From: an uncultured Methanosarcinales archaeon | GTDB lineage: Archaea; Nanobdellota; Nanobdellia; Woesearchaeales; ARS49 | DNA: 64,000 nucleotides | NCBI GenBank assembly: GCA_964353335.1 | Contig: CAYGVI010000003.1 | Coordinates: 130,695 to 194,694 of the forward strand | Direction of reading: 5' to 3' | Shown here: positions 1-64,000 of the stretch, in pieces | Layout: each line of letters opens with the position of its first letter | How positions within the stretch are numbered: position 1 is the stretch's first letter | The notes under the pieces: model-generated | The model's input: the letters and a program-made list of their open reading frames with translations, nothing else | What the model was told of the DNA's origin: nothing | Database searches by the model: none | Position numbers and translations under genes: made by a program

Positions 1-1076
1 TCATAGCGGCATCAATAAACGCGCACACTACTGAGACAATATTCTTTTACGGCTTCGTCATATTCATTTTAATCATCAAGTCACTTCTAAGGAAGATAAA
101 CAAGGCTGAGCTCCTGCAGTTCTTAAAAATACTTGGGCTCGCAACTCTTCTTGCAATCCTGCTGTCAGTAAATTATTTGCTGATTTTTTACAACGGATAT
201 GTCACCGAAAGCGCAAAAAGCTATATTGAATTCAAGCCAGTATCCCCTGAGGCATTTGAAGCAATCCGAGTTCCGCCTTTGCAGGATTTCCACTGGCCGG
301 TTCTTACTGCAATCCTGGTTGGAATAGGCGCGGTTATCCTGCTTATCAGAAAACAGCAGCACACCGCAATCCTGGTTTCAGCATACATGCTTTTGGTCGG
401 CCTTACAAATTACATAGGCATGCATTACCGCGCATTCCAGACAAGGTTCTTTTGGCCAATCTACCTTGCGCTATTTTTCGGGCTGGCATCATACATTGCA
501 GTCCATAAAGTAATAAAAGGAAAATCATTATACTTCATAATCAGCGTCATTCTCGCTGCTGTAATCTTCAACAGCTATTACCAGCCAGTGCATTCAGATA
601 TACCTTATCAAGGCCAATGGGACGGATTCAAGTGGCTAGAGCAGAATACTCCTGCTGATTCCCACACTCTGATGTTCTATGGCGACGGCTACAGCCAAGA
701 CATACGCCTCCTGAAGAGGATAAAATCATCAGTTGAAGTATCCGACTATGAACGTTTCTTGAAATCATTGCCTAACAGGACAATCATAGTGACCCCTTAC
801 ACGGAAAACTACATGAAATACCTACATCGCAAAAGCTTTTTCGAGTTCGGATATTATGTGCCAGAACTAAGCCTTAACCTTGGCGCCCAGCCCGCGGACA
901 TTTGCCAATATGATTATTATTTAATTGACAGGGCAAGCGCTTATGCACCACAACTGGTTCAGGCAAACATACAAATCGCAAACATATTTATCAACCATAA
1001 CATGAGCATCTCATTCCAGAATGATAATGTTGCAATACTGAAAAACAGCAATCCTGGCGGTGAATGCATTGGCTGA
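1..1076 (+). CDS. GT-C-fold integral membrane glycosyltransferase (ArnT/PMT-like), 5'-partial (continues upstream of window)
   Basis: Frame of ORF 177..1076 is open back to position 3 (no stop codon), so it is a truncated gene. It encodes many TM helices followed by a soluble C-terminal domain whose tail ([14 protein letters not shown]) and motif QNTPADS..F.G match paralog 2104..3732. Confidence 0.6.
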   Translation, partial: IAASINAHTTETIFFYGFVIFILIIKSLLRKINKAELLQFLKILGLATLLAILLSVNYLLIFYNGYVTESAKSYIEFKPVSPEAFEAIRVPPLQDFHWPVLTAILVGIGAVILLIRKQQHTAILVSAYMLLVGLTNYIGMHYRAFQTRFFWPIYLALFFGLASYIAVHKVIKGKSLYFIISVILAAVIFNSYYQPVHSDIPYQGQWDGFKWLEQNTPADSHTLMFYGDGYSQDIRLLKRIKSSVEVSDYERFLKSLPNRTIIVTPYTENYMKYLHRKSFFEFGYYVPELSLNLGAQPADICQYDYYLIDRASAYAPQLVQANIQIANIFINHNMSISFQNDNVAILKNSNPGGECIG

Positions 1077-1413
1077 ACTTGCACAAATCAAGCAGGAATT
1101 GAAATGGCTCGCAATTGGCTACATTGCGCTCTCAATAATCATATTCATCGCATTCCAGAAGAGCAGCATCATAGAAATCCTCAGGACAACTGCCAGCCTT
1201 TACTGGATGTTTGTCCTGCCAGGCTACACACTCTCATTATGCTCAAAGCAGGGATTTGTGGACAGGCTTATTATTGGAGTGTCAGTTCAGGCAGCAGTAT
1301 TTGGGCTTGCCAGCTATTATGCAGGCCTTGCAGGCTGGCATATAGCAACCCATGGGATTGTTCTGCCATTGATAAGCATCATAGTAGGATTGATTTTGTG
1401 GTGGAAAAAATGA
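1060..1413 (+). CDS. small 3-4 TM membrane protein (PGYTL motif), partner of GT-C genes
   Basis: 117 aa hydrophobic ORF; paralog of 3723..4070 (shared PGYTL motif); stop overlaps next start (ATGA at 1410-1413). Confidence 0.5.
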
Positions 1414-2102
1414 AAACCTTGTCAATAATAATGCCGGTATTTAACGAGAAAAAGACAATCCGCACAATCCTTAACAAAGTCCAGAAAGCAAAACTTCCTG
1501 TCAGCAAGGAAATCATAATTGTTGATGACTTCTCAACAGACGGCACGCGCAACATCCTGAAAAAGCTGAAAGGAGTCAAAATCTTTTACCACCCGCAGAA
1601 CAGGGGGAAGGGCGCGGCAATCCGCACAGGCTTTGGGCACGCGACAGGAGACATAATCACAATACAGGACGCTGACCTTGAGTACAACCCGCAGGAATAC
1701 GCAAAGCTCCTCAAACCGATTCTTGAAGGAAAGGCAAATGTGGTGTACGGCTCGCGGTTCAAGGGTCGGGCTTTCAGCTACCAGGCTCTTGCAATTCCCA
1801 CGCATTACATCGGCAACAGGTTCCTCTCGCTTGTCACGACATTATTATACTGCCAGTGGGTAAGCGACATGGAGACATGCTACAAGATGTTCACCAAGGA
1901 AGTCCTGCAAACTCTTAACCTGAAAGGAAACAGGTTTGAGATAGAGCCTGAGATAACTGCGAAAATAATGAAGAAAGGCTTCAAAATCCTTGAGCTTCCC
2001 ATAGTTTACCACCCAAGAAAGTGGAACGAGGGCAAAAAAATAAACTGGCGCGACGGAGTAAAGGCATTGTATTACCTGATGAAGTACCGCATAAGAGACT
2101 GA
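1410..2102 (+). CDS. GT2 glycosyltransferase, dolichyl/polyprenyl-phosphate sugar synthase (Dpm1-like)
   Basis: [33 protein letters not shown] motifs typical of GT2 DPM/DPG synthases. The real start is the ATG at 1410; the N-terminal 100 aa of the track ORF 1104..2102 is out-of-frame overlap with the previous gene. Confidence 0.85.
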
Positions 2103-2103
2103 T

Positions 2104-3732
2104 ATGGAGCGCGAAGAAATATTCACAATAATTGCAATCCTCGCAATAGTCTGCCTTGGATTTTTCGCAAGATATGCCCCATACAGCAGCGCAATAATCC
2201 ATAATTTTCCTGCAACAATAGGCGCAGGAGACCCTAACTCAAGGCTTAGCGAAGCAGAATACGTGCTTGAGTCAGGAAGCGCAAAGTTCATGCCTCCCTG
2301 GTTCACAGGCGAAAAAGACCTTATGACAACACAGCCGCCATTGAACCTCATAATCGCAGCAATGGTTGCCGGCGCTTCTGGAATAAACGTCTTTGATGCA
2401 TTCTACCTTGACGCAGTCCTTGCCTCAATCGGGGTTGCATTGTGCTTTTTTGTCCTGTTCTCAAGGATTTTCAAGAACAAAACCATGGGGCTTGTTGCGG
2501 CAGCAGCACTGATTTACCCCCTTGAGGAGTTTTTCAGCTATCAGATTAATATTGGAATGTATGCAAACTACTCAACAATACTTTTTTACCCGATAATTTT
2601 GTTGTTTGCTTATGAATTTTCATCAAAGCCATCCTGGTCAAATGCATTTTTGCTTGCTTTGGGCTTTGCAATGCAGTTTTTGATGCACTCAAGCGAAGCA
2701 GTTGTGTTTGGAGCAGCAGTTGGCTCTTACCTTTTGATTTTTGAGCACAAATCAATAGGCTGGAAAAAGCTAATTGGCGCAGGAATAATCTTTGCAGTCC
2801 TTATTGCGCCTTATTTTCCAATACTTTACTCAAACTTTATCCTGGCAAACTTTGGCGGAGAAGGTGAGGAAAGCTCGATTTTCCAGGGCAAGGAGATAAC
2901 AGCCCCAAGCTATGAGCCCCAGATTTTCCTCACAAATGTTGTCCACCCTGTGCTTTACATTCTCCTGCTACTTGCAATCGTCCTGACTTGGAAGAAAAAG
3001 GAATTCCGCTTCCTTAACTACATTTTCCTTTTCTACATCGCCGTTATTTTCATCCTTGCCAAGTTCGGCATAGGCACTTACTACGTCACAATCCGCACAA
3101 GGCCAATATTTTTCGTATTTACATATCCCTTAGTCGCAGTCGGTCTTTACACCCTTGCATCAAGCATCAGAAAATTCCTGCCTGTGAAAAAGGAAATATT
3201 TTTCACAGCACTTGTTGCCCTTCTGGTTATTGGACAAGGCTACCTTATCCACAAAGAAGCCCAGCAGCGCCAGGGAATTTTCACAGAAGATGCCTACAAA
3301 GGCTTCCAGTGGGTGAAGCAAAACACCCCTGAGGACTCAACAGTGCTTTGCTTTGGCTGCCAGCAGTTTGAAGGCCTCACATCACACCGCGTTATTGCCC
3401 AGCCAATGTATTGGGACGAAAGAAGCGTGAACCAGATGGCTGGCTTTGCCACAAACAGCACAAACTCTTCATTATGGCTTGAGCTTTGCGGCTATTCTGA
3501 CCAGCGCCTTGCAAAGAAAGGCTTGTTTGGGTTTGAAAAGCGCGGAATAACCGGCTATCATGAAAGTGACATTTGCGGGTTTGACTATTTCATAATCAAG
3601 CCTTATGGCAATGCAGGCCAATTGATGGTGCAAATAGGCCAGAGACTTTTGCAGAACAATGCAACACAAGCGTATTCAAACAACAATCTTGCAATCCTGA
3701 AGAATAACAACAAGGGAGGGAAGTGCATATGA
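2104..3732 (+). CDS. GT-C-fold integral membrane glycosyltransferase (ArnT/PMT-like) with C-terminal soluble domain
   Basis: 542 aa, about 11 TM helices, acidic residues in the first extracytoplasmic loop (GDPNSRLSEAEY), C-terminal about 190 aa soluble domain ending NNNKGGKCI like paralog 1..1076. Confidence 0.7.
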   Translation: MEREEIFTIIAILAIVCLGFFARYAPYSSAIIHNFPATIGAGDPNSRLSEAEYVLESGSAKFMPPWFTGEKDLMTTQPPLNLIIAAMVAGASGINVFDAFYLDAVLASIGVALCFFVLFSRIFKNKTMGLVAAAALIYPLEEFFSYQINIGMYANYSTILFYPIILLFAYEFSSKPSWSNAFLLALGFAMQFLMHSSEAVVFGAAVGSYLLIFEHKSIGWKKLIGAGIIFAVLIAPYFPILYSNFILANFGGEGEESSIFQGKEITAPSYEPQIFLTNVVHPVLYILLLLAIVLTWKKKEFRFLNYIFLFYIAVIFILAKFGIGTYYVTIRTRPIFFVFTYPLVAVGLYTLASSIRKFLPVKKEIFFTALVALLVIGQGYLIHKEAQQRQGIFTEDAYKGFQWVKQNTPEDSTVLCFGCQQFEGLTSHRVIAQPMYWDERSVNQMAGFATNSTNSSLWLELCGYSDQRLAKKGLFGFEKRGITGYHESDICGFDYFIIKPYGNAGQLMVQIGQRLLQNNATQAYSNNNLAILKNNNKGGKCI

Positions 3733-4070
3733 GCCTGAAATACCTTGCAGGAGCAGTAATTGCAGTCCTTGCCCTTACAACTTACTTTTCAGGCAGTATT
3801 TCAGAAGGATTCATACTCGGCATCTCCCTGATAATGCTTGGGCTGATTCCAGGCTACACTTTGCTTACTTTCCTCATGAAAGACCTTGAAGAGCTTGAAA
3901 AAACAATACTGGGATTCTTCATTGGCATCTGCTCAACTGCAATGCTGTTGTACTACCTTAATTTCATCGGCATTGCAAGCATAAAGCCAGTATTCAGCTA
4001 TGGCATTGGAATAATCTGCCTTGCTTTGCTCGCGGTAAAAAAGTTTAAACAGCCAAAAAAGGTGCAATAA
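3723..4070 (+). CDS. small membrane protein (PGYTL motif), paralog of 1060..1413
   Basis: 115 aa, 3-4 TM; same position relative to a GT-C gene as 1060..1413. Confidence 0.5.
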   Translation: MHMSLKYLAGAVIAVLALTTYFSGSISEGFILGISLIMLGLIPGYTLLTFLMKDLEELEKTILGFFIGICSTAMLLYYLNFIGIASIKPVFSYGIGIICLALLAVKKFKQPKKVQ

Positions 4071-5134
4071 TGTACCAGACAAGAACAATATTCAAGCCGT
4101 TTCTGCTTTTGACTGACATAATTGGCTATGTTTTTTTCTTCTGGCTCAAGTTCAGAAGGGTTCCAGAGCCTAAAAAGATTCTTTGCATTAGGATTGACCA
4201 CATTGGAGACGTGCTTCTCACAACCCCTGCATTCAGGGCTCTTAGAAAGCGCTATCCAAAGGCAAGGATTGATGTGCTTGTGCGCTCTTTTTCAAAAGAA
4301 ATACTTGACGGCAACAAAAACATCAGCAAAATTCTCACTTTTGACTTTCCCTGGCTTGGCTTGCACGGCAAAAAAGCATCCTGGAAAGAAACAATTAGCT
4401 TCATAAAACAGCTAAGAAAGGAAAAATATGATATCGCCATTGATTTCCACGCAGACCCGAGGAATATCTGGCTCGCAACAAAGGTCGCAAAGTACAGGAT
4501 TGGATATGGAATACGCGGATTTGGCTTCCTACTAAACAAAGTAGTGCCTTACAAGCCAGCAAGACACCAGATTCAGAGAAATTTTGACCTTGTCCGCGCG
4601 CTTGGAGCCAATGCAAGCCAAGAAATGGATTTCATAATCCCTGCATCTGCAAAAACAAAGGCAAAATCACTTCTCAAGCAGGCTGGAAATGCAAAACTTG
4701 TTGGAATTACTCCAGCAACAGGAAGAAAGCCAAAATACTGGCTTAATGAACGCTGGGCGCAGGTTGCCGATGCACTTGTTGACAAATATGGAGTAAAAAT
4801 AGTGCTTACAGGCGGAAAAGGAGATGCTAAAGACATTGAAGAAATAATCAGCAATATGACCCACAAAGAAAATATCATAAATCTTACAGGAAAAACATCG
4901 CTGAAAGAGCTTGGGGCAGTTATCCAGCAGTGCAGTCTCTTCCTAAGCCCTGACACAGGCCCTGCTCACATTGCAAGAGCGCTGAATGTTCCGCTACTTG
5001 AGCTCTTTGGCCCTGAAAATCCAAAGCAGTGGGGCTATAACGAGCCAAAGTTCAGGCACATAAAAAAAGACAAAATGGAAGACATAACAACAGAAGACGT
5101 AATTTCTGCAGTCAAACAAATGAGAGCGCTTTAA
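4070..5134 (+). CDS. GT9 family glycosyltransferase (ADP/GDP-heptose heptosyltransferase, RfaF/WaaC-like)
   Basis: ILCIRIDHIGDVLLTTPAFRALRKRYP...GITPATGRKPKYW...LTGKTSLKELGAVIQQCSLFLSPDTGPAHIA: canonical GT9 heptosyltransferase motifs. Confidence 0.85.
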   Translation: MYQTRTIFKPFLLLTDIIGYVFFFWLKFRRVPEPKKILCIRIDHIGDVLLTTPAFRALRKRYPKARIDVLVRSFSKEILDGNKNISKILTFDFPWLGLHGKKASWKETISFIKQLRKEKYDIAIDFHADPRNIWLATKVAKYRIGYGIRGFGFLLNKVVPYKPARHQIQRNFDLVRALGANASQEMDFIIPASAKTKAKSLLKQAGNAKLVGITPATGRKPKYWLNERWAQVADALVDKYGVKIVLTGGKGDAKDIEEIISNMTHKENIINLTGKTSLKELGAVIQQCSLFLSPDTGPAHIARALNVPLLELFGPENPKQWGYNEPKFRHIKKDKMEDITTEDVISAVKQMRAL

Positions 5135-5180
5135 ACATCACTCTTTTAAAGACCTGCCAACTTTTCCGACTGACTCTAAA

Positions 5181-7115
5181 ATGTGTGGAATAACAGGATT
5201 CACTTGGGACGACAAAAGGCTTGTCAGGCAGATGGCCAGTCTTATTTACCACCGCGGTCCTGACCAGGACGGGTTCTATCATGACTCAAAGGTTTCTTTG
5301 GGCCACAGGCGCCTGAGCATTATTGACCTCTCAGACAGGGGAAGGCAGCCGCTTGAGAATGAAAACGGCGATGTGCTTGTCATTTACAACGGAGAGATTT
5401 ACAATTACAAGGATTTGCGTGCAGAGCTTGAGCAAAAAGGCCACAGGTTTTTCTCGGAAACAGACACAGAAGTGCTTGTGCACGGCTATGAGGAATGGGG
5501 CGCTGCTCTTCCGAAGAGGCTGAACGGCATATTCGCGTTCTGCATTTATGACAGGAAGAACAAACAGCTCTTCCTGGCAAGAGACCACCTTGGTGTCAAG
5601 CCTTTGTATTACCATGACACAGGAAAGCACCTTGTTTTTGCCTCTGAAATCAAGGCAATGCTGCTCGCAGATATCCCGCGCGAAGTTGACCCTGTTGCCC
5701 TGCACGAATACCTCACATTCCGTTATGCCCCTGGCGAGCGCACAATGTTCAGGGATGTCAAAAAGCTACTTCCTGGGCATTATCTTGCTTATGACCTGAA
5801 GACGCGCAAAAAGAAAATTACGCAATACTGGAGCATTGCAATGCAGTCTGATGAAACCCCGAAGAATGACGCGTTTTATGCGAAGCAGCTCCTTGAGCAA
5901 TTGAAGAAAAGTGTTGAAATGCAGCTCATGTCAGATGTTCCGCTCGGGGTTTTCCTTTCAGGCGGAATTGACTCGAGCGCGCTTGTCGGCCTGATGCACG
6001 GGCTCGGCGTTGAGGACATCAAGACCTTTGGCATAGGGTTCACAAACTACAATGACAAGGCAGAGGAAATGAAGCATGCGCGCCTTGTCGCAGACCACTT
6101 TGGAACAGACCACCACGAATTCATTGTCGGACCAGAGGCAATGGAGCACCTTCCTGCTGTTGTCTGGCATATGGACGAGCCTGTCGGAGTTGACACCTCT
6201 ATTCCGACATATCTTCTCAGCAAATTCACAAAGCCCCATGTCACTGTAACGCTTTCAGGGGAAGGCGGAGATGAGGCATTTGGGGGTTATGTGCAGTATT
6301 CAACTATGAAGCTCGCTGAAAAGCTCATCAAGCCCATTCCCGGAATTGTTCGAAGGGGGATAATTGCTCCAATCGGCTCAGTAATCCCTGTCCCTCTCCT
6401 GACAAAGTTCTTCAGGTATCCCGGCTCAATCGGCACAGAAGGAAGGGAGAGGTTTGTTGAGCTTGTCAAAAACGTGCAGGACCGCGCGCGCTCATATGTG
6501 ACAATGGTGTCAATCTTCTCTGACGCTGAAAAGCGCAGGCTGTACTCGCCTGAATTCGCAGAATCAGTTGAGGGCAGGGACATTGTTGAGGAAACGCGGA
6601 AGAAATACTTTAACAACAACCTTGTGCTTGGAGACCAGATTTTCCTGCGTGAAAACACCACTTTCCTTCCTGATTTTGTGCTTTCAAGGCTTGACAAGAT
6701 GACAATGGCATTCAGCATTGAAAGCAGGGTGCCTTTGCTTGACAAGGATTTGATGGGGCTTGTGAGCACAATCCCACGACATTTGAAAAAGAACAAGCAG
6801 GTGTTCAGGATGGCAATGAAAGACATTCTGCCAAAACAGATTGCGCAAAGGAAAAAGACTCCGTTCTATCTGCCAATTGAGTCATGGTACTCACGCGGGC
6901 TGAACAGGATTGGGAACAATGTCCTTGATTCAAAAGAGCCTGTGATGAAGAAATACTTCAGGATGCCTGCTGTCAGGAAGCTTCTTGAAAAGCCTGTTTC
7001 AAGCATGCCCCATAGCAGGCAGTTATGGGCTTTGCTTAATTTTGCATTGTGGCATAAGCTTTATATTGAGCAAAATGTGAGAAAACCCCCAAAGTCATTT
7101 GATGATTTGTATTAG
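5181..7115 (+). CDS. asnB: asparagine synthase (glutamine-hydrolysing)-like amidotransferase (WbpG/AsnB family)
   Basis: MCGITGF N-terminal nucleophile Cys2, class II GATase domain plus PP-loop SGGIDSS synthetase domain; 644 aa. Confidence 0.9.
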   Translation: MCGITGFTWDDKRLVRQMASLIYHRGPDQDGFYHDSKVSLGHRRLSIIDLSDRGRQPLENENGDVLVIYNGEIYNYKDLRAELEQKGHRFFSETDTEVLVHGYEEWGAALPKRLNGIFAFCIYDRKNKQLFLARDHLGVKPLYYHDTGKHLVFASEIKAMLLADIPREVDPVALHEYLTFRYAPGERTMFRDVKKLLPGHYLAYDLKTRKKKITQYWSIAMQSDETPKNDAFYAKQLLEQLKKSVEMQLMSDVPLGVFLSGGIDSSALVGLMHGLGVEDIKTFGIGFTNYNDKAEEMKHARLVADHFGTDHHEFIVGPEAMEHLPAVVWHMDEPVGVDTSIPTYLLSKFTKPHVTVTLSGEGGDEAFGGYVQYSTMKLAEKLIKPIPGIVRRGIIAPIGSVIPVPLLTKFFRYPGSIGTEGRERFVELVKNVQDRARSYVTMVSIFSDAEKRRLYSPEFAESVEGRDIVEETRKKYFNNNLVLGDQIFLRENTTFLPDFVLSRLDKMTMAFSIESRVPLLDKDLMGLVSTIPRHLKKNKQVFRMAMKDILPKQIAQRKKTPFYLPIESWYSRGLNRIGNNVLDSKEPVMKKYFRMPAVRKLLEKPVSSMPHSRQLWALLNFALWHKLYIEQNVRKPPKSFDDLY

Positions 7116-7124
7116 GGGGTTGCA

Positions 7125-8747
7125 GTGAAAACAAATTACAGGGAATTGTATCTTGAAAAATCACTCGCAGAAATACCACGGCTTCTCGGACTAATTGACA
7201 GAAACCCCGCATCCCAGACTTACGGCTGTTTTGACCGCAATTTCTGGCACTACAAGACTGTGGATTTCGCAACAGGAATGGCACAGCTCGGTGTTTTACC
7301 TCTTGCTTATGTCTATACGCAAAAACTGAAGAACAACCCGTATTACAAGCAGCCAAGAATAAGAGAGCTTATCCTTGCTGGAATGCGTTTTATGCCCAAA
7401 TGCTCGCACAAGGACGGCACAACTGATGAGTTTTATCCATTTGAGCGCGCACTTGGGGCAACAGCATTCTCATTGATTGCAGCCACAGAGGCATATTTGC
7501 TGCTTGGCGAGAACCATCCTGACATTGTGGCGTTTTTCAAAAAGCGCGCAAACTGGATGGCGCGCAATACAGAGCCGTCAGTTATTGCAAATCATCAGGC
7601 AGGTGCAGCATTGGCACTTGCGAATGTCTGGAAGATAACTGGCGATTCAAGATACCTCAAGGCAGCAAGGCAGAAAATCAAAAACACCCTTGCGTGGATG
7701 TGTGATGAGGGCTGGTTCAAGGAATACGAGGGCTGTGACCCTGGCTATCACACGTTTACAGTAGATTATCTTGCAAAATACTACAAAAAGACAGGCGACG
7801 AATCTGTGCTTCCTGTGCTTAAGAAAGCAGTTGAGTTCAGCACGTACTTTATCCACCCTGACGGAAGTTATGCAGGGGAATATGGCAGCAGGAACACTGC
7901 GCATTTCCTTCCTCATGGCTTTGAAATTCTTGGAAAGCACTTCCCTGTAGCATTGGCAATTGTCACTAAATTCAGCGAAGGGCTTGCAAACAACAAAAAC
8001 GAGTTCATGAATGATGAAAAATACTTTTTTTACAACCTGATAAACTATTTCCAGACATACCTTGACTGGAATGAAAAGCGCCCGGGCCCTTTTGAGCACA
8101 AAAAAGACTTTGAAAAATACTTTCCAAGGGCACGCATTTACATTTGCAAGCACAAGGACTGGTATGTGGTGTGCTCACTCGCAAAAGGCGGAGTAGTCAA
8201 AGCGTTCAAAAAAGGCAAACTAGTGTTCCAGGACACAGGAATTGTTGCAAAACTGACAAATGGGCGAGTTATTGCAAGCCAGGTCATAGACCAGGCATAC
8301 AAAATCAGTATAGGACCCCATAAACTTTCTGTTACAGGACAGTTCCACTCAATCAACCGCGAGACAATGACCTCTTTCAAGATGATTGCGTTCAGGATGA
8401 TTCTGCTTGTCCTTGCCCGCGTGTGGTGGATGGGCGCCCTTGTAAAAAATCTCTTAATAAAGCGCCTTATCACCAGAAAAAAACACGAAAAAGCGTGGTT
8501 CAGGCGCGACATAAGCATCAGCGACAAAATCTCTGTCACTACAACCCTCAAGCTCGGAGCAGGCAGAAAGGCAGGCAGGCTCTGGCACAGCACAGATGCA
8601 GCAGTCATCCACGTCCCAACAAGCCGTTACTTCCAGGAAGGCGCAATGACGCCCTGGACAGACTGCTCAAATGCAATTCCAGAACTTAATAGGAAAAGAA
8701 GAATTACGATTGAACGAAATACAGAAATGGTGGCGATAACCAAATGA
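7125..8747 (+). CDS. heparinase II/III-like (alpha/alpha toroid + beta-sandwich) protein
   Basis: GTG start with GGGGG RBS. N-terminal region with alpha/alpha-toroid-like repeats and a C-terminal beta-rich domain. The common genomic partner of AsnB-like amidotransferases in polysaccharide loci. Confidence 0.45.
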   Translation: MKTNYRELYLEKSLAEIPRLLGLIDRNPASQTYGCFDRNFWHYKTVDFATGMAQLGVLPLAYVYTQKLKNNPYYKQPRIRELILAGMRFMPKCSHKDGTTDEFYPFERALGATAFSLIAATEAYLLLGENHPDIVAFFKKRANWMARNTEPSVIANHQAGAALALANVWKITGDSRYLKAARQKIKNTLAWMCDEGWFKEYEGCDPGYHTFTVDYLAKYYKKTGDESVLPVLKKAVEFSTYFIHPDGSYAGEYGSRNTAHFLPHGFEILGKHFPVALAIVTKFSEGLANNKNEFMNDEKYFFYNLINYFQTYLDWNEKRPGPFEHKKDFEKYFPRARIYICKHKDWYVVCSLAKGGVVKAFKKGKLVFQDTGIVAKLTNGRVIASQVIDQAYKISIGPHKLSVTGQFHSINRETMTSFKMIAFRMILLVLARVWWMGALVKNLLIKRLITRKKHEKAWFRRDISISDKISVTTTLKLGAGRKAGRLWHSTDAAVIHVPTSRYFQEGAMTPWTDCSNAIPELNRKRRITIERNTEMVAITK

Positions 8748-10207
8748 ACTTTAAGCATTTTGTCCGTAGCGGCATTATTGTCAGCATTCTGTATGGAATT
8801 GCGGCGGTTGTGGGCTATCTGACAAGGCTTTTTCTTTCACACTACGTAAGTATAGATTTATTTGGCTTATTCTATTCAGTATTAACTTTCGTACTTGCAT
8901 TCTCTATATTTTGCGATTTAAGTTTAGGGCAATTACTGCAAATTTACATCCCACAGCTCAGAAAGAAGCGACAATGGGGAAAGATCAAAGGATACATCAC
9001 ATTAGTTTTGGGCTGGAATCTCATAATGCGGTTGATTATTATTGCGATGTTAATTGCAACTGCAAAATTCTTTGCTATTAACTACTTTAAGAACCCAGCA
9101 TCTGAAATCCTCATCTATCTTTTCGCTTTTGCATTCCTATTGAGCGGATTTGGCAGTTTTAGTGCAGGACTTATAGGATTCGGTTTCTTCCGCACAGTGG
9201 CGTTCTTAAATTTTTTCCGCATACTGCTTTATCTATTTGGCTTATACGCAATTTTCTGGATTAAGCCAAACCTGATAGCCGCCACCTGTGCCTATGTTTT
9301 CTCAGTACTTGCTACAGATATTATGACCTTTATTTTATTCATAAAGCGTGCAATGCCTTCATTCTTCAAAATCAAGATGCTGTTGACAAAAGAGATGGTT
9401 TTTGATACATTCAAAATGGGGATAACGCTAACACTTTGCTCTCTCGCATTGCAAGTTATTGGCATTGCAGATACCCTTACAATAACACATTTTAGGCCGT
9501 TAGCGGAATTGGGGTTATATCAGATGGCATTGCCTACGGCAACATTCATTACATCAGTTATCAGCTGGCCAATAAATCTCATGATGCCTGCCACAATTGC
9601 ATATCTTGAAAAATTACAGCAGAGAAAAGCCATCCAACAAGTAAGTCATTTCCTCTTATTTTCAGTTATTCCGATTACTTCATGCGTGATCGTATTCTCT
9701 GGAGAAATCCTTCAAATCCTGTTTAACCAAAGCAGCACTCTTGGCACGTGGATGCTCAGATTACTTGCAATAAATCAAGCAATATTTTTATTTATTCAAT
9801 TTTCAATAAGCAGTCTCATTGGATTAAAACGTGTAAAAGAGCTTCTTAAGATAAGCATCATTATAACTAGCATCATCGTGTTATTAAGTATTTTGGGCGG
9901 TTTTCTTTTTAATGCAATTGGAATAATACTAGGATATCTCTTTTCCTTCATTATATTCTTATTACTTGCGAGGCACACTATTCATAAATTTTGCGGAACA
10001 AAACCAAATTTCATGGTATTTATGCGCGGGTGTGCATTAAGTTTAATTTGCATTGCCGTCATGAGCATAATACGCTTATTAAATATGCCAGTAATCTTTA
10101 AACTTATTTTAGTGGGAATCTGTAGTTTACCATTTTATTTTTGGCTTACGGTAAGTTTTGGTTTAATAAAACCAAGTCTTATAATAAAACGCTTTAAACG
10201 GCAATGA
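8744..10207 (+). CDS. Wzx-like oligosaccharide flippase (MOP/polysaccharide biosynthesis protein family)
   Basis: 487 aa, about 12-14 TM helices, lies in a glycan locus; low-GC codon usage. Confidence 0.75.
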   Translation: MNFKHFVRSGIIVSILYGIAAVVGYLTRLFLSHYVSIDLFGLFYSVLTFVLAFSIFCDLSLGQLLQIYIPQLRKKRQWGKIKGYITLVLGWNLIMRLIIIAMLIATAKFFAINYFKNPASEILIYLFAFAFLLSGFGSFSAGLIGFGFFRTVAFLNFFRILLYLFGLYAIFWIKPNLIAATCAYVFSVLATDIMTFILFIKRAMPSFFKIKMLLTKEMVFDTFKMGITLTLCSLALQVIGIADTLTITHFRPLAELGLYQMALPTATFITSVISWPINLMMPATIAYLEKLQQRKAIQQVSHFLLFSVIPITSCVIVFSGEILQILFNQSSTLGTWMLRLLAINQAIFLFIQFSISSLIGLKRVKELLKISIIITSIIVLLSILGGFLFNAIGIILGYLFSFIIFLLLARHTIHKFCGTKPNFMVFMRGCALSLICIAVMSIIRLLNMPVIFKLILVGICSLPFYFWLTVSFGLIKPSLIIKRFKRQ

Positions 10208-10995
10208 TATTTATGGGAAAAAAAGAATACGGTTTGTATGAAAAAGAAGAAATGCTTAATAAGTTTGGAGATAATTATCTGACTTGTGTTTCAAATATCG
10301 GAAAGAATTATGATTATATGATTTTATCATTTCTACTTAATAAAATACCAAAACTTTCGAAAGAAATCAAGATTCTTGACATAGGTACGGGAAATGGCAA
10401 AAATGCATTTCAGTTTATATTTCGTGGATACAACAATTGCTATGCAATTGATTTATCAACCCAAAACCTAAAAACATTCATAAACCGCAATATTCAATTT
10501 TCAAAATGCGATATCGAGAAACAACAATTGCCATTTAATGACCAAACATTTGATTTAATAATATCTTCTCAAACGATAGAGCATTTGCGTAATTATTCTG
10601 CTTTTTTTGGCGAAGCAAATCGAGTACTAAAGATGGGGGGGTATATCATAATTGATTGTCCAGATTGGGAGAGATCTTATGACACATTTTATTCCACATA
10701 TACCCACTTCACACCTTTTACTAAAGAGTCATTAAAACAAATATTGGCAATATACCAATTTGAAACAATTGCTGTTGGAAACATCGGAATGCCGCGTTGG
10801 ATATTTAAAATCTGGGATTTAATACGTATTTTTAAGCGAAACACGAATAATACTCACAAAACTAATAAAATAATATCTTTCAAAGAGGAAAGATTCAAAA
10901 AGAAAAAATGGTTCCAAGTGTTATTTCCTCGCGTAATTCTTTCTACAGGAGAAACCGCGTACATTATTGGGAAGAAAAAGGCACATTTAGAATGA
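10204..10995 (+). CDS. class I SAM-dependent methyltransferase
   Basis: ILDIGTGNGKNAF (motif I) ... LKMGGYIIIDCPD (motif post-II); low GC. Confidence 0.7.
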   Translation: MIFMGKKEYGLYEKEEMLNKFGDNYLTCVSNIGKNYDYMILSFLLNKIPKLSKEIKILDIGTGNGKNAFQFIFRGYNNCYAIDLSTQNLKTFINRNIQFSKCDIEKQQLPFNDQTFDLIISSQTIEHLRNYSAFFGEANRVLKMGGYIIIDCPDWERSYDTFYSTYTHFTPFTKESLKQILAIYQFETIAVGNIGMPRWIFKIWDLIRIFKRNTNNTHKTNKIISFKEERFKKKKWFQVLFPRVILSTGETAYIIGKKKAHLE

Positions 10996-11078
10996 TACTC
11001 GCACACAAATTCAGAATACCAAATCCCGTGCATATCTGACCGAAAGACATTTAAATATCGTGCCTACAAAAAGACGAT

Positions 11079-12434
11079 ATGAAAGTTTTGTTCATCAAGC
11101 CAAAAACCAAACTCGAATCATCAGTCATTTCAAAGGCAGAAAGTCTATTGCCTCCTGCTGGATTATTGTATATTGCATCTTCTTTGCGCAAAGCAAACCA
11201 TACTGTTGAATTCCTTGATATGGATTTTGATTGCAACCTGCAGGGTATTCTTGATTCATTTAAGCCGGATTGGATAGGAATAACCTCAACAACACCAAGT
11301 TTTCCTTATGCAATGGAAGTGGTTAAAAAACTCAAATCAATGACCAGTGTGCCGATAGTTCTTGGAGGGGTTCATGCAAGCTCACTCGGGGGGCGCCTGC
11401 TTGAAAAATACAAACACCTTGATTTTGTTGTCAGAGGTGAAGGAGAGCAGGCAATGGTTGATTTAGTGGACGGAAAACCTCCTGCTTCAATCCCTGGCGT
11501 TTGTTATAGGGACAATGACCAAATTATAGCGAAAGACATGACGTATATTGATGATTTGAATACTCTCCCTTTTCCAGCAAGGGACTTGACCTTCAAGTAC
11601 AAATACAGGGATTCACCATTATACCGCAGAACAGAAAAACACGCAACAATTCTCTTTTCAAGAGGCTGTGTTCACAAATGCATCTTCTGCGATTACCAAA
11701 CCCGAGGCAGGCCGCGTTTTAGAAGCGCAGAAAACATCTTATCAGAACTGAAAGAAGCTTATGCGCAAGGATTAAGTGATTTCAGAATCCTTGATGAATT
11801 CTTCACAATGAACAGGCCATTGGTAAAAGCAATCTGCGAAGGAATTGTTGAAAGCGGAATGAAAATAACGTGGAATTGCCAGACACGCGCAGACGCGTTG
11901 AACGAAGAGATGATTATTATGATGAAAAAAGCAGGCTGCTGGGGCATTCAAATAGGTGTTGAGACAGGCAGTCCGAGAGTGATGGAATTAATACACAAAA
12001 AACTTGACCTTAACAAAGTTCCTGATGTTGTCAAGCTGCTCAAGAAGCACGGTATGTTCACCACTTGCTTCTTTATGATTGGCTTTCCTTTCGAGACAAT
12101 GGAAGATATTGAAAAGACAATATCTTACTCAAGAGCGCTGGATTGCGACATGGTGACATACAGCAGGGTCACTCCATTCCCTGCAACTGACTTATGGCCT
12201 TTAAGCGGATTGGACGAGTTTGATGAAGCAACTTTGAAAAAGCTGGGCATATTTTCCAATGAGGGTTATTTCTTGAAGGAGCTGGATCTGCCAAAGATTT
12301 TTTCAAGGGCGATTAGAAGCTTTTATTGGAGGCCGAAGATATTTTACCGACTATTGAAAGAAGCTTGTCTGCATGGAAGCTTTAAGCGGCGCATCGAGTA
12401 CCTGCAAGTTTTACTGCAAGGATCACATTTGTAA
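11079..12434 (+). CDS. B12-binding domain radical SAM enzyme
   Basis: N-terminal cobalamin-binding-like domain plus CxxxCxxC (SRGCVHKCIFCDY) radical SAM cluster motif. Confidence 0.85.
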   Translation: MKVLFIKPKTKLESSVISKAESLLPPAGLLYIASSLRKANHTVEFLDMDFDCNLQGILDSFKPDWIGITSTTPSFPYAMEVVKKLKSMTSVPIVLGGVHASSLGGRLLEKYKHLDFVVRGEGEQAMVDLVDGKPPASIPGVCYRDNDQIIAKDMTYIDDLNTLPFPARDLTFKYKYRDSPLYRRTEKHATILFSRGCVHKCIFCDYQTRGRPRFRSAENILSELKEAYAQGLSDFRILDEFFTMNRPLVKAICEGIVESGMKITWNCQTRADALNEEMIIMMKKAGCWGIQIGVETGSPRVMELIHKKLDLNKVPDVVKLLKKHGMFTTCFFMIGFPFETMEDIEKTISYSRALDCDMVTYSRVTPFPATDLWPLSGLDEFDEATLKKLGIFSNEGYFLKELDLPKIFSRAIRSFYWRPKIFYRLLKEACLHGSFKRRIEYLQVLLQGSHL

Positions 12435-12514
12435 AAGATGAAATAGATGTCTGCCACTTCGTACGTGTTCCAACCTCCCTTTGCCAGATGGGCTACCAGT
12501 ATTCCTTCACTGCC

Positions 12515-13453
12515 TCAATATTTTCTGCCATTGCGCGTCATTCGCAGTTCCTCGCGTAGCTGGAGGTATTTAAGCTGTATCATATCCGCAAGGTATCCGA
12601 GGAATATCAGAAGGAATCCGAAAAGCATAAGGAAGGAGCTGAGAATGATTGTTCCTGTGCGGCTGCTTACGTTTCCTGAGCCAAAAAAGTATATGTAGCT
12701 CATTTCCGCGCCAAGAAGCATTCCCCATAATAGAAAAATAATCCCTGGAACGCCGAAAAACATCATTGGATGGTATTCACGCACAAGCTGCATAATGATT
12801 GTAAAAGCCTTGCGCGCATACCCTGTGAGGCTCGGAATCAATCTTGAAGGCCCTGATTTTCTTTTTTTGAAGAATGAAGGCACTTCCCTGACACGCCAGC
12901 CTTCTTTTACAGATCGTATTATCATTTCCTGGACATATGTCTTTTTGCTCATTGGAATTATCTCCTCGAGCAATTCGCGCCGCATTGCACGGTATCCGCT
13001 TTGGGCATCAGAAATCCTCTTGCCTGCTACAAAACTCGTAATCAAAGTGCCAACCTGATTGCCAAGGCGGTTTCCGAAAGGCATTGATTCAATCCCGCCA
13101 CGGAAACGCGAGGCGATTACCATGTCTGCCTGATTATTCACAATCGGTGCAATGAGTTTTGGAATGTCAGAGGCAGTATATTGGCCGTCAGCGTCAATCT
13201 GCACAACAATGTCAGCTCCGCGCTGGAGCGCTGCCTGATACCCCCTTCTTATTGTGACTCCAAGACCGCGGTTTATTACATTTGAAACAACAATTGCACC
13301 CTCCGCCGAGGAAATTTCACGCGTCCTGTCCCTTGAGCCGTCATCAATAACAAGAACTTCATCAGAATACGGCTGGACTTCGCGGATTACCTGTGCAATT
13401 GTTTTTTCTTCATTATACGCAGGAATTATCGTCACTATTTTCGGCCGTAGCAT
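12515..13453 (-). CDS. GT2 polyprenyl-phosphate glycosyltransferase with C-terminal TM hairpin (GtrB/ArnC/Dpm1-like)
   Basis: IVTIIPAYNEE..LVIDDGSRDRT..VQIDADGQ plus two C-terminal TM helices. Start placed at the ATG at 13453 (MLRPKIV), leaderless relative to the palindromic TATA at 13473-13482; the track ORF extends to 13510. Confidence 0.8.
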   Translation of the reverse strand: MLRPKIVTIIPAYNEEKTIAQVIREVQPYSDEVLVIDDGSRDRTREISSAEGAIVVSNVINRGLGVTIRRGYQAALQRGADIVVQIDADGQYTASDIPKLIAPIVNNQADMVIASRFRGGIESMPFGNRLGNQVGTLITSFVAGKRISDAQSGYRAMRRELLEEIIPMSKKTYVQEMIIRSVKEGWRVREVPSFFKKRKSGPSRLIPSLTGYARKAFTIIMQLVREYHPMMFFGVPGIIFLLWGMLLGAEMSYIYFFGSGNVSSRTGTIILSSFLMLFGFLLIFLGYLADMIQLKYLQLREELRMTRNGRKY

Positions 13454-13472
13454 TTGACGGCTGACCTGCATA

Positions 13473-13482
13473 ATCTTTATAA
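13473..13482. promoter_or_regulatory. palindromic TATA box (CTTTATAAAG) for divergent GT2 / GT-C genes
   Basis: Lies 25 nt from the leaderless ATG at 13453 on the minus strand and upstream of the SD-containing GTG start at 13529 on the plus strand. Confidence 0.4.
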
Positions 13483-13528
13483 AGCTATGCCTTGTGGAAA
13501 TTCCACTCATAATGACGAGGGGGGCATA

Positions 13529-15139
13529 GTGAACTGGAAAGAGTTTCTGGCATCGCCGCAGGCTTGTATCCTAGCTTTAGCAGCAGTATTCATTGTACTG
13601 AGACTTTTTGCACCCACGCCTTTCTACTATGTTGGCGCTGATGAAGCACGTTATTTGGCGCTTGCGCACAATTTCCCTCACCACACAATGCATGGCGGAA
13701 CTTTGTTCTTGCAGCACATGCCAATGTATCCGTATCTTATCGCAATAACCACTTTCGTTCTGCAGAATGACCTAGCAACAGGACTCATAGTGAGTTTTGC
13801 AATGAGCATATCTGTTCTCGCAATACTGCTTAAACTCTTTAAGACAGAAGCAAAAACCAACACCTGGTTTTTCCTTTTTTCACTGCTTTTCAGCCTTAAC
13901 TGGGCTCTTGTTGAATTATCTCGAATCGTATTCAAAGAAACCACATATATTGCATTTTGGTGGTCTGCGATTGCATTTTACTGGCTGGGCTTGAAGAGAT
14001 CGCCAAAATGGCTCTGGCTTTCAGGCATTTTTGCAGCCTTGACTGCTTTTGCTTCTGACCAGGTGATTTTCCTTTTCCCAGCAATGCTCATCACGCTTTT
14101 CCTTATTCCATCCAAAAGAGCAGGATGGCACAAGTACATTCCAATCGTGATCGGGGGCATAGCTTATGCGTTGTGGATTGCAATAAGACTGCAGTTCTAC
14201 ATGACCCACACATTTGCCCCTGTGGGAATTGACGGTATTATTGAGGATGTTTCGCAGTTCACGCCAGGCAACTTGCTTAATGTTTTTTCTTTCCCTGAAT
14301 CAGACAGGCTTTCGCTAGCAAGCGGTTTCAATAATCCCCTGCAAATAGCGGCAAATCTTGGCTACCTGCTTGATACGTATCCTTTTCTTTTCACCCCAAA
14401 CTTGTCCAGAGCAATGCTTGGAAGCGTTTTTACTGTTAAGAATGCCCTGGTTGCGATAATCTGGTACATCCCGCTTCTGGTGCTTGGTGCATTGTGGCTT
14501 TGGAAAAGGGCAAAACAGTTTGTGAAAGAAAAGAAATTATTGAATAACACAGACCTTATTTTTGCAGCATATTTGATTTTGCTTGTTCTGCCAATTCTAT
14601 CTGGGGTGGGCAACTGGCGGCACATAATCCTTTCAGTCATCCCAGTCCTTTACTTTGAAACCCAGGCATTGTTCATGCTTTTCAATAAGTTCATGGAAAA
14701 AGAGCCAGTAAGGGTTGGCTTTGTCATCCTATCTGCACTGTTTATTGTCTGCTGGATAGTAGCACACCCGCACTTTTCGCTCGGCGCACAGAAAATCGTG
14801 CAGGGCAATAGCGTTGCAAATGAACTAAGAGCATTGCCTGGAGACGGAATCTTTGTGCAGACTGGCTACAGCATGGAGCTGGACTACCTGCTTCCAGAAA
14901 AGCGCGTTTATGGAATTGTCTCAAACTCAACCAACCTGCAGAAATACATCAAAGAATTCAATATCTCTTACCTTGTGCTCGGCAACAAGACATGGGCTCC
15001 TGCTGATGAGCCATCGCTTGATTTCATACGCGCCCATCCTGAATTATTTGCCCCAATCAAGACAGTGAACGAGCGCTATCCTATAAACAGCATCGTGCCT
15101 GATGTTTACACAATTTACCAAGTTAAAACCAAAAAATGA
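13529..15139 (+). CDS. GT-C-fold glycosyltransferase, ArnT/PMT (GT39/GT83)-like
   Basis: Multi-TM protein with an early-loop motif (DEARYLALAHNF) characteristic of the ArnT/PMT family. Start set at GTG 13529 (RBS GAGGGGGG at 13516-13524). The track ORF from TTG 13454 would overlap the divergent GT2 gene. Confidence 0.7.
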   Translation: MNWKEFLASPQACILALAAVFIVLRLFAPTPFYYVGADEARYLALAHNFPHHTMHGGTLFLQHMPMYPYLIAITTFVLQNDLATGLIVSFAMSISVLAILLKLFKTEAKTNTWFFLFSLLFSLNWALVELSRIVFKETTYIAFWWSAIAFYWLGLKRSPKWLWLSGIFAALTAFASDQVIFLFPAMLITLFLIPSKRAGWHKYIPIVIGGIAYALWIAIRLQFYMTHTFAPVGIDGIIEDVSQFTPGNLLNVFSFPESDRLSLASGFNNPLQIAANLGYLLDTYPFLFTPNLSRAMLGSVFTVKNALVAIIWYIPLLVLGALWLWKRAKQFVKEKKLLNNTDLIFAAYLILLVLPILSGVGNWRHIILSVIPVLYFETQALFMLFNKFMEKEPVRVGFVILSALFIVCWIVAHPHFSLGAQKIVQGNSVANELRALPGDGIFVQTGYSMELDYLLPEKRVYGIVSNSTNLQKYIKEFNISYLVLGNKTWAPADEPSLDFIRAHPELFAPIKTVNERYPINSIVPDVYTIYQVKTKK

Positions 15140-16920
15140 AAACCAACATAAAAATACTGCTGTTAATACTGGTGCTTGCGATTGCATTGCGCCTGCCAAG
15201 CATAAATGACCCTTTGTTTGGTGATGCAATCCAGTTGGAGCGCTGGTTCTGCACAGGACAGTTCTGGTTTACAGATACAGGCCACCCAAGCCTTTTTGGC
15301 TGGCTTACAAATGCTTCATGCATTCTCTTCGGGGTTCATCATTGGGCAATCCGGCTGCCATTTTTGCTTATTTCACTGGCAACCATCCTATTGACTTATT
15401 TTTACGGCAGGAAATTTATTTCAGAAAATGCAGGATTGCTTGCAGCACTGCTTCTTGCAGTAAGCCCGTGGTATGCTGGCGTTGGTATGGGCACAGGTCC
15501 TGATAATTACCTTGTGCTTTTCTTTGCGTTCGGAATCCTTGCATACCGCTCATGGCTAGATACAAAAAGTAAAATACGAATGGCAGTGCTTGCTCTTGCA
15601 TTCGGACTTAGCTTAATCACAAAAAGCGCAGCTGCGCTTTTGCCTGGAATAATTCTCGCGCACCAGCTCTGGCTCATAATCAAAAAACAGCAGAACTGGA
15701 AAGAGACCCTGAAGCTCTGGCCAATGCTGCTTGGATTTGTGATCCCGATTATTTATTACTCAATACAGCAGGCGATGGGCGCCACATTATTCACAAATTA
15801 CACAATACACCGCACTGCAATAAAGCTGATTACTGCAGGAGGATACAGCTTTCCAATATCGTCCTGGGTTCTTGCGGTAGTGATGGCATCCCCTGCATTT
15901 TTCGCACTGCTTGCGCTCATGCTTGCCAGGCGCCCTGACAATGAAAAGCCGCTTCTATGGGCTTGGATTATTATCCCTGCATTTGTTTATTCTTTCCTGA
16001 TAGTCCACAACAATATTGAGCGCTTCCTGCACGTTGCTCTTCCGGCAATGGTCCTGTTGATAAGCGAAGGCATTACCAGCATTAGCAGCAATGAACTGCG
16101 CAATTTTGTCAAAAGAAAATATAATATTTTACTCGGAATTGCTAGCGCCCTTACACTTTTGTTGTCATATTTCCTGCCAAACCCGAACAGTTATGCCACA
16201 CCGTATTATTCAGCTTCTGCATACCTTTCAGCATTGTTAAGCCCCTCAAAATATCTTTTCCCGATAATCAGCGATATTGAGCCAACTTATTATCTGCCGA
16301 TGCTATTTGTAATCTTTTCAGGAATTTTGGCGGTGGCGTGGTTTGCAGCTGCGCTTTACGGAATTTTCACGTACAAAAAACAATTGTTAAAAATGGCGCT
16401 GATTATGCTTCTGGTGACATGTGTTACAACAAACCTCATTGTCCTAGCAGAACAGCATTTGTCAATCAAGGGTCCTGATATTCCTGAGATGGCAAAAGTC
16501 GCTGACAAAGCAATCAGTCAGTATGCTGGAAACAAGTCCCTGCTGATTATTGGAGCCCATCAGGTTGATTACCAATGGCGCAATCAGCCAAAAGGCAGCC
16601 AGTTTTCAGGCAATCCTGCAAACCTGACCTTGCTATTTTTGAGCATAAACCAAACAGAAGCCCAGAAGGAAGGCGGGGTATATGTTGACCCTGTGACAGG
16701 CCTGCGAATCCAGAAATCAGGCATAATTCTGCTGCGCTCTGAAAAGGAATTTGAACTTTTGAAAGAAAAGGCACTGAAAGCTGATTTGGTGCTTTTCGAA
16801 GATTATCCGCCATTGCCAGAATATAATCCGATAAAGCAGGCTATCAGCACTTGTAGAAAGCTTGGAAGCGTCCAGGACAAGGGCTTGGTATTCTCGATGC
16901 ATGCCTGCAAAAGTCCATAA
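15136..16920 (+). CDS. GT-C-fold glycosyltransferase, ArnT/PMT-like, with C-terminal soluble domain
   Basis: 594 aa; RLPFLLISLATILLTYFYGRKF..AVSPWY typical of the ArnT/PMT_2 family; ATGA overlap with the upstream gene. Confidence 0.75.
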   Translation: MKTNIKILLLILVLAIALRLPSINDPLFGDAIQLERWFCTGQFWFTDTGHPSLFGWLTNASCILFGVHHWAIRLPFLLISLATILLTYFYGRKFISENAGLLAALLLAVSPWYAGVGMGTGPDNYLVLFFAFGILAYRSWLDTKSKIRMAVLALAFGLSLITKSAAALLPGIILAHQLWLIIKKQQNWKETLKLWPMLLGFVIPIIYYSIQQAMGATLFTNYTIHRTAIKLITAGGYSFPISSWVLAVVMASPAFFALLALMLARRPDNEKPLLWAWIIIPAFVYSFLIVHNNIERFLHVALPAMVLLISEGITSISSNELRNFVKRKYNILLGIASALTLLLSYFLPNPNSYATPYYSASAYLSALLSPSKYLFPIISDIEPTYYLPMLFVIFSGILAVAWFAAALYGIFTYKKQLLKMALIMLLVTCVTTNLIVLAEQHLSIKGPDIPEMAKVADKAISQYAGNKSLLIIGAHQVDYQWRNQPKGSQFSGNPANLTLLFLSINQTEAQKEGGVYVDPVTGLRIQKSGIILLRSEKEFELLKEKALKADLVLFEDYPPLPEYNPIKQAISTCRKLGSVQDKGLVFSMHACKSP

Positions 16921-16953
16921 AGCTTTTAAACAGTTATTAGGTCTGAGTGGCTG

Positions 16954-17664
16954 ATGGGGAACCTTGTATCAATAGTAATTCCAACATATAAAGAGGCAAA
17001 GAATGTTCCTATTCTTGTCAGAAGGATAGATGCTGCAATGCACAAGGCAAAGATGGCTTACGAATGCATTGTTGTTGATGACAATTCTCCCGATGGCACT
17101 TATGAAATTGCAAAAGGGCTTGCCAAGAAATACAATGTCAGGGCGTTCTTAAGGACAAAGGAGCGTGGCTTGAGTTCTGCAATGCTTTATGGCTACAAAA
17201 AATCAAAAGGCAGTATTGTTGGCTGGATTGACGCTGACCTGCAACACAAGCCAGAGCTTATTCCTGAGCTTGTGAAAGCAATAACAGATGAGGGCTACCT
17301 GATGTCTGTGGGAAGCAGGCTAACACAAGGCGGAGGAGTAAAAGGCTGGGCTTTGCACAGGAGGCTTATTTCCTGGACTGCAAGGCTTATTGCTGTTCCT
17401 CTCACAAGTGTCAAGGACACAATGAGCGGTTTTTTCTTCATAAGGCGCGAAGTGATTGAGGGGGTAAAGCTCAGGACAATTGGCTACAAGCTCGGCCTTG
17501 AAATCATGGTGAAGGGGAAGCACCAGAGAAAAATAAAGGAAGTGCCTTATGTTTTCCTGCACCGTTCAATGGGGCAGAGCAAAATGACCTGGAAAACAAA
17601 CATCGAATACCTTAAGCACGTTGCATTCCTTTACGGCTACAAGATAAGGGCACTTTTCAAATGA
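16954..17664 (+). CDS. dolichyl-phosphate mannose/glucose synthase (Dpm1-like GT2)
   Basis: VSIVIPTYKEAKNV..VVDDNSPDGT..DADLQH; 236 aa soluble GT2. Confidence 0.85.
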   Translation: MGNLVSIVIPTYKEAKNVPILVRRIDAAMHKAKMAYECIVVDDNSPDGTYEIAKGLAKKYNVRAFLRTKERGLSSAMLYGYKKSKGSIVGWIDADLQHKPELIPELVKAITDEGYLMSVGSRLTQGGGVKGWALHRRLISWTARLIAVPLTSVKDTMSGFFFIRREVIEGVKLRTIGYKLGLEIMVKGKHQRKIKEVPYVFLHRSMGQSKMTWKTNIEYLKHVAFLYGYKIRALFK

Positions 17665-18371
17665 AAGAATTTGATTATGAAACAATTGACCCCGGATACT
17701 ACCACCGCGCAATGCTGCACGGCAACAAGATACAGAGGTTCTGGCATACCTGGAAGTTTGCCATCGTAGCAGAAAGAATTTCGCATAAAAAAACAACCGT
17801 TGTTGATATTGGGTGCGGTCCTGGCAGTTTTTTTTATGTTCTCAGGAAGAAAAACAAGGATGCAATTCTTATTGGAACTGATTTAATGCTGAAACAATTG
17901 GAATTCGCGAAAACAATAGCACCTGACGCCCACTGGTTTGCCTCTGATGCAACAAAACTCCCTTTAAAGACTGGCGCGATTACTACTTTCACAATGCTTG
18001 AGCTGATTGAGCACCTTCCTTATGCCACAGAGCGTGAAATGCTCGAACAAATTCATAAATCGCTTGCTCCGAATGGCAGGATAATCATCACAACACCCAA
18101 CTATCATTCGTTATGGCCGCTGATTGAATGGTTCTGGAATATCATGTCTCCTGTCAGCTACAAGCACCAGCATATTAACAGAAAGACAATGCCAAAACTT
18201 GCAAGAAGCCTGCACAATGCAGGTTTCAAGGTCGAGAGCATAAAGACATTCTTTGTGCTCTCCCCATTTTTCGCATTTATTTCACCGCGTTTTGCAGAAT
18301 GGCTTTTGCGTATTGAGCAGAAATACCTGCCCGGTCTTGGGGCTTGCATCATTGCAGAGGCAACTGCATGA
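17661..18371 (+). CDS. class I SAM-dependent methyltransferase
   Basis: VVDIGCGPGSF motif I; Methyltransf_11/23-like. Confidence 0.75.
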   Translation: MKEFDYETIDPGYYHRAMLHGNKIQRFWHTWKFAIVAERISHKKTTVVDIGCGPGSFFYVLRKKNKDAILIGTDLMLKQLEFAKTIAPDAHWFASDATKLPLKTGAITTFTMLELIEHLPYATEREMLEQIHKSLAPNGRIIITTPNYHSLWPLIEWFWNIMSPVSYKHQHINRKTMPKLARSLHNAGFKVESIKTFFVLSPFFAFISPRFAEWLLRIEQKYLPGLGACIIAEATA

Positions 18372-20035
18372 GATCGTACCAGATTTTTTGGGTTATTCTT
18401 GCAGTCGCATTATTTCTCCGGGTTTGGACTCTGGGCACGCCGTTCACTTCTGATGAAAATCCCTGGCCTTATGCGGCTGCAGACCATTCAAATGCAGGCT
18501 TTAACTTTGTGATTGACCGCGGTTTTGACACTTTTGTCTGGACATCCCCGCCATTGGCGCCTCTTGCTTACAGGTTTTTCACATGGTTTATCGGCGTGAA
18601 TGAAATAACCATGCGCCTTCTCCCTCTCATTATCGGTCTTATCAACATCTGGCTCACATATTTGCTTGCAAGAAAGTTGTTTGACCCCAAAAGCGCGGTT
18701 TTTGCTGCGGGCTTGATGGCGGTTTCTTTCTGGCACATACTTGCATCATTCCTGATTGAGCATGACAGCTCAATCCTCACACTGTTCTGGCTGCTTTTTT
18801 TCCACAGCTGGCTCTTGTTTGAAACAACAAGAAAGACAAAATGGCTTTTTGGATGCGGAATTGTGCTTGGTCTTGCTTTATTGACAAAGCTCACAGGCGG
18901 CTTGATGCTTATTGCTCTCGCGGTTTACCTTGTCTGGAAGCACGGCTCGCTGAAAGAACCTGCAATCGCTTGCGCAAAAATACTGGGCATAGGCGCGGCA
19001 ATGTTTGCAGTATTCCCTATCCTTTCAATGCTTATTTATCCTGCGTATATCAAGGAGACTTTCATCCATGCAGGCGTGCTCACCTTTATCCCCTCATTGT
19101 TTTCGCCAATAAGAATCATAATTTATCTTCTGCTCTGGGCAACTCCTTTGCTTACTGGCCTTGCTCTCCTGTCTTTGTTTGAGCCTGACAAGCGCGCCAG
19201 GCTTTTGTGGTGCTGGGCAGGCGCAGTGATTTTGTTTTATACTTTGACAAAATACTTTGGCGCCATTGACCGGTATATGGCGGTTATGATTCCTGCGTTG
19301 TGCATTCTTGGAGGGCGTGAGCTGGCAAAGCGCCTTGAATTCAGGGATTTGAAAAAAGTCCTTCTTATTGCCCTGCCGTTCCTTGTATTGTTTATCCTGC
19401 TCAACTTCATTCCAAGCAGCTGGATTGAGCACAACACCGCAACATACATCGGCAAGGCGTTGACTTTTGACTGGGCTTTTATTTTCCAGTTCTGGGGCAG
19501 CGGCGGTCCTGCATTCATGGCATCATTCATTCCATTGGGCGCAGGGATTTTATTGTGCCTGCTTTCATTGGCACTATTCGTTTATGCAATTCATTCGGAA
19601 AAAGAAAAGGCAATTCAGAGGTCTTTTGTTCTTTTTGTCGCGGTTGCTTTGGCATTTAATTTGTTCATTGTTCAGGCTTTTGTCACAAAAGAGCCGTATC
19701 CTGATGTTGGCAGTGCCACAAAAGGGATTATTGCTGAAATGAAAATCCTTCCTGAACCGTTTTACGCAAATGACATGAATCTTGCTTGGTACATTGACCG
19801 CAAGGCAGACTTTTATGTTATCGGCGATGTTTATACTGATGAACAAAAGGAAGTCGACCAATTGAGTGCGATAATCCAACGCAGAGGGGGCACGCTCATA
19901 ATTACTGACTATCCCAAATACTTAAAAACAGACCCGATATGGCAGTTGGCAGGCGAGTGCAAATTGCAGAAGACATTTGGAAGCAAAGAAATCATGCTTG
20001 GTTACGTGTTTGCTTGCCCACCTCATGCAATATGA
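18344..20035 (+). CDS. GT-C-fold glycosyltransferase, ArnT (4-amino-arabinose transferase)/GT39-like
   Basis: 563 aa, about 12 TM; N-terminal loop and TM pattern of the ArnT family (RLLPLIIGLINIWLTYLLARKLF). Confidence 0.8.
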   Translation: MHHCRGNCMRSYQIFWVILAVALFLRVWTLGTPFTSDENPWPYAAADHSNAGFNFVIDRGFDTFVWTSPPLAPLAYRFFTWFIGVNEITMRLLPLIIGLINIWLTYLLARKLFDPKSAVFAAGLMAVSFWHILASFLIEHDSSILTLFWLLFFHSWLLFETTRKTKWLFGCGIVLGLALLTKLTGGLMLIALAVYLVWKHGSLKEPAIACAKILGIGAAMFAVFPILSMLIYPAYIKETFIHAGVLTFIPSLFSPIRIIIYLLLWATPLLTGLALLSLFEPDKRARLLWCWAGAVILFYTLTKYFGAIDRYMAVMIPALCILGGRELAKRLEFRDLKKVLLIALPFLVLFILLNFIPSSWIEHNTATYIGKALTFDWAFIFQFWGSGGPAFMASFIPLGAGILLCLLSLALFVYAIHSEKEKAIQRSFVLFVAVALAFNLFIVQAFVTKEPYPDVGSATKGIIAEMKILPEPFYANDMNLAWYIDRKADFYVIGDVYTDEQKEVDQLSAIIQRRGGTLIITDYPKYLKTDPIWQLAGECKLQKTFGSKEIMLGYVFACPPHAI

Positions 20036-20553
20036 AAAAGCTTAATGTTGGCTGCGGAAATGACATAAAGCAAGGATGGACTAATCTTGATTTCAAACGC
20101 ATTTCAGGGGTTGATGTTGTCCAGGATATCAACAAGACCCCCTGGCCATTCAAGGCAAACTCATTTGATGAAGTATTATGCCAGGATGTGCTTGAGCATT
20201 CAGATGATGTCATCTCTGTTATGAATGAGATTCACAGGATTCTCAAGCCAAATGGAATTGTTCTCATCAGAGTTCCTCATTTTACAAGCGCAGGAGCATT
20301 CACTGACCCGACCCACAGGCACTTTTTCGGTTGGGGCTCATTCAATTATTTCCAAAAAGCGAGCAAATATCATTATTACGCAGATTTCTCTTTTGAAATT
20401 GTAAAAAGGAAGCTTGAGTTCGGCAAAAAGTTTGCAATATGGAATTGGCTTGTTCAACCGTTAGTTAACCTTATGCCAATGGTTTATGAAAGTACGCCCC
20501 TGAGGATATTCCCTGCAATGAACCTTCACTTTGCCCTGCGCAAGCCAAAGTGA
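20032..20553 (+). CDS. class I SAM-dependent methyltransferase (Methyltransf_11)
   Basis: MKKLNVGCGND...LKPNGIVLIRVPH. Start at ATG 20032 overlaps the upstream stop (ATGA); the track ORF 19939 start gives a 97-nt overlap. Confidence 0.75.
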   Translation: MKKLNVGCGNDIKQGWTNLDFKRISGVDVVQDINKTPWPFKANSFDEVLCQDVLEHSDDVISVMNEIHRILKPNGIVLIRVPHFTSAGAFTDPTHRHFFGWGSFNYFQKASKYHYYADFSFEIVKRKLEFGKKFAIWNWLVQPLVNLMPMVYESTPLRIFPAMNLHFALRKPK

Positions 20554-22025
20554 GATGCAATCCAAGCGATTTCTTCCCTGCTGACGATTTTCAGCGCAAG
20601 CAAAAGCAGGCAGTATGCAATTCCGCCTGCAAAAGCGCCGATAGCAAGTTCAATCCACGGGTTTAATGACAGCAATGCCTTTACCCCTGAAATTATTCCT
20701 GCAAGGATTATTGCTGCAAGAAGTGTCTTTGCCCAGACCACCCATGGCTCGCGGATTCTCAAAATCCGTCTTATTCCGCGCGAACTAAGCGCAAGCATGA
20801 GCAAATAGCTGAGCGATGTTCCGCAGGCAGCGCCGATTATGCCAAAACGCGGGACAAGCGCGAGATTAAGAATTACATTTGCAACTGCTGAAATGAGCAT
20901 TATTGTTGTGGTGTATTTGGGCCTGCCAAGGCCGAAAAGCGCATTAAGGTTTGTGTAAGCAATAGAGTAAAGCACCATGCCACCCGCAAGAATCTGGAGT
21001 GCAGGCGCTGAATTGATGAATTTGTCCCCAAAAAACAGCCTGATAAAAATTTCAGGGAATGCAATAAGAACCACTGCCATTGGAATTATTGCAATAAACA
21101 CATACTTGTGCAGGAATTCTATTCCTTTTCTCAATTGAATCCGCTTTTTTAGCGCGAGCAGTTCTGATATCAGCGGTGTGGCAACTGCAGATACTGAATA
21201 CGCAACATAAAGCACAAGCCCTGCAAGAGGCGCCGCAACCTGATAAAGTCCGACGCTTGCCAGGTCCTTGAAATAACTGAGCATTAGTGTGTCTGTGTAT
21301 TGCAGGACATTATTGCCGAAAATTGTAAGCATTGCCGGAAGCCCGAAAAGGATAAGGCGGGAAAAGTCCTGTCCTGCAAGCAGTGCGTGCGCTTTCCAGA
21401 ATTGTTTGAACACTTTTTTTGTGAACAGGAAGAAAAAGAACAAAAATACAACCACATACATTATCAGGTAAGCCCAGACCGGTGCAAGAATGCCAAAACC
21501 AAGCCATAAAAGCACAAAAGAAATTGCAAGCACAACAAGGTTTCTCGACAGGTCCTGCAATGAATAAAGAAACATCCTTTGGAAACTCTGTAATCCAATA
21601 GAAACAACATTTTGGGCAAAAGAAACAAAAAATATTATGGCAAATAAAATCAATAATTTGGTATCGCTTGTGTGAAAGAATGTAGGCATTATTTGAGGGG
21701 CAAATGTTATCAGCAGGAATGCAATGATTGCTGAGGAAAACAACTGTATAAGGAAGCTTGATGAAATCAGCGATTTTATCCTGTTCCAGTCTTTTTTGAC
21801 AATAAGCTCTGGAATGAATTTCAGCAGTGCATATCCCTGCCCAAGGTCCTTGAACAAGACCAGCAGGTTTATGAAAGAAAATAATGCGAAGAAAAGCCCG
21901 TAGTCTTCAATGCTGAGTTTCCTTGCGAGCAAAAACCTGAGAAAATACGCGGACAATGCCGCCATAAGTGTAAGAACAAAGACAGTTGCTGCGCCATGAA
22001 GCGCTTTTTTTGCATAAGACACCAT
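20526..22025 (-). CDS. Wzx/MOP-family polysaccharide flippase
   Basis: 499 aa, about 14 TM; typical polysaccharide biosynthesis protein C-terminal architecture. Confidence 0.8.
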   Translation of the reverse strand: MVSYAKKALHGAATVFVLTLMAALSAYFLRFLLARKLSIEDYGLFFALFSFINLLVLFKDLGQGYALLKFIPELIVKKDWNRIKSLISSSFLIQLFSSAIIAFLLITFAPQIMPTFFHTSDTKLLILFAIIFFVSFAQNVVSIGLQSFQRMFLYSLQDLSRNLVVLAISFVLLWLGFGILAPVWAYLIMYVVVFLFFFFLFTKKVFKQFWKAHALLAGQDFSRLILFGLPAMLTIFGNNVLQYTDTLMLSYFKDLASVGLYQVAAPLAGLVLYVAYSVSAVATPLISELLALKKRIQLRKGIEFLHKYVFIAIIPMAVVLIAFPEIFIRLFFGDKFINSAPALQILAGGMVLYSIAYTNLNALFGLGRPKYTTTIMLISAVANVILNLALVPRFGIIGAACGTSLSYLLMLALSSRGIRRILRIREPWVVWAKTLLAAIILAGIISGVKALLSLNPWIELAIGAFAGGIAYCLLLLALKIVSREEIAWIASHFGLRRAK

Positions 22026-22061
22026 GCACCCAAGTCCGTGAATATGCTATATAAAGATTAT

Positions 22062-22258
22062 GGACGACCACAACATTTTAAAACAGGGTCTGGCTTGCCT
22101 TCAGTCGTGGAAGAGCAGCCAAAGAAAGTGTGGAACTGGCAAGTCAAGGCAGCCATTATTGCAGTTATACTGTATCTCGGGGTTGCGCTGTCCTTGTACA
22201 TGAAGCTAAAGCACCTGCCCGGGCCTTATTATGGCGGAGACCTTTATGCCCACCATGG
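22062..22258 (+). repeat. direct repeat copy L (truncated 5' fragment of gene 26747..28540), about 95% identical to 26768..26964
   Basis: Nucleotide identity visible directly (ggacgaccacaacattttaaaa ... tttatgcccaccatgg). Encodes GRPQHFK..VEEQPKKVWNWQVKAAIIAVILYLGVALSLYMKLKHLPGPYYGGDLYAHHG, then diverges and stops. Confidence 0.85.
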
Positions 22259-22408
22259 GTTTTGTGCTTGAAAAAATCTGTGTAGTAATGGCAGGTGGAT
22301 CCTGCGAATCAAGGGTGATTTAACACATTTAGCTTTTTAGCCGTTGCTGATCATTTGCCTGTCAGCAAAGCAAGCGTTACTGCTTATTTATGCAAATCGC
22401 ATAGAAAA

Positions 22409-23092
22409 CTATCTTTTAATAATCATACATTGAGACATGGGTAATTGAATAATTTGTTCATTTTTGTCTTTAAAAAATTCATCAAACGCTTTTTTAACGC
22501 CTTGGGCATGATAATCGTGTGAGATGATTATGCCACCTTTTGACATTTTATCATAAAAAAATTCAAGGCAATCTTTTGTGCTTTTGTAAATATCTACATC
22601 CAGATGTACAAAAGCGAATTTTTTGTTTTGAATGAAATTGCCTGTTTCTGGAAACAGTCCTTTATAAATGTGGACATGGGGATATCTTTGTAGTTTATGT
22701 TTGACTTTTTGAAAGTCAGACTTCCACATTTTTGTCTTGTATTTTGTATCTATTTTATCAACTTCGGGCAGCCCTTCGAATGTGTCAAATAGATGCAACT
22801 GTTTATTGCCTTTCGATTCACATATTGCTTTTGCAGTCGCACCCTTGAATACACCAACCTCTGCATAATCCCCCTCGATACTTGTTTGGTTTTTTGCAAA
22901 GGAATAAACAAAAAATAATTCGCTCGGTTTCAATAAAAATGGGCGGTCCTCGCTAATTATTTGTTTCATTAAATTCATTGTTTTTTTATCATGATAATAT
23001 CCCATGAATTTAAATTCAATACTTGAGAATAAACGCTGAATTGCAAATCCTATGGGGGATCTGCTTATTCTATCAATAAATTTTTGCATCAT
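22409..23092 (-). CDS. TylF/MycF-like (macrocin O-methyltransferase family) sugar O-methyltransferase
   Basis: AEVGVFKGATAKAI ... FVHLDVDIYKST ... GGIIISHDY: class I MTase of the TylF/CmcI type; AT-rich gene. Confidence 0.65.
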   Translation of the reverse strand: MMQKFIDRISRSPIGFAIQRLFSSIEFKFMGYYHDKKTMNLMKQIISEDRPFLLKPSELFFVYSFAKNQTSIEGDYAEVGVFKGATAKAICESKGNKQLHLFDTFEGLPEVDKIDTKYKTKMWKSDFQKVKHKLQRYPHVHIYKGLFPETGNFIQNKKFAFVHLDVDIYKSTKDCLEFFYDKMSKGGIIISHDYHAQGVKKAFDEFFKDKNEQIIQLPMSQCMIIKR

Positions 23093-23201
23093 ATTTTTAA
23101 TAATATCGAAATGGTTTTAAAGCTTTTCTTTTGCCGGGTGAAAAGTCATCAAAAGGTCTTGTGGCAAGCTGAATCCCAAGAGCGATGTTGTTTGGGGCAA
23201 T

Positions 23202-23927
23202 TTACTTATTGTAAACCCCCCTTAAATCGTTCATTCTTATTTTCACAATATCTCTGCCATTATGGGTTATGTTCCCTATCGCAGTGAAATTGCTTGAGTC
23301 AGAATCTATCCATGTGATGGGCACTTCTTTGATATGAAAACCGAATTTTTTTGCGAGATATAGAAGTTCGACATCAAATGCGCCGTCCCTGATTGTCTGC
23401 TTCTCAAAAATAACCCTGCAATGTCTCTTGAACATCTTAAATCCGCACTGGGTGTCCTTTATCTTCATGTTTAATATCAACCGTTTCCAGAAGGAAAAGC
23501 CCCTGCTAAGAACCATCTTGAAAAACTTCCTTTCTATTTTTGATTCCTTGAGCGCTCTTGATGCAATAAGGATATCATAGTCATCAATAATTTCCAGGAA
23601 TTTGTTAACTTCGCATAATGGGGTGCTTAAATCATTGTCATAAAACAGGATAAGGCCGTATTTTGCCTGCATTGCCCCTGCCCTGACTGAAAACCCCTTT
23701 CTCAGGCGTTCCTGGTTGACTATCAGCTTCAGCTCCTTGTTTTTTGAAAGGTGCTTCTGAATTGTGCTGATTGTCTGGTCTCCTGAGCGGTCAGCGACAA
23801 AGATAATCTCAAAATTGCCAATTAGCGGGTTGTTCCTGAAAAAGAACAGAGATTCTATGATGCACCGCTCAACACGCTTTTCTTCCTTGTATACCGGAAC
23901 AACAACAGATATATCGTGCTTTTTCAT
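23202..23927 (-). CDS. GT2 glycosyltransferase
   Basis: ISVVVPVYKEEKRVERCI..IFVADRSGDQT; AT-rich. Confidence 0.8.
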   Translation of the reverse strand: MKKHDISVVVPVYKEEKRVERCIIESLFFFRNNPLIGNFEIIFVADRSGDQTISTIQKHLSKNKELKLIVNQERLRKGFSVRAGAMQAKYGLILFYDNDLSTPLCEVNKFLEIIDDYDILIASRALKESKIERKFFKMVLSRGFSFWKRLILNMKIKDTQCGFKMFKRHCRVIFEKQTIRDGAFDVELLYLAKKFGFHIKEVPITWIDSDSSNFTAIGNITHNGRDIVKIRMNDLRGVYNK

Positions 23928-23993
23928 TGATGATATGCCCTTGGGAATCCTTTATAAAATTATCCCTTTTTGGCAGGGGAAGAAAAATCAGGC

Positions 23994-24980
23994 TTAAATT
24001 TCATGGCCGCCGAGATAAACAATTCTTGAACCTTCAGGGTCAAATGCGAATTTAATCTCGCGCAGGGGCAGGCTTTCCCTAAGCTTCTGCTGTTTGTCCT
24101 TGTCGCAGTAAAGCAGCAGGAACCCGCCGCCGCCTGCGCCCAGCAGCTTTCCGCCTGTGGCGCCTGATTCAAGGGCTTTTTTGTAATAAGCGTCAATGAT
24201 GTCATTGGATATTCCCGATGCAATCTCTTTTTTCAGCAGCCAGCCTTTGTTAAGTATTTCCCCGAATGATGAAAGGTCGCCGCCAGTGAGGGCATCGCGC
24301 AGTTCAAACACCAAATCACGCATTTTACACAGCTTCAGCCATTTTTCCTGTTTGAGAGTCTCTTTTTTCTGTTCAGTCAGGATTGTCCGCGACTGGCGCG
24401 TGATTCCTGTGTAAAAAAGCACAAGGTTGTCCTCAAGCGCTTTTTTTGTTTCATCCGGGATTTTGATCGGCTCCACAGCAACACTGCCGTCAGGATTGAA
24501 CCTTATCACATTAAGGCCGCCGAGCGCACAGGCATATTGGTCCTGTTTTCCAATAGGCTCCTTAAGCTCATCAATCTCAATCTCGCACGCCTCTTTTGCA
24601 AGAGTATGGTTTTCCTTGTTCTCATTGAGCGCGGTATAAAGCGCCTTGAGCAGACCGACAGTAAATGCTGATGATGACCCCAAGCCTGTTCCTGACGAGG
24701 GAATATCTGCAAAACTTGCCATTTCCAAAGGCATCTTGTTCTTTGTTTTCAGGAAGCACTGCCTTATGAGGGGGTGCTGTATCTCCTGCGCATCCTTGAT
24801 AAGCTCTGTCCTTGCGTATTTCAGCAGGATATTGTCCTCAAACTGCCTGTTTACTGCAATGTACATGTATTTTTTGATTGTTGTGGACAATACTGTCCCC
24901 TGCTCTTTCTCATAAAATTCCTTCAGGTCAGTTCCGCCGCCTGCAAAACTAATGCGGAATGGGGTTTGTGTGACAATCAC
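23994..24980 (-). CDS. hddA: D-glycero-alpha-D-manno-heptose 7-phosphate kinase (GHMP kinase)
   Basis: MIVTQTPFRISFAGGGTDL..., GHMP kinase motif PLEMASFADIPSSGTGLGSSSAF. Sits in an operon with a nucleotidyltransferase and next to a GmhB-like phosphatase. Confidence 0.75.
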   Translation of the reverse strand: MIVTQTPFRISFAGGGTDLKEFYEKEQGTVLSTTIKKYMYIAVNRQFEDNILLKYARTELIKDAQEIQHPLIRQCFLKTKNKMPLEMASFADIPSSGTGLGSSSAFTVGLLKALYTALNENKENHTLAKEACEIEIDELKEPIGKQDQYACALGGLNVIRFNPDGSVAVEPIKIPDETKKALEDNLVLFYTGITRQSRTILTEQKKETLKQEKWLKLCKMRDLVFELRDALTGGDLSSFGEILNKGWLLKKEIASGISNDIIDAYYKKALESGATGGKLLGAGGGGFLLLYCDKDKQQKLRESLPLREIKFAFDPEGSRIVYLGGHEI

Positions 24981-25714
24981 GTTTTCACCTTTCCTGTCCG
25001 CAGGTCATTCTCTGCCTCTTTTAACCTTTCGGCAGTTCCGATGTCTTTTAGGTATTCTGTGGTGTAATATCCGTAGACCTTGAATTTGTTCTTAACCAGC
25101 GATGGAAGGATATCTTTTCCAAAATCAAAACTGCCTGATTCCGGAATCAGTGAGAAGCATTCGGGGTTAAGTATGTACAATGCCGCATTGGTGATGTTGC
25201 CGTAATCCGCATTTCCCGGCTTGTGCACAAGCTTTTCAACTTCGCCTGACTTGTTCATTATCACCACGTCGCTGTCTTCAGGGTGGCGTGATTCGTGCAC
25301 GACCAGTGTTGCCTGCGCACCGCGCTCAAAATGGAAATCAATAATTTTTCTCAGGTCAATGTTAATCAGCACATCGCCGTACAAGACCACAACAGGCTGT
25401 TTTTCCTTCTCAAGGTGCTTTAATCCGCCGCAGGTCCCCATTGGCTCTTTTTCTACAAAATATTCTATTGCGCAGTTGAAGCGCCCGCCGTTTCCAAAAT
25501 AATCCTCGATTTTTTTTGAAAGATATCCTGTTTTCAACAGAAACCTTGAAAGCCCGTTTTTCCTTGCATGCGACAGGATGTGCTCAAGGATTGGCTTTCC
25601 AAGCAGGTCAATCATTGGTTTTGGCTTGTCAGTTGCAATACCCTGCAGCCTTTTCCCAACTCCTCCTGCAATAATGACCGTTTTAATGTCGCCCAGCGGA
25701 ATATCCATTCCCAC
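24977..25714 (-). CDS. hddC: D-glycero-alpha-D-manno-heptose 1-phosphate guanylyltransferase (NTP_transferase)
   Basis: KTVIIAGGVGKRLQGIATDKPKPMIDLLGKPILEHIL: sugar-1-P nucleotidyltransferase signature; overlaps hddA by 4 nt. Confidence 0.75.
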   Translation of the reverse strand: MGMDIPLGDIKTVIIAGGVGKRLQGIATDKPKPMIDLLGKPILEHILSHARKNGLSRFLLKTGYLSKKIEDYFGNGGRFNCAIEYFVEKEPMGTCGGLKHLEKEKQPVVVLYGDVLINIDLRKIIDFHFERGAQATLVVHESRHPEDSDVVIMNKSGEVEKLVHKPGNADYGNITNAALYILNPECFSLIPESGSFDFGKDILPSLVKNKFKVYGYYTTEYLKDIGTAERLKEAENDLRTGKVKT

Positions 25715-25815
25715 ACCACCATCAATGCGTTACGTACTGTTGTTTTTAAATCTTATTAACTTATAGGGGAGGGAAATACGAAAGCTTAAAAGAGAAGGTC
25801 AACGTGTGATTGAAC

Positions 25816-26394
25816 ATGAACAGAGCAGTTTTCCTGGACCGTGATGGTGTCATTAACAGAAACCTTCCTAATCTGGTGAGCGAGAAACAGTTTGAATTGG
25901 TAAGTGATTCGGTGCCTGCAGCAGTAAAACGCGCAAAAGAGGCAGGATACCGTGTAATTATTATAACAAATCAGCCTGTAATTGCAAAAGGCTTCTGCAC
26001 AAGGGAGGATGTTGAGCGCATACACGAGCATATGAAATCAATTCTTGCAGCAAAAGGTGCGCGTATTGATGCAATCTATGTCTGTCCGCATCATCCTGAG
26101 AAAGGTTTTGCTGGCGAGGTTAAGGCGCTCAAAATAGACTGTGACTGCCGCAAGCCAAAGCCAGGGCTGATACTTCAGGCGGCAAAAGAGCACCAGATTG
26201 ACCTGGGCAATTCCTGGATGATTGGCGACTCTGTTGTTGATGTTGCGGCGGGCAAGGCAGCAGGAGTAAGAACAATACTTCTGGCCGGAAGCGAAAATGG
26301 CAGCAAGGATGAAAAGCGCATAACTGCAGTCCCTGATTTTCAAGCCATTGACATTAATGAAGCGGTTTCTATTGTGCTGAACAATCATACATAA
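25816..26394 (+). CDS. gmhB: D,D-heptose 1,7-bisphosphate phosphatase (HAD, histidinol-phosphatase family)
   Basis: AVFLDRDGVIN (HAD motif I) and the GmhB zinc motif CPHHP...CDCRKPKPG. Confidence 0.85.
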   Translation: MNRAVFLDRDGVINRNLPNLVSEKQFELVSDSVPAAVKRAKEAGYRVIIITNQPVIAKGFCTREDVERIHEHMKSILAAKGARIDAIYVCPHHPEKGFAGEVKALKIDCDCRKPKPGLILQAAKEHQIDLGNSWMIGDSVVDVAAGKAAGVRTILLAGSENGSKDEKRITAVPDFQAIDINEAVSIVLNNHT

Positions 26395-26426
26395 TCTTTA
26401 AATACGTTCTCTGTGAGTTTTATTGC

Positions 26427-26648
26427 ATGGCCACAAGCTCAGCATGCCTTGTTGTCTGGAATGGCGAGGATGAGATACGCGGATGCCTAGAAAGCATAAA
26501 GAAAGTTGTTGACGAAATTATAGTTGTGCATGACGGTCCATGCAGTGACAGGAAGAAGGTTGATGAAAGACAGCAGCACGAAGAAAAGACAATAATCCTC
26601 AATGCTCAGCCTGCGGGCAAGCATCAGCCTGAACACTTACGCTGCTAG
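26427..26648 (+). pseudogene. N-terminal fragment of a GT2 glycosyltransferase (truncated)
   Basis: ACLVVWNGEDEIRGCLESIKKVVDEIIVVHDGPCSD resembles a GT2 N-terminus, but the ORF ends after 73 aa with unrelated sequence. Confidence 0.45.
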
Positions 26649-26746
26649 CGCTGCAAGAAGCAAAAGGACCAACAATGTTGCCGTGAAGCGCTCGGCAGGT
26701 ATATGAAACCATATTCTAATTGCCGTTCACACAATATATACCGAGT

Positions 26747-28540
26747 ATGGATAAGGCGTGCAGCTTCGGACGACCACAACATTTTAAAATAGGGTCTGGC
26801 TTGCGTTTGGCTGTGGAAGAGCAGCCAAAGAAAGTGTGGAACTGGCAAGTCAAGGCAGCCATTATTGCAGTTATACTGTATCTCGGGGTTGCGCTGTCCT
26901 TGTACATGAAGCTGAAGCACCTGCCCGGCCCTTATTATGGCGGCGACCTTTATGCCCACCATGGATTTGCGCTCAACTACATGGCAAACGGTTTCTGGAG
27001 CGACCCGTATTTCATCAATAATTACTCATTTTATCCCTGGCTTGGCAACTACATATTCATCGCGCTCAACCTTTTGCCAGGCATAACTGTGTTAAAGGCT
27101 GAAATGTTTGTCGGGCTTGCCACAACAATACTCTCAGCAATTGCATATTATTTTCTTGGAAGGCAGCTTTTCAAGAGCGACACCTGGGCGCTTGTGCTTA
27201 TGCTCTTCTCGCTTGTCACAAGAGGGATTCCTGACGGCGCGCCCAACCTTGTGCCATGGATGATTACGATTCCTTTCTGGTTTGCCTTCTGGCTCAAGGC
27301 AGAGGAAACAGGAAAACTGCGCGACAAGGCTCTTGCAGGATTGTTCATGGGCCTTACAAGCCTTGCCCACGTGGCATTTTTTCTTGCGGGAATGGCGGTT
27401 TTTGCTTTTACAGCAGTGGTTGAGACTTTAAAGCAGAAAGACAAGAAGCAAGCAGTTGTTGCCGCGTTCAGGCTGTATGCTCCAATGCTCATAGTCGGAT
27501 TTTTCGTGTCCCTACTGTTCTATGGACCGATAATTATCAATTATCATGCAAAGACCCTTAACCCGCTTTTCCAGTACAATGGCACTGACATTGACAACCT
27601 TGGAATTGGCTGGGTGATCAAGACGCTTTGGAACGCGACACTTAACTTTTCCTCAATTCCCGCCGCAGTCCTTAGCATACTCAGCATTATCGGGCTTGTG
27701 GTCTGCATGATGAACTGGAACAAGAAAGCGCCAAGATATGCTGTGCTTTGGTATATCGCAGGCTTTCTTGCGCCGCTGCACCACATTATCACAAGGCCTT
27801 TGCTTGGCAGGTGGATACTTCCATCACACCTCTTTGCGCTTGCCCTTCCATTGCTGATATTCGCAGTCTACGGTGTCCGCGCTGTTGAACAGTTCGCAGC
27901 CAGAAAATCCCCCAATTCGAAGCGCATTGTCGCGATTGGAGTCATAATCCTTGTGCTCCTCCTGTTCTGGCAGCGCTATAATGACTACAATGCAAATCCA
28001 TGGGTGCAGTTTGGCCAGCGCCTTGACCCTTCAACACAGGCATGGATGTCATTTGGGGTGTGGATGGAGAAAAACACAGGCATTAATGACGTTGTGCTGA
28101 GCAATGACGAGACATGCTTTGCGATGAACGGCATGAGCGGAAGAAAATGCGTATTTGTGCGCAGGACTCACGCGAACTACTTTGTTGATGTTGAGCAGAG
28201 GTATGCAGACGGAGTTGTGATGCTCTATGGCAACAACAGCGCTTTGACAAGCAGGCTTCTTGGCGATTACAAGGTGGACTATGTGCTTATTGACGCATAC
28301 ATGCAGCAGCAGCCTGTGCTTTTGGACGCGAAGTTTGAACAGTATTTGCTTGATAACAATGTAACATTCACAAAGATACGCGAGCGCAAAGACCTTTCAG
28401 TCCCTGATGCAAAAGTGTTTGACCTTCTTGCTGTTCCTTTCCAGCAGATTAACAAGGCGCTTGAGTCAAAGCTCAGCCCTGCCACAGAAGCAAATATCGG
28501 CACACAGGCGTATCTCAAGCTGTACAGGATAAATAGGTAA
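26747..28540 (+). CDS. large polytopic membrane protein, putative GT-C-like glycosyltransferase/polymerase
   Basis: About 598 aa, >10 TM with soluble C-terminal region; N-terminal TM AAIIAVILYLGVALSLYM. The start (ATG 26747 or the GTG of VWNW) is uncertain. Confidence 0.5.
   Translation: MDKACSFGRPQHFKIGSGLRLAVEEQPKKVWNWQVKAAIIAVILYLGVALSLYMKLKHLPGPYYGGDLYAHHGFALNYMANGFWSDPYFINNYSFYPWLGNYIFIALNLLPGITVLKAEMFVGLATTILSAIAYYFLGRQLFKSDTWALVLMLFSLVTRGIPDGAPNLVPWMITIPFWFAFWLKAEETGKLRDKALAGLFMGLTSLAHVAFFLAGMAVFAFTAVVETLKQKDKKQAVVAAFRLYAPMLIVGFFVSLLFYGPIIINYHAKTLNPLFQYNGTDIDNLGIGWVIKTLWNATLNFSSIPAAVLSILSIIGLVVCMMNWNKKAPRYAVLWYIAGFLAPLHHIITRPLLGRWILPSHLFALALPLLIFAVYGVRAVEQFAARKSPNSKRIVAIGVIILVLLLFWQRYNDYNANPWVQFGQRLDPSTQAWMSFGVWMEKNTGINDVVLSNDETCFAMNGMSGRKCVFVRRTHANYFVDVEQRYADGVVMLYGNNSALTSRLLGDYKVDYVLIDAYMQQQPVLLDAKFEQYLLDNNVTFTKIRERKDLSVPDAKVFDLLAVPFQQINKALESKLSPATEANIGTQAYLKLYRINR
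26768..26964 (+). repeat. direct repeat copy R (inside the 5' end of gene 26747..28540)
   Basis: About 95% identical to 22062..22258. Confidence 0.85.
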
Positions 28541-28584
28541 TCCATAAGCTTTTTAAGCATCCTGCAAGGAGCACAAATAGAAAA

Positions 28585-29631
28585 ATGGCACAAAAACAAC
28601 TTACATTCCTTATTACCGGCGGGGCAGGATTTCTCGGCCACAACCTTGCACGATATCTGTTAAAGAAAGGCTGCAAAGTAAGGACAGTTGACCTGGGTGA
28701 TTTTGATTATCCTGACATAAAGGGAGTACAGCACTTCAAGGGGGACATAAGAAACAAGGAAATACTGCGAAAGGCAGCAGCAGGTGTGGACAGTATTGTG
28801 CACGCAGCTGCAGGACTGCCTTTATGGAAGCCCGCTGAAATACGCTCTGTCAACATAAACGGCATCAAGGCAGTATTTGCTGTTGCTGAGGAGCTTGGAA
28901 TTGAGCGCGTTGTGCACATCTCAAGCACTGCTGTTTACGGAATCCCTGACCACCATCCTCTTTACGAAAATGACAGGCTTGTGGGAGTCGGTCCATATGG
29001 CGAGAGCAAGGTTGCTGCTGAAAAAATTGCAGAATCTTTCAGGAACAGGATGTGCGTCCCAATCCTCAGGCCCAAATCATTCATTGGCGCAGGGCGCCTC
29101 GGCGTATTTGACGTTCTTTTTGACTGGGTAAGGCGCGGAAAAAACATTCCAATGGTCGGCTGGGGAAACAATCTCTACCAGCTTTTGCATGTTGAGGATT
29201 TGAACCAAGCAATCTGGCTTGCATCAACAAAGCCGGCGAAGATTGCGAATGACACTTTCAATGTCGGCGCTGAAAAATTCAGCACAATGAAAAAAGACTA
29301 TCAGGCATTGCTCAACTATGCAGGCTTTCACAAGCGCGTGATAGGGACTCCGCCCTGGCTTGTGATTAACACTCTCAGGATTCTTGAAAAGCTCAAGCTC
29401 TCGCCCTTGTACAGGTGGGTTTATGAGACAGCTGATAAGGATTCTTTTGTTTCGATAGACAAAGCAAAGAAAGTGCTCGGCTTCAGGCCAAAGTACAGCA
29501 ATGTTGATGCCCTGATTGACAGCTACAAGTGGTATTTGCAGCACTACAAGGAATACCAGGGCAAAACAGGAGTCACGCACAGGGTTCCTTGGAAGCAGGG
29601 CATCCTGTCCATAGTAAGATGGTTTTTCTAA
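28585..29631 (+). CDS. NAD-dependent epimerase/dehydratase (extended SDR)
   Basis: ITGGAGFLGHNL (GxxGxxG) and YGESK (YxxxK). Confidence 0.85.
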   Translation: MAQKQLTFLITGGAGFLGHNLARYLLKKGCKVRTVDLGDFDYPDIKGVQHFKGDIRNKEILRKAAAGVDSIVHAAAGLPLWKPAEIRSVNINGIKAVFAVAEELGIERVVHISSTAVYGIPDHHPLYENDRLVGVGPYGESKVAAEKIAESFRNRMCVPILRPKSFIGAGRLGVFDVLFDWVRRGKNIPMVGWGNNLYQLLHVEDLNQAIWLASTKPAKIANDTFNVGAEKFSTMKKDYQALLNYAGFHKRVIGTPPWLVINTLRILEKLKLSPLYRWVYETADKDSFVSIDKAKKVLGFRPKYSNVDALIDSYKWYLQHYKEYQGKTGVTHRVPWKQGILSIVRWFF

Positions 29632-30560
29632 TGCGGAGAAATCATTTCTTTCGCATACTTTGAGCATGGTGAGTGCCAGGTTTTCCACATTGCTTCCCTG
29701 AATGGCGTGTACCTGACTCCAAACTCATCCCACCAGTTCTCAACAGCGAATTCGTCTCCTGCGACAAGAGCCCTCATCTGGTCTGGAGTAAAGACTGTCT
29801 TGCGGAAAACAAAGCTGTAAACCCGCAAAAGGAATCCGAAAAGCCACAATGGAAGCGGAATAAACAGCCTGTGCCATCCGCGTGTCTTTGCAATTATCCT
29901 TAGCAAATCAATGTATGGTATTTTTTCCCTGCCAATAATGTTATGAATTTTGTTCTCAGGCTTTCTTTTGGTCAGCTCAACAATCACATTGCACATATCA
30001 TTGACAAACAAGGGCTGCCTCACATATTTTCCAGAGCCAGGCACAGGGACTACTGGTATTTTTTCCATAAAACGGGTTATCCAGCCAAGGTGTTTTGCAT
30101 CAAAGCAGCCAAACATCAGCGGCGGCCTCAAAATTGTGTGCGGAACCCTGCTCTTGTGCACAAGCTCTTCGCCAATGCGCTTTGTCCTTGTGTATTCGTC
30201 TTTTGCGACAGAGATGACAACAGATGAGCTTATGTGGATTAGGTTCTTCACATTGTACTTTTTGCAGAGCTCAAGCACATTGCTGACTCCTTCAATGTTG
30301 CTTCGTTCAAAAGGCGCGGATGACTGCGCCGCGATTTGCGCGTGAAGCTCAATAACACAGTCAGCGCCTTCAAATTCCTTTTCCCACTTTCCAGGATAAC
30401 TGACATCTGTCTGGACGCAGTTTACTTTCTTGTTAAGGCGCTGCAGGAGATTTATGTTTGAATTCCGGTCTATTGCGGTTATTTTGTATCCCTGCCTGAC
30501 AAGCATTGGCATCAGATTCTGCCCTACAAGCCCTGCTGCTCCTGTGACAATTACTTTCAT
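29628..30560 (-). CDS. NAD-dependent epimerase/dehydratase (extended SDR)
   Basis: VTGAAGLVGQNL and YTRTK catalytic motif. Confidence 0.8.
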   Translation of the reverse strand: MKVIVTGAAGLVGQNLMPMLVRQGYKITAIDRNSNINLLQRLNKKVNCVQTDVSYPGKWEKEFEGADCVIELHAQIAAQSSAPFERSNIEGVSNVLELCKKYNVKNLIHISSSVVISVAKDEYTRTKRIGEELVHKSRVPHTILRPPLMFGCFDAKHLGWITRFMEKIPVVPVPGSGKYVRQPLFVNDMCNVIVELTKRKPENKIHNIIGREKIPYIDLLRIIAKTRGWHRLFIPLPLWLFGFLLRVYSFVFRKTVFTPDQMRALVAGDEFAVENWWDEFGVRYTPFREAMWKTWHSPCSKYAKEMISPH

Positions 30561-31828
30561 TTTAAGTCCTCGAGGACATATTGCGCTGCTTTTTCTCCGC
30601 TGTCAAGCGCGACGTCCATGTTCCTTATCTTTGGAAATGTCACCTGGATTCCTGCATTGTACAATCCTGCGACAGGTGTCCTGTATTTTGGCGCGTACTT
30701 TGCGTAGTCCTTGTCATAAATCGGCTCTGCATACTTGTCTTTGAAAACAAGGCAGAACTTCACGTCCATTTTCGGGAAGTATTTTCTCAGGACGCCCAAA
30801 TAGAGGTCCTTGATTTCCTCGTCTGACTTTGGCAAATCCTCTGCAGAGCCGCCATAGCGGTCAACCCATGTGATTTTTGTTTTGTACCTGTCTATAAGCA
30901 AGGAGTGCTGGTACATCACGTGCACGCGCTCGCCAAAGAAATTTATCCAGTAATTTTCAGGGTCAAGGTAATCTTTTGTGCCAAACAATATTCCGACAAC
31001 AGGAGTATAATGCAGTTTTTTGATGTCATCAGCATATTCTTTTGGCAGTCCTTTTGTGAAATGCGCAAATTCCTGCACAGGGATTGTGTTAATTAGAGCG
31101 TCATAGACCTCTGTGTGCTCTTTTCCGCCAACTTCGTATGTTATGACCTTTTTCTGGACATTCAGGCTGGTTGTTTCTGCCTTCCTGATGATTTTTCCGC
31201 CCTTTCTCAGCACATCCTGCTCAAGCCCGTCAATAACTCCCTGTATTCCGCGGGTTGGATATGTGAATTTGTCATTGAACTCGCGCTCTTTCATCCTGTT
31301 CGCAAACTGCTTTGCAGAAATCTGGCTCAACGGAATGTTGAATTTGTTCCTCGCATACAATTGGTAGTGCATTTTTTGCGTTACAGACTTTCCGCATGCC
31401 TTATTCAGCCAGGTTTCTGCGTCAAGATCATCAGGAAGCTTGTCTGGGTTGAAGAGATAAGAGACATAAAGCCCGAAAAGGCCGAACCTTATCTTGTCAA
31501 TAAGATTCAGATAATTGAACCTGAGATATTTCCAGGGCTTATTTATGTTGTAAACCCTGTTTTTCCACGCGATTGCAAGATTGATGCGCTTCCAAACATT
31601 ATTGCCGAGCAAATCATACCGCTTCAGGTACTCGAGCGTCTTTTTGTTTGTGCGGACAATGTGATGGTTGAAAATTGGTATCTGCTCGCCATCAACCTCA
31701 ACGCTTCTCGCAAGCCCGCCAAGGAAAGGCATTTTCTCAAGTATTGTAACCTCTGCCTTTCCGGAATCAAGCAGTTTGTCTGCTGCTGCAAGGCCTGACA
31801 ATCCCCCCCCAAGTATGATGGCTCGCAT
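30557..31828 (-). CDS. Rossmann FAD-dependent oxidoreductase (amine-oxidase/PPOX/Glf-like)
   Basis: ILGGGLSGLAAADKL dinucleotide-binding motif at the N-terminus; 423 aa. Confidence 0.7.
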   Translation of the reverse strand: MRAIILGGGLSGLAAADKLLDSGKAEVTILEKMPFLGGLARSVEVDGEQIPIFNHHIVRTNKKTLEYLKRYDLLGNNVWKRINLAIAWKNRVYNINKPWKYLRFNYLNLIDKIRFGLFGLYVSYLFNPDKLPDDLDAETWLNKACGKSVTQKMHYQLYARNKFNIPLSQISAKQFANRMKEREFNDKFTYPTRGIQGVIDGLEQDVLRKGGKIIRKAETTSLNVQKKVITYEVGGKEHTEVYDALINTIPVQEFAHFTKGLPKEYADDIKKLHYTPVVGILFGTKDYLDPENYWINFFGERVHVMYQHSLLIDRYKTKITWVDRYGGSAEDLPKSDEEIKDLYLGVLRKYFPKMDVKFCLVFKDKYAEPIYDKDYAKYAPKYRTPVAGLYNAGIQVTFPKIRNMDVALDSGEKAAQYVLEDLK

Positions 31829-31880
31829 GGATTTACCGATTAGTGAAGAATTTATAAAACTATCGTAGTTATCGTCGGAA

Positions 31881-31943
31881 ACACAAGCAGCGGCCGACGG
31901 AGTCGTCCCGCTTGTGCTTCGCTCAGCACAAGCTTAATAAACC
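31881..31943 (+). repeat. about 60-nt promoter-proximal repeated element, copy A (upstream of ubiA-like gene)
   Basis: agcggccgacggagtcgtcc..gctt..hairpin..gcacaagcttaataaa; compare copy B. Confidence 0.6.
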
Positions 31944-31963
31944 CTCCGCCTGTCGCAAAACAC

Positions 31964-32827
31964 ATGGCAATCATTGATTACGTAAAAGTGCTCAGGCCTT
32001 TGCAGTGGTACAAGAATTTGCTTGTCTTCCTGCCGCTCATATTTGTAGGCAGGCTTATGGAATTGAACCTTGTCTGGCTGGCATTTCTCGGATTTGTGAG
32101 CCTTTGCCTGTGCGCCTCATTCAACTACATCATAAATGACATTGTTGACAGGAAAAAAGACAGGGCGCACCCTGAAAAGCGCACAAGGCCGATTGCCGCA
32201 GGAAAAATTTCAGTAATCACAGCGCTCATTTGGGGAATTTTACTGCTTGCTGCGGGGCTTTATCTTGCGTTCAGTCTTAACAGGAATTTCTTTTACGCAG
32301 CAGGATTTATTGTTGTTCTCACACAGATGTACTCATTCCTCCTGAAGAGGATTGCATTTGCAGACATTCTTACTGTCGCGATTAATTTTGTAGTTCGCGC
32401 AATATCCGGGGCGTTCATTATCGGTGTAATTATTTCACCCTGGCTTGTGCTTTGCACGTTCTTTTTTGCGCTTTTCCTGCTTTCCGGAAAGCGATACGCA
32501 GACCTTGCCCTACTTGGCTCAAAGGCTGCAATGCACAAGGAAACACTCAAAGTTTACACAAAAGAGGTCGCAAACGCATTAATGATTGTTGCAACTGCAT
32601 TGCTGATTGTTGCATACGGCGCTTTTGCACTGCTCGGAACCCACCCTCAGCTCGCATTTTCCCTTCCTTTTGCCCTGTTTGTAATTTTCAGGTATTTCTC
32701 ATTGATTTATGTGGGCTCGCCAATCGCGCGCCATCCAGAGCTTGTTTTCAGGGACTGGAAAATGCTTGTTGGAATGCTCCTCTGGGCAATTGCAACATTT
32801 ATTGCGCTGTATGTTTATCCGAAATGA
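31964..32827 (+). CDS. UbiA-family prenyltransferase resembling decaprenyl-phosphate phosphoribosyltransferase (DPPR synthase)
   Basis: NDIVDRKKDRAHPEKRTRPIAAG: this NDxxDxxxD..HPxKRxRPIAAG signature is the one recalled for Rv3806c-type phosphoribosyltransferases, not the DGGGP-synthase signature. About 8 TM. Confidence 0.7.
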   Translation: MAIIDYVKVLRPLQWYKNLLVFLPLIFVGRLMELNLVWLAFLGFVSLCLCASFNYIINDIVDRKKDRAHPEKRTRPIAAGKISVITALIWGILLLAAGLYLAFSLNRNFFYAAGFIVVLTQMYSFLLKRIAFADILTVAINFVVRAISGAFIIGVIISPWLVLCTFFFALFLLSGKRYADLALLGSKAAMHKETLKVYTKEVANALMIVATALLIVAYGAFALLGTHPQLAFSLPFALFVIFRYFSLIYVGSPIARHPELVFRDWKMLVGMLLWAIATFIALYVYPK

Positions 32828-32832
32828 AAATT

Positions 32833-32896
32833 CCGCAATCAGCGGCCGACTTAGGTCGTCCAGCTTCCGCTGAGGCGCAAGCTTTATAAAGCACCC
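32833..32896 (+). repeat. about 60-nt promoter-proximal repeated element, copy B (upstream of 5S rRNA, contains its TATA)
   Basis: agcggccgacttaggtcgtcc.gctt..hairpin..gcgcaagctttataaa. Confidence 0.6.
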
Positions 32897-32907
32897 ATAG
32901 TGTTTTC

Positions 32908-33024
32908 TCCTCGGACGGTCATAGGGGCCTGGTCCCACCCGATCCCATTCGAACTCGGCAGTTAAACCGGCCTCCGTACCCGACTGTACTGCATTACGCG
33001 GGAACTCGGGTAAGCTGTCCACCT
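32908..33024 (+). rRNA. rrf: 5S ribosomal RNA (standalone)
   Basis: Terminal helix ggacgg/ctgtcc, conserved loop CGAAC.CGG.AGTTAAAC and GTACTG motifs, TATA tttataaa about 25 nt upstream, T-run after the 3' end. Confidence 0.7.
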
Positions 33025-33115
33025 TTTTTATTTCATTAATAAACTACTCCAATTAACGGGCGCTTACAGCGCCAGAGACACAACGATTCCTGGAAGTTCT
33101 TTTAAGAAAACAAGT

Positions 33116-34195
33116 TTAAATCTCAACAACAATATCCGCAGTCGCCTCATTTATCTCAAGAATTTGCGAGAACTTCGCTTTTACTTCCTTCCAACTGAGT
33201 TTTTTCTTTGCCTCGACTATTTCATCGAGCAATTTCTTGATTTCCTGATAGTGCTCGTAAATGTATTCGCCTTTTTTGCGCTCTTCCACTGATTTTTGTT
33301 CAAGCTGCGCCAGGTTCTGCTGCTGGACTGCTATCATTGTCTCAACTTTCTGCAGCTGCGTGCTTGTCGGAGCGAGCTTCTGCTCCTTCACAGCTTCTGC
33401 AGGAAGGGCAAATATCCTGTCAAGTGCGCTGCCAAAGCTTTCAACATTCTCCCTTTTCTTGGCAGAATAGCAGTCAAATGGTATTGGAGTTGCGTCAGAG
33501 ACAATGCTTCCTTCGTAAATCAGCTGAGGAGATATTTTTTTCACAAGAAGTTCGTGCAAAATGCGGAAAATGTCATCTGCGTGCTCTTTTTTCACAGGCT
33601 CTGCAGCAGGAATTCCGCATCGTACGCAAAGCTCTTCTGCCAAAACCTTGCCCAAGCCGAACTGGACAGCCAAAGTCTTTGAAATATTGTCCTTGCTCTC
33701 TGCGAATTTCTCTGCGAATTCCCGTGAGTCAAGGTGGAATGTGTCAATGCTTTTGGGCAATTGATAAGCCTTGCCGCGCTGCACCCTGTCATTAAGCGCT
33801 AGCACAGTAATCACAATGCCTTCTCCGTCGCAAAGCACAACATTTCCCCTTCCAAACACCTCTAGATACAGGATAAACTGCTTTTCAGACCTTGTTACGT
33901 GTATTGCGATTATCCTTTCAGAACAAACCTGCTCTATTTTGCTTATCCTGCTGTTTCCTATCAGTTTCCTTAGCTGGGCTGCAAAGGGATGTATCTGTTC
34001 TGGCGTCGCAGGCCTTTGAAGCGGAGTCCAGCACTTGCCTGGCCCTGCCTGGAGCATTATTTTCACGCCAAAAGTGATAAGGATTCCGCGGTCTTCGAGA
34101 ACATAAATCTTGTCAAGCCTCTCATTTGCCAATGGCTGAAGCTCTTGCAAAAGAAAATGCAGGTCAAAAGCGGTTATTTCGGTTTTCATCATCAT
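33116..34195 (-). CDS. NFACT-N domain protein (Rqc2/NEMF/FbpA N-terminal homologue), short form
   Basis: MKTEITAFDLHFLLQELQPLANERLDKIYV matches the NFACT-N N-terminus; followed by coiled coil, but the gene ends without an NFACT-R domain. Confidence 0.55.
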   Translation of the reverse strand: MMMKTEITAFDLHFLLQELQPLANERLDKIYVLEDRGILITFGVKIMLQAGPGKCWTPLQRPATPEQIHPFAAQLRKLIGNSRISKIEQVCSERIIAIHVTRSEKQFILYLEVFGRGNVVLCDGEGIVITVLALNDRVQRGKAYQLPKSIDTFHLDSREFAEKFAESKDNISKTLAVQFGLGKVLAEELCVRCGIPAAEPVKKEHADDIFRILHELLVKKISPQLIYEGSIVSDATPIPFDCYSAKKRENVESFGSALDRIFALPAEAVKEQKLAPTSTQLQKVETMIAVQQQNLAQLEQKSVEERKKGEYIYEHYQEIKKLLDEIVEAKKKLSWKEVKAKFSQILEINEATADIVVEI

Positions 34196-34566
34196 GCTCT
34201 GCCAAGTCCTATCAGCACAACACCAAGCAGTATCCAAGCGATTCCAATCCACTTGCTCCTGTTCATCTTTTCATTAAGCATTTTTGTGGACCACAGGCAG
34301 GTCCATATGTACGTGACAGATGTGATTGGGTAAAGAACTGAAAGCTCGCCATGCCTGAGCCCCCATACAAAAAATATTGCTGAAATGCCGAAAAGCCCAC
34401 ACCCTATTATTGCATTGTAGTTTTTCAGGATAATCATTGGGTTCTTGAGTATTTTTATCGGGTTAATCGTGAATTTTTCAGCGCCTTTTTTCATGAAAAT
34501 AGGTCCAAGTGCTCCTATTAGCGTTCCCAAAAGAACAAGCCCTACTCCAAGCAAGTCAGTAGTCAT
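34192..34566 (-). CDS. EamA/DMT 4-TM half-transporter (ArnE/ArnF-like)
   Basis: 124 aa, 4 TM; pattern VLYPITSVTYIW...GIAWILLGVVLIG as in ArnE/ArnF. Confidence 0.65.
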   Translation of the reverse strand: MTTDLLGVGLVLLGTLIGALGPIFMKKGAEKFTINPIKILKNPMIILKNYNAIIGCGLFGISAIFFVWGLRHGELSVLYPITSVTYIWTCLWSTKMLNEKMNRSKWIGIAWILLGVVLIGLGRA

Positions 34567-34925
34567 GGTGTGACCACCTGGCCGTGCTTGTGAGACCCTC
34601 TTCCTATCATCACAACGCCAACTATTACTGCTGCCATTCCTGCGAACTTGAACCCATTAAGCGGCTCTGCGAGATAAAGTGCTGAAAGGATGCTTACCCA
34701 GATGTAATTTGTTGCATACATCGGATAAAGCACAGAAACCTCTCCTCCCTTGAATGAAACTATCAGGAGTGCTGCTGCGATTACATATGTGCCTAATGCG
34801 ACCATCAGAGGGGTATTGGTAACAAGCTCAGGAAGCCTCATTGCGCCGAATTTCCACATAAGCTGGCCGACAGAAGTGATAATTGTGCAAAAAAGAATCA
34901 ACAAAATTGACTTGAGCTGGGTCAT
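34563..34925 (-). CDS. EamA/DMT 4-TM half-transporter (ArnE/ArnF-like), partner of 34192..34566
   Basis: 120 aa, 4 TM; SVLYPMYATNYIWVSILSALYLAEP..AGMAAVIVGVVMIG. Confidence 0.65.
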   Translation of the reverse strand: MTQLKSILLILFCTIITSVGQLMWKFGAMRLPELVTNTPLMVALGTYVIAAALLIVSFKGGEVSVLYPMYATNYIWVSILSALYLAEPLNGFKFAGMAAVIVGVVMIGRGSHKHGQVVTP

Positions 34926-36670
34926 TACTCCTGGTCCTCGTATAGGAGCTGTATGACATATGCGTACGCAGGCCTTGTGATGAATACGCCGATTGAGGCT
35001 CCGATTATTGTTGTGAGGGCAAAGCCCTTGAGCAGTCCTGCGCCTGCGAACAGCAATGGAAGCATTGCAACAACAACTGTGCAGTATGCGCTGAATATGA
35101 TGAAGAACGCGCGCTTGATGCGCTCCCGCCAGTTGTAAACAGTCTTGTCAAGCTCCCTCTTCAGGGCTTCGTCCATTATGACAATCTGGTCATTGACACC
35201 TATGCCGACTGCGACTATGAGCCCTGCAATTGCCGCGAGGTCAAGGCTCCAGCCGAACAGGGCGTACATTCCCATTGTAAGTATGATTTCTGTAAGGCTG
35301 CAGCCGATAATTGGAAGCGCTATCTTTATCTTCCTGTAGCTTATGACGAGGATTAATGTGACAACTGCGACTGCGAGCAGCCCTGTCATCCACGCGTTCT
35401 TTACGAACTGCGAGCCAAGGGTTGGGGAAATTGTGTCAATCCTGACTATTTCAAGCTTGACAGGCAGGCTTCCTGTGATAAGCACTGTCTGCAACTTCTT
35501 CATGCTTTCAAGGGTTGCGCGTGTCGCATCATCCCTTGTAGTGCCCGAACCTCCGCCTGTTATCGCAATGTCAGTAACAGCCCTGCCACGCAGGTCGTCT
35601 GCGATGTTAAGGGAATCAACTTCCTGGTCGTCAAGGTAGAGAATCAGCTTTTCACTCAGGTAGCTTCCGTCCTGCTCTGTGACCACTTTCATATTCTTTG
35701 TTATGTCTGCCTGCCTTTGGGCTGCTTCAGGGCTGAGTGAGATGCTGAACATGAAGCTGCACGCCCATCCGCCCTGCGATGTTCCGCAGCCGCGCCTTGG
35801 GTCAATTCCGCTGCATTCTGCAGTGCGGCAGACATATGTTATGTCCTGCCCTCCGCGGAATACTGTCTGGTTTCCTATTGTCGCCTCAAACTTGCCCTGC
35901 CTTGCGAGCAAATCCTTGACTTCCTCCTCTGTTGCTCCTGCGATTTCAACAAGGATGTACCTGTTTGGCTCTCCGAGGAATCCTGGCTTGTCCTGCACTG
36001 ATGTAACAACAATGTCGCTGAGCCCGTAAACATTAAGGCGCTCCTTGAGGCTGTCAATCATTATGTTGAGCATATCAATAGTGATTTCTTCAGCAGGCCT
36101 GAGCAAAACCCTTGTTCCTCCCTGAAGGTCAAGGCCCTTGCGGAGGTTTGTTGTGGGCGCGTTGTCAATCCTGAACCCGAGGTTTTCAACACCGATTGGC
36201 TCGAGCGCGGTCGCGTTTACAAGGACCTGCTTTGTGAATGTCTTGTTTACCAGGACAACAGTGCCGTTTATTGTCTCATTAACCTCCCTTGTCTCTGTTA
36301 CGTTCTGCTCCTCTGTCCTGTTGAGCTCAATAACCCTGAATGCCTCTTTTGTTGTAAGCTTGTAAATGCTCTTGCTTGTCTTTACCTGTATTGTCTGGTT
36401 GACCCTGAGCCCTTTGGTAAATGCGTAATAGTCATCCACATTATTGATTGGCTTGTTGTTAATGCTGATTATGACTTCTTTTGACAGCGGAGTTGCTGTG
36501 GGCTTCGGGTTTGTCATGCCTGCAAGGGCTGCAGAGCTGTTCTTTGCAACGCTCTTTATCACGACGCCATTGTTCCACGGCTCTGGCATAAGCGCGAAAA
36601 CCATGAACAGTATGCAGGCTATCAGGATTATTACACGGATGTTAAGAAGGGCTTTCTTAAGGGTGCTCAT
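34925..36670 (-). CDS. secD: protein-export membrane protein SecD
   Basis: N-terminal TM, large periplasmic domain, C-terminal 5-TM bundle (LAAIAGLIVAVGIGVNDQIV). Confidence 0.85.
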   Translation of the reverse strand: MSTLKKALLNIRVIILIACILFMVFALMPEPWNNGVVIKSVAKNSSAALAGMTNPKPTATPLSKEVIISINNKPINNVDDYYAFTKGLRVNQTIQVKTSKSIYKLTTKEAFRVIELNRTEEQNVTETREVNETINGTVVLVNKTFTKQVLVNATALEPIGVENLGFRIDNAPTTNLRKGLDLQGGTRVLLRPAEEITIDMLNIMIDSLKERLNVYGLSDIVVTSVQDKPGFLGEPNRYILVEIAGATEEEVKDLLARQGKFEATIGNQTVFRGGQDITYVCRTAECSGIDPRRGCGTSQGGWACSFMFSISLSPEAAQRQADITKNMKVVTEQDGSYLSEKLILYLDDQEVDSLNIADDLRGRAVTDIAITGGGSGTTRDDATRATLESMKKLQTVLITGSLPVKLEIVRIDTISPTLGSQFVKNAWMTGLLAVAVVTLILVISYRKIKIALPIIGCSLTEIILTMGMYALFGWSLDLAAIAGLIVAVGIGVNDQIVIMDEALKRELDKTVYNWRERIKRAFFIIFSAYCTVVVAMLPLLFAGAGLLKGFALTTIIGASIGVFITRPAYAYVIQLLYEDQE

Positions 36671-37562
36671 GGTGCCCCGCCTTCTTTTCCTTGTTCTCTA
36701 AGTACCATCTTAGGATGCCTGCGTTCTGCACCCATGTGTAAATTATGTCAAAAAGCATTCCGATTGAGATTACGAGCATTATCTGCTTGACAACATCTGA
36801 CTGTGTGTAAAAGTATCCTGCCATTGAAGCGCCGAATGCTGTCAGTGACATCAGGAGTCCTGTGCGCATTGTTCCGACAGTGCGCTCAAAAATTGTCCCT
36901 TCTTTTCTTTTCAGGACCTTTGTTGTGAGAAGGATGTCTGTATCAACAGAGTAACCGATGAGCATCAGGAGGGCAGCAACACCTGCTGTTGAAAGCTTTA
37001 CCCCGAGCACGTCCAGCATTGCTATTGTGCTGATAATGTCTGAGACTGCGCACAGGATTACGAACAAGCTTGGCAAAAGGTTCCTGAAAGTCACAAAAAC
37101 AACTATGCTCATGAAAAGGAATGCGAGCGCGACAGCGATAAGGGTCTGCTTGTAAAAGCTCTGGCCGAGGGATGAGCCCATAACTTCAATTGAGAACTTG
37201 CCTTCCTCCAACGTAATTCCCTGCGCCTTGATTGCTGCAACAAGATCTGTGTCAGAGACGTCTGCGGCTTCTATTATTAGTGCTTTAACCTGGCCTGCTT
37301 CTGCTATGCTTCTTACATTAATGTCTGCAAGCGGGAATTGCGATGACAAGGCTGCCTGTAGCGCGTGGATATCTGCCTGCTCAACAGGAATTGTCATTGT
37401 GAGCCCGCCCTTGAGCGAAACTCCCTTTGCAATGAACTCTCCTGTCTGCATCTTGTGCGTTATCAGAACAGCTACGCAGGCGAAAAGAAGCAGGAAGCTC
37501 AGTATCAGCAGCTTCTTGTAATGCTTGTCATAAATGTTCAGCAAAAATGACTTTATGGTCAA
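36657..37562 (-). CDS. secF: protein-export membrane protein SecF
   Basis: 301 aa; SecF topology and conserved C-terminal TM core; overlaps secD by 14 nt. Confidence 0.85.
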   Translation of the reverse strand: MTIKSFLLNIYDKHYKKLLILSFLLLFACVAVLITHKMQTGEFIAKGVSLKGGLTMTIPVEQADIHALQAALSSQFPLADINVRSIAEAGQVKALIIEAADVSDTDLVAAIKAQGITLEEGKFSIEVMGSSLGQSFYKQTLIAVALAFLFMSIVVFVTFRNLLPSLFVILCAVSDIISTIAMLDVLGVKLSTAGVAALLMLIGYSVDTDILLTTKVLKRKEGTIFERTVGTMRTGLLMSLTAFGASMAGYFYTQSDVVKQIMLVISIGMLFDIIYTWVQNAGILRWYLENKEKKAGHHEHP

Positions 37563-37613
37563 TATATCACCGACGAAGAGAGTATATGGTCACTTTTTAA
37601 AGCTTGCGTACCA

Positions 37614-38177
37614 TCACGCCAGCGCCTGCCACAATCCTGAATAGAAAGTAAACCCGTCAAATCCTGGGATTGGAAGCATGTTAAGGATGAACAATAGCAT
37701 GTTTATTTTCTGCGTCAGGAACCAGAAGACAAACCACTTCCTGCTTCGGATATGCCTGTGTTTCAGGACAGCCCAGGAGGAAATCCAAAGTATGAGATTA
37801 AGCGCAGGGCCTGAAACCGCGATAAGTGCATGGGTTATTGGGGGCAAAGAGCAATGGGCTCCTGTGCAGTTTATTGACACGTATGCAGGAACGAAAAACA
37901 GGAATGGCGAGTGCGCAAGCTTCAGCAGGATTCCGATTCCGAGCCAGGTGTAAGCTGCGTGGAATGTTGCCTGCATTCCTGCTGCCAAAGCCACAAACTT
38001 GTGCGCGAGCTCGTGAAGCATGAGCGCAGGGGCTGTCACAAGGCAGGCAAACCACAATGCATTCCAGTCAAACCCTTGCCGCAGTATTTTTTGCTGGAAA
38101 ATTCCCATGAAAATGTAGCCGACTGCAACAGTCATCAGCGCAGCGTCAAAAAGCTCGCGAAGCGTAAGTATCATCAT
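37614..38177 (-). CDS. site-2-protease-like membrane metallopeptidase (M50 family)
   Basis: HELAHK (HExxH) in a TM helix plus LNMLPIPGFDG (NxxPxxxxDG). Confidence 0.65.
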   Translation of the reverse strand: MMILTLRELFDAALMTVAVGYIFMGIFQQKILRQGFDWNALWFACLVTAPALMLHELAHKFVALAAGMQATFHAAYTWLGIGILLKLAHSPFLFFVPAYVSINCTGAHCSLPPITHALIAVSGPALNLILWISSWAVLKHRHIRSRKWFVFWFLTQKINMLLFILNMLPIPGFDGFTFYSGLWQALA

Positions 38178-38197
38178 TCCGAAAAGGACGCCGGCGG

Positions 38198-38206
38198 TTT
38201 ATAATA
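38198..38206 (-). promoter_or_regulatory. TATA box (TTATAAA) for leaderless M50 protease mRNA
   Basis: Centred about 25 nt upstream of ATG 38177. Confidence 0.4.
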
Positions 38207-38304
38207 CTTTGGACGGGCTCCAAAGCCCGCCAGCTTTGCTGACCGCTGTCGTCAGAGAAAATGTCAGAGAAAAAAATAACTGCCCCGCCTTGCGAGGCAG
38301 TAAA

Positions 38305-38358
38305 ATGACGTAATTTATCTTTTCTTTCGGCGCTTTGAAGTCTTCGCCTTTCTTTTCT
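38305..38358 (-). CDS. 17-aa polybasic micro-ORF (MAAKKRKAKTSKRRKKR)
   Basis: SD AAGAGGTG 8 nt upstream of the ATG; followed by a hairpin (ctgcc..ggcag) plus T7 run; the upstream hairpin sequesters the SD. Confidence 0.3.
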
Positions 38359-38486
38359 TTGCTGCCATTTTTACTGCACCTCTTTTGTCTTGCAAAAGAG
38401 ACCAGTCGACCGAAGTCGACGCTGCCTCTTTTTTCAGGCTTTAATGTGGGGGAATAATTGATTTAAGTATTTTAATCTATGTTAAA

Positions 38487-39443
38487 TTATTTTAGAAAAT
38501 GCGCTTTCAGCTGCTGGTCAAGCGCGAAAAGAGTGCTGTCAAAGTTCTCGCGGGTTATTGACGGGAACTGGGCGAGCCTTGCACCTGCAGCATAATTGTG
38601 CCCGCCTCCGCCAAACAGCTTTGCTATGTCTGCGAGGTTCAGCTGGCAGATATCCCTCTTCCTGAAGCTTATCCTGCCATTCCTGTAAAGCACTGCTGAA
38701 ACATCAACAGCAGAATGGTTGTCAAGCACGTGCTGTCCTGCGTCAGCTGACTGCAATAATGCTGGCGCAAGGGCGAACCCGAATTGGTAGCCTGCGATGT
38801 TCTTGACTGCCAGATGCGAGATGATGTCCTTCAAAGCGTGCTCTTTTTTCTGCAAATATTCCCTGTGCAGCTGCTCAAACCTTTCTGACCAGAACACCCC
38901 TTTTGACAAAGCCTCAATCAGCTCTTTTGGCTCAAACCCTGACGCGATAAGGTCTGCGAGCCTTGCCGAGTTCTGGTCATTGCGCTCCCAGAACTCAATG
39001 TCGTGCGCCAGCCTCGCAAGCTCTTTTGCAACGCTGTCATTCGGCAAAAACCTCTGGCAGGCAAGCTCTGCTGCGCAAACCTTTTCCTTCGGCACAGGCG
39101 CATAGTGCAATGGGCCTGAGAGGTCAACAGTATGAACATGCCTCGCAAGTATTTCCTGGTCTTTCTCGTCGTGCGGGTGGTGGCTGTTAAGGTATGCGAT
39201 GCGGTTCCTGACTGTAATCTCGCTTAGCTTCTGTTCCATTGCGGCAAGGTTGTCAGGAAGGAAGTCAAGGATGAAAATAAGGTCGCCGCTGAGGCTTTGC
39301 ATTGAATCAAACTGCTCTTTGGCATTTTCAAAATTAAGAAGCCCGCCAAGCCTTACGTCATGCCCTCTGAGGCGTTCAGCTCTGAAGAGAATGGCTGCTG
39401 CTGCGAGCCCGTCCAGCTGCTGCGAACAGTAGACGACATGCAT
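38487..39443 (-). CDS. DHH/DHHA1 family phosphoesterase (NrnA/RecJ-like)
   Basis: C-terminal GGGHNYAAGA DHHA1 signature; NSHHPHDEKD N-terminal metal motif. Confidence 0.7.
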   Translation of the reverse strand: MHVVYCSQQLDGLAAAAILFRAERLRGHDVRLGGLLNFENAKEQFDSMQSLSGDLIFILDFLPDNLAAMEQKLSEITVRNRIAYLNSHHPHDEKDQEILARHVHTVDLSGPLHYAPVPKEKVCAAELACQRFLPNDSVAKELARLAHDIEFWERNDQNSARLADLIASGFEPKELIEALSKGVFWSERFEQLHREYLQKKEHALKDIISHLAVKNIAGYQFGFALAPALLQSADAGQHVLDNHSAVDVSAVLYRNGRISFRKRDICQLNLADIAKLFGGGGHNYAAGARLAQFPSITRENFDSTLFALDQQLKAHFLK

Positions 39444-39474
39444 GCTGCGGATTAAGGCTCGGCGCTATATAAAG

Positions 39475-40194
39475 TTAGTTGATAATCCCGTAGAATGTGT
39501 AGAGTATCCTGTCTATTGCCCTTATGAGGTCAAGCTCTTTTCCCTCGAGAATCAGGCAGTTGCCGGCAAGGATAACTCTTGGCTGTTCTGCTGTCCTGAG
39601 AAGGTAAACTCCCTTGTCAGCATCATCGCAGGTGACTATTGAGTGGTTCAGGCAGGCTTCTGAGCTGTTGACTGTGCATGCCATCTCAATCCTTCCGCCA
39701 AGCCCGCGCACAAGATTGAGCCCGAGCTCTCCCACTCCGAGTGCAATGTATTTCATGTTAGTGGTGTTTTCCCCTGGGTCAAAGGTGATGTACTGCGGCA
39801 GCTTCCTGAAAGTGATGTTAAGGTCTATGCCGCCTACTGGAACATTCTCGACTTCAAGCGGATTGTAGCGCATTCCAATGTCATACACCTGCCCGTTTTT
39901 CTGCCATTGCGTATGCCACATTCCCTCAACCTTGTTGAACTCAAAGTTATTGTAAGTTAGCTGGGCGCGCGGAGGCTCCCTGTGCAAATACTTGTATGCT
40001 AAGAAGCTTATCAGGATTAGGACAACTATTGTGGAAATAATTGCAACAGCATTTTGAACATTGCTTGCCTTTGGACTTTCCTCCTTTTTTGCCTGTTTTG
40101 CTTCAGTCACTTCATCACCTTGAATTCCTGGTAAAGTATCCTGTCTCCGACACGGTAAATTTCCCTGCCGCTTGACGCAGTTGCAATGATGCAC
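39475..40194 (-). CDS. membrane-anchored secreted hypothetical protein (paralog A)
   Basis: N-terminal TM anchor then an extracellular domain with YNxxxF..GW.T motif and several N-x-S/T sequons; the start is probably internal. Confidence 0.45.
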   Translation of the reverse strand: MHHCNCVKRQGNLPCRRQDTLPGIQGDEVTEAKQAKKEESPKASNVQNAVAIISTIVVLILISFLAYKYLHREPPRAQLTYNNFEFNKVEGMWHTQWQKNGQVYDIGMRYNPLEVENVPVGGIDLNITFRKLPQYITFDPGENTTNMKYIALGVGELGLNLVRGLGGRIEMACTVNSSEACLNHSIVTCDDADKGVYLLRTAEQPRVILAGNCLILEGKELDLIRAIDRILYTFYGIIN

Positions 40195-40721
40195 CCGTTA
40201 TTATGCTTTATGGACGTTTCGTTCCCTGACTCTAGTATCAGCACAGGCACTGTTGCTGTCGCGTTTGCGCATGTGGCTTCTGGAAGCTCATAGCCTGTGT
40301 TGTTTGTGAGCCCCCTTTGGACATAAATGCCCGCTGCCTTGCCAAGCGATTCCTCCATGTAAAACAGCGTGTCTGCTATTTCCTGCGCGTAAGTCTCCTT
40401 TGGATTGTATGAGAACCACAGGACTTTTACGCCGTCAAGGGCAACTCCTGCGCCCTCGTCAAACTGGATGTCCTCAAGCTCGCTCGGAAAGGTGTAAAAC
40501 TCAACTTTATTGTTGTTTATTTTTGTTTGCCAGCCGTTCTGTGTCCTTGTGAAGTCGGTGTCATTATACGCCAGCTGCTGGGTGTTCTCCTCGGTGAACG
40601 TGAGCGAGAAACCTATGACGCTGAGTATCATAATCGCCGCAATGAATAATGACATCCAGGTTTTCCTGCTGAATTCCATAGAAAATAGCCTCTTGCTGTC
40701 AATATTTAAAGGTTTGTGCAA
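40107..40721 (-). CDS. membrane-anchored secreted hypothetical protein (paralog B)
   Basis: Same architecture and motif (YNDTDFTRTQNGWQT) as 39475..40194. Confidence 0.45.
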   Translation of the reverse strand: MHKPLNIDSKRLFSMEFSRKTWMSLFIAAIMILSVIGFSLTFTEENTQQLAYNDTDFTRTQNGWQTKINNNKVEFYTFPSELEDIQFDEGAGVALDGVKVLWFSYNPKETYAQEIADTLFYMEESLGKAAGIYVQRGLTNNTGYELPEATCANATATVPVLILESGNETSIKHNNGCIIATASSGREIYRVGDRILYQEFKVMK

Positions 40722-40809
40722 TGCAAACCTTTATAATGGGGCGCTCTTGTACGCTCATTGATATTCTCAAAAATATAGTTTAGAGAATAGAATCGTTCGG
40801 AGTGACAAG

Positions 40810-42006
40810 ATGCAATTTACAGATTTTCACTTGCAAGTCCCTATACTGAAAGCTATCGAAGAACAGGGCTATGCTACGCCGACACAAATACAGGAAAAAG
40901 CCATTCCGCTTGTCAATAACGGCCAGGACATAATCGGCCACTCAGAAACAGGCTCTGGAAAAACCGCTGCTTTTGGGCTGCCTATCCTGAACGAGCTCTC
41001 GCACGGCAACGGAATACACGCATTGGTGCTAACTCCGACCCGCGAACTTTGCCTGCAGGTGTGCGAGGCACTCAACGGATTTGGAAAATACATCCATCTC
41101 AGGATTGTCCCTGTCTTTGGCGGGGTGGGAATTGCGCCCCAGCTGAAAGCCCTGCGCACAGCAGATGTTGTTGTCGCAACGCCAGGAAGGCTGCTTGACG
41201 TGCTTGGGCAGGGGGTTAAACTCAACGCAGTCCGCTACCTTGTACTTGACGAAGCTGACCGCATGCTTGATATGGGCTTTATTGATGACGTTGAGAAAAT
41301 AATGCGATACACGCCAAGGCAGCGCCAGACGCTGCTTTTCAGCGCAACAGTTTCCCCGCGCCTGCGCTCCCTTGTTAACAAGTACATGCGTTCTCCTGTC
41401 GCGATTCAGGGAAAGACGCACGTGGATACGCACCTGCTCACCGAACGCGCATACTCTGTTCAATCGCAGGAAAAATTATCACTTTTGGCCCACTTACTCA
41501 AGCACGAAACTCCTGGAATCGCTCTTGTCTTTTGCAAGACGCGGCGCAATTGCGACAGGGTTTCCAAGAACCTGCGGGCGCAAAGAATTGATGCAACCCC
41601 AATACACGGCGGCCTTTCACAGGGCAGGCGCACTGAGACCATAGCCAACCTCCATAAACGCGGGCTTGGCATCCTGATCGCGACAGACGTTGCTTCGCGC
41701 GGCCTGCACATCGACAATATCTCGCATGTTTACAATTATGACCTGCCCCAGACATCAGATGATTATACCCACAGAATCGGGCGCACGGCACGGGCGGGCG
41801 CAAAAGGGGATGCGGTAACTTTCGTAACACCGCAGGATAACCGCGATTTCCAGGTTATAGTGCGCGGTCTCAGAAGGCAGATAGCACCTGCTCCTCTTCC
41901 TGCATTTGAAAAAATAGCGGTTGTTGCCGCAGGCCCTTCGCACGGAAGAAGCCGCCAGCAGCAAAACCACAAGCCATTCTGGCAGCGCAGGCGCCGACAT
42001 AGGTAA
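40810..42006 (+). CDS. DEAD-box ATP-dependent RNA helicase
   Basis: Q-motif, GSGKTAAF, DEAD, SAT, HRIGRTARAG motifs. Confidence 0.9.
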   Translation: MQFTDFHLQVPILKAIEEQGYATPTQIQEKAIPLVNNGQDIIGHSETGSGKTAAFGLPILNELSHGNGIHALVLTPTRELCLQVCEALNGFGKYIHLRIVPVFGGVGIAPQLKALRTADVVVATPGRLLDVLGQGVKLNAVRYLVLDEADRMLDMGFIDDVEKIMRYTPRQRQTLLFSATVSPRLRSLVNKYMRSPVAIQGKTHVDTHLLTERAYSVQSQEKLSLLAHLLKHETPGIALVFCKTRRNCDRVSKNLRAQRIDATPIHGGLSQGRRTETIANLHKRGLGILIATDVASRGLHIDNISHVYNYDLPQTSDDYTHRIGRTARAGAKGDAVTFVTPQDNRDFQVIVRGLRRQIAPAPLPAFEKIAVVAAGPSHGRSRQQQNHKPFWQRRRRHR

Positions 42007-42013
42007 TTGCAAA

Positions 42014-42085
42014 GCCTCCGGAGGGAGTTGCACCCTCGACCTCGACCTTACGAGGGTCGCGCTATAGCTACTAAGCTACGGAGGC
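42014..42085 (-). tRNA. tRNA-like gene, putative tRNA-Thr(CGU), non-canonical D/T loops
   Basis: Cloverleaf with 7-bp acceptor, 5-bp anticodon stem, loop CTCGTAA, 5-bp T stem. However C19 and G55 violate the G19-C56 and G18-Psi55 tertiary pairs. Confidence 0.45.
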
Positions 42086-42091
42086 GGACAC

Positions 42092-42250
42092 TTATTTCAG
42101 CTGCGCAAGAACATCTTCTTTCTTCTGGAACTTTTTCTGGCACTCAAAGCATATTGTGTGGGGCTTTCCCTTTGCGTCCTTTACTATGGTGCCGAGTATT
42201 TTAGCCAGGAATGTCTGCTCAATCCCCTTCTTGCACAGCTCGCATTTCAT
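42092..42250 (-). CDS. 52-aa zinc-ribbon protein (CxxC...CxxC)
   Basis: MKCELCKKGIEQTFLAKILGTIVKDAKGKPHTICFECQKKFQKKEDVLAQLK; below the 60-aa ORF-track threshold; stop lies 6 nt before the tRNA-like gene. Confidence 0.45.
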   Translation of the reverse strand: MKCELCKKGIEQTFLAKILGTIVKDAKGKPHTICFECQKKFQKKEDVLAQLK

Positions 42251-42303
42251 AATGCTTTCACGTCAGCGAGGATTTATAAATGTCACGTTTTAAAATAGTG
42301 TTT

Positions 42304-44064
42304 ATGCCACGAATAGCAATTGTGCACAAGGAAAGGTGCAACCCAAAAGGGTGCGGCGGATACCTGTGTATGCGCATCTGCCCGATGAACAGGCAGGGAT
42401 TGGAATGCAAGACCATTGACCCTGTTGACCAGAAGATTCGGATAAATCCAGAACTAACGTCAGATGCCTGCAGTATTTGCCAGAACCGCTGTCCTTTTGG
42501 CGCGATAAGCATTATCAAGCTTCCTGAAGAGCTTGCCAAACAGCCAGTCCACCAATATGGAACAAACGGATTCCATCTTTACAATCTTCCAATGCCTGTT
42601 TTTGGAAAAGTTGTTGGAATTGTCGGAAGGAACGGCATAGGAAAATCAACAGCGATAAAGATTCTTGCAGGGCAGTTAATTCCAAACCTTGGCACTGAGA
42701 AAGAAGCAAGCCACAGTGAGCTTCTGGAATATTTTAAGGGCACAGAAGCGCAGGTGTTTTTTGAAAAGCTTGCGAAAGGGGAAATAAAAGTCAGCTACAA
42801 GCCCCAGCACATTGACCAGATTCAGAAAAATGCAAAAGGAAAAGTCAAGGATTTGCTTGACAAGGTAAATGAGACAAAGAAGCTGATAGAAGTTGCAAAA
42901 GCCCTTGGCATAGACCACATTCTCAACAATGACATTGCAAATGTTTCTGGCGGTGAGATGCAGAGGATTGCGATTGCAGCGACAGTGCTTAAGAAGGCAA
43001 ATTTGTACATTTTTGACGAGCCATCATCTTATTTGGACATAAAGCAGAGAATTAATGTCGCGAAATTCATCAAGGAGCTTGCCAATGAGCAGACTGCAGT
43101 GCTTGTTGTTGAGCACGACCTGATTATTCTTGACTACATGACAGACCTTGCGCACATAATGTTCGGAGAAGAGGGCTCTTATGGAATTGTAAGCGTTCCA
43201 AAGCCGGCTCGCAATGGAATTAACAGCTATCTCGAGGGCTTCATCAAAGAGCAGAACATGAGGTTCAGGCCTTACTCAATCACTTTCTTCTCACGCCAGC
43301 CAGGACAAAAGAAGTTTGCCAAGAAATTAACAAACTGGGATGAAATAAAGAAAAAACTTGACCAGTTCTCGCTCGATATCCAGCCAGGAAGCGTGAATGT
43401 GCACAGTGTTGTTGGAATTCTTGGTGAAAACGGCACTGGAAAGACAACTTTTGTGAAAATGCTTGCAAATGTCCTGAAGCCTGATGCAGGAAGCGTTGAA
43501 ACTCCTGTCAAGGTCGCTTACAAGCCCCAATATCTTGATTCATCATCAGAAGAATCAGTCAGCATTGCCCTGCAAAATGCTGTTGGCAAGTACGAAGTCC
43601 AGCTTATCCGCCCTCTTGACATCAAGCACTTGCTGCTCAAGAACATGAACACTCTTTCAGGCGGAGAATTGCAGCGTGTTGCAATTGCACACTGCCTCTC
43701 GCAGGAAGCAGAGCTTTACCTGCTTGATGAGCCATCAGCATATCTTGACGTTGAACAAAGGCTGGCGGTTGCAAAGACAATAAAGGACATTGCAGAGCAG
43801 CGCGGTGTGACAATTATGGTTGTTGACCACGACTTAATGTTCCTTGACTATCTTGCAGATGAGCTTATGGTCTTTGCCGGCAATCCTGGAAAAGAAGGCA
43901 AGGCAACCGGTCCTTTTGACATGGTGAGCGGAATGAACAACTTCCTCACAGAAATCGACATCACGCTCAGGAGAGACGAGGAAAGCAAGCGCCCAAGAAT
44001 AAACAAACCCGGCTCACGCCTCGACCGCGAACAGAAAGAAACCGGCAAACTCTATTACACTTAA
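42304..44064 (+). CDS. abcE1: ABCE1 / RNase L inhibitor (ribosome recycling factor)
   Basis: N-terminal 4Fe-4S ferredoxin-like Cys clusters (CNPKGCGGYLCMRICP; CSICQNRCPFGAI) plus two ABC ATPase domains. Start at MPRIAIV (42304), 30 nt from the TATA ATTTATAAA. Confidence 0.9.
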   Translation: MPRIAIVHKERCNPKGCGGYLCMRICPMNRQGLECKTIDPVDQKIRINPELTSDACSICQNRCPFGAISIIKLPEELAKQPVHQYGTNGFHLYNLPMPVFGKVVGIVGRNGIGKSTAIKILAGQLIPNLGTEKEASHSELLEYFKGTEAQVFFEKLAKGEIKVSYKPQHIDQIQKNAKGKVKDLLDKVNETKKLIEVAKALGIDHILNNDIANVSGGEMQRIAIAATVLKKANLYIFDEPSSYLDIKQRINVAKFIKELANEQTAVLVVEHDLIILDYMTDLAHIMFGEEGSYGIVSVPKPARNGINSYLEGFIKEQNMRFRPYSITFFSRQPGQKKFAKKLTNWDEIKKKLDQFSLDIQPGSVNVHSVVGILGENGTGKTTFVKMLANVLKPDAGSVETPVKVAYKPQYLDSSSEESVSIALQNAVGKYEVQLIRPLDIKHLLLKNMNTLSGGELQRVAIAHCLSQEAELYLLDEPSAYLDVEQRLAVAKTIKDIAEQRGVTIMVVDHDLMFLDYLADELMVFAGNPGKEGKATGPFDMVSGMNNFLTEIDITLRRDEESKRPRINKPGSRLDREQKETGKLYYT

Positions 44065-44621
44065 GCCCTTCCCCTGCTCTGTCCTTTTACAACTCCTGCG
44101 GCAATTAAGTGCGCAACTCTCAGCGGTTCTGGGATAAATGCCCTTGTTGAGGTTATTCTGAGCAGTTCCTTTACTGATTTCAGGTCTGTTCCTGCAAATT
44201 GAACATAAACTTTGCCGATTTGTGTCGGCTTGGGCAGCTTTTTGATTAGCGCCATTGCTTTTTTCTTTTTCAGCCATGTAAGAACGCGATAAATCTCTTC
44301 CAAATCAGGATAATCACGCACAACAACCACAACAGGGCGCCTTGTCAGCCTGTGCAATTTCTCAATATCAATGACATTAAACCCGCCTACAGCAACTCCT
44401 TTGAGCAGTATTGCCTGTAATTGCGTCCTGAAACGGCACTTGTTTATCATCAAAGCGATTTTCTCAGTAGCATCAGTGCCGTCAACAGTAGCATAAGTGG
44501 AAACAACTCCGTCAGGAAACACACCGCCGCGATAAACAACTCCAACAACAAGCACTTTCTTGTCTTTTCTCTTGACAAAAGGCCCATCATCAATGCCAAT
44601 AACTCTCGCTTCTGTTTTCAC
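44061..44621 (-). CDS. UPF0215/DUF99 family protein
   Basis: RVIGIDDGPF N-terminal signature. GTG start at 44621 is preferred over the track start 44732, which would overlap the divergent gene. Confidence 0.55.
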   Translation of the reverse strand: MKTEARVIGIDDGPFVKRKDKKVLVVGVVYRGGVFPDGVVSTYATVDGTDATEKIALMINKCRFRTQLQAILLKGVAVGGFNVIDIEKLHRLTRRPVVVVVRDYPDLEEIYRVLTWLKKKKAMALIKKLPKPTQIGKVYVQFAGTDLKSVKELLRITSTRAFIPEPLRVAHLIAAGVVKGQSRGRA

Positions 44622-44674
44622 ACAAGCAAACAATGGCGATGGATTTATATATTTAGCGTGACGAATGCAATAAT

Positions 44675-46315
44675 ATGAAAATTGACAATAAAATATTCTC
44701 GCTCTGGAAAAAAATCTCTCCATTAGGTGCATTCTGCTCAGGATTAAAACAATACGCTGGTAAAGTCTGGATTCCTACCAAAGAAAATGAGAAAAAAGCA
44801 TTGGCAGAGATTGACAAACTCCTTAAAAAGTGCAAAAAAGACAAAAAAGCAACAAAATTCCTTAGATCCGTGCGCAGAGGATTCCTGTTTGAGGAGCCCA
44901 ATGACCCTCCTGGCGCAGTAATGAGCTATTTGTACAATCATTTCCTTGTTGAGGGCTTTAAGGAAAACCACATAAGGAAGATAGCAGACGGCTGCGGTAA
45001 AAGCCTTGACGTAAAAAAGTATTTGCTGAAAAAAGACTGGCCTGCTGAAATCAAAATCCTTGGCGTATTATCCTGCGACGGCTGTTTTGGAGTCATTTCA
45101 ACAGCAAAAAACAATGTCAAAAAGGAAAGCACAAAGAAAAAACTTGATGCTTTGGCAGAAAAAGTGAAAGAATGGCGCAATGCAATGCTCGTCGGCAAAA
45201 TAAAGAAAGGCGACTTCACAGAAGTGTTCCCGCTGTTAAAGAAATACGGCAAGGGCTTCAGGCGCGAAAAAATCTATCCAAAGCTACTGAAAGACTATTA
45301 TGACTATCCTGAATCAGCAAAAGAGATTGAAAGCAAGGCACTGGGCTGGCTTGAAGAAGACCTTCCAAAGTTCAAAGCCATTTGCGCCAAGCTCGCTTCA
45401 AAGCTGAACTGTAAAAACACAGTTCCAGACATTGACGTGGCATTAAAGAAAAAATACAATGTGCCTTTGAAGCAATTAATCAAGGTGATAGTTGAAACAA
45501 GGCGCCTGCTTCAGGACATTGCGGAAGAAAGCCTTGTGAAAATAACCCCTAAATATGATGTCAGGGTTGTTGAAACCCCTTCTTACATGGTTCCGTTCAT
45601 GCCTTCTGGCGCAATGAGCCCGTTCGGAACATTGACGAAAAAGCCATTCTGTGTTTATTTTGCGACAAATGACAAGCGCGGAAGCCCGAATGACTGCCTG
45701 CCTGAAATTTTCCAGCTCACAATACACGAAGAGCACGGCCACTGCGTCAACTTCATGAACAGCTACACAGGATACCTTGGAAAGCTCCGCCTTGTTGAGA
45801 TTCTTGGCTCTTCTCTGGACACTCCAATCACAGAAGGGCTAAGCTTCCACAGGGAAATTGAGCTTCTTGAGATATTCAGGCATCTTGAACACGAATACAT
45901 GCCAAGCAAGGCAGAGAAAAACGTCATAAATTTTATCAGCAAATATTCTGATTTGGAAACTTTCAATGACGCAATGGAATATGTTGTGAGAAAATGGCGT
46001 GTTGGAAGATTCCTCAGGGCAATTTCAGACAGCCGTGTCAACTCAGGAAAGCAAAAATACGCTGATTTTGTTGAGTGGGCAAACAAAAAAACAGGATTGC
46101 CAAAGAAAAGAATATACGACCTAACATTCACCTTCTTTGAAAACCCAGGATATTCGCCGAACTACAGTGTTTTCGGGCAGCGTTTGGCAGAACTCCAGCG
46201 AAAAGCAATGTCAAAAGGAATCTCGAGAGTCGAATTCAACACTTTTGTCGCGAGCAAGGGCTTCCCGGCGAGAAGTATATTTGAGAAGCAGTTGAAAGAA
46301 GAATTCAAAATCTAG
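44675..46315 (+). CDS. uncharacterised HExxH protein, putative zinc metallopeptidase (DUF885-like)
   Basis: 546 aa with LTIHEEHGHCVNF (HExxH+H) in the C-terminal half. Confidence 0.45.
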   Translation: MKIDNKIFSLWKKISPLGAFCSGLKQYAGKVWIPTKENEKKALAEIDKLLKKCKKDKKATKFLRSVRRGFLFEEPNDPPGAVMSYLYNHFLVEGFKENHIRKIADGCGKSLDVKKYLLKKDWPAEIKILGVLSCDGCFGVISTAKNNVKKESTKKKLDALAEKVKEWRNAMLVGKIKKGDFTEVFPLLKKYGKGFRREKIYPKLLKDYYDYPESAKEIESKALGWLEEDLPKFKAICAKLASKLNCKNTVPDIDVALKKKYNVPLKQLIKVIVETRRLLQDIAEESLVKITPKYDVRVVETPSYMVPFMPSGAMSPFGTLTKKPFCVYFATNDKRGSPNDCLPEIFQLTIHEEHGHCVNFMNSYTGYLGKLRLVEILGSSLDTPITEGLSFHREIELLEIFRHLEHEYMPSKAEKNVINFISKYSDLETFNDAMEYVVRKWRVGRFLRAISDSRVNSGKQKYADFVEWANKKTGLPKKRIYDLTFTFFENPGYSPNYSVFGQRLAELQRKAMSKGISRVEFNTFVASKGFPARSIFEKQLKEEFKI

Positions 46316-47460
46316 CGAAACCTGTAAAGTATCAGCGGCACCTGCATTTCTATCTTGGTTGTTCCGCCGTGATGGCCGATTAAAGGCGTGTAAAAGTCAA
46401 GCATTGTCTTGTTTTTCTTGCAGAACACGATAAAATCACCCATTCTTTCGCGAACAAGCGGATTAACTTCGCCTTTTCCGAACAATCCGCTTTCAAGAGC
46501 TTTCTGAGATGACACAATATCGCAGTACTTTGCAAGATGTTTCCTGATATAATTCTGCACGAATTCCTGCTTTCCTTTCTTGCAGTGCAAATAATTGATT
46601 CTCGCTTCACCTGAAACTGCCTTTAGCGCTGAATACAGCTTGGGATATTTCTGATACCGTATGAGTTTTGCAGGATTTGTGGTGATTGAGCCATGGTCTG
46701 CGCTGACAATAAGCAACGCCTTTCGCGCGCGTGTAAGCCCAAGGCGCGCAAACTGGTTGTTCAAGTATGACAATAAAAGACCAGGTATTATTGCATTAGG
46801 CCCTTGTTCGTGGCAGGCAGTGTCATAATCAGGCAGGTAGCAGTACACATACGCCTTTCCTTTTTTCGAAATCAGCTTGTTCAGCTTCTTGAACATTTCA
46901 GGAATTGATTGGTATGGGACATATTTTGTCCGTGAATTCTGAATTGAGGAGAGCTTTGTTTTTTGCAGATTTGATGGCATAAGTATGATTGACCTGATTC
47001 CTGCCTTTTTCAATCGCTGATAAACAGTTGTGAATGGGTAAAGCTTGTGCAAATTTAGTTTTACAGGCTTGTGTGTCTTTATGCTTTCGAAGCCCAGCAT
47101 ATTGACTACTTTGTTTTGTTCCGGAATGTACTGCGTGTAACCAAGCACACCATGCTCAACAGGCAAAAGCCCTGTTGCAAAAGATAAAACGCTTGTTGCA
47201 GTGGTTGAGGGGAAAACCGCGCTGACTGGCTTGTTCTGCATCCATTTTCTCAAAAATGAGTGCTTTGGCAGGGTCTTGACCTGTTGGTATCCAAGCGCGT
47301 CAACAACAAAGAAAACAATCTTGTCTGCGCCTTTTGCAGCATCAAGAATCGGCTTCAGCGGCTTGTGTAATGGCTCAGCTCCAAAGTGCTGCAGAACTGA
47401 ATTTACAATGCTAACAGTGCTGTTATCATAATTTGGAGGATTGAACCCTTTAATCAGCAT
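46312..47460 (-). CDS. alkaline phosphatase superfamily protein (type I phosphodiesterase / nucleotide pyrophosphatase-like)
   Basis: VVDALGYQ metal/nucleophile region and SADHGS, GHHGG motifs. Start chosen at MLIKGF (47460) to avoid an 88-nt overlap with trmI. Confidence 0.6.
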   Translation of the reverse strand: MLIKGFNPPNYDNSTVSIVNSVLQHFGAEPLHKPLKPILDAAKGADKIVFFVVDALGYQQVKTLPKHSFLRKWMQNKPVSAVFPSTTATSVLSFATGLLPVEHGVLGYTQYIPEQNKVVNMLGFESIKTHKPVKLNLHKLYPFTTVYQRLKKAGIRSIILMPSNLQKTKLSSIQNSRTKYVPYQSIPEMFKKLNKLISKKGKAYVYCYLPDYDTACHEQGPNAIIPGLLLSYLNNQFARLGLTRARKALLIVSADHGSITTNPAKLIRYQKYPKLYSALKAVSGEARINYLHCKKGKQEFVQNYIRKHLAKYCDIVSSQKALESGLFGKGEVNPLVRERMGDFIVFCKKNKTMLDFYTPLIGHHGGTTKIEMQVPLILYRFR

Positions 47461-48239
47461 ATTTTCCTCGCGAAAACCAAAAATCCTGTGTGGCCGAATG
47501 GCGCTGTTGAGGGCCTGAGTATCTGCCCCTCTGCTTTCCACGTCCTTTCAATCAGTTCGCAGCTCTTGATGAACAAGAACCGCTTGTTTTTCATCAGCTC
47601 ATTTGTAAAATTGAGCATTTGCGTTGCCTGGATTGTGTAAGCAACAAGATAACCGCCGACTTTAAGCGCGTTTTCTGCTGTTTTTATCGCCTTTTGCGGC
47701 TCTGGAACGTCAAGAACCAATAAATCCGCGTTTTTCTCAGGGATTTTGTCGTAAATGCTTGCTTTTTTTATCAAAAGGTTCTTCAGTCCAAGGAATTTCT
47801 GGTTTTCTTTCGCCACTTCTATGTGCTTGTCAATGATTTCATAGCTCACAACTTTTTTGCACAGGTGCGCCAGATAGCAAGCCAATGCCCCTGAGCCTGT
47901 TCCTGAGTCAATTGCAAAGCTTTCCTTGTTCACTCCTGTTGCAGAAACAATCAAGCCCATGTCTTTTGCTGACATTGTCTGTGGCAGGCGCTTGATGTGC
48001 CTTAAGTCATCGCCAAAATCAGCGTCAATAATCGTGAATTCCTTTCCCATTGATGTTTTTACAGAGCTTCCTGGCTTTTTCTTCAGCTCTTTTGCTGTGA
48101 TGGCTCCGTATTTTGTGTGAAAGTCCCTGCCAGGCTCTGTTACGTAGAACATTGCCTCTTTTTCAACCCTGATTTCCCTGTCCAGTTCAGGGACAAACTG
48201 CCACTTTTCCTTCCTGAGCAGTATTTTCCGGCTTGCCAT
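47454..48239 (-). CDS. trmI: tRNA (adenine57/58-N1)-methyltransferase TrmI (Gcd14 family)
   Basis: N-terminal beta-domain plus SAM fold (AIDSGTGSGALACYLA ... LLVLDVPEP). Confidence 0.75.
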   Translation of the reverse strand: MASRKILLRKEKWQFVPELDREIRVEKEAMFYVTEPGRDFHTKYGAITAKELKKKPGSSVKTSMGKEFTIIDADFGDDLRHIKRLPQTMSAKDMGLIVSATGVNKESFAIDSGTGSGALACYLAHLCKKVVSYEIIDKHIEVAKENQKFLGLKNLLIKKASIYDKIPEKNADLLVLDVPEPQKAIKTAENALKVGGYLVAYTIQATQMLNFTNELMKNKRFLFIKSCELIERTWKAEGQILRPSTAPFGHTGFLVFARKIC

Positions 48240-48285
48240 AACCTGCTTTTGAGCAGTTTGGTTTAAATAGTTTGTCTAAATCCCC

Positions 48286-48984
48286 TTGTTTATGGAAAAA
48301 CATTCAAGGCTGAAGTTCCTGCTGTTCATACTGCTGATTGCAGCTGCGCTTTACCTTGTGAAGTTCTCCCCTTACTCTGGAAAATTCACTATTGACTCAA
48401 TAAGGGGTTTTGTTGACGTGTTTGGGTTTGCAGGCTGGATTGTTTTTATCGCGATTTACGGAATAGCTGCCGCCCTAATGGTTCCTGTAACCCTTATGAC
48501 TTTTATCGGCGCAGTGCTTTTCGGCCCAACAGAGGGGCTTTTCCTGAACATTGCAGGCTTTTCCCTCGGCGCCTCTTTGGCATTCTTTGTCGCCAGGCGG
48601 CTTGGCGGGGATTTTGTCAAGAGTATTTTCGGAAAACACAAAAAACTGCAGAAAATGGTTGAGCGCCATGGCTTCAGCGGGCTTTTTTTCCTGAGGATAT
48701 TCCCATTGGAGCCTTTTGGAATTGTTAATTATGTCTGCGGGCTGTCAAGCATAAAATTTGCTGATTATTTCCTTGCAACACTGCTTGGATTTGTGCCTGA
48801 AACATTTATCATGACTTATTTTTTCGCAAAGATAAGCGAGCACGCGCTTTCAGGCAGTCTTTTATCCGAGCTTATGACCCCTGAATTCCTTTTGCCTGCA
48901 GGGCTTATGCTGCTGTTCATACTTGCAACTCTTGGGTTCAGGTACAGGAAAAAGCTCAGCGCAGCTCTGCCTCTCCCCAGATGA
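48286..48984 (+). CDS. DedA/TVP38/SNARE-associated family membrane protein
   Basis: FIGAVLFGPTEGLFLNIAGFSLGASLAFFVARRLG signature. Confidence 0.8.
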   Translation: MFMEKHSRLKFLLFILLIAAALYLVKFSPYSGKFTIDSIRGFVDVFGFAGWIVFIAIYGIAAALMVPVTLMTFIGAVLFGPTEGLFLNIAGFSLGASLAFFVARRLGGDFVKSIFGKHKKLQKMVERHGFSGLFFLRIFPLEPFGIVNYVCGLSSIKFADYFLATLLGFVPETFIMTYFFAKISEHALSGSLLSELMTPEFLLPAGLMLLFILATLGFRYRKKLSAALPLPR

Positions 48985-49519
48985 CATTGTATTTCTTGTT
49001 GTAAATCGAGACCTTTGTGTACTTTCTCAGGTCAGTGTTGGCAGGCAGTGTGTAAGAGTAGCTTCCTGTGTTTGACGTGAGCCCGCTTACAGCCAAGCCT
49101 GTTGCCGGGTCTCCTGAGTTAAGCACAATAGTGAGCCCTGGTCCTGCGTCTGTGAAGAATCCAAGCAGGTTTAGCGCAAGCCCTCCGCCTGGAATCCTTG
49201 CAATCTGGGCGCGGCCGTGTGTGTTGTGGACAACATCGCGGAAGTCACCCTGCTTAAGTATGACAGTGTCCTGCGCTGTTGTCGGTCCTGCAGAGCCGCT
49301 TGTCGGCGCTGAGACTTCTGCAGCCACTTCATAAGCTGACTGCACCGGCCCTGTTGGCGCTGGCGGAACAGGCCCTGGGGCAACCTCAACAGCAGAAGGC
49401 GGCGTTGGTTCTGGAGGCGGGTTTGTTGCTGCATTCGGCCTCGGAGCAACTGGCTGTGCCGCTGGCTGGCACCCTATCAAAAACAGAACCAAAATCAATA
49501 ATGCAATTATTTGTTTCAT
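48956..49519 (-). CDS. secreted DM13-domain protein with lipobox-like signal peptide and Pro-rich linker
   Basis: MKQIIALLILVLFLIGC (L-I-G-C lipobox-like), Pro-rich linker, then a C-terminal DM13-like domain (GDFRDVVHNTHGRAQI..LALNLLGFFTDAGPGLTIVL). Confidence 0.55.
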   Translation of the reverse strand: MKQIIALLILVLFLIGCQPAAQPVAPRPNAATNPPPEPTPPSAVEVAPGPVPPAPTGPVQSAYEVAAEVSAPTSGSAGPTTAQDTVILKQGDFRDVVHNTHGRAQIARIPGGGLALNLLGFFTDAGPGLTIVLNSGDPATGLAVSGLTSNTGSYSYTLPANTDLRKYTKVSIYNKKYNVIWGEAELR

Positions 49520-49538
49520 ATTACGCCTCCCTTGAATA

Positions 49539-49612
49539 AGCCGCGGGAGGGATTTGAACCCTCACGTGATCGCTCTGCAGGCGATTGCCTTGCCGGATTT
49601 GGCTACCGCGGC
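49539..49612 (-). tRNA. tRNA-Cys(GCA)
   Basis: Canonical cloverleaf, anticodon loop CTGCAGA, TTCAAAT T-loop, discriminator U73. Confidence 0.85.
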
Positions 49613-49711
49613 GGACAATACTGTGTTGCTGTGACGTCTTTAAAAAAGTATCTCACAAAGCAGTGTTTTCCCTGAAACATTTATAAAGCCTCTAAAACCA
49701 GTATGTTTCAT

Positions 49712-49786
49712 GGGCCTGTAGCTCAGCCTGGAAAGAGCGCCTGCCTTCTAAGCAGAGGGTCGCGGGTTCAAATCCTGCCAGGCCCG
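49712..49786 (+). tRNA. tRNA-Arg(UCU)
   Basis: Canonical cloverleaf, G18G19, anticodon loop CTTCTAA, TTCAAAT T-loop; TATA ATTTATAAA 27 nt upstream. Confidence 0.8.
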
Positions 49787-50094
49787 TTATTTCTAGTAGG
49801 AATAAATTTCTTGCCCAAAGCCCAAATAATGCAAATAAGCAAGTACTGGTATGCTAAAATAATTACGAATGAAAGAGTAAGAAAATTAAATGGCAAAATT
49901 ATAGAGAACAAAATAAAAACCAATTCATGAAGTAAATAACCAAGAAAGACCGCTAACAAGTATAAAGAAATGGGCATTGGGCTTCCTTCTATAGCGCCAT
50001 GATATGTTTGTAATTTGTTGAAGATAAAATAGTACAAAACAAACATACAAATAAGCAGTATAATTTTAGTCTTGTTGGGTTTTAAAAATTCCAC
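49768..50094 (-). CDS. hypothetical small membrane protein in AT-rich islet (doubtful)
   Basis: 108 aa, 3 TM, about 33% GC. Its 3' end overlaps tRNA-Arg on the opposite strand. Confidence 0.25.
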   Translation of the reverse strand: MEFLKPNKTKIILLICMFVLYYFIFNKLQTYHGAIEGSPMPISLYLLAVFLGYLLHELVFILFSIILPFNFLTLSFVIILAYQYLLICIIWALGKKFIPTRNNGPGRI

Positions 50095-50151
50095 GATGAA
50101 ATGACACGAATACGCATATATTAAACTTTCCGAAACAAATGATTTAAAAAA

Positions 50152-51228
50152 TTATTCAATCCAGTCCTTATTCCTTATCTTCTCAGGCAGGTATGTGTCA
50201 GAAATAAAGGTTATTCCGCGTGCGCTCAATGCCTGGATTTCTGCTTTTGAGCCGAATGCTTTCATCATTTTGAATTCGCGTTGCCAGACTTTGTGGTTTT
50301 TGAACCAGTCATACTCGGAAATCTGCTTCAAACGTGCGAGGTCGCGGTCATTGAGCTTGATAAAGTTCTTTTTGAGCCCGTATTTCTCTATGTCATCAGA
50401 GGTAATGCCGAGGTATTTGACATTTGGAATAGCCAAAACTTCTGACATGTGCGCCAAGCTGATTGAACCGTACTTGATGACTGAGTAAATGTAGTGGCCC
50501 CAGGAGTCATAGTCTGTCAGGATGTAAATCGGCAGTTTGTGCTCGTTGCTCAAACGCTGCAAAAGCCTTCGAATTCCCCTTGTTGTCTGCCCCTGCGAGC
50601 TCATTATGATGCATTTTTGCTTGTCCCAGAACCTGTCTTCGTGCAAACGCTCCCACACGGCTGCTTTTTCCATGTAAAGGACGTATTTTGCCTCGACTTT
50701 CTTGAATGTAATCTCTTCAACGTTTGATGGGATTGACCATCCGCCAGAACCGAGCTTGCTCCAGTCAATTGTGTCGCCCTTGTCCTCGATAACAACATGT
50801 CCTGCGACAGAGCCGTTCTTGTTCGCGTTCATGTTCAACTGCTCTCTTGAGCTGCCTGTGACTAATTCTAAATCCTCAATCGCAGTGTCTGACTCGCTTT
50901 GCTCATCAACAAGATTGGTATTGGTGCCCGGCAAAGTCCTTTTTGCCATGTAGAAAACGTCCCTGAGTGAAGCGTGCTTGCTCAAGTCAAGCAATTGTTT
51001 TGAAATCTTTGCGACTTCCATTGTCTGCACGAACTTTTTGACGTGTCCGACATTGAAGAACAGCCTTTCTGCTGTCTTGTTTCCCAATTCAAGAGTCCTT
51101 GTCTTCTCGTTATAGACGACGTTGCTGAGAGCCCTTACAGGAATGTCAATCCTTGGCTGTTTTCCTTTCTTGATTGCCTCGACAAGCCCTTTTCCCATGT
51201 CCTGAAGCTTTTTCTTGGCTTCGCTCAT
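50152..51228 (-). CDS. top6A: DNA topoisomerase VI subunit A (Spo11-like)
   Basis: Toprim DxD (ILTDYDSWG) and Spo11 winged-helix region; 358 aa. Confidence 0.9.
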   Translation of the reverse strand: MSEAKKKLQDMGKGLVEAIKKGKQPRIDIPVRALSNVVYNEKTRTLELGNKTAERLFFNVGHVKKFVQTMEVAKISKQLLDLSKHASLRDVFYMAKRTLPGTNTNLVDEQSESDTAIEDLELVTGSSREQLNMNANKNGSVAGHVVIEDKGDTIDWSKLGSGGWSIPSNVEEITFKKVEAKYVLYMEKAAVWERLHEDRFWDKQKCIIMSSQGQTTRGIRRLLQRLSNEHKLPIYILTDYDSWGHYIYSVIKYGSISLAHMSEVLAIPNVKYLGITSDDIEKYGLKKNFIKLNDRDLARLKQISEYDWFKNHKVWQREFKMMKAFGSKAEIQALSARGITFISDTYLPEKIRNKDWIE

Positions 51229-52865
51229 TCGTCATCACTCTCTGCAGAGCCTGTGAGCTTGATTTTGTCTTCTGCGTCGTCTTTCTTTGATTCAGCAACA
51301 ATCGCAGTGTTTGTCTGGATGTATTCCTTGTTCTTTGCGAGCATTGAGTTCAGCTGGGACTCAATTGCTTTCTTGTTCTCGCCGGAAAGAAAAGAAAGTG
51401 AATCAGCAACTTCAGGAATATACCTTTCGAAAATATTGACACGCTCCCTTTCCAAGCCGACACGCTTCTTTTTGTTAACGTATGCGCCAAGCCTTCGTCC
51501 TGCTTCCTGAAGTGCGAGCTTGATTTCCTTGATGATTTCAGGATAGTGGGCAATGGCTTCTTTTGCTTCTGAAGTGAATGGCGGCCATACTGACGCCAAA
51601 TGAACAACAACTGTCAATGGTCCTACTGGCGCCGAGCTTCCGCTCTGCTGCATTCCGTAAGGCTTCCAGTTTGTCTGCAGAATGCTCTTGAATGCCGAGC
51701 AAGCGCTTTGCTGGTAGAGCAATGGCACCCTGTTTGCGAACCTCAAAACCCTTGCGATTTGGTCTTTAGGCTGCTGTCCTCCATAAGCAAGGGCAACTTC
51801 AATTACAAATGGGATTCCGCGGTAAATTTCCGGCGGCCTTGTAACAGCAGTGTAAAACTCTGCTGCAACTTCCTTTCTCAATCCTTTTTCAAGCAGTTCT
51901 TCCCCTATTGGCACTATGCAGTCTGTTGGTGGAGAGATGATTTTTGTCTTCTTTATTCCCTCCATTAATTTCTCAACATGCCCGAGTTCGAGCTCGCGCG
52001 GCTTCATGTCTGTCTGCAGGCCTGCATTTGAGCAGATTTCCTTTGCTGTCTGCGAGCCGACTCTTGAGAACTCGTTCATAAGGAATGACTGCAATGTCCT
52101 TGAGTCAGTCGCCCTTATCATCTTGAGCATTATTCCAAGCTCAACTCCATACGGGTGGGGCTTGATTTCCTGCGGTTCTTTTGGCAATTTGTCTGATGCC
52201 CTTGGGAAAATCACCTGTTCTGCCTTTGGATTGGTGTAAACTATCGTTGCGTGCGGGTTGACAATTGCTGTTTCCTTGAGATAGCTGTCAACGCTTTGGT
52301 CCCCTTTCTGATAGCTTGCCTCAATGTCAAGCTCAACTTTTGTTCCGCGCTCTTTTTTCCACTGCACTTCCTCGTCCTTGACTATGTGCGGCTCGTTTGT
52401 CTTGGTGTCAAGGTGCAGTTCCATGTAATGCGCAGGGTGGTTTGGGTCAATTCTTGTTGTGATTCTCGCAGGCCTTCCTGTGGTCAATTGCGCGTACAGC
52501 ACAGCAGCAGAAATTCCAATTCCCTGCTGTCCTCGCGCCTGCTTTAATGAGTGGAATTTTGAGCCGTAAAGAAGTTTTGCAAAAATATTTCCTATCTGCT
52601 TTCTGACAATTCCTGGCCCGTTGTCCTCGACAATAATCCTGAAGCGCTCATTGCCCATTTCAACTATCTGGATATTGATTTCTGGCAGGATTCTTGCTTC
52701 CTCGCATGCGTCAAGCGAGTTGTCAACAGCCTCTTTAACAACAGTCAGCAGTGCTTTTCTCTTGTTGTCAAAGCCAAGCAGGTGCCTGTTTCTCTCGAAG
52801 AATTCCGCAACTGAAACTGCCTTTTGTTTCTCAGCCAGTTTTTCCGCGATAGGTCTGTCAGCCAT
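51225..52865 (-). CDS. top6B: DNA topoisomerase VI subunit B (GHKL ATPase)
   Basis: Bergerat fold motifs (VKEAVDNSLDA; GLHGVG-like), transducer domain; overlaps top6A by 4 nt. Confidence 0.9.
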   Translation of the reverse strand: MADRPIAEKLAEKQKAVSVAEFFERNRHLLGFDNKRKALLTVVKEAVDNSLDACEEARILPEINIQIVEMGNERFRIIVEDNGPGIVRKQIGNIFAKLLYGSKFHSLKQARGQQGIGISAAVLYAQLTTGRPARITTRIDPNHPAHYMELHLDTKTNEPHIVKDEEVQWKKERGTKVELDIEASYQKGDQSVDSYLKETAIVNPHATIVYTNPKAEQVIFPRASDKLPKEPQEIKPHPYGVELGIMLKMIRATDSRTLQSFLMNEFSRVGSQTAKEICSNAGLQTDMKPRELELGHVEKLMEGIKKTKIISPPTDCIVPIGEELLEKGLRKEVAAEFYTAVTRPPEIYRGIPFVIEVALAYGGQQPKDQIARVLRFANRVPLLYQQSACSAFKSILQTNWKPYGMQQSGSSAPVGPLTVVVHLASVWPPFTSEAKEAIAHYPEIIKEIKLALQEAGRRLGAYVNKKKRVGLERERVNIFERYIPEVADSLSFLSGENKKAIESQLNSMLAKNKEYIQTNTAIVAESKKDDAEDKIKLTGSAESDDE

Positions 52866-52868
52866 TTA

Positions 52869-53432
52869 TTATTCACCTGAAGTCTCTGCCATCCTCATAT
52901 GTTTTCTATTCCTTTCGAGGAACTTGTACACTGTCCCGTGTTTTCTGCCTGCAAGCAATGCCTCGACTGCTTTTCTTGCAGCAGGTATGCCTTCAAGCCT
53001 TCCTATGATGCCTATTGTCTTTCCGTAAACGCTGATATTGGTGAATGTGAGGTCTTCTATTGTCCTTCTTGACTTTCCGCCCTCGCCTATTACTCTTCCG
53101 CGGAGCCTTTCAAGCATTTTTGGCGTGGCTGCGTAGTCAGTGAGGCTGATGAATTCAATCCCATAGTCCTGCTTTAGGAGCTGCATTGCGATATCAGGAT
53201 TAAATCCCCTTCCTATTGCCCTGACTATTTCGCGGCAGCTGTACAGCAATAAAGCGTCCTTGCCTCTTATGTTCACGTCACCCTCTTCCGAATCGATTTT
53301 TATCTTTGTCTTTGTGACGTGTTCCAGCTGACGCTTCAGCTCGCCTTTCTTTCCTATGAGCACGGCGACCCTTTCACGGGGTATTTTCAGCTCATAAGCA
53401 AATATATCAACTTCATCGGAGGTCATAATCAT
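52869..53432 (-). CDS. KH-domain RNA-binding protein (Dim2/Pno1-like, two KH domains)
   Basis: Two KH GxxG loops (IGKKGE; IGRLEG). Confidence 0.8.
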   Translation of the reverse strand: MIMTSDEVDIFAYELKIPRERVAVLIGKKGELKRQLEHVTKTKIKIDSEEGDVNIRGKDALLLYSCREIVRAIGRGFNPDIAMQLLKQDYGIEFISLTDYAATPKMLERLRGRVIGEGGKSRRTIEDLTFTNISVYGKTIGIIGRLEGIPAARKAVEALLAGRKHGTVYKFLERNRKHMRMAETSGE

Positions 53433-53462
53433 CAGGTGATTTGTTGGGAACGCAACTTGCTT

Positions 53463-54194
53463 TTAAATGTTGCGAATTGACTTTTTGCCAGTTATTTGCT
53501 GCCTGACTTTTTCATCGTCGATATCCAGCCCCAGTTTCCTGAAAAATGTGCAGATGTTTTTTATGTCGCGGTCAAGGTAGTCCTCTGCATTGTGGTTTTC
53601 AAGTGTTGTTGCCTGGCTCATGTCGATAAATACAGGCTCTTCGTTGTAATTCAGGATGTTGAACTGGCTCAAATCAGTATGAACTAAACCTGCTTTGTGC
53701 AATTTCTGCATTCCAATAATGATTTTTTCAAAGAACTCCTTGGGATTTTTAGGAATTAAGTCTTTTACGCGCGGTGCAGCTTCGCCTTCATCTCCGATAA
53801 ATTCCATTACAAGCACATTGTTCAAAACCGCCCTTGCCATCGGCACCCTTACTCCTGCCTCGCGGGCCTTTAACAAATTCCTGTACTCGCGCTTTGCCCA
53901 CAGTATCACTACTTTCCTTCTGTTCCTGTCAAGGCTTGGAAATCGCGGGTCTGCCCTTAAGTACTCAAACAGCTTGTTGAAGTCAACGACATTTATGCGG
54001 TAAATCTTGGCCATCACCCTCTCGCCCTGTGCCATTGCAGAGAAAACATTAGCCTCTTTCCCAATACTAATAGGGCTCTCCAATCCATCCAAGTGCCCCT
54101 TGGAAATCAGCTTAAGAATCGTCACATTAGTAAAATTGTCAAATACGTCTTTGAATGTCTTCTTTATGTCTTCAGGATGACGGATTCGTACCAT
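53463..54194 (-). CDS. rio1: RIO-type serine/threonine protein kinase
   Basis: LVHTDLSQFNIL catalytic loop, IDMSQA metal-binding loop; lacks the N-terminal wHTH, so closer to Rio1 than Rio2. Confidence 0.8.
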   Translation of the reverse strand: MVRIRHPEDIKKTFKDVFDNFTNVTILKLISKGHLDGLESPISIGKEANVFSAMAQGERVMAKIYRINVVDFNKLFEYLRADPRFPSLDRNRRKVVILWAKREYRNLLKAREAGVRVPMARAVLNNVLVMEFIGDEGEAAPRVKDLIPKNPKEFFEKIIIGMQKLHKAGLVHTDLSQFNILNYNEEPVFIDMSQATTLENHNAEDYLDRDIKNICTFFRKLGLDIDDEKVRQQITGKKSIRNI

Positions 54195-54593
54195 ACAGCA
54201 TCAAAGAATTGCCTTCTTTTTATACCTATCCCAATATCATTTATAAACCAAATACGAACCTTTAAATAGACCTGTAACATATAGTTTACACAAGTTAAAA
54301 GGTCGTTATCACGGCCCGTTGCCGAGAGAACCCTGTGGAGCTGACGGAAAACCAAGCAATGAGCTCAGGGGGTTAGCGGCGTGGCTACAGGCCTTTTAAC
54401 CAAGTCAAGATAACCATACAGAGACAGAAAAGAACCAATCATAATCATTTGTTCACTTTCCTTCGATTTGAAGGAAGAAATAAGCCGGAAACCAACAAAA
54501 GAAGTCCCAAAGGATGCTTTTAGTCTTTCCTGGCTGAACTGGTTCTTTTTAGTCTCTTTATAACACAATGGGGATCAATTTGGAGGGTTTAAA

Positions 54594-55895
54594 ATGGGAA
54601 AAATCAGTCCTGTTTCATCTAAGTATATTGTCAACGCAAACATTGAAATCGAGGGTGTTGTCGACAGGCCGGACGTCATCGGCGCAATCTTCGGCCAGAC
54701 AGAAGGCCTCTTAGGCGCAGACCTGGAACTCAGGGAGCTTCAGCGTTCTGGAAGAATAGGCCGTATTGAAGTCAACACAGAAACTCGAGGCGGAAAGACG
54801 CAGGGAAGCATAGTCGTACCGTCTTCTTTGGACAAGGCAGAAACAGCTATTGTGGCTGCTGCTTTGGAAATCATACAAAGAATAGGGCCTTGCAACGCCA
54901 AGTTAAAGGTCATAAACATTGAGGACGTCAGGATTAGCAAGAGGAACTTTGTTGTTGAGCGTGCAAAAGAGCTGCTCAGGACAATGGTTGACTCTGTAAT
55001 GCCTGACTCCCAAGAGCTCGCAGAGGAAGTCGCGCACTCTGTCCGTGTGATGGAAATCACAGAATACGGAAGAGACCGCTGCCCTGCAGGCCCGGGAATT
55101 GATGACTGCGACGAGGTAATCGTCGTTGAGGGCCGCGCTGACGTTCTGAACCTGTTGAAAAACGGAATCAAGAACGTAATAGCCATGAACGGCACCCAGG
55201 TTCCGCAGACTATCTGCGACCTCAGCAGGAAAAAGGACATGGTTGTCTTCCTTGACGGAGACCGCGGTGGAAACCTTATCCTCAAGGAGCTTGTGAACAT
55301 AGCAGAGATTGACTTTGTTGCGAGAGCGCCTGACGGAAAAGAAGTCGAGGAGCTCGCAAAGAAGGAAATCCACAAGGCACTGAGAAGCAGAATCACGATT
55401 GAGCAGGCAAAGCTTGAATTGGCAGCGAACGACACTTCGCAGTCAATCAGGCGCCCGTTGATGCGCGAGACAACCAACCGCATCCAGCCGGCTCCTGTCA
55501 GGGTAATGCCCCAGCCAAGGCTTCAGCCATTGGTAAGGACTGTCTCTGCAGAGCCAGAGATTCGCAGGCCAGCGCCAATCGCTGCACCTATAACACAGGG
55601 CAAGCTTAATCCTGAGGAAAAAAAGCGCTTTGGAAGCATGCTTGAGAACCTTATCGGCACACGCGGGGCATATCTTCTTGACAACAAGATGAATGTCCTT
55701 GGAAAAGTGCCTTTCACAGAGCTTTCAAGCACTCTGAAGAGCCTCAACTCAGGCGTCTATGCTGTTGTCTTTGACGGCGCTGCTGACAAGGAAATCACAG
55801 ACGTTGCCGAAAAGGCAGGCGTCAGGCACGTTGTCGCAATGGACAGCAGGGTTAAGGATGCCACAGTGAACGTCGTTACAGCAGCAGAGCTGTAA
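54594..55895 (+). CDS. dnaG: archaeal DnaG primase-like protein (Toprim; exosome-associated)
   Basis: N-terminal VVDRPDVIGAIFGQTEGLLG signature of archaeal DnaG; Toprim VIVVEGRADV...FLDGDRGG. Confidence 0.85.
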   Translation: MGKISPVSSKYIVNANIEIEGVVDRPDVIGAIFGQTEGLLGADLELRELQRSGRIGRIEVNTETRGGKTQGSIVVPSSLDKAETAIVAAALEIIQRIGPCNAKLKVINIEDVRISKRNFVVERAKELLRTMVDSVMPDSQELAEEVAHSVRVMEITEYGRDRCPAGPGIDDCDEVIVVEGRADVLNLLKNGIKNVIAMNGTQVPQTICDLSRKKDMVVFLDGDRGGNLILKELVNIAEIDFVARAPDGKEVEELAKKEIHKALRSRITIEQAKLELAANDTSQSIRRPLMRETTNRIQPAPVRVMPQPRLQPLVRTVSAEPEIRRPAPIAAPITQGKLNPEEKKRFGSMLENLIGTRGAYLLDNKMNVLGKVPFTELSSTLKSLNSGVYAVVFDGAADKEITDVAEKAGVRHVVAMDSRVKDATVNVVTAAEL

Positions 55896-55940
55896 GCGTT
55901 TTTTATTATTTTTTTATTTTTATTTAGCTGTCTATCTTGT
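55896..55940 (+). terminator. oligo-T terminator region after dnaG
   Basis: Several T5-T7 runs (gcgttttttattatttttttatttttattt). Confidence 0.4.
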
Positions 55941-55980
55941 AAATACATACATTTTTATTCTTGTTTGTTCCTCGCACAGT

Positions 55981-56427
55981 ATGCACCAATACAAAATTCT
56001 TGTAGGAATAGACAATCCGCAGATTCTCTTCAATGGGAATGGAACAACACCAGAACTCAGGCCAGGCGTCAGAGGCGGGCTTGGGCTGATTAATTTGCAA
56101 TTGCCCTGCAAAGAATTCTCGATTAACTGGCAGGACAGGCAGCCTGCTGAGCTTCCTGTGCCAATTACTCCTGTCAAAAGTGCGCCTGAGTGCTATGGCA
56201 TTGTTTACAGGATTAGCAACAGGGTGGAGGACATTGAATCAGCAATAAAAACCGCAGGAAATGTTGTGGGAATATTCATTGAAAGCCCGGAAAATAATTG
56301 CCTTGAAGCGATTGCGAACCTGCAGAAAAAATACCCACACCAGGTAAAGGCAGTAAGGGATTTTAACGATGCAGCAATAAAGCTTGTCTGCCATTACGAA
56401 TACAATAAAGGGCGCAGGCTAGCATAA
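55981..56427 (+). CDS. hypothetical protein (148 aa), upstream partner of HerA-like ATPase
   Basis: ORF only; no recognisable motif. Confidence 0.4.
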   Translation: MHQYKILVGIDNPQILFNGNGTTPELRPGVRGGLGLINLQLPCKEFSINWQDRQPAELPVPITPVKSAPECYGIVYRISNRVEDIESAIKTAGNVVGIFIESPENNCLEAIANLQKKYPHQVKAVRDFNDAAIKLVCHYEYNKGRRLA

Positions 56428-56469
56428 ACCTTTTTATACTCTTATTCCACAGTTCTTCCTGAAAAGAGG

Positions 56470-57810
56470 ATGGCATTCGAAATAATTCTTGGAAGAGAGG
56501 AATCTGAGAGGGAGAAGTTTGGCACTCTTGGCACTATTCTTATTGGAAAGCACTATGTCCAAATGGGCCAGACCACTGCGTTAGCACAGAATATCTACAT
56601 GGACTTGAACCGCGCGCACGTTGTTTTTGTCTGCGGAAAAAGAGGAAGTGGAAAATCATACTGCCTTGGAGTCATAGCAGAGGGCATAGCAACACTGCCG
56701 GAAGAATACCGCTCGCGATTAGCAGTTGTCCTTCTTGACACAATGGGAATTTACTGGACAATGAAGTACCCGAACCACAAGGACGAGAATTTGCTCCAGC
56801 AGTGGGGAATGGAAGGCAAGGGAATTCCTGTAAAAATCTTCACGCCGACAGGATTTTTCAAGAAATACAAGTCAGAGGGCATTCCAACAGACGTGCCTTT
56901 CTCAATCAGGCCTTATGAATTGACTCCAGAAGACTGGAATCTGACTTTTGACATACACCCAGAGGACCCGCTGGCTATTTTCCTCGCGAAAATAGTTCTC
57001 ACGCTGAAAAAAGACAGGGATGATTATGATATTGAGGACATAATCGCGGCAGTACAGGCAGACCCGCACGAGGAAGAGCACGTCAAGAACTCTGCCTTGA
57101 ACAGGTTCAGGAGCGTTGAATCCTGGGGAGTGTTCAGCAGGGAGGCAACACCGCTGAAAGAGCTGATACAGGGCGGCCAAATCAGCATCCTTGACCTCAG
57201 CCCTTATGCAGTGATGCCAAACGGCTGGAAGATAAAGCATTTGGTCATCGGGCTTGTTGCAGAAAGGCTGTTCATGGAGAGAATGACTGTGAGAAAGAAT
57301 GAGGAATTTCGGAGCATTCACTCTGCAATCCACTATTTGTTGTCTCAGGAAGAGGAGGAAGAGGCAAAGCTGAAGGGCAAAGAAATGCCCATTGTGTGGC
57401 TGATGATTGACGAAGCCCACGAATTCCTGCCTGCTCAGGGCAAGACATCTGCAACAGACGCATTAATCACGTTATTACGAGAAGGGCGCCAGCCTGGAAT
57501 TGCAATGGTAATGGCAACCCAGCAGCCTGGAAAGATACACACAGACGCAATGACCCAGTCAGACATTGTATTGTCACACAGGCTGACAGCAAAAGTGGAC
57601 ACTGACGCAATGGGAAGCATCATCCAGAGCTACCTGAGGGGCACGCTTGACAAGGAGCTCGCAGGGCTGCCAAGGGTGGCTGGCTCGTGCATAGCTGTTG
57701 ACGACGTAAATGAGCGCATGTACCCGATGCAAATCCGCCCCAGGTTCTCCTGGCACGGCGGCGGTGCGCCCAAGATAGTTGAAGAAAAAAAGAAAGCGCT
57801 GGAATTCTGA
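56470..57810 (+). CDS. HerA/FtsK-superfamily ATPase (DUF87-like)
   Basis: Walker A VFVCGKRGSGKSY; Walker B/DEAH LMIDEAHEFLP. Confidence 0.7.
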   Translation: MAFEIILGREESEREKFGTLGTILIGKHYVQMGQTTALAQNIYMDLNRAHVVFVCGKRGSGKSYCLGVIAEGIATLPEEYRSRLAVVLLDTMGIYWTMKYPNHKDENLLQQWGMEGKGIPVKIFTPTGFFKKYKSEGIPTDVPFSIRPYELTPEDWNLTFDIHPEDPLAIFLAKIVLTLKKDRDDYDIEDIIAAVQADPHEEEHVKNSALNRFRSVESWGVFSREATPLKELIQGGQISILDLSPYAVMPNGWKIKHLVIGLVAERLFMERMTVRKNEEFRSIHSAIHYLLSQEEEEEAKLKGKEMPIVWLMIDEAHEFLPAQGKTSATDALITLLREGRQPGIAMVMATQQPGKIHTDAMTQSDIVLSHRLTAKVDTDAMGSIIQSYLRGTLDKELAGLPRVAGSCIAVDDVNERMYPMQIRPRFSWHGGGAPKIVEEKKKALEF

Positions 57811-57811
57811 T

Positions 57812-58258
57812 TCAGGAATAAAGGACGAAATGATTGTCCTTTTCATCAAGCTTGCGTATTAATGAGTCATAATAAGTGTTAAAGACACTGCGAACAAACA
57901 TCTCTGCATCTCCGCCGAATAATTGCTCGACGTGAATCCCTGTCCTTTCGCCAATATCTTGTGTTTTCAGGTGATATTTAACATCAAGATTGGAATAAGT
58001 GGAGAGTATTAGCCCCTCCTTGTAAGCGCCGCTGTTCTTTACGTAAACAAAAGGGAAATTTTTTGAGGCTGCATCAAAACCTTTTGGAACCCACAGTTTC
58101 TTTCGCCCCAAAACAAACATTTTTCCAATCTTTGAAAGAAACCCCGGATCGCTCAGCACGCCTGTCAGAGTATCGTCAACATCGGCAGACAAATTAACCT
58201 TGCAAGCCGCTGTTAATCTTTCTTTATCAGACTGCCTTATCCACAGTTGCAGTGTCAT
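57812..58258 (-). CDS. small HAD-like phosphatase (NT5C/5'-nucleotidase-like), tentative
   Basis: DVDDTLTG matches HAD motif I (DxDxT); 148 aa. Confidence 0.4.
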   Translation of the reverse strand: MTLQLWIRQSDKERLTAACKVNLSADVDDTLTGVLSDPGFLSKIGKMFVLGRKKLWVPKGFDAASKNFPFVYVKNSGAYKEGLILSTYSNLDVKYHLKTQDIGERTGIHVEQLFGGDAEMFVRSVFNTYYDSLIRKLDEKDNHFVLYS

Positions 58259-58336
58259 GGGAATAATGCAAAAGGGATGCTTATAAAACTAAGGATTTGA
58301 AAAAGAAAGAATTATAAAAAAATAAAAAAATCCGCC

Positions 58337-59083
58337 TTAGATTGCAGGCGGTGTGACTTCCTGGTCTGTCAGTGTGTTGAAAAACACGTCATTGAACTTG
58401 TAGTTCAACTCCTGCCCTGACGATGGCACAATCCGGACTGCCCTTGGGACTCCGTATGTGTCATCAATCCACATCTGGATGAGCTTTCCGCCTTCTTCAT
58501 ACTCAATCTTGGTTGTAGTCCGCTGGTCAAACACTTCAGGACCGATTATTGTCGCGGTTGCAGGCACTGTCTTCACCCATTCATACGGCGTCTTGAACCT
58601 GTACTGGTCATAATTCAGGTTTGTCCATTCCTTCTTCCTGTTGTCGCCCTGTGGCCAGACGCAGCGCCTGTTGCTTTCACACCTGCCAACTATGCTCTTT
58701 GTGGCCGTGTCAAGGTATACTGTGTCAAAGTATGTGTCAGCAAGATACGGGTCATACTCATAGAGCTGTATCTTCATCTTGCTTCCCTTAACAAAGACTG
58801 TGTCTGGCTGCTGCTTTATTGGAATAACAAAGTCAAGGTACTTGTAGCTCTTCACTTTTTGGTCTGCCTTGCTCAAAAGTGCCTGCATTTGCTTTGACAC
58901 GGCAGGAACAGGCTTCACAACGACAGGTGTCGGTCCTGGCACAGCTGGAGCCGCAGGCTGTGCAGCCGGTGCCGCAGGCTGTGCAGCAGGAGCTGCAGGT
59001 GCAGCTGGTGCCGCAGGCTGTGCAGGCGCACACGAAATTAGCATTAATACCAAAAATGCCGCGATTATCGCAGTATATTTCAT
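58337..59083 (-). CDS. secreted lipobox-like protein with (PAAPAAQ)n low-complexity linker
   Basis: MKYTAIIAAFLVLMLISCAP signal/lipobox-like; tandem Pro-Ala repeats encoded by a GCAGGCTGTGCAGC-type DNA repeat at about 58900-59030. Confidence 0.55.
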   Translation of the reverse strand: MKYTAIIAAFLVLMLISCAPAQPAAPAAPAAPAAQPAAPAAQPAAPAVPGPTPVVVKPVPAVSKQMQALLSKADQKVKSYKYLDFVIPIKQQPDTVFVKGSKMKIQLYEYDPYLADTYFDTVYLDTATKSIVGRCESNRRCVWPQGDNRKKEWTNLNYDQYRFKTPYEWVKTVPATATIIGPEVFDQRTTTKIEYEEGGKLIQMWIDDTYGVPRAVRIVPSSGQELNYKFNDVFFNTLTDQEVTPPAI

Positions 59084-59103
59084 TTCAATCCCCCACAATT
59101 TTG

Positions 59104-59418
59104 TTATTTGACTGGTTTAACAGCAAGCTGCGCGTCAGGCGACGCGCGGCCCATTGAAATTACTGAAGCGAAAAACATGCACAAAAACACGACAGCAAAT
59201 GCAACCCCTATTTTCAGGGAGAATTTCGTTGCCACGTAAAGCAGTGACACGAAAAATCCAATTATGCTTGTGACCATAAAACCTGTTGTGAGCGGAGTCC
59301 ATCTCTTCGAGCCTGATGGGTCTCCAATAACATCCCTTCTCACATTGCCGTGCTTGTGGCCACGCCCTTTTGCCATGTGTTCCCCCGTGATTATCTCGCT
59401 ATATAAATGTTTCTGCAC
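59104..59418 (-). CDS. hypothetical small membrane protein
   Basis: 104 aa, basic N-terminus, 2 TM. Confidence 0.35.
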   Translation of the reverse strand: MQKHLYSEIITGEHMAKGRGHKHGNVRRDVIGDPSGSKRWTPLTTGFMVTSIIGFFVSLLYVATKFSLKIGVAFAVVFLCMFFASVISMGRASPDAQLAVKPVK

Positions 59419-60518
59419 TAATTGAACTTCATGAAATTGATGCTGTGGACCTGCGCGCGGGCTTTCTCAAGCTTTTTCATGAAGTCTTCCATGAAAGCAG
59501 TCATTTTTTCGCAAGCGATTTGTTTCAGCTCACCAGAAAGCATCTGCCCTTTCTTGTACTGCTGGTAAATCATGTCAAGCTTGTTGTCGTTTTCTATCAA
59601 ATGCATCTTCAAAAGCTCAAAGACCATGTCTTTCTCAACCTCTGCGCCAAGCCTTCTCTGCTCTTCTGCTGTCTTCCTTCCGCCAGTAACTGCCTTTTGG
59701 ATTTTCCTGCACGCCTCCTTGATGTCTTCAGGCAGTTCGATGTTGCCTCCGGGTTTGCTCTTGCTCATTTTAATGTCTCCGTCAAGCGAAGGCATGAACT
59801 TGTGGTAGATTCCCGCAGGCGGGAAAAAGTTGTGCACGCTCTTTGTCCTCGCAACAACATCCCTTGTCAGCCTTATGTGCGGGTCCTGGTCAATTCCAAC
59901 AGGAATTACGCCAGGCATTGGCTCCTCAAGCTGTGGGAAAAGTATGTCTCCGACCTGGGTTACTGCGCCCATTATCCTGCTTGGGTCAGCGCTGCCATAA
60001 ACCGCCTTGAATTCATTGAGTGTGATGTGCTTTGCAGCCTCATACGCAAGGTGGATAACATCCTTGTTCTCGCTCTGGAAGTAGAAATTTGTCTTTTTTG
60101 GGTCAAGCCCGAGCGCGATGTATGCCGGAATGTGAAAATCCAAAGCGCGCTGCCTTGCTGTTTCAAGCGATACGCCGCGGGTTGTGGACGCCTCAAGGTC
60201 TGCGACAAGGACATATGTCTTTGCGCCATGCTCCTGAAAATACTGCATTTGCTCGACAACCATCTTGTTGCCAAAGTGAATCCTGTCAGCGGTTGGCATG
60301 ATTCCAGTAAGTGCATAATACGGCTTTTTTTTCTTTATGCAGTCTGAAATCACCTTCTGGTCCCTTGCAGCGAAAACTACATTCCTGCGCATCAGCCTGT
60401 TCGGCTCAGGGAACAATGAGGGGTCAAATACCTCAAGCCCGAACTGCTTTATCAGCTTTTCATAGTCCGCGTGGAGCTCTGCGCCCCATGGGTCAATTAT
60501 CAGCGCCATGCTCGGCAA
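59418..60518 (-). CDS. trpS: tryptophanyl-tRNA synthetase (archaeal/eukaryotic type)
   Basis: DPWG N-terminus, GIDQDPHIRLTRD, KMSKS; class I aaRS. Confidence 0.85.
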   Translation of the reverse strand: MPSMALIIDPWGAELHADYEKLIKQFGLEVFDPSLFPEPNRLMRRNVVFAARDQKVISDCIKKKKPYYALTGIMPTADRIHFGNKMVVEQMQYFQEHGAKTYVLVADLEASTTRGVSLETARQRALDFHIPAYIALGLDPKKTNFYFQSENKDVIHLAYEAAKHITLNEFKAVYGSADPSRIMGAVTQVGDILFPQLEEPMPGVIPVGIDQDPHIRLTRDVVARTKSVHNFFPPAGIYHKFMPSLDGDIKMSKSKPGGNIELPEDIKEACRKIQKAVTGGRKTAEEQRRLGAEVEKDMVFELLKMHLIENDNKLDMIYQQYKKGQMLSGELKQIACEKMTAFMEDFMKKLEKARAQVHSINFMKFN

Positions 60519-60650
60519 GGGGACTATTAGGGTATAAAAATCTTCCCAGAAGTGCCTGTGTTAACCTATTTAACAAAGGAGACCATTCTACAATATGTTA
60601 ACCTATTTAACAAATAAGCTCAATTCTCAGGGATAGCAAAATGATGGAAT

Positions 60651-61571
60651 TTGCCCCGAACGCAGGGTTTATATACGCTTTACTCGCAGCAACAGCCAAT
60701 GAAACACAACTGGACAATCACTATCCTGCTTGTCGGGCTTTTCCTTCTCGCACAGGTTATCGGGCTGTTGATTATCAGCAATTACATTGATGTCCAGAAG
60801 ACAGCTGAGACAGGCAAGGTTGAATGGAAAGCATTGCCTGCTGTGGGCGGAATCGGAATGGAGCGCCCTGAAGCTCCGCCTTTAATCTCTGTGATTTACA
60901 TTGCAGTTGCCTTGATTATCGGCACTGTCCTTATCCTGCTGATAATCAGGTGGCAGAAAGTGATGCTCTGGAAGCTGTGGTTCTGGCTTGCGGTTGTGCT
61001 CTGTTTGCACATTGCGTTCGCTGCTTTCATGAAGAGCAGCTATGCGCTTTTGCTCGCGCTGATTCTCGGCACCTGGAAAATTTTCAGGCCTGGCATTCTC
61101 GTGCACAATCTCACAGAGCTTTTCATTTACGGCGGGCTTGCGGTCATCTTTGTTCCTTTGCTCACACCCATTGCGGCCATTGTCCTGCTTTTGCTCATCT
61201 CTGTTTATGACATGTATGCTGTCTGGAAGTCAAAGCACATGGCAAACATGGCGCAGTTCCAGGCAAAGAGCGGGATTTTCGCAGGATTGCTGCTGCCGTA
61301 TGCGCCGAAGAAAATAATCTTCAAGGCGCCAAAAAAGCCAGGGCTGATAAGGACTGCAATACTCGGCGGCGGCGACATCGGCTTCCCGCTTATCTTTGCC
61401 GGCGTTGTCATGAAAACATCTGGCTTGCGCTCATCTGCAGTTGTTGCGCTTGGTGCGTCTCTGGCACTGTTCGCATTGCTTTATTACGGCCAGAGAAAGA
61501 GGTTTTATCCTGCAATGCCTTTCCTTACTGCAGGGTGCCTTATTGGGTACGGTCTTCTTTTCCTGTTTTGA
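60651..61571 (+). CDS. presenilin/signal-peptide-peptidase homologue (A22 intramembrane aspartyl protease)
   Basis: YD (SVYDMYAV), GxGD (LGGGDIGFPL) and PAL-like (YPAMPF) motifs in successive TM helices. Confidence 0.7.
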   Translation: MPRTQGLYTLYSQQQPMKHNWTITILLVGLFLLAQVIGLLIISNYIDVQKTAETGKVEWKALPAVGGIGMERPEAPPLISVIYIAVALIIGTVLILLIIRWQKVMLWKLWFWLAVVLCLHIAFAAFMKSSYALLLALILGTWKIFRPGILVHNLTELFIYGGLAVIFVPLLTPIAAIVLLLLISVYDMYAVWKSKHMANMAQFQAKSGIFAGLLLPYAPKKIIFKAPKKPGLIRTAILGGGDIGFPLIFAGVVMKTSGLRSSAVVALGASLALFALLYYGQRKRFYPAMPFLTAGCLIGYGLLFLF

Positions 61572-62376
61572 AAAGGTTCAGGGTTTTCTGCCTTAGTTCT
61601 GCTGAGTAAGAGATAGGGTCAACAATCATTCCGTCTTCTGCTGATATCACCTGCACCCCTGACTGCAGTTTTATGTCCCTTGTTTCGTACATTGGCTTTG
61701 CGTCAAGCATTTTCTGCGAGAAATGGGTTAAAATGCACAGCTTGGGATTTGTCTTTTTGAGGATTTTCACAACGTCTGCCGAGCAAAGCCCTGGTTCCTT
61801 GCTTTTTCCCGGGTGCTGGCAGTTAAGCACGAGTATGTCAGCGCCTTCATACTGCTCTGCGATCTCAGGGCTGTATGATGTGTCTCCGCTGTAAGCCAGG
61901 ACAAAGTCAGGTGTGAAAATCTTAAATCCGAGCGAGTGGAGGTCAGAGTGCTTTGCCACGAGCGGGTGCACTTCAATATTTTCCATTGCTATCTTCTTGT
62001 TTGGCTGTGCGACAATGATTTTTTCCACGTGGTTTGCAAAGTGCGTGTGCAGCACTGGCTTGATGTGCTCTGTGCCTTGTATGACGCTCTCTGGTGCAAT
62101 AAGGACTCCGTGGCTGTCAAGGCCGTTCAATGTCATCGCGTGAATCAGGGCATTAAGGTCATTGCAGTGGTTCAGGTGCGCGTGTGAGACCAGGATTGCA
62201 GAGTGGCCGCGCACATTGATTCCGCAAAGCGCTGCATTTGTCAAGGCTCCTGGTCCTGGGTCAATGTGGAGCTGAAGCTCTCCGACCTGCACGATAAACC
62301 CTCCTGAGCTTCTTGACTGCTTGCTGACTACGCCGAGGTTCCCCGCAGTCCCCAAGAACACAAGCCGTGAAGGCAT
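61540..62376 (-). CDS. MBL-fold metallo-hydrolase
   Basis: VSHAHLNHC (HxHxDH-like), plus downstream His/Asp ligands. Confidence 0.75.
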   Translation of the reverse strand: MPSRLVFLGTAGNLGVVSKQSRSSGGFIVQVGELQLHIDPGPGALTNAALCGINVRGHSAILVSHAHLNHCNDLNALIHAMTLNGLDSHGVLIAPESVIQGTEHIKPVLHTHFANHVEKIIVAQPNKKIAMENIEVHPLVAKHSDLHSLGFKIFTPDFVLAYSGDTSYSPEIAEQYEGADILVLNCQHPGKSKEPGLCSADVVKILKKTNPKLCILTHFSQKMLDAKPMYETRDIKLQSGVQVISAEDGMIVDPISYSAELRQKTLNLFKTGKEDRTQ

Positions 62377-62429
62377 GACATACTAATCATTCACTGTTTT
62401 AATAAAGATTTCGAGACTGCAGAAGCATT

Positions 62430-63485
62430 TCAGAATTTCGGCAGGTAGGTCGGCGGCAAAAGTATGCCCTCCTCAACCATTCCTATCTGTTCAAGCCCGA
62501 TTTTTCCTGCATACAGTGGAGTTATGTCCTTTCCTTTTGCAATGAATTCCTCAAGCGCGAGCTTTCCTTCAAGGTAAACGTGGTCTTTGATAAATCCGCC
62601 TGCTGCAGAAGTGTCTTTTAATCCGCGCTTCACCCTCACTGTCATTTCAAATGCCTCTTTTGGAGGGAAAAACTTGCATAATTCATTGAAAACATCCCTG
62701 AAGCTGCCTTTCAAAGCTGTTGAGTCAGCAATAACCCTTCCTGCAAACCTCCTAAGCCTGATGTTTGTGAGACAGCCTGCTTTTTTCTCGTGCAGTGCAG
62801 CCAGCCCCTCTTCTGTTAAAAGGTATCCCGGGATTGCGTCTGTGGAAAAAATCTCATAGTGCTGCCTGTAGCCGTTCATTGACCTTAATACGTGCACACC
62901 GATTTCGTGCGCAAGTATGCATTTCACTCCTTTTGCTGAGAATTTTGCAGTATCCCTTATCACTATTGTTCTTTTGCTCGGGCTTACTGCGACTCTTGCG
63001 ACAGAGGGCTTTATCCTGATGTGCCATCCTGTGAATCCGTGCTGCAATAATGCCTTTTCAATCTCTGCTTTCATGTATGTTGCTGCGTAAGGCTTTGTCG
63101 GAACAGGCTCCCTTGACGTCTTCTCAAGTATTGCATATGCCTTGTGCACCAATTCCCTTGATGGAGTGCCGTAAAGCTGTGTGTCTGTGAAATCCTCTTT
63201 GCCGATTTTTTCCAGAACTTTCACTGACAGCAGCAGCCTTTCCTTCACATCCCTGAACAATTGCCCAAGAGGTGTTTTGTCAACAACATTTATCGCGCTG
63301 AGCCTTGTCCTCAATGCATCTGCCCTTGTGAAGTTGCGGTAAGTGAACTTTGGCTCGTAATTTGCAGAAGCGAAGAACGCCCTTGCCTCGTCCTGCAGGT
63401 TTGTTGGCGTGAGAAAAGCCAAAAGGTGCGATGCCCTGCTTGCCTCTGAAAGCGCCCTGTCAGCAACGTTAAGGGGAGTGGCCAT
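62430..63485 (-). CDS. DUF1704-like protein (QEGLA-motif, HExxxH carboxypeptidase-like)
   Basis: ILAHEIGVHVLR and TEEGLAALHE motifs. Confidence 0.55.
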   Translation of the reverse strand: MATPLNVADRALSEASRASHLLAFLTPTNLQDEARAFFASANYEPKFTYRNFTRADALRTRLSAINVVDKTPLGQLFRDVKERLLLSVKVLEKIGKEDFTDTQLYGTPSRELVHKAYAILEKTSREPVPTKPYAATYMKAEIEKALLQHGFTGWHIRIKPSVARVAVSPSKRTIVIRDTAKFSAKGVKCILAHEIGVHVLRSMNGYRQHYEIFSTDAIPGYLLTEEGLAALHEKKAGCLTNIRLRRFAGRVIADSTALKGSFRDVFNELCKFFPPKEAFEMTVRVKRGLKDTSAAGGFIKDHVYLEGKLALEEFIAKGKDITPLYAGKIGLEQIGMVEEGILLPPTYLPKF

Positions 63486-63537
63486 AATGTACTGCTAAAC
63501 CATTAGATTTAAAAACATTCTCTCAATGGTGTTTGTT

Positions 63538-63815
63538 GGGCGGGCTCTTCCGGGAGGTTAGCCGTCTCCTGTCACTTCAAATCGGCTTCATGGTTGGGAG
63601 AAGCAGTCCGAGCGACCCAGTTGAGAGTAATCGGTCTTGTGCCGGACGTTGACATTCTGTCCTGCAGGGTTGCTCTTGTAGGAACCGCTTCAGGGCCGGA
63701 AGGCAGCAGAGCTAACTGTAAGAGTGAATGCTTGCGGGGGTGCGGAATTGAGGATGGCATGAGGTCAAACCGGCTATTCTTTTCTGGCTCCACCGGTCTG
63801 CGTGTCCGCCCGCTT
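63538..63815 (+). ncRNA. ffs: signal recognition particle RNA (7S/SRP RNA)
   Basis: Helix-8 conserved motif CAGGGCCGGAAGGCAGCAGAGC (compare 4.5S GGUCCGGAAGGAAGCAGCC). 5' gcgggc pairs with 3' gcccgc followed by TTTTCTT; TATA tttaaaaa about 27 nt upstream. Confidence 0.7.
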
Positions 63816-63858
63816 TTCTTAACGAAGCTTTTTATTGAGCCGGCTGGTTTTGTTCAGT

Positions 63859-64000
63859 ATGGTTATTACTCCTGCAGCAAAGGTATTTGTGCTGAGCCTA
63901 GCAGAGCTTCTTACTAATCAGGGCGCTGAAAACCTTGAAGATGAGTCGCGCATCATCCGCCACACAACTGAAATAAAACTGCCAATGATGGAAATAGTTG
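63859..64000 (+). CDS. hypothetical protein, 3'-partial (MVITPAAKVFVLSLAELLTNQGAEN...)
   Basis: ATG at 63859 downstream of SRP RNA; runs off the window end. Confidence 0.3.
   Translation, partial: MVITPAAKVFVLSLAELLTNQGAENLEDESRIIRHTTEIKLPMMEIV

Follow-up and report, generated by a model that had tools for sequence, protein, structure and literature searches.

A mosaic glycosylation island of a Woesearchaeota archaeon with a predicted polyprenyl-phosphate pentofuranose module

Glycosylation by three components, a lipid-phosphate sugar synthase, a flippase and an extracytoplasmic transferase, is already known from the AglD/AglR/AglS, Arn and Gtr systems and from the pentofuranose systems of mycobacteria and Citrobacter. 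In Haloferax volcanii, AglD/AglR/AglS add the final mannose of the S-layer N-glycan: a GT2 enzyme loads a single sugar on cytoplasmic dolichyl phosphate, translocation requires a Wzx/MOP-type protein, and on the cell exterior a GT-C-type enzyme adds the sugar to the protein-bound glycan (PMC3871713). The mycobacterial decaprenyl-phosphate arabinose pathway comprises Rv3806c, Rv3807c, DprE1/DprE2 and the AftA/Emb GT-Cs, while the pentofuranose side chains of Citrobacter youngae O1/O2 involve PPPRS-PRP, a MATE flippase, the GT136 GT-C and the SDR epimerase ORF13 (PMC11127046).

We analysed a 64,000-nucleotide stretch of DNA (the window) from a Woesearchaeota/Nanoarchaeia (DPANN) archaeon with a small genome; homologues and homologous loci come from the same groups, and an Archaea_SRP RNA detected in the window supports its archaeal origin. 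Sequence, Pfam matches and gene context define positions 1-32830 as a glycosylation gene island of ~33 kb, with six GT-Cs, four Dpm1/ArnC/GtrB-type GT2s, two MOP (Wzx/MATE) flippases and two small 4-TM proteins. The three-step gene logic (synthesis of a lipid-linked monosaccharide, flipping, and transfer by an extracytoplasmic GT-C) recurs several times in the island, as a preliminary description of the sequence had proposed with essentially right gene coordinates. The right boundary is real, as a 5S rRNA (32911-33023) is followed by the NFACT, SecD/F, ABCE1 and Topo VI genes and the DNA right of 32830 is housekeeping; the left limit is the window edge, so that a larger island is possible. The analysis directly establishes which genes are present, their families and folds, the conservation of residues, the synteny and the insertion scar, and from sequence, fold and gene context we infer the functions of all island genes. 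The Haloferax system and the island are both archaeal and share the same three protein classes, but AglD/R/S adds one step to an AglB-delivered oligosaccharide, whereas the island combines six GT-Cs with five donor synthases, in a window without AglB and almost without cytoplasmic glycosyltransferases. None of the haloarchaeal Agl NCBIfam models reaches its cut-off in the island.

We consider it probable that this is a mosaic surface-glycan island serving mainly extracytoplasmic glycosylation from polyprenyl- or dolichyl-phosphate monosaccharides, with a pentofuranose module as its core. In the cytoplasm, the four Dpm1/ArnC-type GT2s would move sugars from nucleotide sugars to lipid phosphate, one loaded sugar probably being heptose made via a kinase, nucleotidyltransferase and GmhB cassette, and a UbiA-fold enzyme would provide a fifth donor by transferring phosphoribose from PRPP to lipid phosphate in the manner of Rv3806c. 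Tailoring of the sugars would fall to methyltransferases, a B12-radical SAM enzyme and an amidotransferase, and flipping of the lipid-linked sugars to the two MOP transporters, with an EamA pair and the small 4-TM proteins as possible helpers. The six GT-Cs would then pass sugars singly to a cell-surface acceptor, most likely S-layer or other glycoprotein glycans.

The GT-Cs are as follows (Pfam gathering scores: PMT_2, 26.1; DUF6541, 29):
3..1076, + strand: g01, C-terminal part of a GT-C of the g03/g24 subfamily, clipped by the window start (357 residues)
2104..3732, + strand: g03, GT-C; DUF6541 37.6 bits (passes), PMT_2 20.6 bits (sub-threshold)
13487..15139, + strand: g12, GT-C of a rare family; PMT_2 23.6 bits, sub-threshold alone
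15136..16920, + strand: g13, PMT_2-type GT-C with eleven TM segments; PMT_2 64.6 bits, PMT 27.3 bits
18368..20035 (earlier start 18344), + strand: g16, PMT_2-type GT-C, 555-aa gene call; PMT_2 83.1 bits, PMT 38.7 bits
26747..28540, + strand: g24, AftA-like GT-C with a C-terminal alpha/beta domain; AftA is its top fold match

PMT_2 or DUF6541 passes, family profiles compared by hhalign, and BLASTP of g01 against g03 bear out the earlier suggestion that all six multi-TM proteins belong with GT-C families. Specifically, g01 (six hydrophobic segments) is 27% identical to the C-terminal half of g03 (residues 323-542, E 4e-16), with which it shares the C-terminal motif ...AILKN.N.GG.CI, and g03, which has at least nine TM segments, matches the g24 family over 435 columns (hhalign probability 94.8%, E 5e-8). 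The g12 family, with 97 representatives among 1.84 billion proteins, matches PMT_2 in 19 of 32 members (best E 3e-17), and its profile matches that of the g24 family (96.7%, E 4e-10). In all five full-length proteins TM1 is followed by an acidic motif, which is GAGD in g03, contains an invariant Asp within DEAKYL in the g12 family, and is invariant in the g24 family as well. The modules are not repeated copies, as the suggested massive iteration would imply: GT-C identity within the island does not exceed 27% (the value for g16 and g13), and two or more lineages are represented, g13 and g16 (PMT_2-type) versus g01/g03/g24, with g12 intermediate. Furthermore, outside the g24-g28 block, gene content varies among relatives and GT-C/partner combinations differ; the island is a mosaic.

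The candidate lipid-sugar synthases, flippases and small membrane proteins are:
1410..2102, + strand: g02, Dpm1-type GT2, 230 aa, no TM; Glycos_transf_2 124.5 bits
12515..13453, - strand: g11, Dpm1/ArnC-type GT2 with two C-terminal TM helices, 312-aa gene call; Glycos_transf_2 92 bits
16954..17664, + strand: g14, dolichyl-phosphate mannose synthase-like GT2, no TM; Glycos_transf_2 119 bits
23202..23927, - strand: g20, Dpm1/GtrB-type GT2, no TM; Glycos_transf_2 57.9 bits
8744..10207, + strand: g08, MOP/Wzx-type flippase with twelve TM segments; Polysacc_synt 54.4 bits
20526..22025, - strand: g18, MOP flippase with Wzx, MurJ and MATE signatures; Polysacc_synt 86.5, MurJ 43.8, MatE 41 bits
1060..1413, + strand: g02a, small protein with 3-4 TM segments, partner of g01
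3723..4070, + strand: g04, small protein with four TM segments, partner of g03

Consistent with their description as Dpm1-like, all four GT2s pass Glycos_transf_2, and the named enzymes that they match best are polyprenyl-phosphate sugar synthases (AglJ, PpgS, ArnC, PgfS, P. furiosus DPMS (PfDPMS)) and also GtrB. The NCBIfam scores, all far under the equivalog cut-offs, are 121.8 bits (AglJ) and 61.8 bits (PpgS) for g02, and 150.6 bits over the full length of the AglJ model and 116.5 bits for dolichyl-phosphate hexose transferase for g11; for g20 the best models are PgfS and ArnC. In the PDB, g14 matches PfDPMS (5mlz) with E 1.6e-59 and 204.5 bits over residues 5-226, g11 matches it with 2e-19, and g20 matches PfDPMS and GtrB (sll0501) with 1e-10 and 1.6e-7. 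Like Gram-negative ArnC and GtrB, g11 has C-terminal TM helices, and it aligns with ArnC over its full length; membrane helices are missing from the other three GT2s, which counts against the lipid-donor reading. The PMT_2/ArnT-type GT-Cs likewise recall the Arn system, but lipid A and O-antigen, the Arn and Gtr acceptors, do not exist in archaea. A 332-aa ORF at 1104-2102 is an artefact as a GT2 gene; the g02 start read from the sequence is 1410, as first described.

Both flippases, 25% identical to each other, pass Polysacc_synt, in line with their earlier designation as Wzx-like. The small proteins are real-looking and translationally coupled, the g02a stop overlapping the g02 start codon (ATGA), and they share a PGYTL motif and weak similarity (E 0.011). 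Their proposed identity as GtrA did not hold: the Pfam search gave no GtrA or other significant match for either, and the island, unlike Gtr loci, has no GtrA homologue. At a related locus, L019, a g02a homologue (36% identity, E 3e-22) lies 3' of a g01-like GT-C, and g02a could be a flippase or a subunit.

The remaining genes outside the g24-g28 block and the heptose cassette are:
4070..5134, + strand: g05, GT9 (heptosyltransferase family); Glyco_transf_9 132 bits
5181..7115, + strand: g06, AsnB-type glutamine amidotransferase; Asn_synthase 277.6 bits plus GATase_7, TIGR01536 485 bits (above cut-off)
7125..8747, + strand: g07, 540-aa protein; only weak GH127 and DUF6288 matches, precomputed Pfam Ulvan_lyase_N
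10204..10995, + strand: g09, SAM methyltransferase; Methyltransf_11 70.3 bits
11079..12434, + strand: g10, B12-binding radical SAM enzyme; Radical_SAM 95 bits, B12-binding 81 bits
17661..18371, + strand: g15, SAM methyltransferase; Methyltransf_23 66.5 bits
20032..20553, + strand: g17, SAM methyltransferase, 173-aa gene call; Methyltransf_11 48.7 bits

Probable roles are sugar amidation for g06 and C-methylation for g10. Cytoplasmic glycosyltransferases are very scarce, g05 being the sole non-Dpm1 Leloir glycosyltransferase of the island; it scores 105-147 bits, under the cut-offs, with heptosyltransferase III/I/II models and is kept beside the g24 block at three related loci (L003, L005, L011). 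GT9 enzymes normally use lipid-linked cores, two Wzx-type flippases are typical of polysaccharide loci, AftA, the closest structural relative of g24, acts on polysaccharide, and the window has no AglB. These features would suit an island that makes a free or lipid-anchored polysaccharide (a capsule, EPS or lipoglycan, comparable to mycobacterial arabinan/lipoarabinomannan) instead of decorating protein, its GT-Cs extending a glycan or lipid primer by polymerisation, either in succession or processively. We regard this as unlikely, since Pfam annotation of the island genes and a WWDYG motif scan gave no initiating phosphoglycosyltransferase, Wzy polymerase or chain-length regulator (nor AglB), related clusters in other archaea adjoin S-layer genes and AglB, directly so in a related marine archaeon, and the sole characterised archaeal precedent, AglD/R/S, is protein N-glycan decoration (PMC3871713). 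WWDYG, as previously noted, is absent from all frames of the window, and AglB may simply sit outside it. The accompanying claim of a mismatch to the AglB pathway overreaches, because the Haloferax AglD/AglR/AglS logic is the last step of AglB-dependent N-glycosylation (PMC3871713).

At the core of the island is a conserved five-gene block (26747-32827) consisting of g24 and:
28585..29631, + strand: g25, extended SDR (epimerase/dehydratase; HpnA/3-beta-HSD-like); Epimerase 124.7 bits, HpnA 111 bits
29628..30560, - strand: g26, extended SDR translationally coupled to g27; Epimerase 91.9 bits, 3Beta_HSD 62.9 bits
30557..31828, - strand: g27, FAD oxidoreductase of amine-oxidase/PPO/phytoene-desaturase fold; Amino_oxidase 111 bits, PRK07233 245.5 bits (cut-off 252)
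31964..32827, + strand: g28, UbiA-fold polyprenyl-phosphate phosphoribosyltransferase (Rv3806c-like), 287 aa, UbiA domain only

Conservation of the block extends to seven or more related genomes (L002, L003, L004, L009 and L011, and clipped by contig ends in L005 and L010); g25 is 85-93% identical within these conserved blocks and 61% in L019. Like mycobacteria, the island has a UbiA-fold PRPP:polyprenyl-phosphate phosphoribosyltransferase, an adjacent pair of flavoprotein and NAD(P) reductase, and a GT-C, g24, whose nearest solved structure is AftA and which carries a C-terminal alpha/beta domain and an extracellular-loop Asp with a basic residue at i+4 (D76/H80 in g24, D128/R132 in AftA; PMC10265970). 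In particular, the residues with which M. tuberculosis Rv3806c binds PRPP and polyprenyl phosphate are retained in g28 (roles in PMC10994848): among 40 archaeal homologues, K28, Y70, N73, D77, R90, Y138, K143 and K191 are invariant, R22 and K87 are nearly so, and Y157 is replaced by an invariant Phe. Lipid-P-ribofuranose would be made and possibly epimerised by the FAD oxidase and SDR reductase, with g26 as candidate keto-reductase and the pair a functional analogue, not homologue, of DprE1/DprE2, before g24, a predicted pentofuranosyltransferase, transfers the sugar. Unlike in mycobacteria, g27 has an amine-oxidase/PPO fold and not the VAO fold of DprE1, the SDRs are extended and not classical, there is no PAP2 phosphatase, g24 is only 11% identical to AftA, and the host is an archaeon without arabinogalactan. 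No 5-phosphatase for the phosphoribosyl-lipid could be assigned among the genes, which counts against the scheme, as does the fold of g27, a fold whose usual chemistry is the dehydrogenation of C-C or C-N bonds.

The block also resembles the Citrobacter locus in its PPPRS, its auxiliary SDR epimerase-type genes, a GT-C with an extra C-terminal domain, and a MOP/MATE-type flippase beside the GT-C in relatives (g18 adjoins g24, divergently transcribed, in L002, L003 and L011). It differs in that g28 lacks a fused HAD (PRP) domain, a FAD enzyme is added, and the system is archaeal, its carrier presumably dolichyl and not undecaprenyl phosphate. Four distant g24 homologues (L013, L014, L016, L018) adjoin a Dpm1-type GT2 instead, tying the g24 family to lipid-phosphate sugar donors. 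Taken as a whole, the block predicts an archaeal polyprenyl-phosphate pentofuranose donor pathway; it resembles the mycobacterial arabinan pathway, of which our literature search found no description in archaea.

A different role for g27/g26, perhaps with g25, would be to modify the lipid carrier, for example by converting scavenged polyprenol to a dolichol-type carrier (saturation/re-reduction) as in the eukaryotic SDR plus reductase route, which would leave plain lipid-P-ribofuranose as the g24 donor. The model of g27 (pLDDT 94.2) has CgoX, PPO, phytoene desaturase and PF1083 as top Foldseek matches, placing it nearest enzymes of hydrophobic isoprenoids and tetrapyrroles (HpnE 78 bits), and g25 and g26 are nearest HpnA, OleD and 3-beta-HSD-type SDRs acting on lipids. 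In general, DPANN archaea have no lipid synthesis of their own and depend on foreign carriers. The FAD/SDR pair, in which g26 always lies beside the FAD gene even where gene order is reversed (L019), accompanies a GT2 at some loci and a UbiA synthase at others. It is found in L019 with a GT2 and no UbiA gene nearby, and L023 and L025 have UbiA without the pair, so that the pair is not ribose-specific. The latter absences also speak against carrier modification, which should place the pair wherever UbiA occurs, and general maturation genes would not be expected, at every locus, to separate a particular GT-C from its donor synthase. We therefore think carrier modification improbable; the favoured reading is a possible sugar epimerisation, and UbiA without the pair fits the idea of an optional epimerase (PMC11127046).

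That g28 is an ordinary UbiA prenyltransferase (a DGGGP synthase, or a quinone-type or other aromatic enzyme) merely bordering the island, with no pentofuranose module, is very unlikely: JGI pipelines label homologues '4-hydroxybenzoate polyprenyltransferase', the gene position is conserved beside housekeeping genes in L025, and the DPPRS score is under the equivalog cut-off (187 versus 234), yet DPPRS models give 127-187 bits (187.3 for the best) against 22-34 bits for DGGGP synthase (31) and 4-hydroxybenzoate prenyltransferase models, Rv3806c (8j8j, E 1.3e-28) beats AfUbiA by 22 orders of magnitude in the PDB (generic UbiA, 5e-6), NCBI names several homologues DPPRS, and five genomes or more keep g28 tightly linked to g24-g27. 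Moreover, the (nearly) invariant K28, Y70, K87, R90 and K143 bind the 5-phosphate or pyrophosphate, and the phosphoribose-binding sites among them are not conserved in other UbiA enzymes (PMC10994848).

Beside the g24 block, 22263-26767 is an inserted cassette, likely for NDP-heptose, flanked by a 201-nt duplication:
22062..22262, + strand: duplicated g24 5' end, left copy of the 201-nt direct repeat, 95% identical to 26768-26968
22409..23092, - strand: g19, TylF-type sugar O-methyltransferase; TylF 84.4 bits
23994..24980, - strand: g21, HddA-like GHMP sugar kinase; GHMP_kinases_N and _C
24977..25714, - strand: g22, sugar-1-phosphate nucleotidyltransferase; NTP_transferase 118.6 bits
25810..26394, + strand: g23, GmhB-like HAD phosphatase; PRK08942 159 bits (cut-off 178), TIGR00213 144.5 bits (149.6)
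26427..26648, + strand: GT2 pseudogene, a truncated N-terminal remnant in a 73-aa ORF

The left repeat copy encodes ...PGPYYGGDLYAHHGF followed by a stop, a Logan contig assembly breaks within it, and it is the scar left by the cassette insertion. The GT2 remnant matches Glycos_transf_2 positions 1-40 (E 4e-4) before its stop. The D-glycero-D-manno-heptose 7-phosphate kinase model gives g21 188.9 bits, as with all equivalog-level matches bearing on sugar or lipid-donor assignments under its cut-off (600), and g22 scores 156.7 bits with mannose-1-P guanylyltransferase and 82 bits with HddC. No GmhA for the heptose route is present, which counts against it. The preliminary description mentioned neither this cassette nor the evidence for its insertion, nor the block of UbiA, FAD, SDR and AftA-like GT-C genes.

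One further feature lies outside the island:
34192..34925, - strand: two neighbouring ArnE/ArnF-like EamA half-transporters (124 and 120 aa; 45 and 20.8 bits, gathering score 28.2)

Although comparable to ArnE/F, this pair occupies a conserved housekeeping position, with the same placement relative to UbiA, NFACT and SecDF in L025. In L019, an EamA pair lies within a GT-C/SDR/FAD/GT2 cluster, and the pair is a candidate lipid-sugar flippase.

Pfam and NCBIfam scans of all ORFs, together with hydropathy profiles and all-against-all BLAST, gave a map of the island (window 1-32830), with which the coordinates of the preliminary description essentially agree. The genes are as follows (TM, transmembrane; GT-C, extracytoplasmic membrane glycosyltransferase).

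3-1076, +, g01, GT-C (partial; cut by the window start)
1060-1413, +, g02a, small TM protein
1410-2102, +, g02, GT2
2104-3732, +, g03, GT-C
3723-4070, +, g04, small TM protein
4070-5134, +, g05, GT9
5181-7115, +, g06, AsnB-type amidotransferase
7125-8747, +, g07, no assigned family
8744-10207, +, g08, MOP flippase
10204-10995, +, g09, methyltransferase
11079-12434, +, g10, B12-radical SAM protein
12515-13453, -, g11, GT2 with two TM helices
13487-15139, +, g12, GT-C
15136-16920, +, g13, GT-C
16954-17664, +, g14, GT2
17661-18371, +, g15, methyltransferase
18368-20035, +, g16, GT-C
20032-20553, +, g17, methyltransferase
20526-22025, -, g18, MOP/MATE flippase
22409-23092, -, g19, TylF methyltransferase
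23202-23927, -, g20, GT2
23994-24980, -, g21, GHMP kinase
24977-25714, -, g22, nucleotidyltransferase
25810-26394, +, g23, GmhB-like phosphatase
26747-28540, +, g24, multi-TM protein
28585-29631, +, g25, SDR
29628-30560, -, g26, SDR
30557-31828, -, g27, FAD oxidoreductase
31964-32827, +, g28, UbiA family

Much of the island is organized in two dense arrays of same-strand genes whose stop and start codons overlap, one from the window start to 12434 and the other at 13487-20553. In particular, the stop codon of g02a overlaps the start of g02 at 1410; a longer, 332-aa ORF (1104-2102) was rejected as the GT2 gene because its first 100 codons are non-coding-like and overlap g02a. On the left the island runs to the window edge, where g01 is truncated, and may continue beyond it; the right-hand boundary is real, since only housekeeping genes lie beyond 32830 (NFACT, SecD/SecF, an M50 peptidase, a DEAD helicase, ABCE1 and topoisomerase VI). 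A 5S rRNA gene (32911-33023, +) separates the island from these genes, and is solitary, with neither a 16S nor a 23S rRNA gene within the window; an archaeal SRP RNA is located at 63538-63811. Nearly all homologues of the island's gene products, and nearly all of 17 related loci, belong to metagenome-assembled genomes of Candidatus Woesearchaeota/Nanoarchaeia (DPANN). In the first array, g07 (540 aa) weakly matches GH127 and DUF6288 and has a precomputed Ulvan_lyase_N match; it may be a glycan-processing enzyme.

The six membrane proteins previously taken for GT-C enzymes are supported as such by Pfam, profile-profile, fold and BLAST evidence. Specifically, g13 and g16 match PMT_2 well over the gathering score, g03 passes DUF6541 and gives a near-complete but sub-threshold PMT_2 alignment, and BLAST aligns g01 with the C-terminal half of g03 at 27% identity. 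By itself g12 falls slightly under the PMT_2 threshold; its family is rare (97 representatives among 1.84 billion proteins), and 19 of 32 members match PMT_2, with a best E-value of 3e-17. The g24 family comprises 38 proteins without a Pfam domain, and g24 has no sequence match in Pfam, NCBIfam or PDB searches. Single-sequence PDB searches with g16 and g03 likewise returned no match and a PDB search with the g12-family profile returned nothing significant; a fold search and profile-profile comparison had to take their place. The AlphaFold model of g24, built with 32 homologues, is confident (pLDDT 88.5, pTM 0.85); its membrane domain is helical and is followed by an alpha/beta domain at the C-terminus, and the fold search identified the protein as having a GT-C fold. 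Furthermore, profile-profile comparison aligns the g24 family with the g12 family (96.7% probability, E 4e-10, 424 columns) and with g03 (94.8%, E 5e-8, 435 columns), and gives no convincing link with g16 (9%).

The five full-length GT-C enzymes show 7-11 hydropathy peaks, within the ~7-13 TM helices typical of the superfamily, and carry an acidic motif right behind TM1 (GAGD, GADE, FGD, SDE and GGD). A conserved acidic first-loop residue, which the preliminary description had proposed to look for, is present in the g24 and g12 families: D76 is invariant in 32 g24-family sequences, and in the g12 family just three alignment columns are invariant, one of them D52, the Asp of a DEAKYL motif right behind TM1. 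The GD/DE motifs of g03, g13 and g16 are read in single sequences, and the N-terminus of g01 lies outside the window. In g24, D76 is followed at i+4 by H80, an arrangement reminiscent of the catalytic pair D128/R132 of AftA (PMC10265970). Adjacency to Dpm1-type GT2 or UbiA-type synthases suggests that the GT-C enzymes may use polyprenyl-phosphate-linked donors.

The four GT2 proteins are Dpm1-like as far as sequence can tell, their nearest relatives being DPMS, ArnC, GtrB, AglJ and PpgS and not processive or oligosaccharide GT2s, and all four score under the NCBIfam equivalog cut-offs. In PDB searches, the Dol-P-Man synthase (DPMS) of P. furiosus is the best match of g14 (1.6e-59, over the whole catalytic domain), g11 (2e-19) and g20 (1e-10), with ArnC or GtrB next; g11 matches ArnC over its full length including two TM helices, and the second match of g20 is GtrB. 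The best NCBIfam matches of g02 are AglJ and PpgS. The two C-terminal TM helices are confined to g11; g02, g14 and g20 (~230-240 aa) have none, and such helices are likewise missing from the models of PpgS and of haloarchaeal dolichyl-phosphate hexose transferase (213-226 positions). Both flippases belong to the MOP family, and g18 passes not only Polysacc_synt but also MatE (41 bits, gathering score 24.9) and MurJ in Pfam. The small TM proteins, which would have completed the set as GtrA, are not GtrA proteins, with no PF04138 match for g02a or g04 even at E<=10. They are not noise: each GT-C of the g01/g03 type is followed by a ~115-aa protein that has 3-4 TM segments and contains a PGYTL motif, common to g02a and g04, and the arrangement recurs in a distant marine archaeon (L019), where a g02a homologue (14164-14496; 36% identity, E 3e-22) comes after a g01-type GT-C. 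Pfam searches gave no match for this family, and g04 is very weakly similar to the N-terminus of DUF1616. Two overlapping genes for 4-TM EamA half-transporters resembling ArnE/ArnF (34192-34566, -; 34563-34925, -) lie 1.4 kb past the right boundary of the island and are candidate lipid-sugar flippases. The pair keeps its position in locus L025 (UbiA, NFACT, EamA x2, SecD, SecF), and in L019 it sits inside a GT-C/SDR/FAD/GT2 cluster.

The preliminary description had seen in the island an iterated GT2 plus GT-C module; recent tandem duplication does not fit the sequences, which are at most 27% identical among the GT-Cs and at most 30% among the GT2s, and the island is instead a mosaic of anciently diverged components. 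Within 20-29 kb, the one long DNA repeat is a 201-nt direct repeat (22062-22262 and 26768-26968, 95% identical) that corresponds to the 5' end of g24 and is a recombination or insertion scar. Between the copies lie the TylF methyltransferase g19, the GT2 g20, the kinase g21, the nucleotidyltransferase g22 and the GmhB-like g23; relatives lack this 4.5-kb cassette and have g18 and g24 as immediate neighbours, which together with the flanking repeat indicates that the cassette was inserted here. A public assembly of the same DNA breaks inside the repeat. The products of g21, g22 and g23 resemble HddA (189 bits, cut-off 600), a sugar-1-P guanylyltransferase or HddC (82 bits, cut-off 300 for the HddC model) and GmhB (159 bits, cut-off 178, and 144.5 bits, cut-off 149.6, only just below), respectively, and together with the GT9 gene g05, of the heptosyltransferase family, suggest an NDP-heptose route; no GmhA (SIS isomerase) is found among the island genes. 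At the cassette edge, a 73-codon ORF (26427-26648, +) that aligns to GT2-domain positions 1-40 only and then reaches its stop is probably a GT2 pseudogene remnant. The G+C content falls to 0.36-0.40 at 8-12 kb and 0.38 at 22-24 kb, vs ~0.45 elsewhere in the island; these stretches (8001-12000 and 22001-24000) coincide with the Wzx/methyltransferase/radical-SAM and TylF/GT2 genes, which suggests separately acquired cassettes.

Two described systems come closest to the core of the island. One, the mycobacterial DPA pathway, consists of Rv3806c, a phosphatase, DprE1/DprE2 and the Aft/Emb GT-C enzymes. We infer that the block g24-g28 is a conserved, undescribed archaeal counterpart of this and of the bacterial polyprenyl-phosphate pentofuranose pathways, with all functions predicted. 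Of the loci retrieved through the g24 family, five (L002, L003, L004, L009 and L011) have the order g24-g25-g26-g27-g28 intact, and two more (L005 and L010) show it as far as the contig end. In block-bearing loci g25-g28 are 72-96% identical and the remaining island is replaced or rearranged; g18 directly adjoins g24 in L002, L003 and L011. More distant g24 homologues (26-35% identity; L013, L014, L016 and L018) instead adjoin a Dpm1-type GT2, which independently links this GT-C family to lipid-phosphate sugar donors. In L019, an S-layer gene and an AglB-rotamase fusion are followed by a g24-like GT-C, a g26-like SDR, a g27-like FAD enzyme, a GT2, the two EamA half-transporters, a g25-like SDR and, later, a g01-like GT-C with its g02a-like small protein, while a cluster in an Aenigmarchaeota genome (L022) comprises an S-layer gene, a g28-like UbiA gene (52% identity), the FAD enzyme and a g24-like GT-C, together with a GT2 and a PMT_2 GT-C. 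The other of the two closest systems, the bacterial three-component system, consists of a PPPRS-phosphatase fusion, a MATE flippase, a GT136 GT-C and an optional SDR epimerase (PMC11127046). As in that system, a MATE/MOP flippase (g18) and a GT-C (g24) are encoded with the PPPRS-like g28; unlike that system, no HAD phosphoribose phosphatase is fused to g28 or associated with it. Specifically, g28 is a 287-aa protein comprising a UbiA domain only, and the sole HAD protein is the GmhB-like g23, which is part of the inserted heptose cassette; block-bearing relatives lack it.

The best PDB match of g28 is Rv3806c, the decaprenyl-phosphate phosphoribosyltransferase (1.3e-28, vs 5e-6 for AfUbiA), and among NCBIfam models the three for DPPRS score highest (127-187 bits), with scores under the equivalog cut-offs (NF008977, 187.3 vs 234 bits; NF008978, 163.5 vs 207). 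Structures of Rv3806c define the ligands of the PRPP 5-phosphate, ribose, pyrophosphate and decaprenyl phosphate (PMC10994848). Thirteen such residues were mapped (R22, K28, Y70, N73, D77, K87, R90, Q135, Y138, K143, Y157, K191 and K208); g28 is identical at ten, and departs from Rv3806c at Y157 (Phe, a natural mycobacterial variant), Q135 (Thr) and K208 (Glu). Among 40 archaeal homologues, down to 45% identity, eight of the ligand positions are invariant and two nearly so. DGGGP synthase and 4-hydroxybenzoate prenyltransferase models score only 22-34 bits on g28, and both assignments were rejected on these scores, the Rv3806c match and the conservation of the ligand residues; judged by its sequence, g28 is no generic prenyltransferase. 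NCBI lists a protein identical to g28, encoded on a 488-kb contig, and names some more distant Woesearchaeota and Nanoarchaeia homologues DPPRS. No paper describing the DPPRS pathway in DPANN or other archaea turned up in the literature searched, and one may exist elsewhere.

The model of g27 (pLDDT 94.2) has an amine-oxidase fold, with coproporphyrinogen and protoporphyrinogen oxidases (CgoX, PPO), phytoene desaturase and the uncharacterised PF1083 as closest structures. Its Pfam fold class, Amino_oxidase/NAD_binding_8, and these neighbours exclude a DprE1-type VAO (FAD_binding_4) flavoprotein, so that any role shared with DprE1 would reflect analogy rather than homology. A UDP-galactopyranose mutase was also rejected: the weak match is confined to the N-terminal FAD-binding region, and no mutase occurs among the top 50 structural matches. 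The SDRs g25 and g26 are extended SDRs nearest to HpnA, OleD and 3-beta-HSD; g26, of the Epimerase/3Beta_HSD type, has an adh_short match of just 19.6 bits. It overlaps g27 by 4 nt, and the two genes adjoin in all loci. The g27/g26 pair might act on the lipid carrier and not on the sugar. The pair also occurs with a GT2 and no nearby UbiA gene (L019), L023 and L025 have UbiA but not the pair, and the amine-oxidase fold is typical of enzymes acting on hydrophobic C-C or C-N bonds; these patterns count against a ribose-specific epimerase and make a lipid-carrier role a serious rival, albeit one that we consider improbable.

For pentofuranose donor synthesis and transfer, the predicted sequence of events is as follows. 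The residue-level evidence and synteny suggest that g28 makes lipid-P-phosphoribose, from which a phosphatase would remove the 5-phosphate; g27 and g26, perhaps with g25, may then re-configure the sugar by oxidation and reduction; either g18, of the MOP family, or the two EamA proteins would flip the donor; and g24, on fold-level evidence and synteny, would transfer the pentofuranose outside the cell. A type I phosphodiesterase/alkaline-phosphatase-superfamily gene lies directly downstream of the g28-like UbiA gene in L023 (8895-10436), and the window has another gene of that Pfam family 13.5 kb from g28 (46312-47541, -), which might encode the missing 5-phosphatase. Taken as a whole, a dedicated dolichyl/polyprenyl-P pentofuranose pathway in DPANN archaea (Woesearchaeota/Nanoarchaeia and relatives), with lipid-P-ribofuranose made by an Rv3806c-type phosphoribosyltransferase, a previously unrecognised g27/g26-type epimerase that replaces DprE1/DprE2 non-orthologously, an arabino/xylo product, an AftA-like GT-C of an unclassified family and an S-layer or surface-glycan acceptor, is a tentative proposal to which we give well below an even chance. 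If true, it would represent arabinan-type chemistry outside Bacteria. The phosphoribosyltransferase-FAD/SDR-AftA-like block predicts archaeal glycans containing pentofuranose, and its enzymes are candidates both for a new epimerase of lipid-linked sugars and for a GT-C family that is still unclassified. The DprE1 and Emb/Aft pathway is best known as an anti-tuberculosis drug target, and would be extended to the third domain of life.

The observation of a GT-C/GT2/flippase island is confirmed. Its interpretation is supported in part: the gene logic fits lipid-linked monosaccharides, whereas iteration of a module and independence from the AglB pathway are not supported. The island encodes six GT-Cs, five lipid-sugar synthases and one other Leloir glycosyltransferase, a composition that fits elaboration of a surface glycan largely outside the cell from lipid-P-monosaccharides. 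Pfam scans and a motif search found no initiating phosphoglycosyltransferase, Wzy or AglB in the island, and the window gave neither an STT3 profile match nor the WWDYG motif, whose absence the preliminary description had noted. Independence from AglB cannot be demonstrated on this ground, since the AglD/AglR/AglS step of Haloferax N-glycosylation is an archaeal precedent for the same logic (PMC3871713), which is thus not foreign to the AglB pathway. The AglB and S-layer neighbourhoods in L019 and L022 suggest that the acceptors are glycoprotein glycans; a free polysaccharide or a lipoglycan is a less likely product. An island of 33 kb dominated by GT-Cs suggests that the surface glycan is built mostly outside the cell, from single sugars on lipid carriers, and in this balance it would differ unusually from the archaeal pathways characterised so far, which centre on AglB. 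The genomes of DPANN archaea are tiny, and a life attached to host cells is presumed for them; their surface glycans, about which to our knowledge almost nothing is known, are therefore probably central to host recognition. The AglB/STT3 of L019 (671-4108, 1145 aa), which is fused to a parvulin-type rotamase (PPIase), is encoded directly after the S-layer protein gene, and the same fusion occurs in L020 and L021.

Follow-up and report, generated by a model that had tools for sequence, protein, structure and literature searches.

Small membrane proteins encoded beside genes for GT-C glycosyltransferases are routinely called flippases without evidence, and the locus described here raises the question of what such a protein does when it occurs in two versions, each paired with its own GT-C. 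The window, i.e., the whole stretch of 64,000 nucleotides that was analyzed, derives from a DPANN (Woesearchaeota-type) archaeon and opens with two GT-C/small membrane protein gene pairs at positions 1 to 1413 and 2104 to 4070 (Table 1). A sequence-only reading of this DNA had presented the two cassettes as adjoining, overlooking the GT2 gene which separates them and by virtue of which the locus resembles a three-component glycosylation system.

Table 1. Genes of the two cassettes and of their immediate operon context (positions within the window)
Feature	Coordinates	Strand	Description
GT-C1	1..1076	+	C-terminal 357 codons (translation) of a ~541-aa glycosyltransferase of predicted GT-C fold, lineage A
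small1	1069..1413	+	114 aa, 4 TM helices, PGY family, lineage A
GT2	1410..2102	+	230-aa glycosyltransferase without TM segment, AglJ/Dol-P-hexose-synthase-like
GT-C2	2104..3732	+	542-aa glycosyltransferase of predicted GT-C fold (Pfam DUF6541), lineage C, related to lineage B
small2	3729..4070	+	113 aa, 4 TM helices, divergent PGY-family protein
GT9, heptosyltransferase-like	4070..5134	+	Start overlaps small2 stop by 1 nt; operon context, outside cassette

The GT-C1 gene is cut by the left window edge, its frame beginning at base 3 and its TGA stop codon occupying positions 1074 to 1076; its full-length orthologue in the related locus L001 comprises 541 amino acids, and its product clusters with the lineage A GT-Cs. 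The small1 gene starts either at TTG 1069 or at GTG 1060, giving an overlap with the GT-C1 stop of 8 or 17 nt, respectively. In the second pair, the small2 ATG (3729 to 3731), which is preceded 8 nt upstream by a Shine-Dalgarno sequence (GGAGGG), overlaps the GT-C2 stop (TGA, 3730 to 3732) in an ATGA arrangement. The previously reported overlap of each small gene with the stop codon of its GT-C gene, therefore, stands for both pairs, whereas the start assigned to small2 at GTG 3723 is to be replaced, most likely, by ATG 3729.

The ATG of the GT2 gene likewise overlaps the small1 stop (ATGA). Its product matches Pfam Glycos_transf_2 (1.3e-36) and, among NCBIfam models, AglJ (1e-35), PpgS (2e-17), and Dol-P hexose transferase (8e-16), all below the equivalog cutoffs, and a hydropathy analysis found no hydrophobic segment in this protein. 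The GT9 gene that follows the second cassette specifies a match to Pfam Glyco_transf_9 (2.8e-38) and to NCBIfam heptosyltransferase III (5e-43, below cutoff), and the surrounding island encompasses GT9s, heptose genes, and Wzx, with AglB present in relatives.

The sequence-only reading had inferred that the two pairs are paralogous, and this proved correct for both partners, albeit by methods of different sensitivity. The visible part of GT-C1 shares 27% identity with GT-C2 over 236 aa (BLASTP, E = 2e-17), while the full-length L001 orthologue of GT-C1 aligns with GT-C2 from end to end (24% identity, E = 8e-30). Pairwise BLASTP between small1 and small2 is weak (E = 0.012). A hidden Markov model (HMM) of the small1 family nonetheless retrieves small2 over its full length as the best nonself match among the 416 open reading frames (ORFs) of the window (E = 2.8e-4), and hhalign matches the 109-sequence family profile to the small2 family at 96.7% (E = 4e-10), such that the resemblance extends beyond shared hydrophobicity. 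The sequence features on which the two pairs had originally been matched are genuine: the 15-residue C-terminal tail of GT-C1 and its near-identical counterpart in GT-C2 (...LAILKNNNKGGKCI), the W..QNTP.DS motif of both GT-C proteins, and the PGYTL motif carried by both small ORFs. The tails and the W..QNTP.DS motif are, however, family-wide rather than specific to this pair (consensus ...ILKN...G..C), with W403, N407, C491, and C541 being nearly invariant. A recent tandem duplication was rejected because blastn detects no DNA similarity between the two cassettes, and the duplication is ancient, protein identity being down to 24 to 27%.

GT-C2 exceeds the gathering threshold of Pfam DUF6541 (PF20176), scoring 37.6 bits against a threshold of 29 bits, and the lineage B protein of L004 scores 35.3 bits. 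The lineage A large proteins (GT-C1 of L001 and A_big of L004) have no Pfam match and are nonetheless homologous by BLASTP and hhalign. As sequence searches of the PDB, using as query either GT-C2 by itself or a profile of 45 sequences, returned no true relatives, the fold was established by means of AF2 and Foldseek. The GT-C2 model (pLDDT 77.7, pTM 0.79) retrieves GT-C enzymes exclusively among its top 33 PDB matches, including STT3 (the best, E = 4e-8), PglB, AglB, AftA, DPY19, ALG9, and ArnT (TM-score 0.56). The large proteins are, on this model, predicted to possess a GT-C fold composed of a multi-TM core and an extracytoplasmic C-terminal domain. The first extracytoplasmic loop carries an acidic residue, D43 (GAGDPNS; family consensus SDAF), which all 45 sequences compared, from three lineages, retain, and H195 of GT-C2 is likewise invariant in the family.

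The small proteins, which had been described as possessing three to four TM helices, have four each and belong to an unannotated 4-TM family, here termed PGY, comprising 299 clusters (E ≤ 1e-3) among 1.84 billion proteins. Orthologues of both occur in related genomes (27 for small1, at 61 to 100% identity; 70 to 96% identity for small2), and small2 is also matched by the B_small HMM (E = 1.2e-8). Across the family, conservation of the P and G of the eponymous motif reaches at least 90%, the conserved positions comprising P, G, R, Y, G, and P, and the AF2 model of small1, which is of moderate confidence (pLDDT 73), consists of four helices and is kinked at P51-G52. The gathering threshold of DUF1616 or DUF6541 is reached by none of 109 family members; sub-threshold matches were obtained to positions 3 to 72 of DUF6541 in 11 of the 109 (best E = 3.5e-5) and to the N-terminal part of DUF1616 in 3 (best E = 0.0037).

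The association between the small protein and its GT-C, which had been proposed to be a fixed pairing, was borne out by a co-occurrence search in which the small gene adjoins a GT-C12-type gene in 52 of 53 related DPANN loci. Within lineage A, 56 pairs carry the small gene directly downstream of the GT-C gene, with position and strand retained throughout and the two genes overlapping in 54; all 32 further cassettes of the sister lineage B overlap, and the B and A cassettes are homologous for both the large (99.5%) and the small (96.9%) partner. The similarity matrices of the GT-C and small proteins are correlated (r = 0.89, a value reached in 0 of 2,000 permutations), and the clusters formed by one partner coincide exactly with those formed by the other (ARI = 1.0 for k = 2 to 4). 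Because the lineages of the two partners co-cluster perfectly, the cassettes must have been duplicated as units. Such co-duplication and co-divergence is expected of any tightly linked gene pair and, by itself, is no proof of physical contact.

A second and independent line of evidence is provided by relatives in which the two components are covalently joined. A homologue search with profile A5 (at least 11 proteins) led to P0191, which, together with 327 metagenomic relatives, carries an LLPG(W/Y)ALL TM module fused in front of a DUF6541 body, this module corresponding to the N-terminal part of Pfam DUF1616 (E = 8e-8). Small-protein profile A3 matches the fused N-terminal module at 96.3 to 96.7% (E = 4e-10 to 1.5e-9), as do profiles A1 (95%) and A2 (83 to 92%) and, weakly, the lineage B small proteins (35%). 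The match is limited to the N-terminal module, all other 120-aa TM control blocks yielding less than 10%, and the alignment of the Woesearchaeal GT-C with the fused body begins directly after the module (99.5%, E = 2.4e-22). Conversely, an HMM of the fused module retrieves only small2 (E = 1.1e-6) and small1 (4.9e-3) from the 416 ORFs of the window. Against P0191 alone, the small-family HMMs (HMMER) yield only a motif-level resemblance, which becomes significant once the fused-family profile is used. The uncharacterized single-chain enzymes have in common with the present pairs the GT-C body, the first-loop Asp (the D43 region aligning with their GDSY motif), the W..QNTP motif, and the PG(W/Y) module. 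They differ in that the module is covalently N-terminal, whereas in the window it is specified by a separate gene which follows the GT-C gene, occurs in co-duplicated lineages, and encodes one additional N-terminal helix. Given that the GT-C gene comes first in the pairs while the fusions carry the module at their N terminus, simple gene fission does not account for the split. P0188 (644 aa) was also considered as a fusion candidate and was rejected, its extra length being a low-complexity N-terminal extension and not the module.

The small protein is the free-standing counterpart of the fused N-terminal module and therefore most likely assembles with its GT-C, the fusions serving as Rosetta-stone evidence for a split, heteromeric enzyme. 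We consider it probable that each small protein and its own GT-C are integral subunits of a single split membrane enzyme. The earlier suggestion of an obligate heteromeric transferase thereby gains support of a genomic kind, from the pairing and, independently, from the fusions. In the proposed scheme, a DUF6541-type GT-C gene and, after it, the translationally coupled gene of a 4-TM PGY protein of the same lineage form each module; the PGY protein would join its own GT-C in the membrane as an integral subunit, and the resulting holoenzyme would act at the external face of the membrane. Judging by the fold and by the neighboring AglJ/Dol-P-hexose-synthase-like GT2, the GT-C donor may be a polyprenyl-phosphate-linked sugar, here a dolichyl-phosphate-sugar which is plausibly the product of the TM-less GT2 encoded between the cassettes. 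The acceptor would be a glycan or glycoprotein of the cell surface whose assembly is specified by the surrounding island. Homology, the GT-C fold, synteny, joint duplication, and the occurrence of fusions are established here, and from them we infer the physical complex, its donor, its acceptor, and the contribution of the module. What the module itself contributes is addressed by a more tentative proposal, which we regard as possible without favoring it: PGY may be a hitherto unrecognized, portable accessory module of this whole GT-C branch that is fused in many bacteria, occurs in DPANN archaea as a split, co-evolving subunit, and is needed for activity, for instance by contributing to a lipid-donor entry site.

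The foremost alternative is that the small protein is dedicated to flipping or scrambling the dolichyl-phosphate-sugar donor, i.e., is a functional analogue of GtrA or ArnE/ArnF that feeds the neighboring GT-C, a role to which we assign a low probability. The gene order invites the comparison, as the arnT-arnE-arnF operon similarly places genes for small 4-TM proteins directly after a GT-C gene; ArnE and ArnF are, however, of the SMR/EamA type, a sequence or fold signal which PGY proteins lack. All three components are also present in the window, namely a GT2 devoid of TM segments, a 4-TM small protein, and a GT-C, which is the same parts list that characterizes GtrA/GtrB/GtrC, CsbB/GtcA/YfhO, and GacI/J/K/L relatives. 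In GtrA/GtrB/Gtr* (GtrC) systems, a polyprenyl-phosphate-sugar GT2 and a small multi-TM protein operate with a GT-C acting outside the membrane, and GtrA and SMR-type candidate flippases, to which PGY proteins are alike in size and helix count, are themselves “proposed” and unproven (PMC11127046). Family membership nonetheless argues against the analogy. The small proteins had been termed GtrA-like, and they fit the GtrA type in size and in having four helices, yet neither small1 nor small2 matches GtrA (PF04138) at E ≤ 1, nor does any of the 109 family members at E ≤ 0.01. Pfam matches to SMR or EamA were equally absent from small1, small2, and the 109 members, and the small1 model returned nothing below E = 5 from the PDB in Foldseek, with no SMR protein among its seven matches. 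The GtrA family label is, on these comparisons, not supported, although the small protein may still act as a flippase. Specificity, moreover, follows the GT-C and not the donor-making GT2: a single GT2 serves two cassettes in the window, and of the 53 loci only 3 have a GT2 adjoining the small gene, 33 have one within 6 kb, and 20 have none at that distance. The GT2 of the window also lacks the TM helices of GtrB. PGY is thus paired 1:1 with the GT-C, unlike the small proteins of GtrA systems, and belongs to neither the GtrA, the SMR, nor the MATE family. Finally, the covalent fusion of module and GT-C suits a subunit better than a stand-alone transporter, a built-in donor-loading module being still conceivable.

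Less probable still is a role of the small protein in anchoring the TM-less GT2 to the membrane or activating it, analogous to that of GacJ/Rv3632 (DUF2304) toward GacI/PpgS or of DPM2/DPM3 toward DPM1. GacJ and Rv3632 are small membrane proteins of approximately 113 aa whose genes overlap those of TM-less GT2s, the two being fused in some taxa, and proteins of the GacJ type bind and stimulate such GT2 enzymes (bioRxiv 10.1101/180810). PGY proteins resemble them in length, in the overlap of small1 with a TM-less GT2, and in the existence of fusions. They have, however, no sequence relationship to DUF2304 (PF10066; 0 of 109 family members match) and partner the GT-C rather than the GT2 (52 versus 3 of 53 loci). 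A genuine DUF2304 protein is encoded in L001 (76 bits), and in relatives a separate, bona fide GT2-DUF2304 pair is located upstream and thus co-exists with PGY; in the window, the gene after small2 specifies a GT9 and not a GT2. That the small ORFs are chance hydrophobic ORFs, or alike in composition only, accords with the weak pairwise BLASTP result but is effectively refuted by the 299 conserved clusters, the profile-profile match set against its control blocks, and the retention of position and strand in 56 pairs.

Assembly of the PGY protein with its GT-C as subunits of one enzyme has partial precedents among eukaryotic systems. The GT-C catalytic subunit of GPI-MT-I requires a separate membrane subunit (Gpi14-Pbn1/PIG-M-PIG-X; PMC12653191), and STT3 likewise needs its partner subunits in the OST complex, structures of which are among the fold matches of GT-C2. 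These partners are, however, eukaryotic and are unrelated to PGY in sequence and topology. In the literature searched, prokaryotic GT-C enzymes appear as single catalytic polypeptides; no 4-TM subunit dedicated to, and co-evolving with, a prokaryotic GT-C was found, nor was a GT-C/PGY pairing described in the literature on DUF6541, DUF1616, or Woesearchaeota/GT-C. Were PGY indeed required for activity, an obligate second subunit would here be encountered for the first time in a prokaryotic GT-C.

What is new is an unannotated 4-TM family that is tied to one GT-C branch through gene overlap, co-duplication, and fusion in relatives, and which offers a concrete instance in which the idea of a split GT-C can be tested. 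For DUF6541 and the N-terminal module of DUF1616, two domains without an assigned function, the family supplies an initial clue to their role, while cautioning that size and neighborhood are not sufficient grounds for transferring the GtrA label. The sparse knowledge of surface glycosylation in uncultured DPANN archaea is likewise extended. The same module is, in addition, fused to a non-GT-C ectodomain in DUF1616 proteins, which may point to a more generic role.

The large proteins of the two cassettes, GT-C1 and GT-C2, are, as judged from a predicted structure, GT-C glycosyltransferases. GT-C2 scores above the Pfam DUF6541 threshold and matches PMT_2 weakly, and no solved structure was detectable for it by sequence search. 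A Foldseek search with its AF2 model (pLDDT 77.7, pTM 0.79) returned exclusively GT-C enzymes among the top 33 matches (STT3, PglB, AglB, AftA, DPY19, ALG9, ArnT, Pmt4, AftD, and Emb), and a first-loop Asp (D43) and H195 are invariant across 45 family members. Near-invariant in the family alignment are also C491 and C541 in the C-terminal extracytoplasmic domain of GT-C2, one lying in a DICGFDY motif and the other standing next to last in the conserved tail; a disulfide between them may explain the conservation of this extreme C terminus.

The sequence-only reading regarded the two cassettes as paralogous, with GT-C proteins that share a C-terminal tail and a QNTP motif, a view which the alignments bear out. 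The visible part of GT-C1 is 27% identical to GT-C2 over 236 aa (E=2e-17), a full-length GT-C1 orthologue aligns with GT-C2 end to end (24% identity, E=8e-30), and both the tail and the W..QNTP motif are features of the whole family. Relatedness of the small proteins, likewise claimed, was settled by profile methods despite a weak pairwise score (E=0.012): the best non-self match of the small1-family HMM among all 416 six-frame window ORFs is small2 (E=2.8e-4), and a 109-sequence small-family profile matches the small2 family with a profile-profile probability of 96.7% (E=4e-10). The two cassettes show no DNA-level similarity, and the duplication is thus old. Bases 1 to 5134 form a single densely packed plus-strand operon segment, in which the GT-C and small genes, including the overlap of each small gene with the GT-C stop, are arranged as originally read; the GT2 gene between the cassettes had been missed.

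Features of the window and of related loci in other genomes
Feature	Position	Strand	Remarks
GT-C1	stop 1074-1076	+	truncated at window edge
small1	TTG 1069 or GTG 1060 to 1413	+	
GT2, 230 aa	1410-2102	+	ATG overlaps small1 stop (ATGA)
GT-C2	2104-3732	+	
small2	ATG 3729 to 4070	+	ATGA overlap with GT-C2 stop; GGAGGG 8 nt upstream
GT9, heptosyltransferase-like	4070-5134	+	one 354-aa ORF
GT-C-like membrane proteins	13454-15139, 15136-16920, 18344-20035, 26720-28540		
91-aa ORF	21996-22271		contains upstream repeat copy
201-nt direct repeat	22062-22262, 26768-26968		95% identity
tRNA-Thr(CGT)	42013-42085		
ABCE1/RLI-type ATPase	42280-44064		
tRNA-Cys(GCA)	49539-49612		
tRNA-Arg(TCT)	49711-49787		
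Topoisomerase VI subunit B	51225-52865		
AglB/STT3 (1101 aa), then TM-less GT2 and DUF2304 genes	L001/L002 1-1454		AglB/STT3 with FKBP_C domain
Split GT9 (232 + 98 aa)	L001/L002 10395-11367, L003 6795-7767		orthologues of window GT9
744-808-aa protein	L004 1167-3473, L006 2165-4411, L009 2162-4396		

Small1 and small2 represent a protein family without annotation; in an exhaustive search, the small1-family HMM recovered 299 representative clusters at E<=1e-3 (168 at E<=1e-10); the best 150 of these are all free-standing proteins of 79 to 190 aa. In the consensus, ...FWLFVLPGY...L.FLER.IIG....A..GI.SYYLGL.GL..KYH..LP., conservation reaches 90% or more at P, G, R, Y, G, and P, and hydropathy and an AF2 model agree on four helices, the second kinked at Pro-Gly. 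The model has no structural neighbours in the PDB.

When one genome per species was scanned with a motif as seed, 57 loci came up, all titled Woesearchaeota or Nanoarchaeota/Nanoarchaeia except for 'uncultured Methanosarcinales' MAGs with like loci. The loci of the latter (L007, L009, L011-L016, and others) are indistinguishable from those of Woesearchaeota/Nanoarchaeia, and their titles may be placeholders or mislabels. In 53 loci, for which adjacency was counted from newly called ORFs and HMMs, a GT-C homologue adjoins the small gene in 52, consistent with the fixed pairing first proposed, and 54 of 56 pairs overlap. A further 32 cassettes ('B'), mostly convergent with the first, encode a 448- to 603-aa protein with 7 to 10 TM helices followed by an overlapping 104- to 143-aa protein with four TM helices and an LP.Y motif, both homologous to their lineage A (GT-C1/small1) counterparts (large, 99.5%, E=8e-23; small, 96.9%, E=1.3e-10). 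Lineage C (GT-C2/small2), found only in window-like genomes, is nearest to this third lineage (E=1.2e-14 for the large and E=1.2e-8 for the small partners). Pairing holds almost without exception, and duplication has involved whole cassettes. Separate clustering of GT-Cs and small proteins gave identical partitions (ARI=1.0 for k=2-4), and their similarity matrices correlate at r=0.89 over 87 pairs, which none of 2000 permutations reached, although co-divergence alone is no proof of contact, as linked genes co-diverge anyway. Directly 5' of the lineage A cassette, many Woesearchaeota loci carry a 744- to 808-aa protein with 10 to 13 TM helices that matches Pfam PTPS_related (DUF6541 in L009) and has no small partner of its own.

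Single-chain relatives unite the two partners. In Pfam, some small-family members scored below threshold against DUF6541 (about its first 70 positions) and against DUF1616 (its N-terminal part), and the GT-C2 match begins at DUF6541 position 95. Among the proteins recovered with a GT-C family profile was P0191 (652 aa). Its residues 9 to 88 match the N-terminal part of DUF1616 (motif FLLPGWALL, E=8e-8), and the remainder is a DUF6541 body with the WVRQNTPE motif as in the GT-C family; of 327 relatives in a metagenome scan, 80 were fetched. In profile-profile comparisons, the fused N-terminal module was matched by the small-family profiles A3 (diverse; 96.3 to 96.7%, E=4e-10 to 1.5e-9), A1 (95%, E about 2-4e-8), and A2 (small2; 83 to 92%, E=6e-7 to 9e-6), and weakly by the lineage B small partner (35%, E=3.9e-4), while the other 120-residue TM blocks of the fused proteins and all Woesearchaeal GT-C blocks each remained below 10%. 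The Woesearchaeal GT-C profile matched the fused family (99.5%, E=2.4e-22), GT-C2 residue 7 aligning opposite P0191 residue 117, straight after the module, and among all window ORFs the fused-module HMM matched only small2 and small1. Domain order in the fusions (module before GT-C) is reversed relative to the gene order here. Many of the fused proteins in L071-L102 begin like a signal peptide or lipoprotein and then carry an extra, apparently extracytoplasmic segment of ~170 to 200 aa before the PG(W/Y) module.

The best-supported reading, which we consider reasonably probable on sequence grounds, is that of a split enzyme, in which the PGY protein would sit in the membrane as a subunit of its cognate GT-C and be produced in step with it via translational coupling. 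An N-in/C-in topology is predicted for this subunit from the positive-inside rule and because, in the fusions, the basic C-terminal end of the module runs into GT-C helix 1. The donor is probably a dolichyl-phosphate-sugar supplied by the TM-less GT2 between the cassettes, which is AglJ/Dol-P-hexose-synthase-like and scores under equivalog cut-offs. A GtrA/ArnEF-like donor flippase, in line with the initial GtrA-like proposal, appears unlikely, since specificity goes with the GT-C and not with the GT2, and relatives have the module fused to GT-C; GtrA, DUF2304, and SMR/EamA models matched none of 109 small-family members. Still less likely is a GacJ/Rv3632-like GT2 anchor, given that a GT2 adjoins the small gene in only 3 of 53 loci and relatives encode a separate, genuine GT2-DUF2304 pair. 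GT-C-based extracytoplasmic glycosylation is the known wider setting of the proposed split enzyme; the literature searched contained no description of an archaeal GT-C with a dedicated 4-TM subunit, nothing on DUF6541, and only a table entry on DUF1616.

The locus is a surface-glycan island. Downstream of GT9 lie genes for an AsnB-type amidotransferase, an (alpha/alpha)-toroid-like protein, and a Wzx-type flippase, together with additional GT2 and GT-C (PMT_2) genes and genes for methyltransferases and nucleotide-heptose synthesis. None of the island's four other GT-C-like genes has a small 4-TM gene after it; three of their products match PMT_2 or PMT, and that of the last shows a weak relationship to the GT-Cs of the cassettes (E=4e-9). 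Close relatives, Candidatus Woesearchaeota MAGs, have identical gene order, preceded by AglB(STT3)-GT2-DUF2304-GT9-heptose genes-GT9. In L001/L002, AglB/STT3 is followed by a TM-less GT2 (228 aa) and its DUF2304 partner (76 bits), which constitute a GacI/GacJ-type pair in an archaeon. The splitting of the GT9 gene following small2 in three relatives may reflect a frameshift or pseudogene. Housekeeping genes and tRNAs in the window confirm a chromosomal archaeal context. The 201-nt direct repeat represents a duplicated 5' end of the last GT-C-like gene, and the ~4.7 kb between its copies holds mostly minus-strand nucleotide-heptose genes (GHMP kinase, nucleotidyltransferase, GT2, and methyltransferase) and a GmhB-like phosphatase, which suggests an insertion or rearrangement.

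Follow-up and report, generated by a model that had tools for sequence, protein, structure and literature searches.

The window analyzed here, that is, the whole stretch of 64,000 nucleotides, carries a large glycan locus. Within it, positions 4070..5134 of the forward strand are spanned exactly by an ATG..TAA ORF of 354 aa, designated GT9c, which encodes a GT-B glycosyltransferase of the GT9 family and putative NDP-heptose transferase (assigned by PF01075, fold, and residues). A Shine-Dalgarno-like AAGGTG lies 8 nt upstream of its start codon, which shares 1 nt with the stop codon of the preceding gene (ATGA). That gene (3729..4070, +), taken from the ORF list, encodes a small membrane protein (∼113 aa) that has several hydrophobic stretches and matches no Pfam family; in the related locus L087, its orthologue (113 aa) also immediately precedes GT9c. 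Further upstream, on the same strand, lie genes for a 542-aa polytopic GT-C-like membrane protein (2104..3732; DUF6541, PF20176, E = 1.1e-9; weakly PMT_2, 5e-4), whose L087 orthologue is at 8030-9655, and for a GT2 enzyme resembling AglJ and polyprenyl-phosphate-sugar synthases (1104..2102; PF00535, E = 5.5e-36; NCBIfam AglJ 121.8 bits, below the cut-off). The left edge of the window truncates a paralogue of the 542-aa GT-C-like protein, of which the C-terminal ∼357 aa remain (3..1076, +; open in frame 3 from nt 3 onward).

Downstream of GT9c follows an AsnB-type glutamine amidotransferase (5181..7115, +; Asn_synthase, E = 2.8e-82; TIGR03108, 497 bits, below the cut-off), whose probable role is to amidate a sugar acid in the glycan. 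Two Wzx/MOP-type flippases are encoded, one a candidate at 8744..10207 (+; Polysacc_synt, E = 1.6e-14) and the other at 20526..22025 (−; Polysacc_synt, Polysacc_synt_3), where it forms the conserved left border of a cassette insertion site. No lipid A or Kdo genes were found among the annotated ORFs of the window.

GT9c is predicted to be an active GT9 glycosyltransferase

GT9c is a member of CAZy family GT9: it matched Pfam PF01075 (Glyco_transf_9) with E = 2.8e-38 and 132.1 bits (gathering score 22), and its best PDB matches, by sequence and by fold, are GT9 structures. When its AF2 model (pLDDT 93.7, pTM 0.90) was searched with Foldseek, the best matches were 3TOV, 1PSW, 6DFE, and 2H1H (E between 1e-21 and 1e-15, TM 0.70-0.80). 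In a profile alignment with WaaC, D47 corresponds to D13, K222 to K192, D295 to D261, and H300 to H266; in WaaC, we take D13 to be the catalytic Asp (GD motif), K192 the phosphate-binding Lys, and D261-T-G-x-x-H266 the C-terminal loop. Across 27 archaeal GT9c orthologues, D47, K222, and D295 never vary, H300 is conserved to at least 90%, and according to the alignment the residues with which WaaC contacts ADP-heptose are kept in GT9c. A hydrophobic N-terminal helix (residues 6-28), which is conserved and bears an 'ID..G' motif, is a feature of GT9c not present in WaaC, WaaF, or 3TOV. As far as sequence can tell, GT9c is best explained as an active inverting GT-B transferase of CAZy family GT9.

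The specificity of GT9c is less readily read from family models. Of the LPS heptosyltransferase equivalogs scored (TIGR02193, TIGR02195, TIGR02201; RfaC, RfaF, RfaQ), the curated NCBIfam models do match, but all of them below their cut-offs (HepIII 147.5 versus 170.2 bits, HepI 129 versus 185.3, HepII 104.8 versus 134.6, and RfaQ 137 versus 467). Thus, the preliminary description of the protein as an RfaF/WaaC-type GT9 heptosyltransferase holds for the GT9 part, which family, fold, and residues bear out, but not at the level of any curated heptosyltransferase model.

GT9c is resident in an archaeal lineage

GT9c had been assigned to an archaeal glycan locus, which agrees with the archaeal core genes of the window: topoisomerase VI A and B (50152-52865), RLI/ABCE1 (42280-44064), and further archaeal-type genes for RIO1 kinase, a KH/Dim2-like protein, Endo_dU, and NFACT. 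GC content across GT9c is even at about 0.45, the nearest homologues of GT9c are from Woesearchaeota MAGs, and the gene order around it recurs in several independent MAGs of this group. Bacterial contamination, the objection raised beforehand, is excluded by Topo VI, ABCE1, and RIO1 on the same contig together with the woesearchaeal nearest homologues, and a chimeric contig is ruled out by the core genes and the recurrent synteny. The GT9 family is overwhelmingly bacterial, and chains of PnsB1, a plant NDH subunit and an example of a decayed or non-catalytic GT9-like protein, are among the structural matches of GT9c; however, the intact ORF and the invariant catalytic residues rule out a protein of that kind. 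Taken together, there is hardly any chance that GT9c is an artefact of either sort.

GT9c has ∼60 orthologues at 37-100% identity, and those with a name are all from Woesearchaeota or Aenigmarchaeota; the subsequent drop to at most 36% in bacteria indicates that the gene is resident in this lineage. In the databases, proteins of this type already carry the label 'glycosyltransferase family 9'. The phylogeny that had been proposed as a check separated the archaeal GT9 paralogues into three clades (a, b, and c); the tree is a neighbor-joining tree without bootstrap and was used solely for these clades, as it supports no direction of horizontal transfer. The most constant neighbors of GT9c are AsnB and a block encoding a 606-aa protein, two SDRs, an FAD protein, and UbiA (606-aa/SDR/SDR/FAD/UbiA). 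AsnB adjoins GT9c in L001, L011, L012, and L087, and lies at most 1.1 kb away in L005 and at most ∼7 kb in L003.

Heptose genes near GT9c in related loci

Of the two nearest relatives, L087 (GT9c orthologue of 90% identity, collinear DNA of 82% nt identity) encodes GT9a-GmhA-x-HldC-HldA-GT9b, with GmhA above its cut-off (TIGR00441, 212 versus 209.45 bits), HldC and HldA marginally below theirs (181.1 versus 181.5 and 341.4 versus 345), and GT9b above that for HepII (137.8 versus 134.6). L011 (83% orthologue, collinear DNA) carries the same GT9a-gmhA-hldC-hldA-GT9b block. From gmhA to the orthologous GT9 gene, the distance is ∼8.2 kb in L087 and ∼7.3 kb in L011. The region at 3..1076 is collinear with L087 5375-7003 (82% nt; L087 6170 equals window position 246) and with L011, and in these relatives GT9b lies directly upstream of the matching gene. 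By synteny, the L087 block stops ∼550 nt short of the site that corresponds to window position 1; on this basis, a gmhA-hldC-hldA block may be expected upstream of the window start in this genome as well.

Within the window itself, no SIS/GmhA, HldA, or HldC was detected (Pfam on ORFs of at least 100 aa, phmmer seeds on ORFs of at least 70 aa), nor was an HldD epimerase; the heptose-epimerase model gave the SDR at 28585-29631 no more than 33 bits. The query seeds included E. coli GmhA and the C-terminal part of HldE; their matches in L087 and L014 were confirmed by NCBIfam and precomputed Pfam, and the other seed matches are phmmer scores only.

Beyond the nearest relatives, HldA and GT9b are encoded 6-8 kb upstream of GT9c in L005, L009, L010, and L091, and the block is repeated in L088-L094. 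L014 combines three GT9 genes with HddA, GmhA, and a GmhB::NTP-transferase fusion, the HddA-type kinase adjoining both GmhA and the fusion; L016 has three GT9 genes and HddA, and L022 has GmhA and two GT9 genes. Overall, a heptose-activation gene accompanies GT9c in nine of ∼14 archaeal loci; it lies no more than 10 kb away in eight of these and ∼19 kb away in the window itself. Among the bacterial relatives, five of 68 have such a gene within 10 kb. In L001, L003/L008, L007, and L017, GT9c is present, but heptose genes are missing from its surroundings up to a distance of 10 kb.

These distributions bear on whether GT9c handles heptose at all. It could instead transfer a hexose, HexNAc, or uronic acid, leaving GT9a and GT9b as the only heptosyltransferases, and would then act on the lipid-linked glycan made by its neighbors (GT2, AsnB, GT-C, and the UbiA/SDR/FAD block). 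This would fit the scores below all curated heptosyltransferase cut-offs, a clade separate from GT9a and GT9b, AsnB and the 606-aa block as the steadiest neighbors, the archaeal loci just named (L001, L003, L007, and L017), and the 63 of 68 bacterial relatives without nearby heptose genes, which include Anaerolineae and Actinomycetota, lineages expected to lack LPS. Against it stand the conserved ADP-heptose contact residues and the fact that even divergent GT9c members (35-49% identity, in L014, L016, and L022) are still found beside heptose genes. Moreover, no GT9 member is known to us for which a non-heptose donor is well documented. A non-heptose substrate is unlikely, although it deserves to be kept in mind, and a link of GT9c to heptose, as drawn from sequence and gene neighborhood, is plausible.

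A strain-variable cassette within the window

The candidate heptose genes that the window does contain form part of a five-gene, 4.7-kb insertion. It comprises a TylF-like sugar O-methyltransferase (22409..23092, −; PF05711, E = 1e-23), a GT2 glycosyltransferase (23202..23927, −; PF00535, E = 1.5e-15), an HddA-like GHMP kinase, putatively a D-glycero-D-manno-heptose-7-P 1-kinase (23994..24980, −), a sugar-1-phosphate nucleotidyltransferase with a putative HddC role (24977..25714, −; NTP_transferase, E = 4.4e-34), and, divergent from the kinase operon, a GmhB-like HAD-IIIA heptose-1,7-bisphosphate phosphatase (25810..26394, +; PRK08942, TIGR00213). For the kinase, the top NCBIfam model was HddA, with 188.9 bits (cut-off 600). 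For the nucleotidyltransferase, the best NCBIfam model was Man-1-P guanylyltransferase (156.7 bits), and HddC gave 82.3 bits against a cut-off of 300. The phosphatase reached 159.1 of 178 bits on PRK08942 and 144.5 of 149.6 on TIGR00213, its β-type model scoring higher than the α-type model (159 versus 106 bits).

As none of the three reaches its curated cut-off, the names hddA, hddC, and gmhB are of best-hit level. The GDP-heptose cassette that had been reported to co-occur with GT9c at 23994..26394 thus exists as three ORFs, but its nucleotidyltransferase is closer to ManC, and a GDP-heptose pathway was not recovered at equivalog level (HddA, GmhB, and HddC below cut-offs, no GmhA in the window). 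Nevertheless, orthologues of the kinase at 61-62% identity are SIS(GmhA)::kinase fusions (P0137, P0139, and P0140), and the homologue of the nucleotidyltransferase in L014 is fused to GmhB. Given these fusions and the L014 cluster, the trio likely acts in heptose activation.

Whether it serves GT9c is another matter. GT9c could be fed specifically by this GDP-heptose-type cassette, taking an alpha-anomeric NDP-heptose and forming a beta-heptoside. The cassette does lie in the same glycan locus, its kinase family is tied to GmhA through the SIS::kinase fusions, and in L014 and L016 three GT9 genes stand beside an HddA-type kinase, and neither HldA nor HldC is encoded within 10 kb; there, the HddA (alpha) type is the only heptose route nearby, which counts against an ADP-type donor. 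However, the cassette is ∼19 kb from GT9c, on the opposite strand, and brings along a GT2 and an O-methyltransferase of its own. The cassette is strain-variable and missing from relatives that retain GT9c: in L001, L003/L008, and L007, the five genes are lacking, and the flippase and the 606-aa gene are immediate neighbors. An orthologue of the TylF-like gene is absent from all related loci examined (L001-L017), and the cassette GT2 has none in L001, L003, and L007. In the nearest relatives (L087 and L011), the conserved partner is an ADP-heptose-type gmhA-hldC-hldA block flanked by two further GT9 paralogues. Finally, the characterized GT9 heptosyltransferases are all known to use ADP-β-heptose (see also the titles of PDB 2H1H and 4RB4). 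A dedicated supply of GT9c by the cassette is therefore improbable.

Proposed role of GT9c

The explanation we favor, with a probability of about 0.58, is that GT9c is a heptosyltransferase, most likely with a donor of the ADP-β type, and that the cassette is accessory. GT9 enzymes classically take ADP-β-heptose, not GDP-α-heptose. The conserved hydrophobic N-terminal helix would keep GT9c on the cytoplasmic side of the membrane, where it would most likely move D-glycero-D-manno-heptose from an NDP-heptose to a lipid-linked glycan intermediate. By alignment with WaaC, Asp47 would act as the base, and Lys222 and the D295-T-G-x-x-H300 loop would grip the diphospho-sugar. The likeliest source of the donor would be gmhA-hldA-hldC, which in the nearest relatives lies upstream between GT9a and GT9b; the GmhB-like phosphatase of the window would fill the step absent from that block. 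As an hldD epimerase was not among the genes found, the sugar is expected to be D,D-heptose and not the L,D form. The in-window HddA/NTP-transferase route (alpha-anomer, GDP-type) may provide an accessory, strain-variable heptose supply, possibly for the adjacent GT2. A Wzx-type flippase would then flip the intermediate, and the GT-C enzymes of the locus would decorate it outside the cell. That the GT9a, b, and c clades travel together suggests a short oligo-heptose or a multiply heptosylated structure.

Known heptose systems and archaeal precedents

GT9c shares Pfam family and GT-B fold with E. coli WaaF (HepII, 1PSW), WaaC (HepI, 2GT1/2H1H/6DFE), and WaaQ/RfaQ (HepIII), but at only 19-22% identity. 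The presence of several GT9 paralogues in one locus is a further common feature, and in the related loci gmhA/hldA/hldC-type genes accompany them; given an archaeal host and no lipid A or Kdo genes in the window, the acceptor of GT9c probably differs from the LPS one. The best match overall is 3TOV of Veillonella parvula (sequence E = 5.8e-27, profile 1.4e-46, TM 0.77-0.80, 25% identity), which, being a bacterial protein without assigned function, does not inform on that of GT9c. Heptosyl transfer from ADP-heptose to a non-LPS acceptor (protein) by a GT-B-like enzyme is represented by TibC/Aah (BAHT, 4RAP/4RB4). GT9c does not belong to this family, as there was no sequence match and Foldseek gave a TM of ∼0.54 at 13-14% identity.

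The GmhA/HddA/GmhB/HddC pathway to GDP-D-glycero-α-D-manno-heptose serves the S-layer glycan of Aneurinibacillus thermoaerophilus as well as capsules and O-antigens in Campylobacter and Yersinia. The window resembles it in the trio of GHMP kinase, HAD-IIIA phosphatase, and NTP-transferase, to which relatives add an adjacent or fused GmhA, and differs in that the trio is below the cut-offs and strain-variable, the nucleotidyltransferase is more ManC than HddC, and gmhA is missing.

The preliminary description had considered heptose-containing glycans essentially undescribed for archaeal cell surfaces. This is too strong: heptose has been reported in the N-glycan of Thermoplasma acidophilum (PMC11407970), ADP-heptose clusters have been described in Iplasma (PMC3750248) and in the glycan islands of Methanococcus maripaludis KA1/JJ (PMC12667266), and archaeal NDP-heptose enzymes have been shown to be active (Tang et al, 2024; via PMC11461863 and PMC11573728). 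In the searched passages of PMC11573728 and PMC12667266, heptosyltransferases are not mentioned. These precedents are from Thermoplasmata and Methanococcales, whereas the lineage considered here belongs to DPANN and has three GT9 paralogues as well as both routes of heptose activation. The novelty of archaeal heptose in the GT9c locus is modest, and its impact is limited, since an N-glycan heptose and ADP-heptose clusters of glycan loci are already on record for archaea and the organisms are uncultured.

A wider view, which is tentative and somewhat doubtful, is that Woesearchaeales build a heptose-rich oligosaccharide, akin to the LPS inner core, on a lipid carrier by means of GT9a, b, and c, that some strains use both heptose routes, and that Saccharibacteria share this solution. 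If so, archaeal NDP-heptoses would have a concrete physiological use, a point that the 2024 cross-kingdom study described as elusive. Should GT9a, b, and c be heptosyltransferases, heptose would occur on DPANN surfaces and NDP-heptose would have a structural role in archaea. This would likely be a further case of envelope-glycan genes common to the ultra-small symbionts of DPANN and CPR, and biochemistry would gain membrane-anchored GT9 enzymes with non-LPS acceptors. As to the block of the nearest relatives, the region of the STTR5 motif, (F/L)xxGRSTT, which could have hinted at the nucleotide, is non-canonical in HldC of both L087 and L011, and a metagenome scan with GT9b of L087 returned relatives of at most 73% identity.

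A resident archaeal GT9 protein

The open reading frame at 4070..5134 (+) runs from ATG to stop and encodes 354 aa, the protein under study (GT9c), which matched Pfam PF01075 (Glyco_transf_9) with E=2.8e-38 (132 bits; gathering score 22). The gene shares an ATGA start/stop overlap with the small membrane-protein gene upstream, and AAGGTG lies ahead of its start codon, which fits GT9c as an expressed operon member; GC content near the gene (0.45) was the same as in the remainder of the window. The nearest solved relative by sequence was an unassigned GT9 protein from Veillonella (3TOV; 5.8e-27), followed by WaaF (1PSW; 2e-16) and WaaC (1e-11). When an AlphaFold2 model (27 archaeal orthologues as input; pLDDT 93.7, pTM 0.90) was searched with Foldseek, these same GT9 structures were the top matches (TM 0.70-0.80). 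Thus, the RfaF/WaaC-type family assignment of the preliminary description is borne out at the level of GT9 membership, and GT9c has the GT-B fold. The NCBIfam models for LPS heptosyltransferases I, II and III and for RfaQ/RfaC/RfaF all matched, and all below their curated cut-offs (top model HepIII, 147.5 vs 170.2); GT9c therefore belongs to the GT9 family without being equivalog to a characterised LPS enzyme.

Profile alignment placed D13, K192, D261 and H266 of WaaC at D47, K222, D295 and H300 of GT9c, and E222 approximately at D252; the structural literature on WaaC assigns functional roles to these residues, which their GT9c counterparts presumably share. D47, K222 and D295 were invariant across the 27 archaeal orthologues, so the catalytic residues are conserved and GT9c is unlikely to have decayed or lost catalysis; that the gene is an artefact or pseudogene is considered highly improbable. 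Residues 6-28 are predicted to form a hydrophobic helix (Kyte-Doolittle 19-residue maximum 1.63) containing invariant Asp16 and Gly19 ('ID..G'), which may anchor the protein in the membrane or lie at the membrane interface. This extension is common to GT9c, to another archaeal paralogue clade (GT9a) and to some bacterial relatives, whereas WaaC, WaaF and 3TOV lack it.

Bacterial contamination, which the preliminary description had named as a possible refutation, is excluded. The same 64 kb encodes topoisomerase VI A and B, RLI/ABCE1, RIO1 kinase, a KH/Dim2-type protein, Endo_dU, NFACT, SecDF and an archaeal-type TyrRS/TrpRS-class synthetase; the named close homologues of GT9c all stem from Candidatus Woesearchaeota, Nanoarchaeia or Aenigmarchaeota MAGs, and the gene order around GT9c recurs in several independent MAGs. 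An identical protein (P0001) is encoded on a 487,933-bp NCBI contig. About 60 proteins were 37-100% identical over the full length, and beyond these identity was at most 36%, so the gene is resident in the archaeal lineage; named bacterial relatives belong to Poribacteria, Anaerolineae, Planctomycetota, Ignavibacteria, Saccharibacteria and others. In a neighbour-joining tree, indicative only because it was built without bootstrap, three separate archaeal clades (GT9a, GT9b and GT9c, the last including the window protein) were all closer to WaaF and 3TOV than to WaaC. In one close relative, the GTDB representative MAG carrying locus L011, the orthologue consists of two overlapping ORFs (10054-11026; P0021 is a 232-aa piece), caused by a frameshift or by faulty assembly.

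A probable heptose-activation block beyond the window edge

The two closest loci, L087 and L011 (GT9c 90% and 83% identical, respectively), are collinear with the window: L087 6170-14635 corresponds to 246-8711 (82% nucleotide identity) and L011 6071-14104 to 132-8179 (78%). Frame 3 of the window, open from nt 3 to 1076, encodes the last ~357 aa of a protein whose L087 orthologue has 542 aa, hence the window starts ~550 nt inside that gene. Directly upstream of the orthologous gene, L087 encodes GT9a, GmhA, a 316-aa protein, HldC, HldA and GT9b; GmhA and GT9b passed the NCBIfam cut-offs, and HldC and HldA fell just short. The 316-aa ORF (1773-2723, -), which separates gmhA from hldC and is read in the other direction, had no Pfam or NCBIfam match. 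The same GT9a-GmhA-HldC-HldA-GT9b block is present in L011 and, identically or as close variants, on metagenome contigs L088-L094, in one of which (L091) GT9c lies 6.4 kb downstream. HldA and GT9b are found ~8 kb upstream of GT9c in L005, L009 and L010; L014, L016 and L017 each contain three adjacent GT9 genes, accompanied by HddA-type genes in L014 and L016; and L022 contains GmhA and two GT9 genes. By synteny with L087 and L011, the conserved partner of the window's GT9 gene is probably a gmhA-hldC-hldA block just beyond the window edge.

Counted over 10-kb flanks of MAG contigs, a heptose-activation gene was near GT9c in 9 of ~14 archaeal loci (≤10 kb away, except in the window itself, ~19 kb), and in only 5 of 68 bacterial relatives. 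The GT9 paralogues are thus genomically linked to heptose activation, and heptosyl transfer by GT9c is assigned a probability of about 0.58. It is rather doubtful, though conceivable, that only GT9a and GT9b are heptosyltransferases and that GT9c transfers another sugar: its sub-threshold scores on heptosyltransferase models, its separate clade, its constant AsnB and UbiA-block neighbours and the several GT9c loci without a heptose gene nearby would agree with this, but the donor-site residues are conserved and heptose genes adjoin the most divergent GT9c members.

Two of the five bacterial loci (L037 and L083) belong to Saccharibacteria MAGs and combine four GT9 genes with genes for GmhA, GmhB and a PfkB protein resembling heptose kinases, an arrangement mirroring that in DPANN; Saccharibacteria, as CPR bacteria, are expected to lack LPS.

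The in-window cassette and the source of the donor

GT9c had previously been linked to a GDP-heptose cassette (hddA, hddC and gmhB) at 23994-26394 in the window. ORFs for a GHMP kinase, an NTP-transferase and a HAD-IIIA phosphatase are indeed present there, in the same island, but they scored below the cut-offs of the HddA, HddC and GmhB models, and no SIS/GmhA, PfkB/HldA or HldC gene was found within the 64-kb window. That kinases of this family act on heptose is supported by three Woesearchaeota orthologues (61-62% identical), which are SIS(GmhA)::GHMP-kinase fusions, and by L014, where an HddA-type kinase adjoins a GmhA-like gene and a GmhB::NTP-transferase fusion. Fusions joining heptose steps in DPANN comprise SIS(GmhA)::GHMP-kinase (533-540 aa; P0137, P0139 and P0140) and NTP-transferase::GmhB (438 aa; L014 16657-17973). 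The cassette is, however, not the conserved partner. In L001, L003/L008 and L007 (GT9c 72%, 64% and 66% identical, respectively), the orthologues of the flippase and of a 606-aa gene are immediate neighbours (gaps 33-82 nt). The window carries 4.7 kb at this junction (about 22026-26719), encoding a TylF-like methyltransferase and a GT2 as well as the kinase, NTP-transferase and GmhB; the cassette is thus a strain-variable insertion that brings its own glycosyltransferase. Exclusive use of the in-window GDP-type donor by GT9c, which L014 and L016 would favour, is accordingly unlikely, as the cassette is missing from relatives that keep GT9c.

The GT9 enzymes characterised so far work by inversion and take ADP-beta-heptose as their donor, which makes the gmhA-hldA-hldC route the more likely donor source. 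Because the gmhA-hldC-hldA block of the relatives has no phosphatase, and because the beta-type model gave the window's GmhB-like protein 159 bits against 106 for the alpha-type model, this protein could supply the step. No hldD was seen in the window, so D,D-heptose is expected. The HddA/NTP-transferase route would yield an alpha-anomeric (GDP-type) heptose, which may be destined for the GT2 and O-methyltransferase encoded in the cassette itself.

The surrounding glycan island

A large island of surface-glycan genes occupies positions 1-32,800, with five GT2 genes, five PMT_2/DUF6541 GT-C-like membrane proteins, two Wzx/MOP flippases, an AsnB-type amidotransferase, several methyltransferases, SDR epimerases, an FAD oxidoreductase, a UbiA-family enzyme and a B12-binding radical SAM enzyme (11079-12434, +; best matches BchE, HpnJ and PhpK-type methyltransferases, all below cut-off), the gene for which is kept in L087. 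In the proposed scheme, GT9c would transfer D-glycero-D-manno-heptose from NDP-heptose onto a glycan carried by a lipid on the cytoplasmic side of the membrane; the glycan would then be exported by a Wzx-type flippase and decorated outside the cell by GT-C enzymes.

GtrABC-like sets recur at 1104-4070 and 13454-20035, each with an AglJ-like GT2 (polyprenyl-P-sugar-synthase-like), a ~540-aa GT-C-like DUF6541/PMT_2 protein and a small membrane protein of ~113 aa that has several hydrophobic segments but matched no family; the module is also duplicated in L087. The block at 26720-32827 encodes the 606-aa unknown membrane protein, two SDR epimerase/dehydratases, a PRK07233-like FAD 'Amino_oxidase' (245.5 vs cut-off 252) and the UbiA enzyme (top NCBIfam model decaprenyl-phosphate phosphoribosyltransferase, 187 vs 234), and is conserved beside GT9c in L001, L003, L005, L007 and L012. 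It resembles the mycobacterial DPPR/DPA-type pathway for a lipid-linked pentose donor, to our knowledge not described for archaea, and could feed the many GT-C proteins of the locus. Between L007 13476-21062 and window 20526-32827, the epimerases, FAD oxidoreductase and UbiA enzyme are 93-96% identical, but the flippase only 56% and GT9c 66%, a mosaic pointing to a hypervariable glycan island within otherwise near-identical genomes.

Precedents for archaeal heptose

The view that heptose is essentially undescribed in archaea proved overstated. According to a 2024 review, the N-glycan of T. acidophilum contains a heptose isomer known elsewhere only from the LPS of some bacteria (PMC11407970). 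ADP-heptose clusters are described in Iplasma (PMC3750248), Cuniculiplasma encodes 'capsular heptose metabolism' (PMC5155288), and ADP-heptose operons lie within glycan clusters of M. maripaludis KA1 and JJ (PMC12667266). Tang et al. 2024 found archaeal NDP-heptose enzymes to be functional, remarking that the reason for archaeal heptose 'remains elusive' and that neighbouring genes may hint at it (PMC11573728; PMC11461863). What appears to be new, without mention in the literature found, is the DPANN lineage, the set of three GT9 paralogues that travel together and have an additional N-terminal helix, the presence of both activation routes within a single island, and the parallel in CPR bacteria.

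Other features of the window

ARAGORN identified tRNA genes for Thr-CGT (42013-42085), Cys-GCA (49539-49612) and Arg-TCT (49711-49787), and reported no introns in these three. At 62430-63485 (-), this archaeon encodes a 351-aa protein matching Pfam MATCAP (microtubule-associated tyrosine carboxypeptidase; E=1.5e-50).
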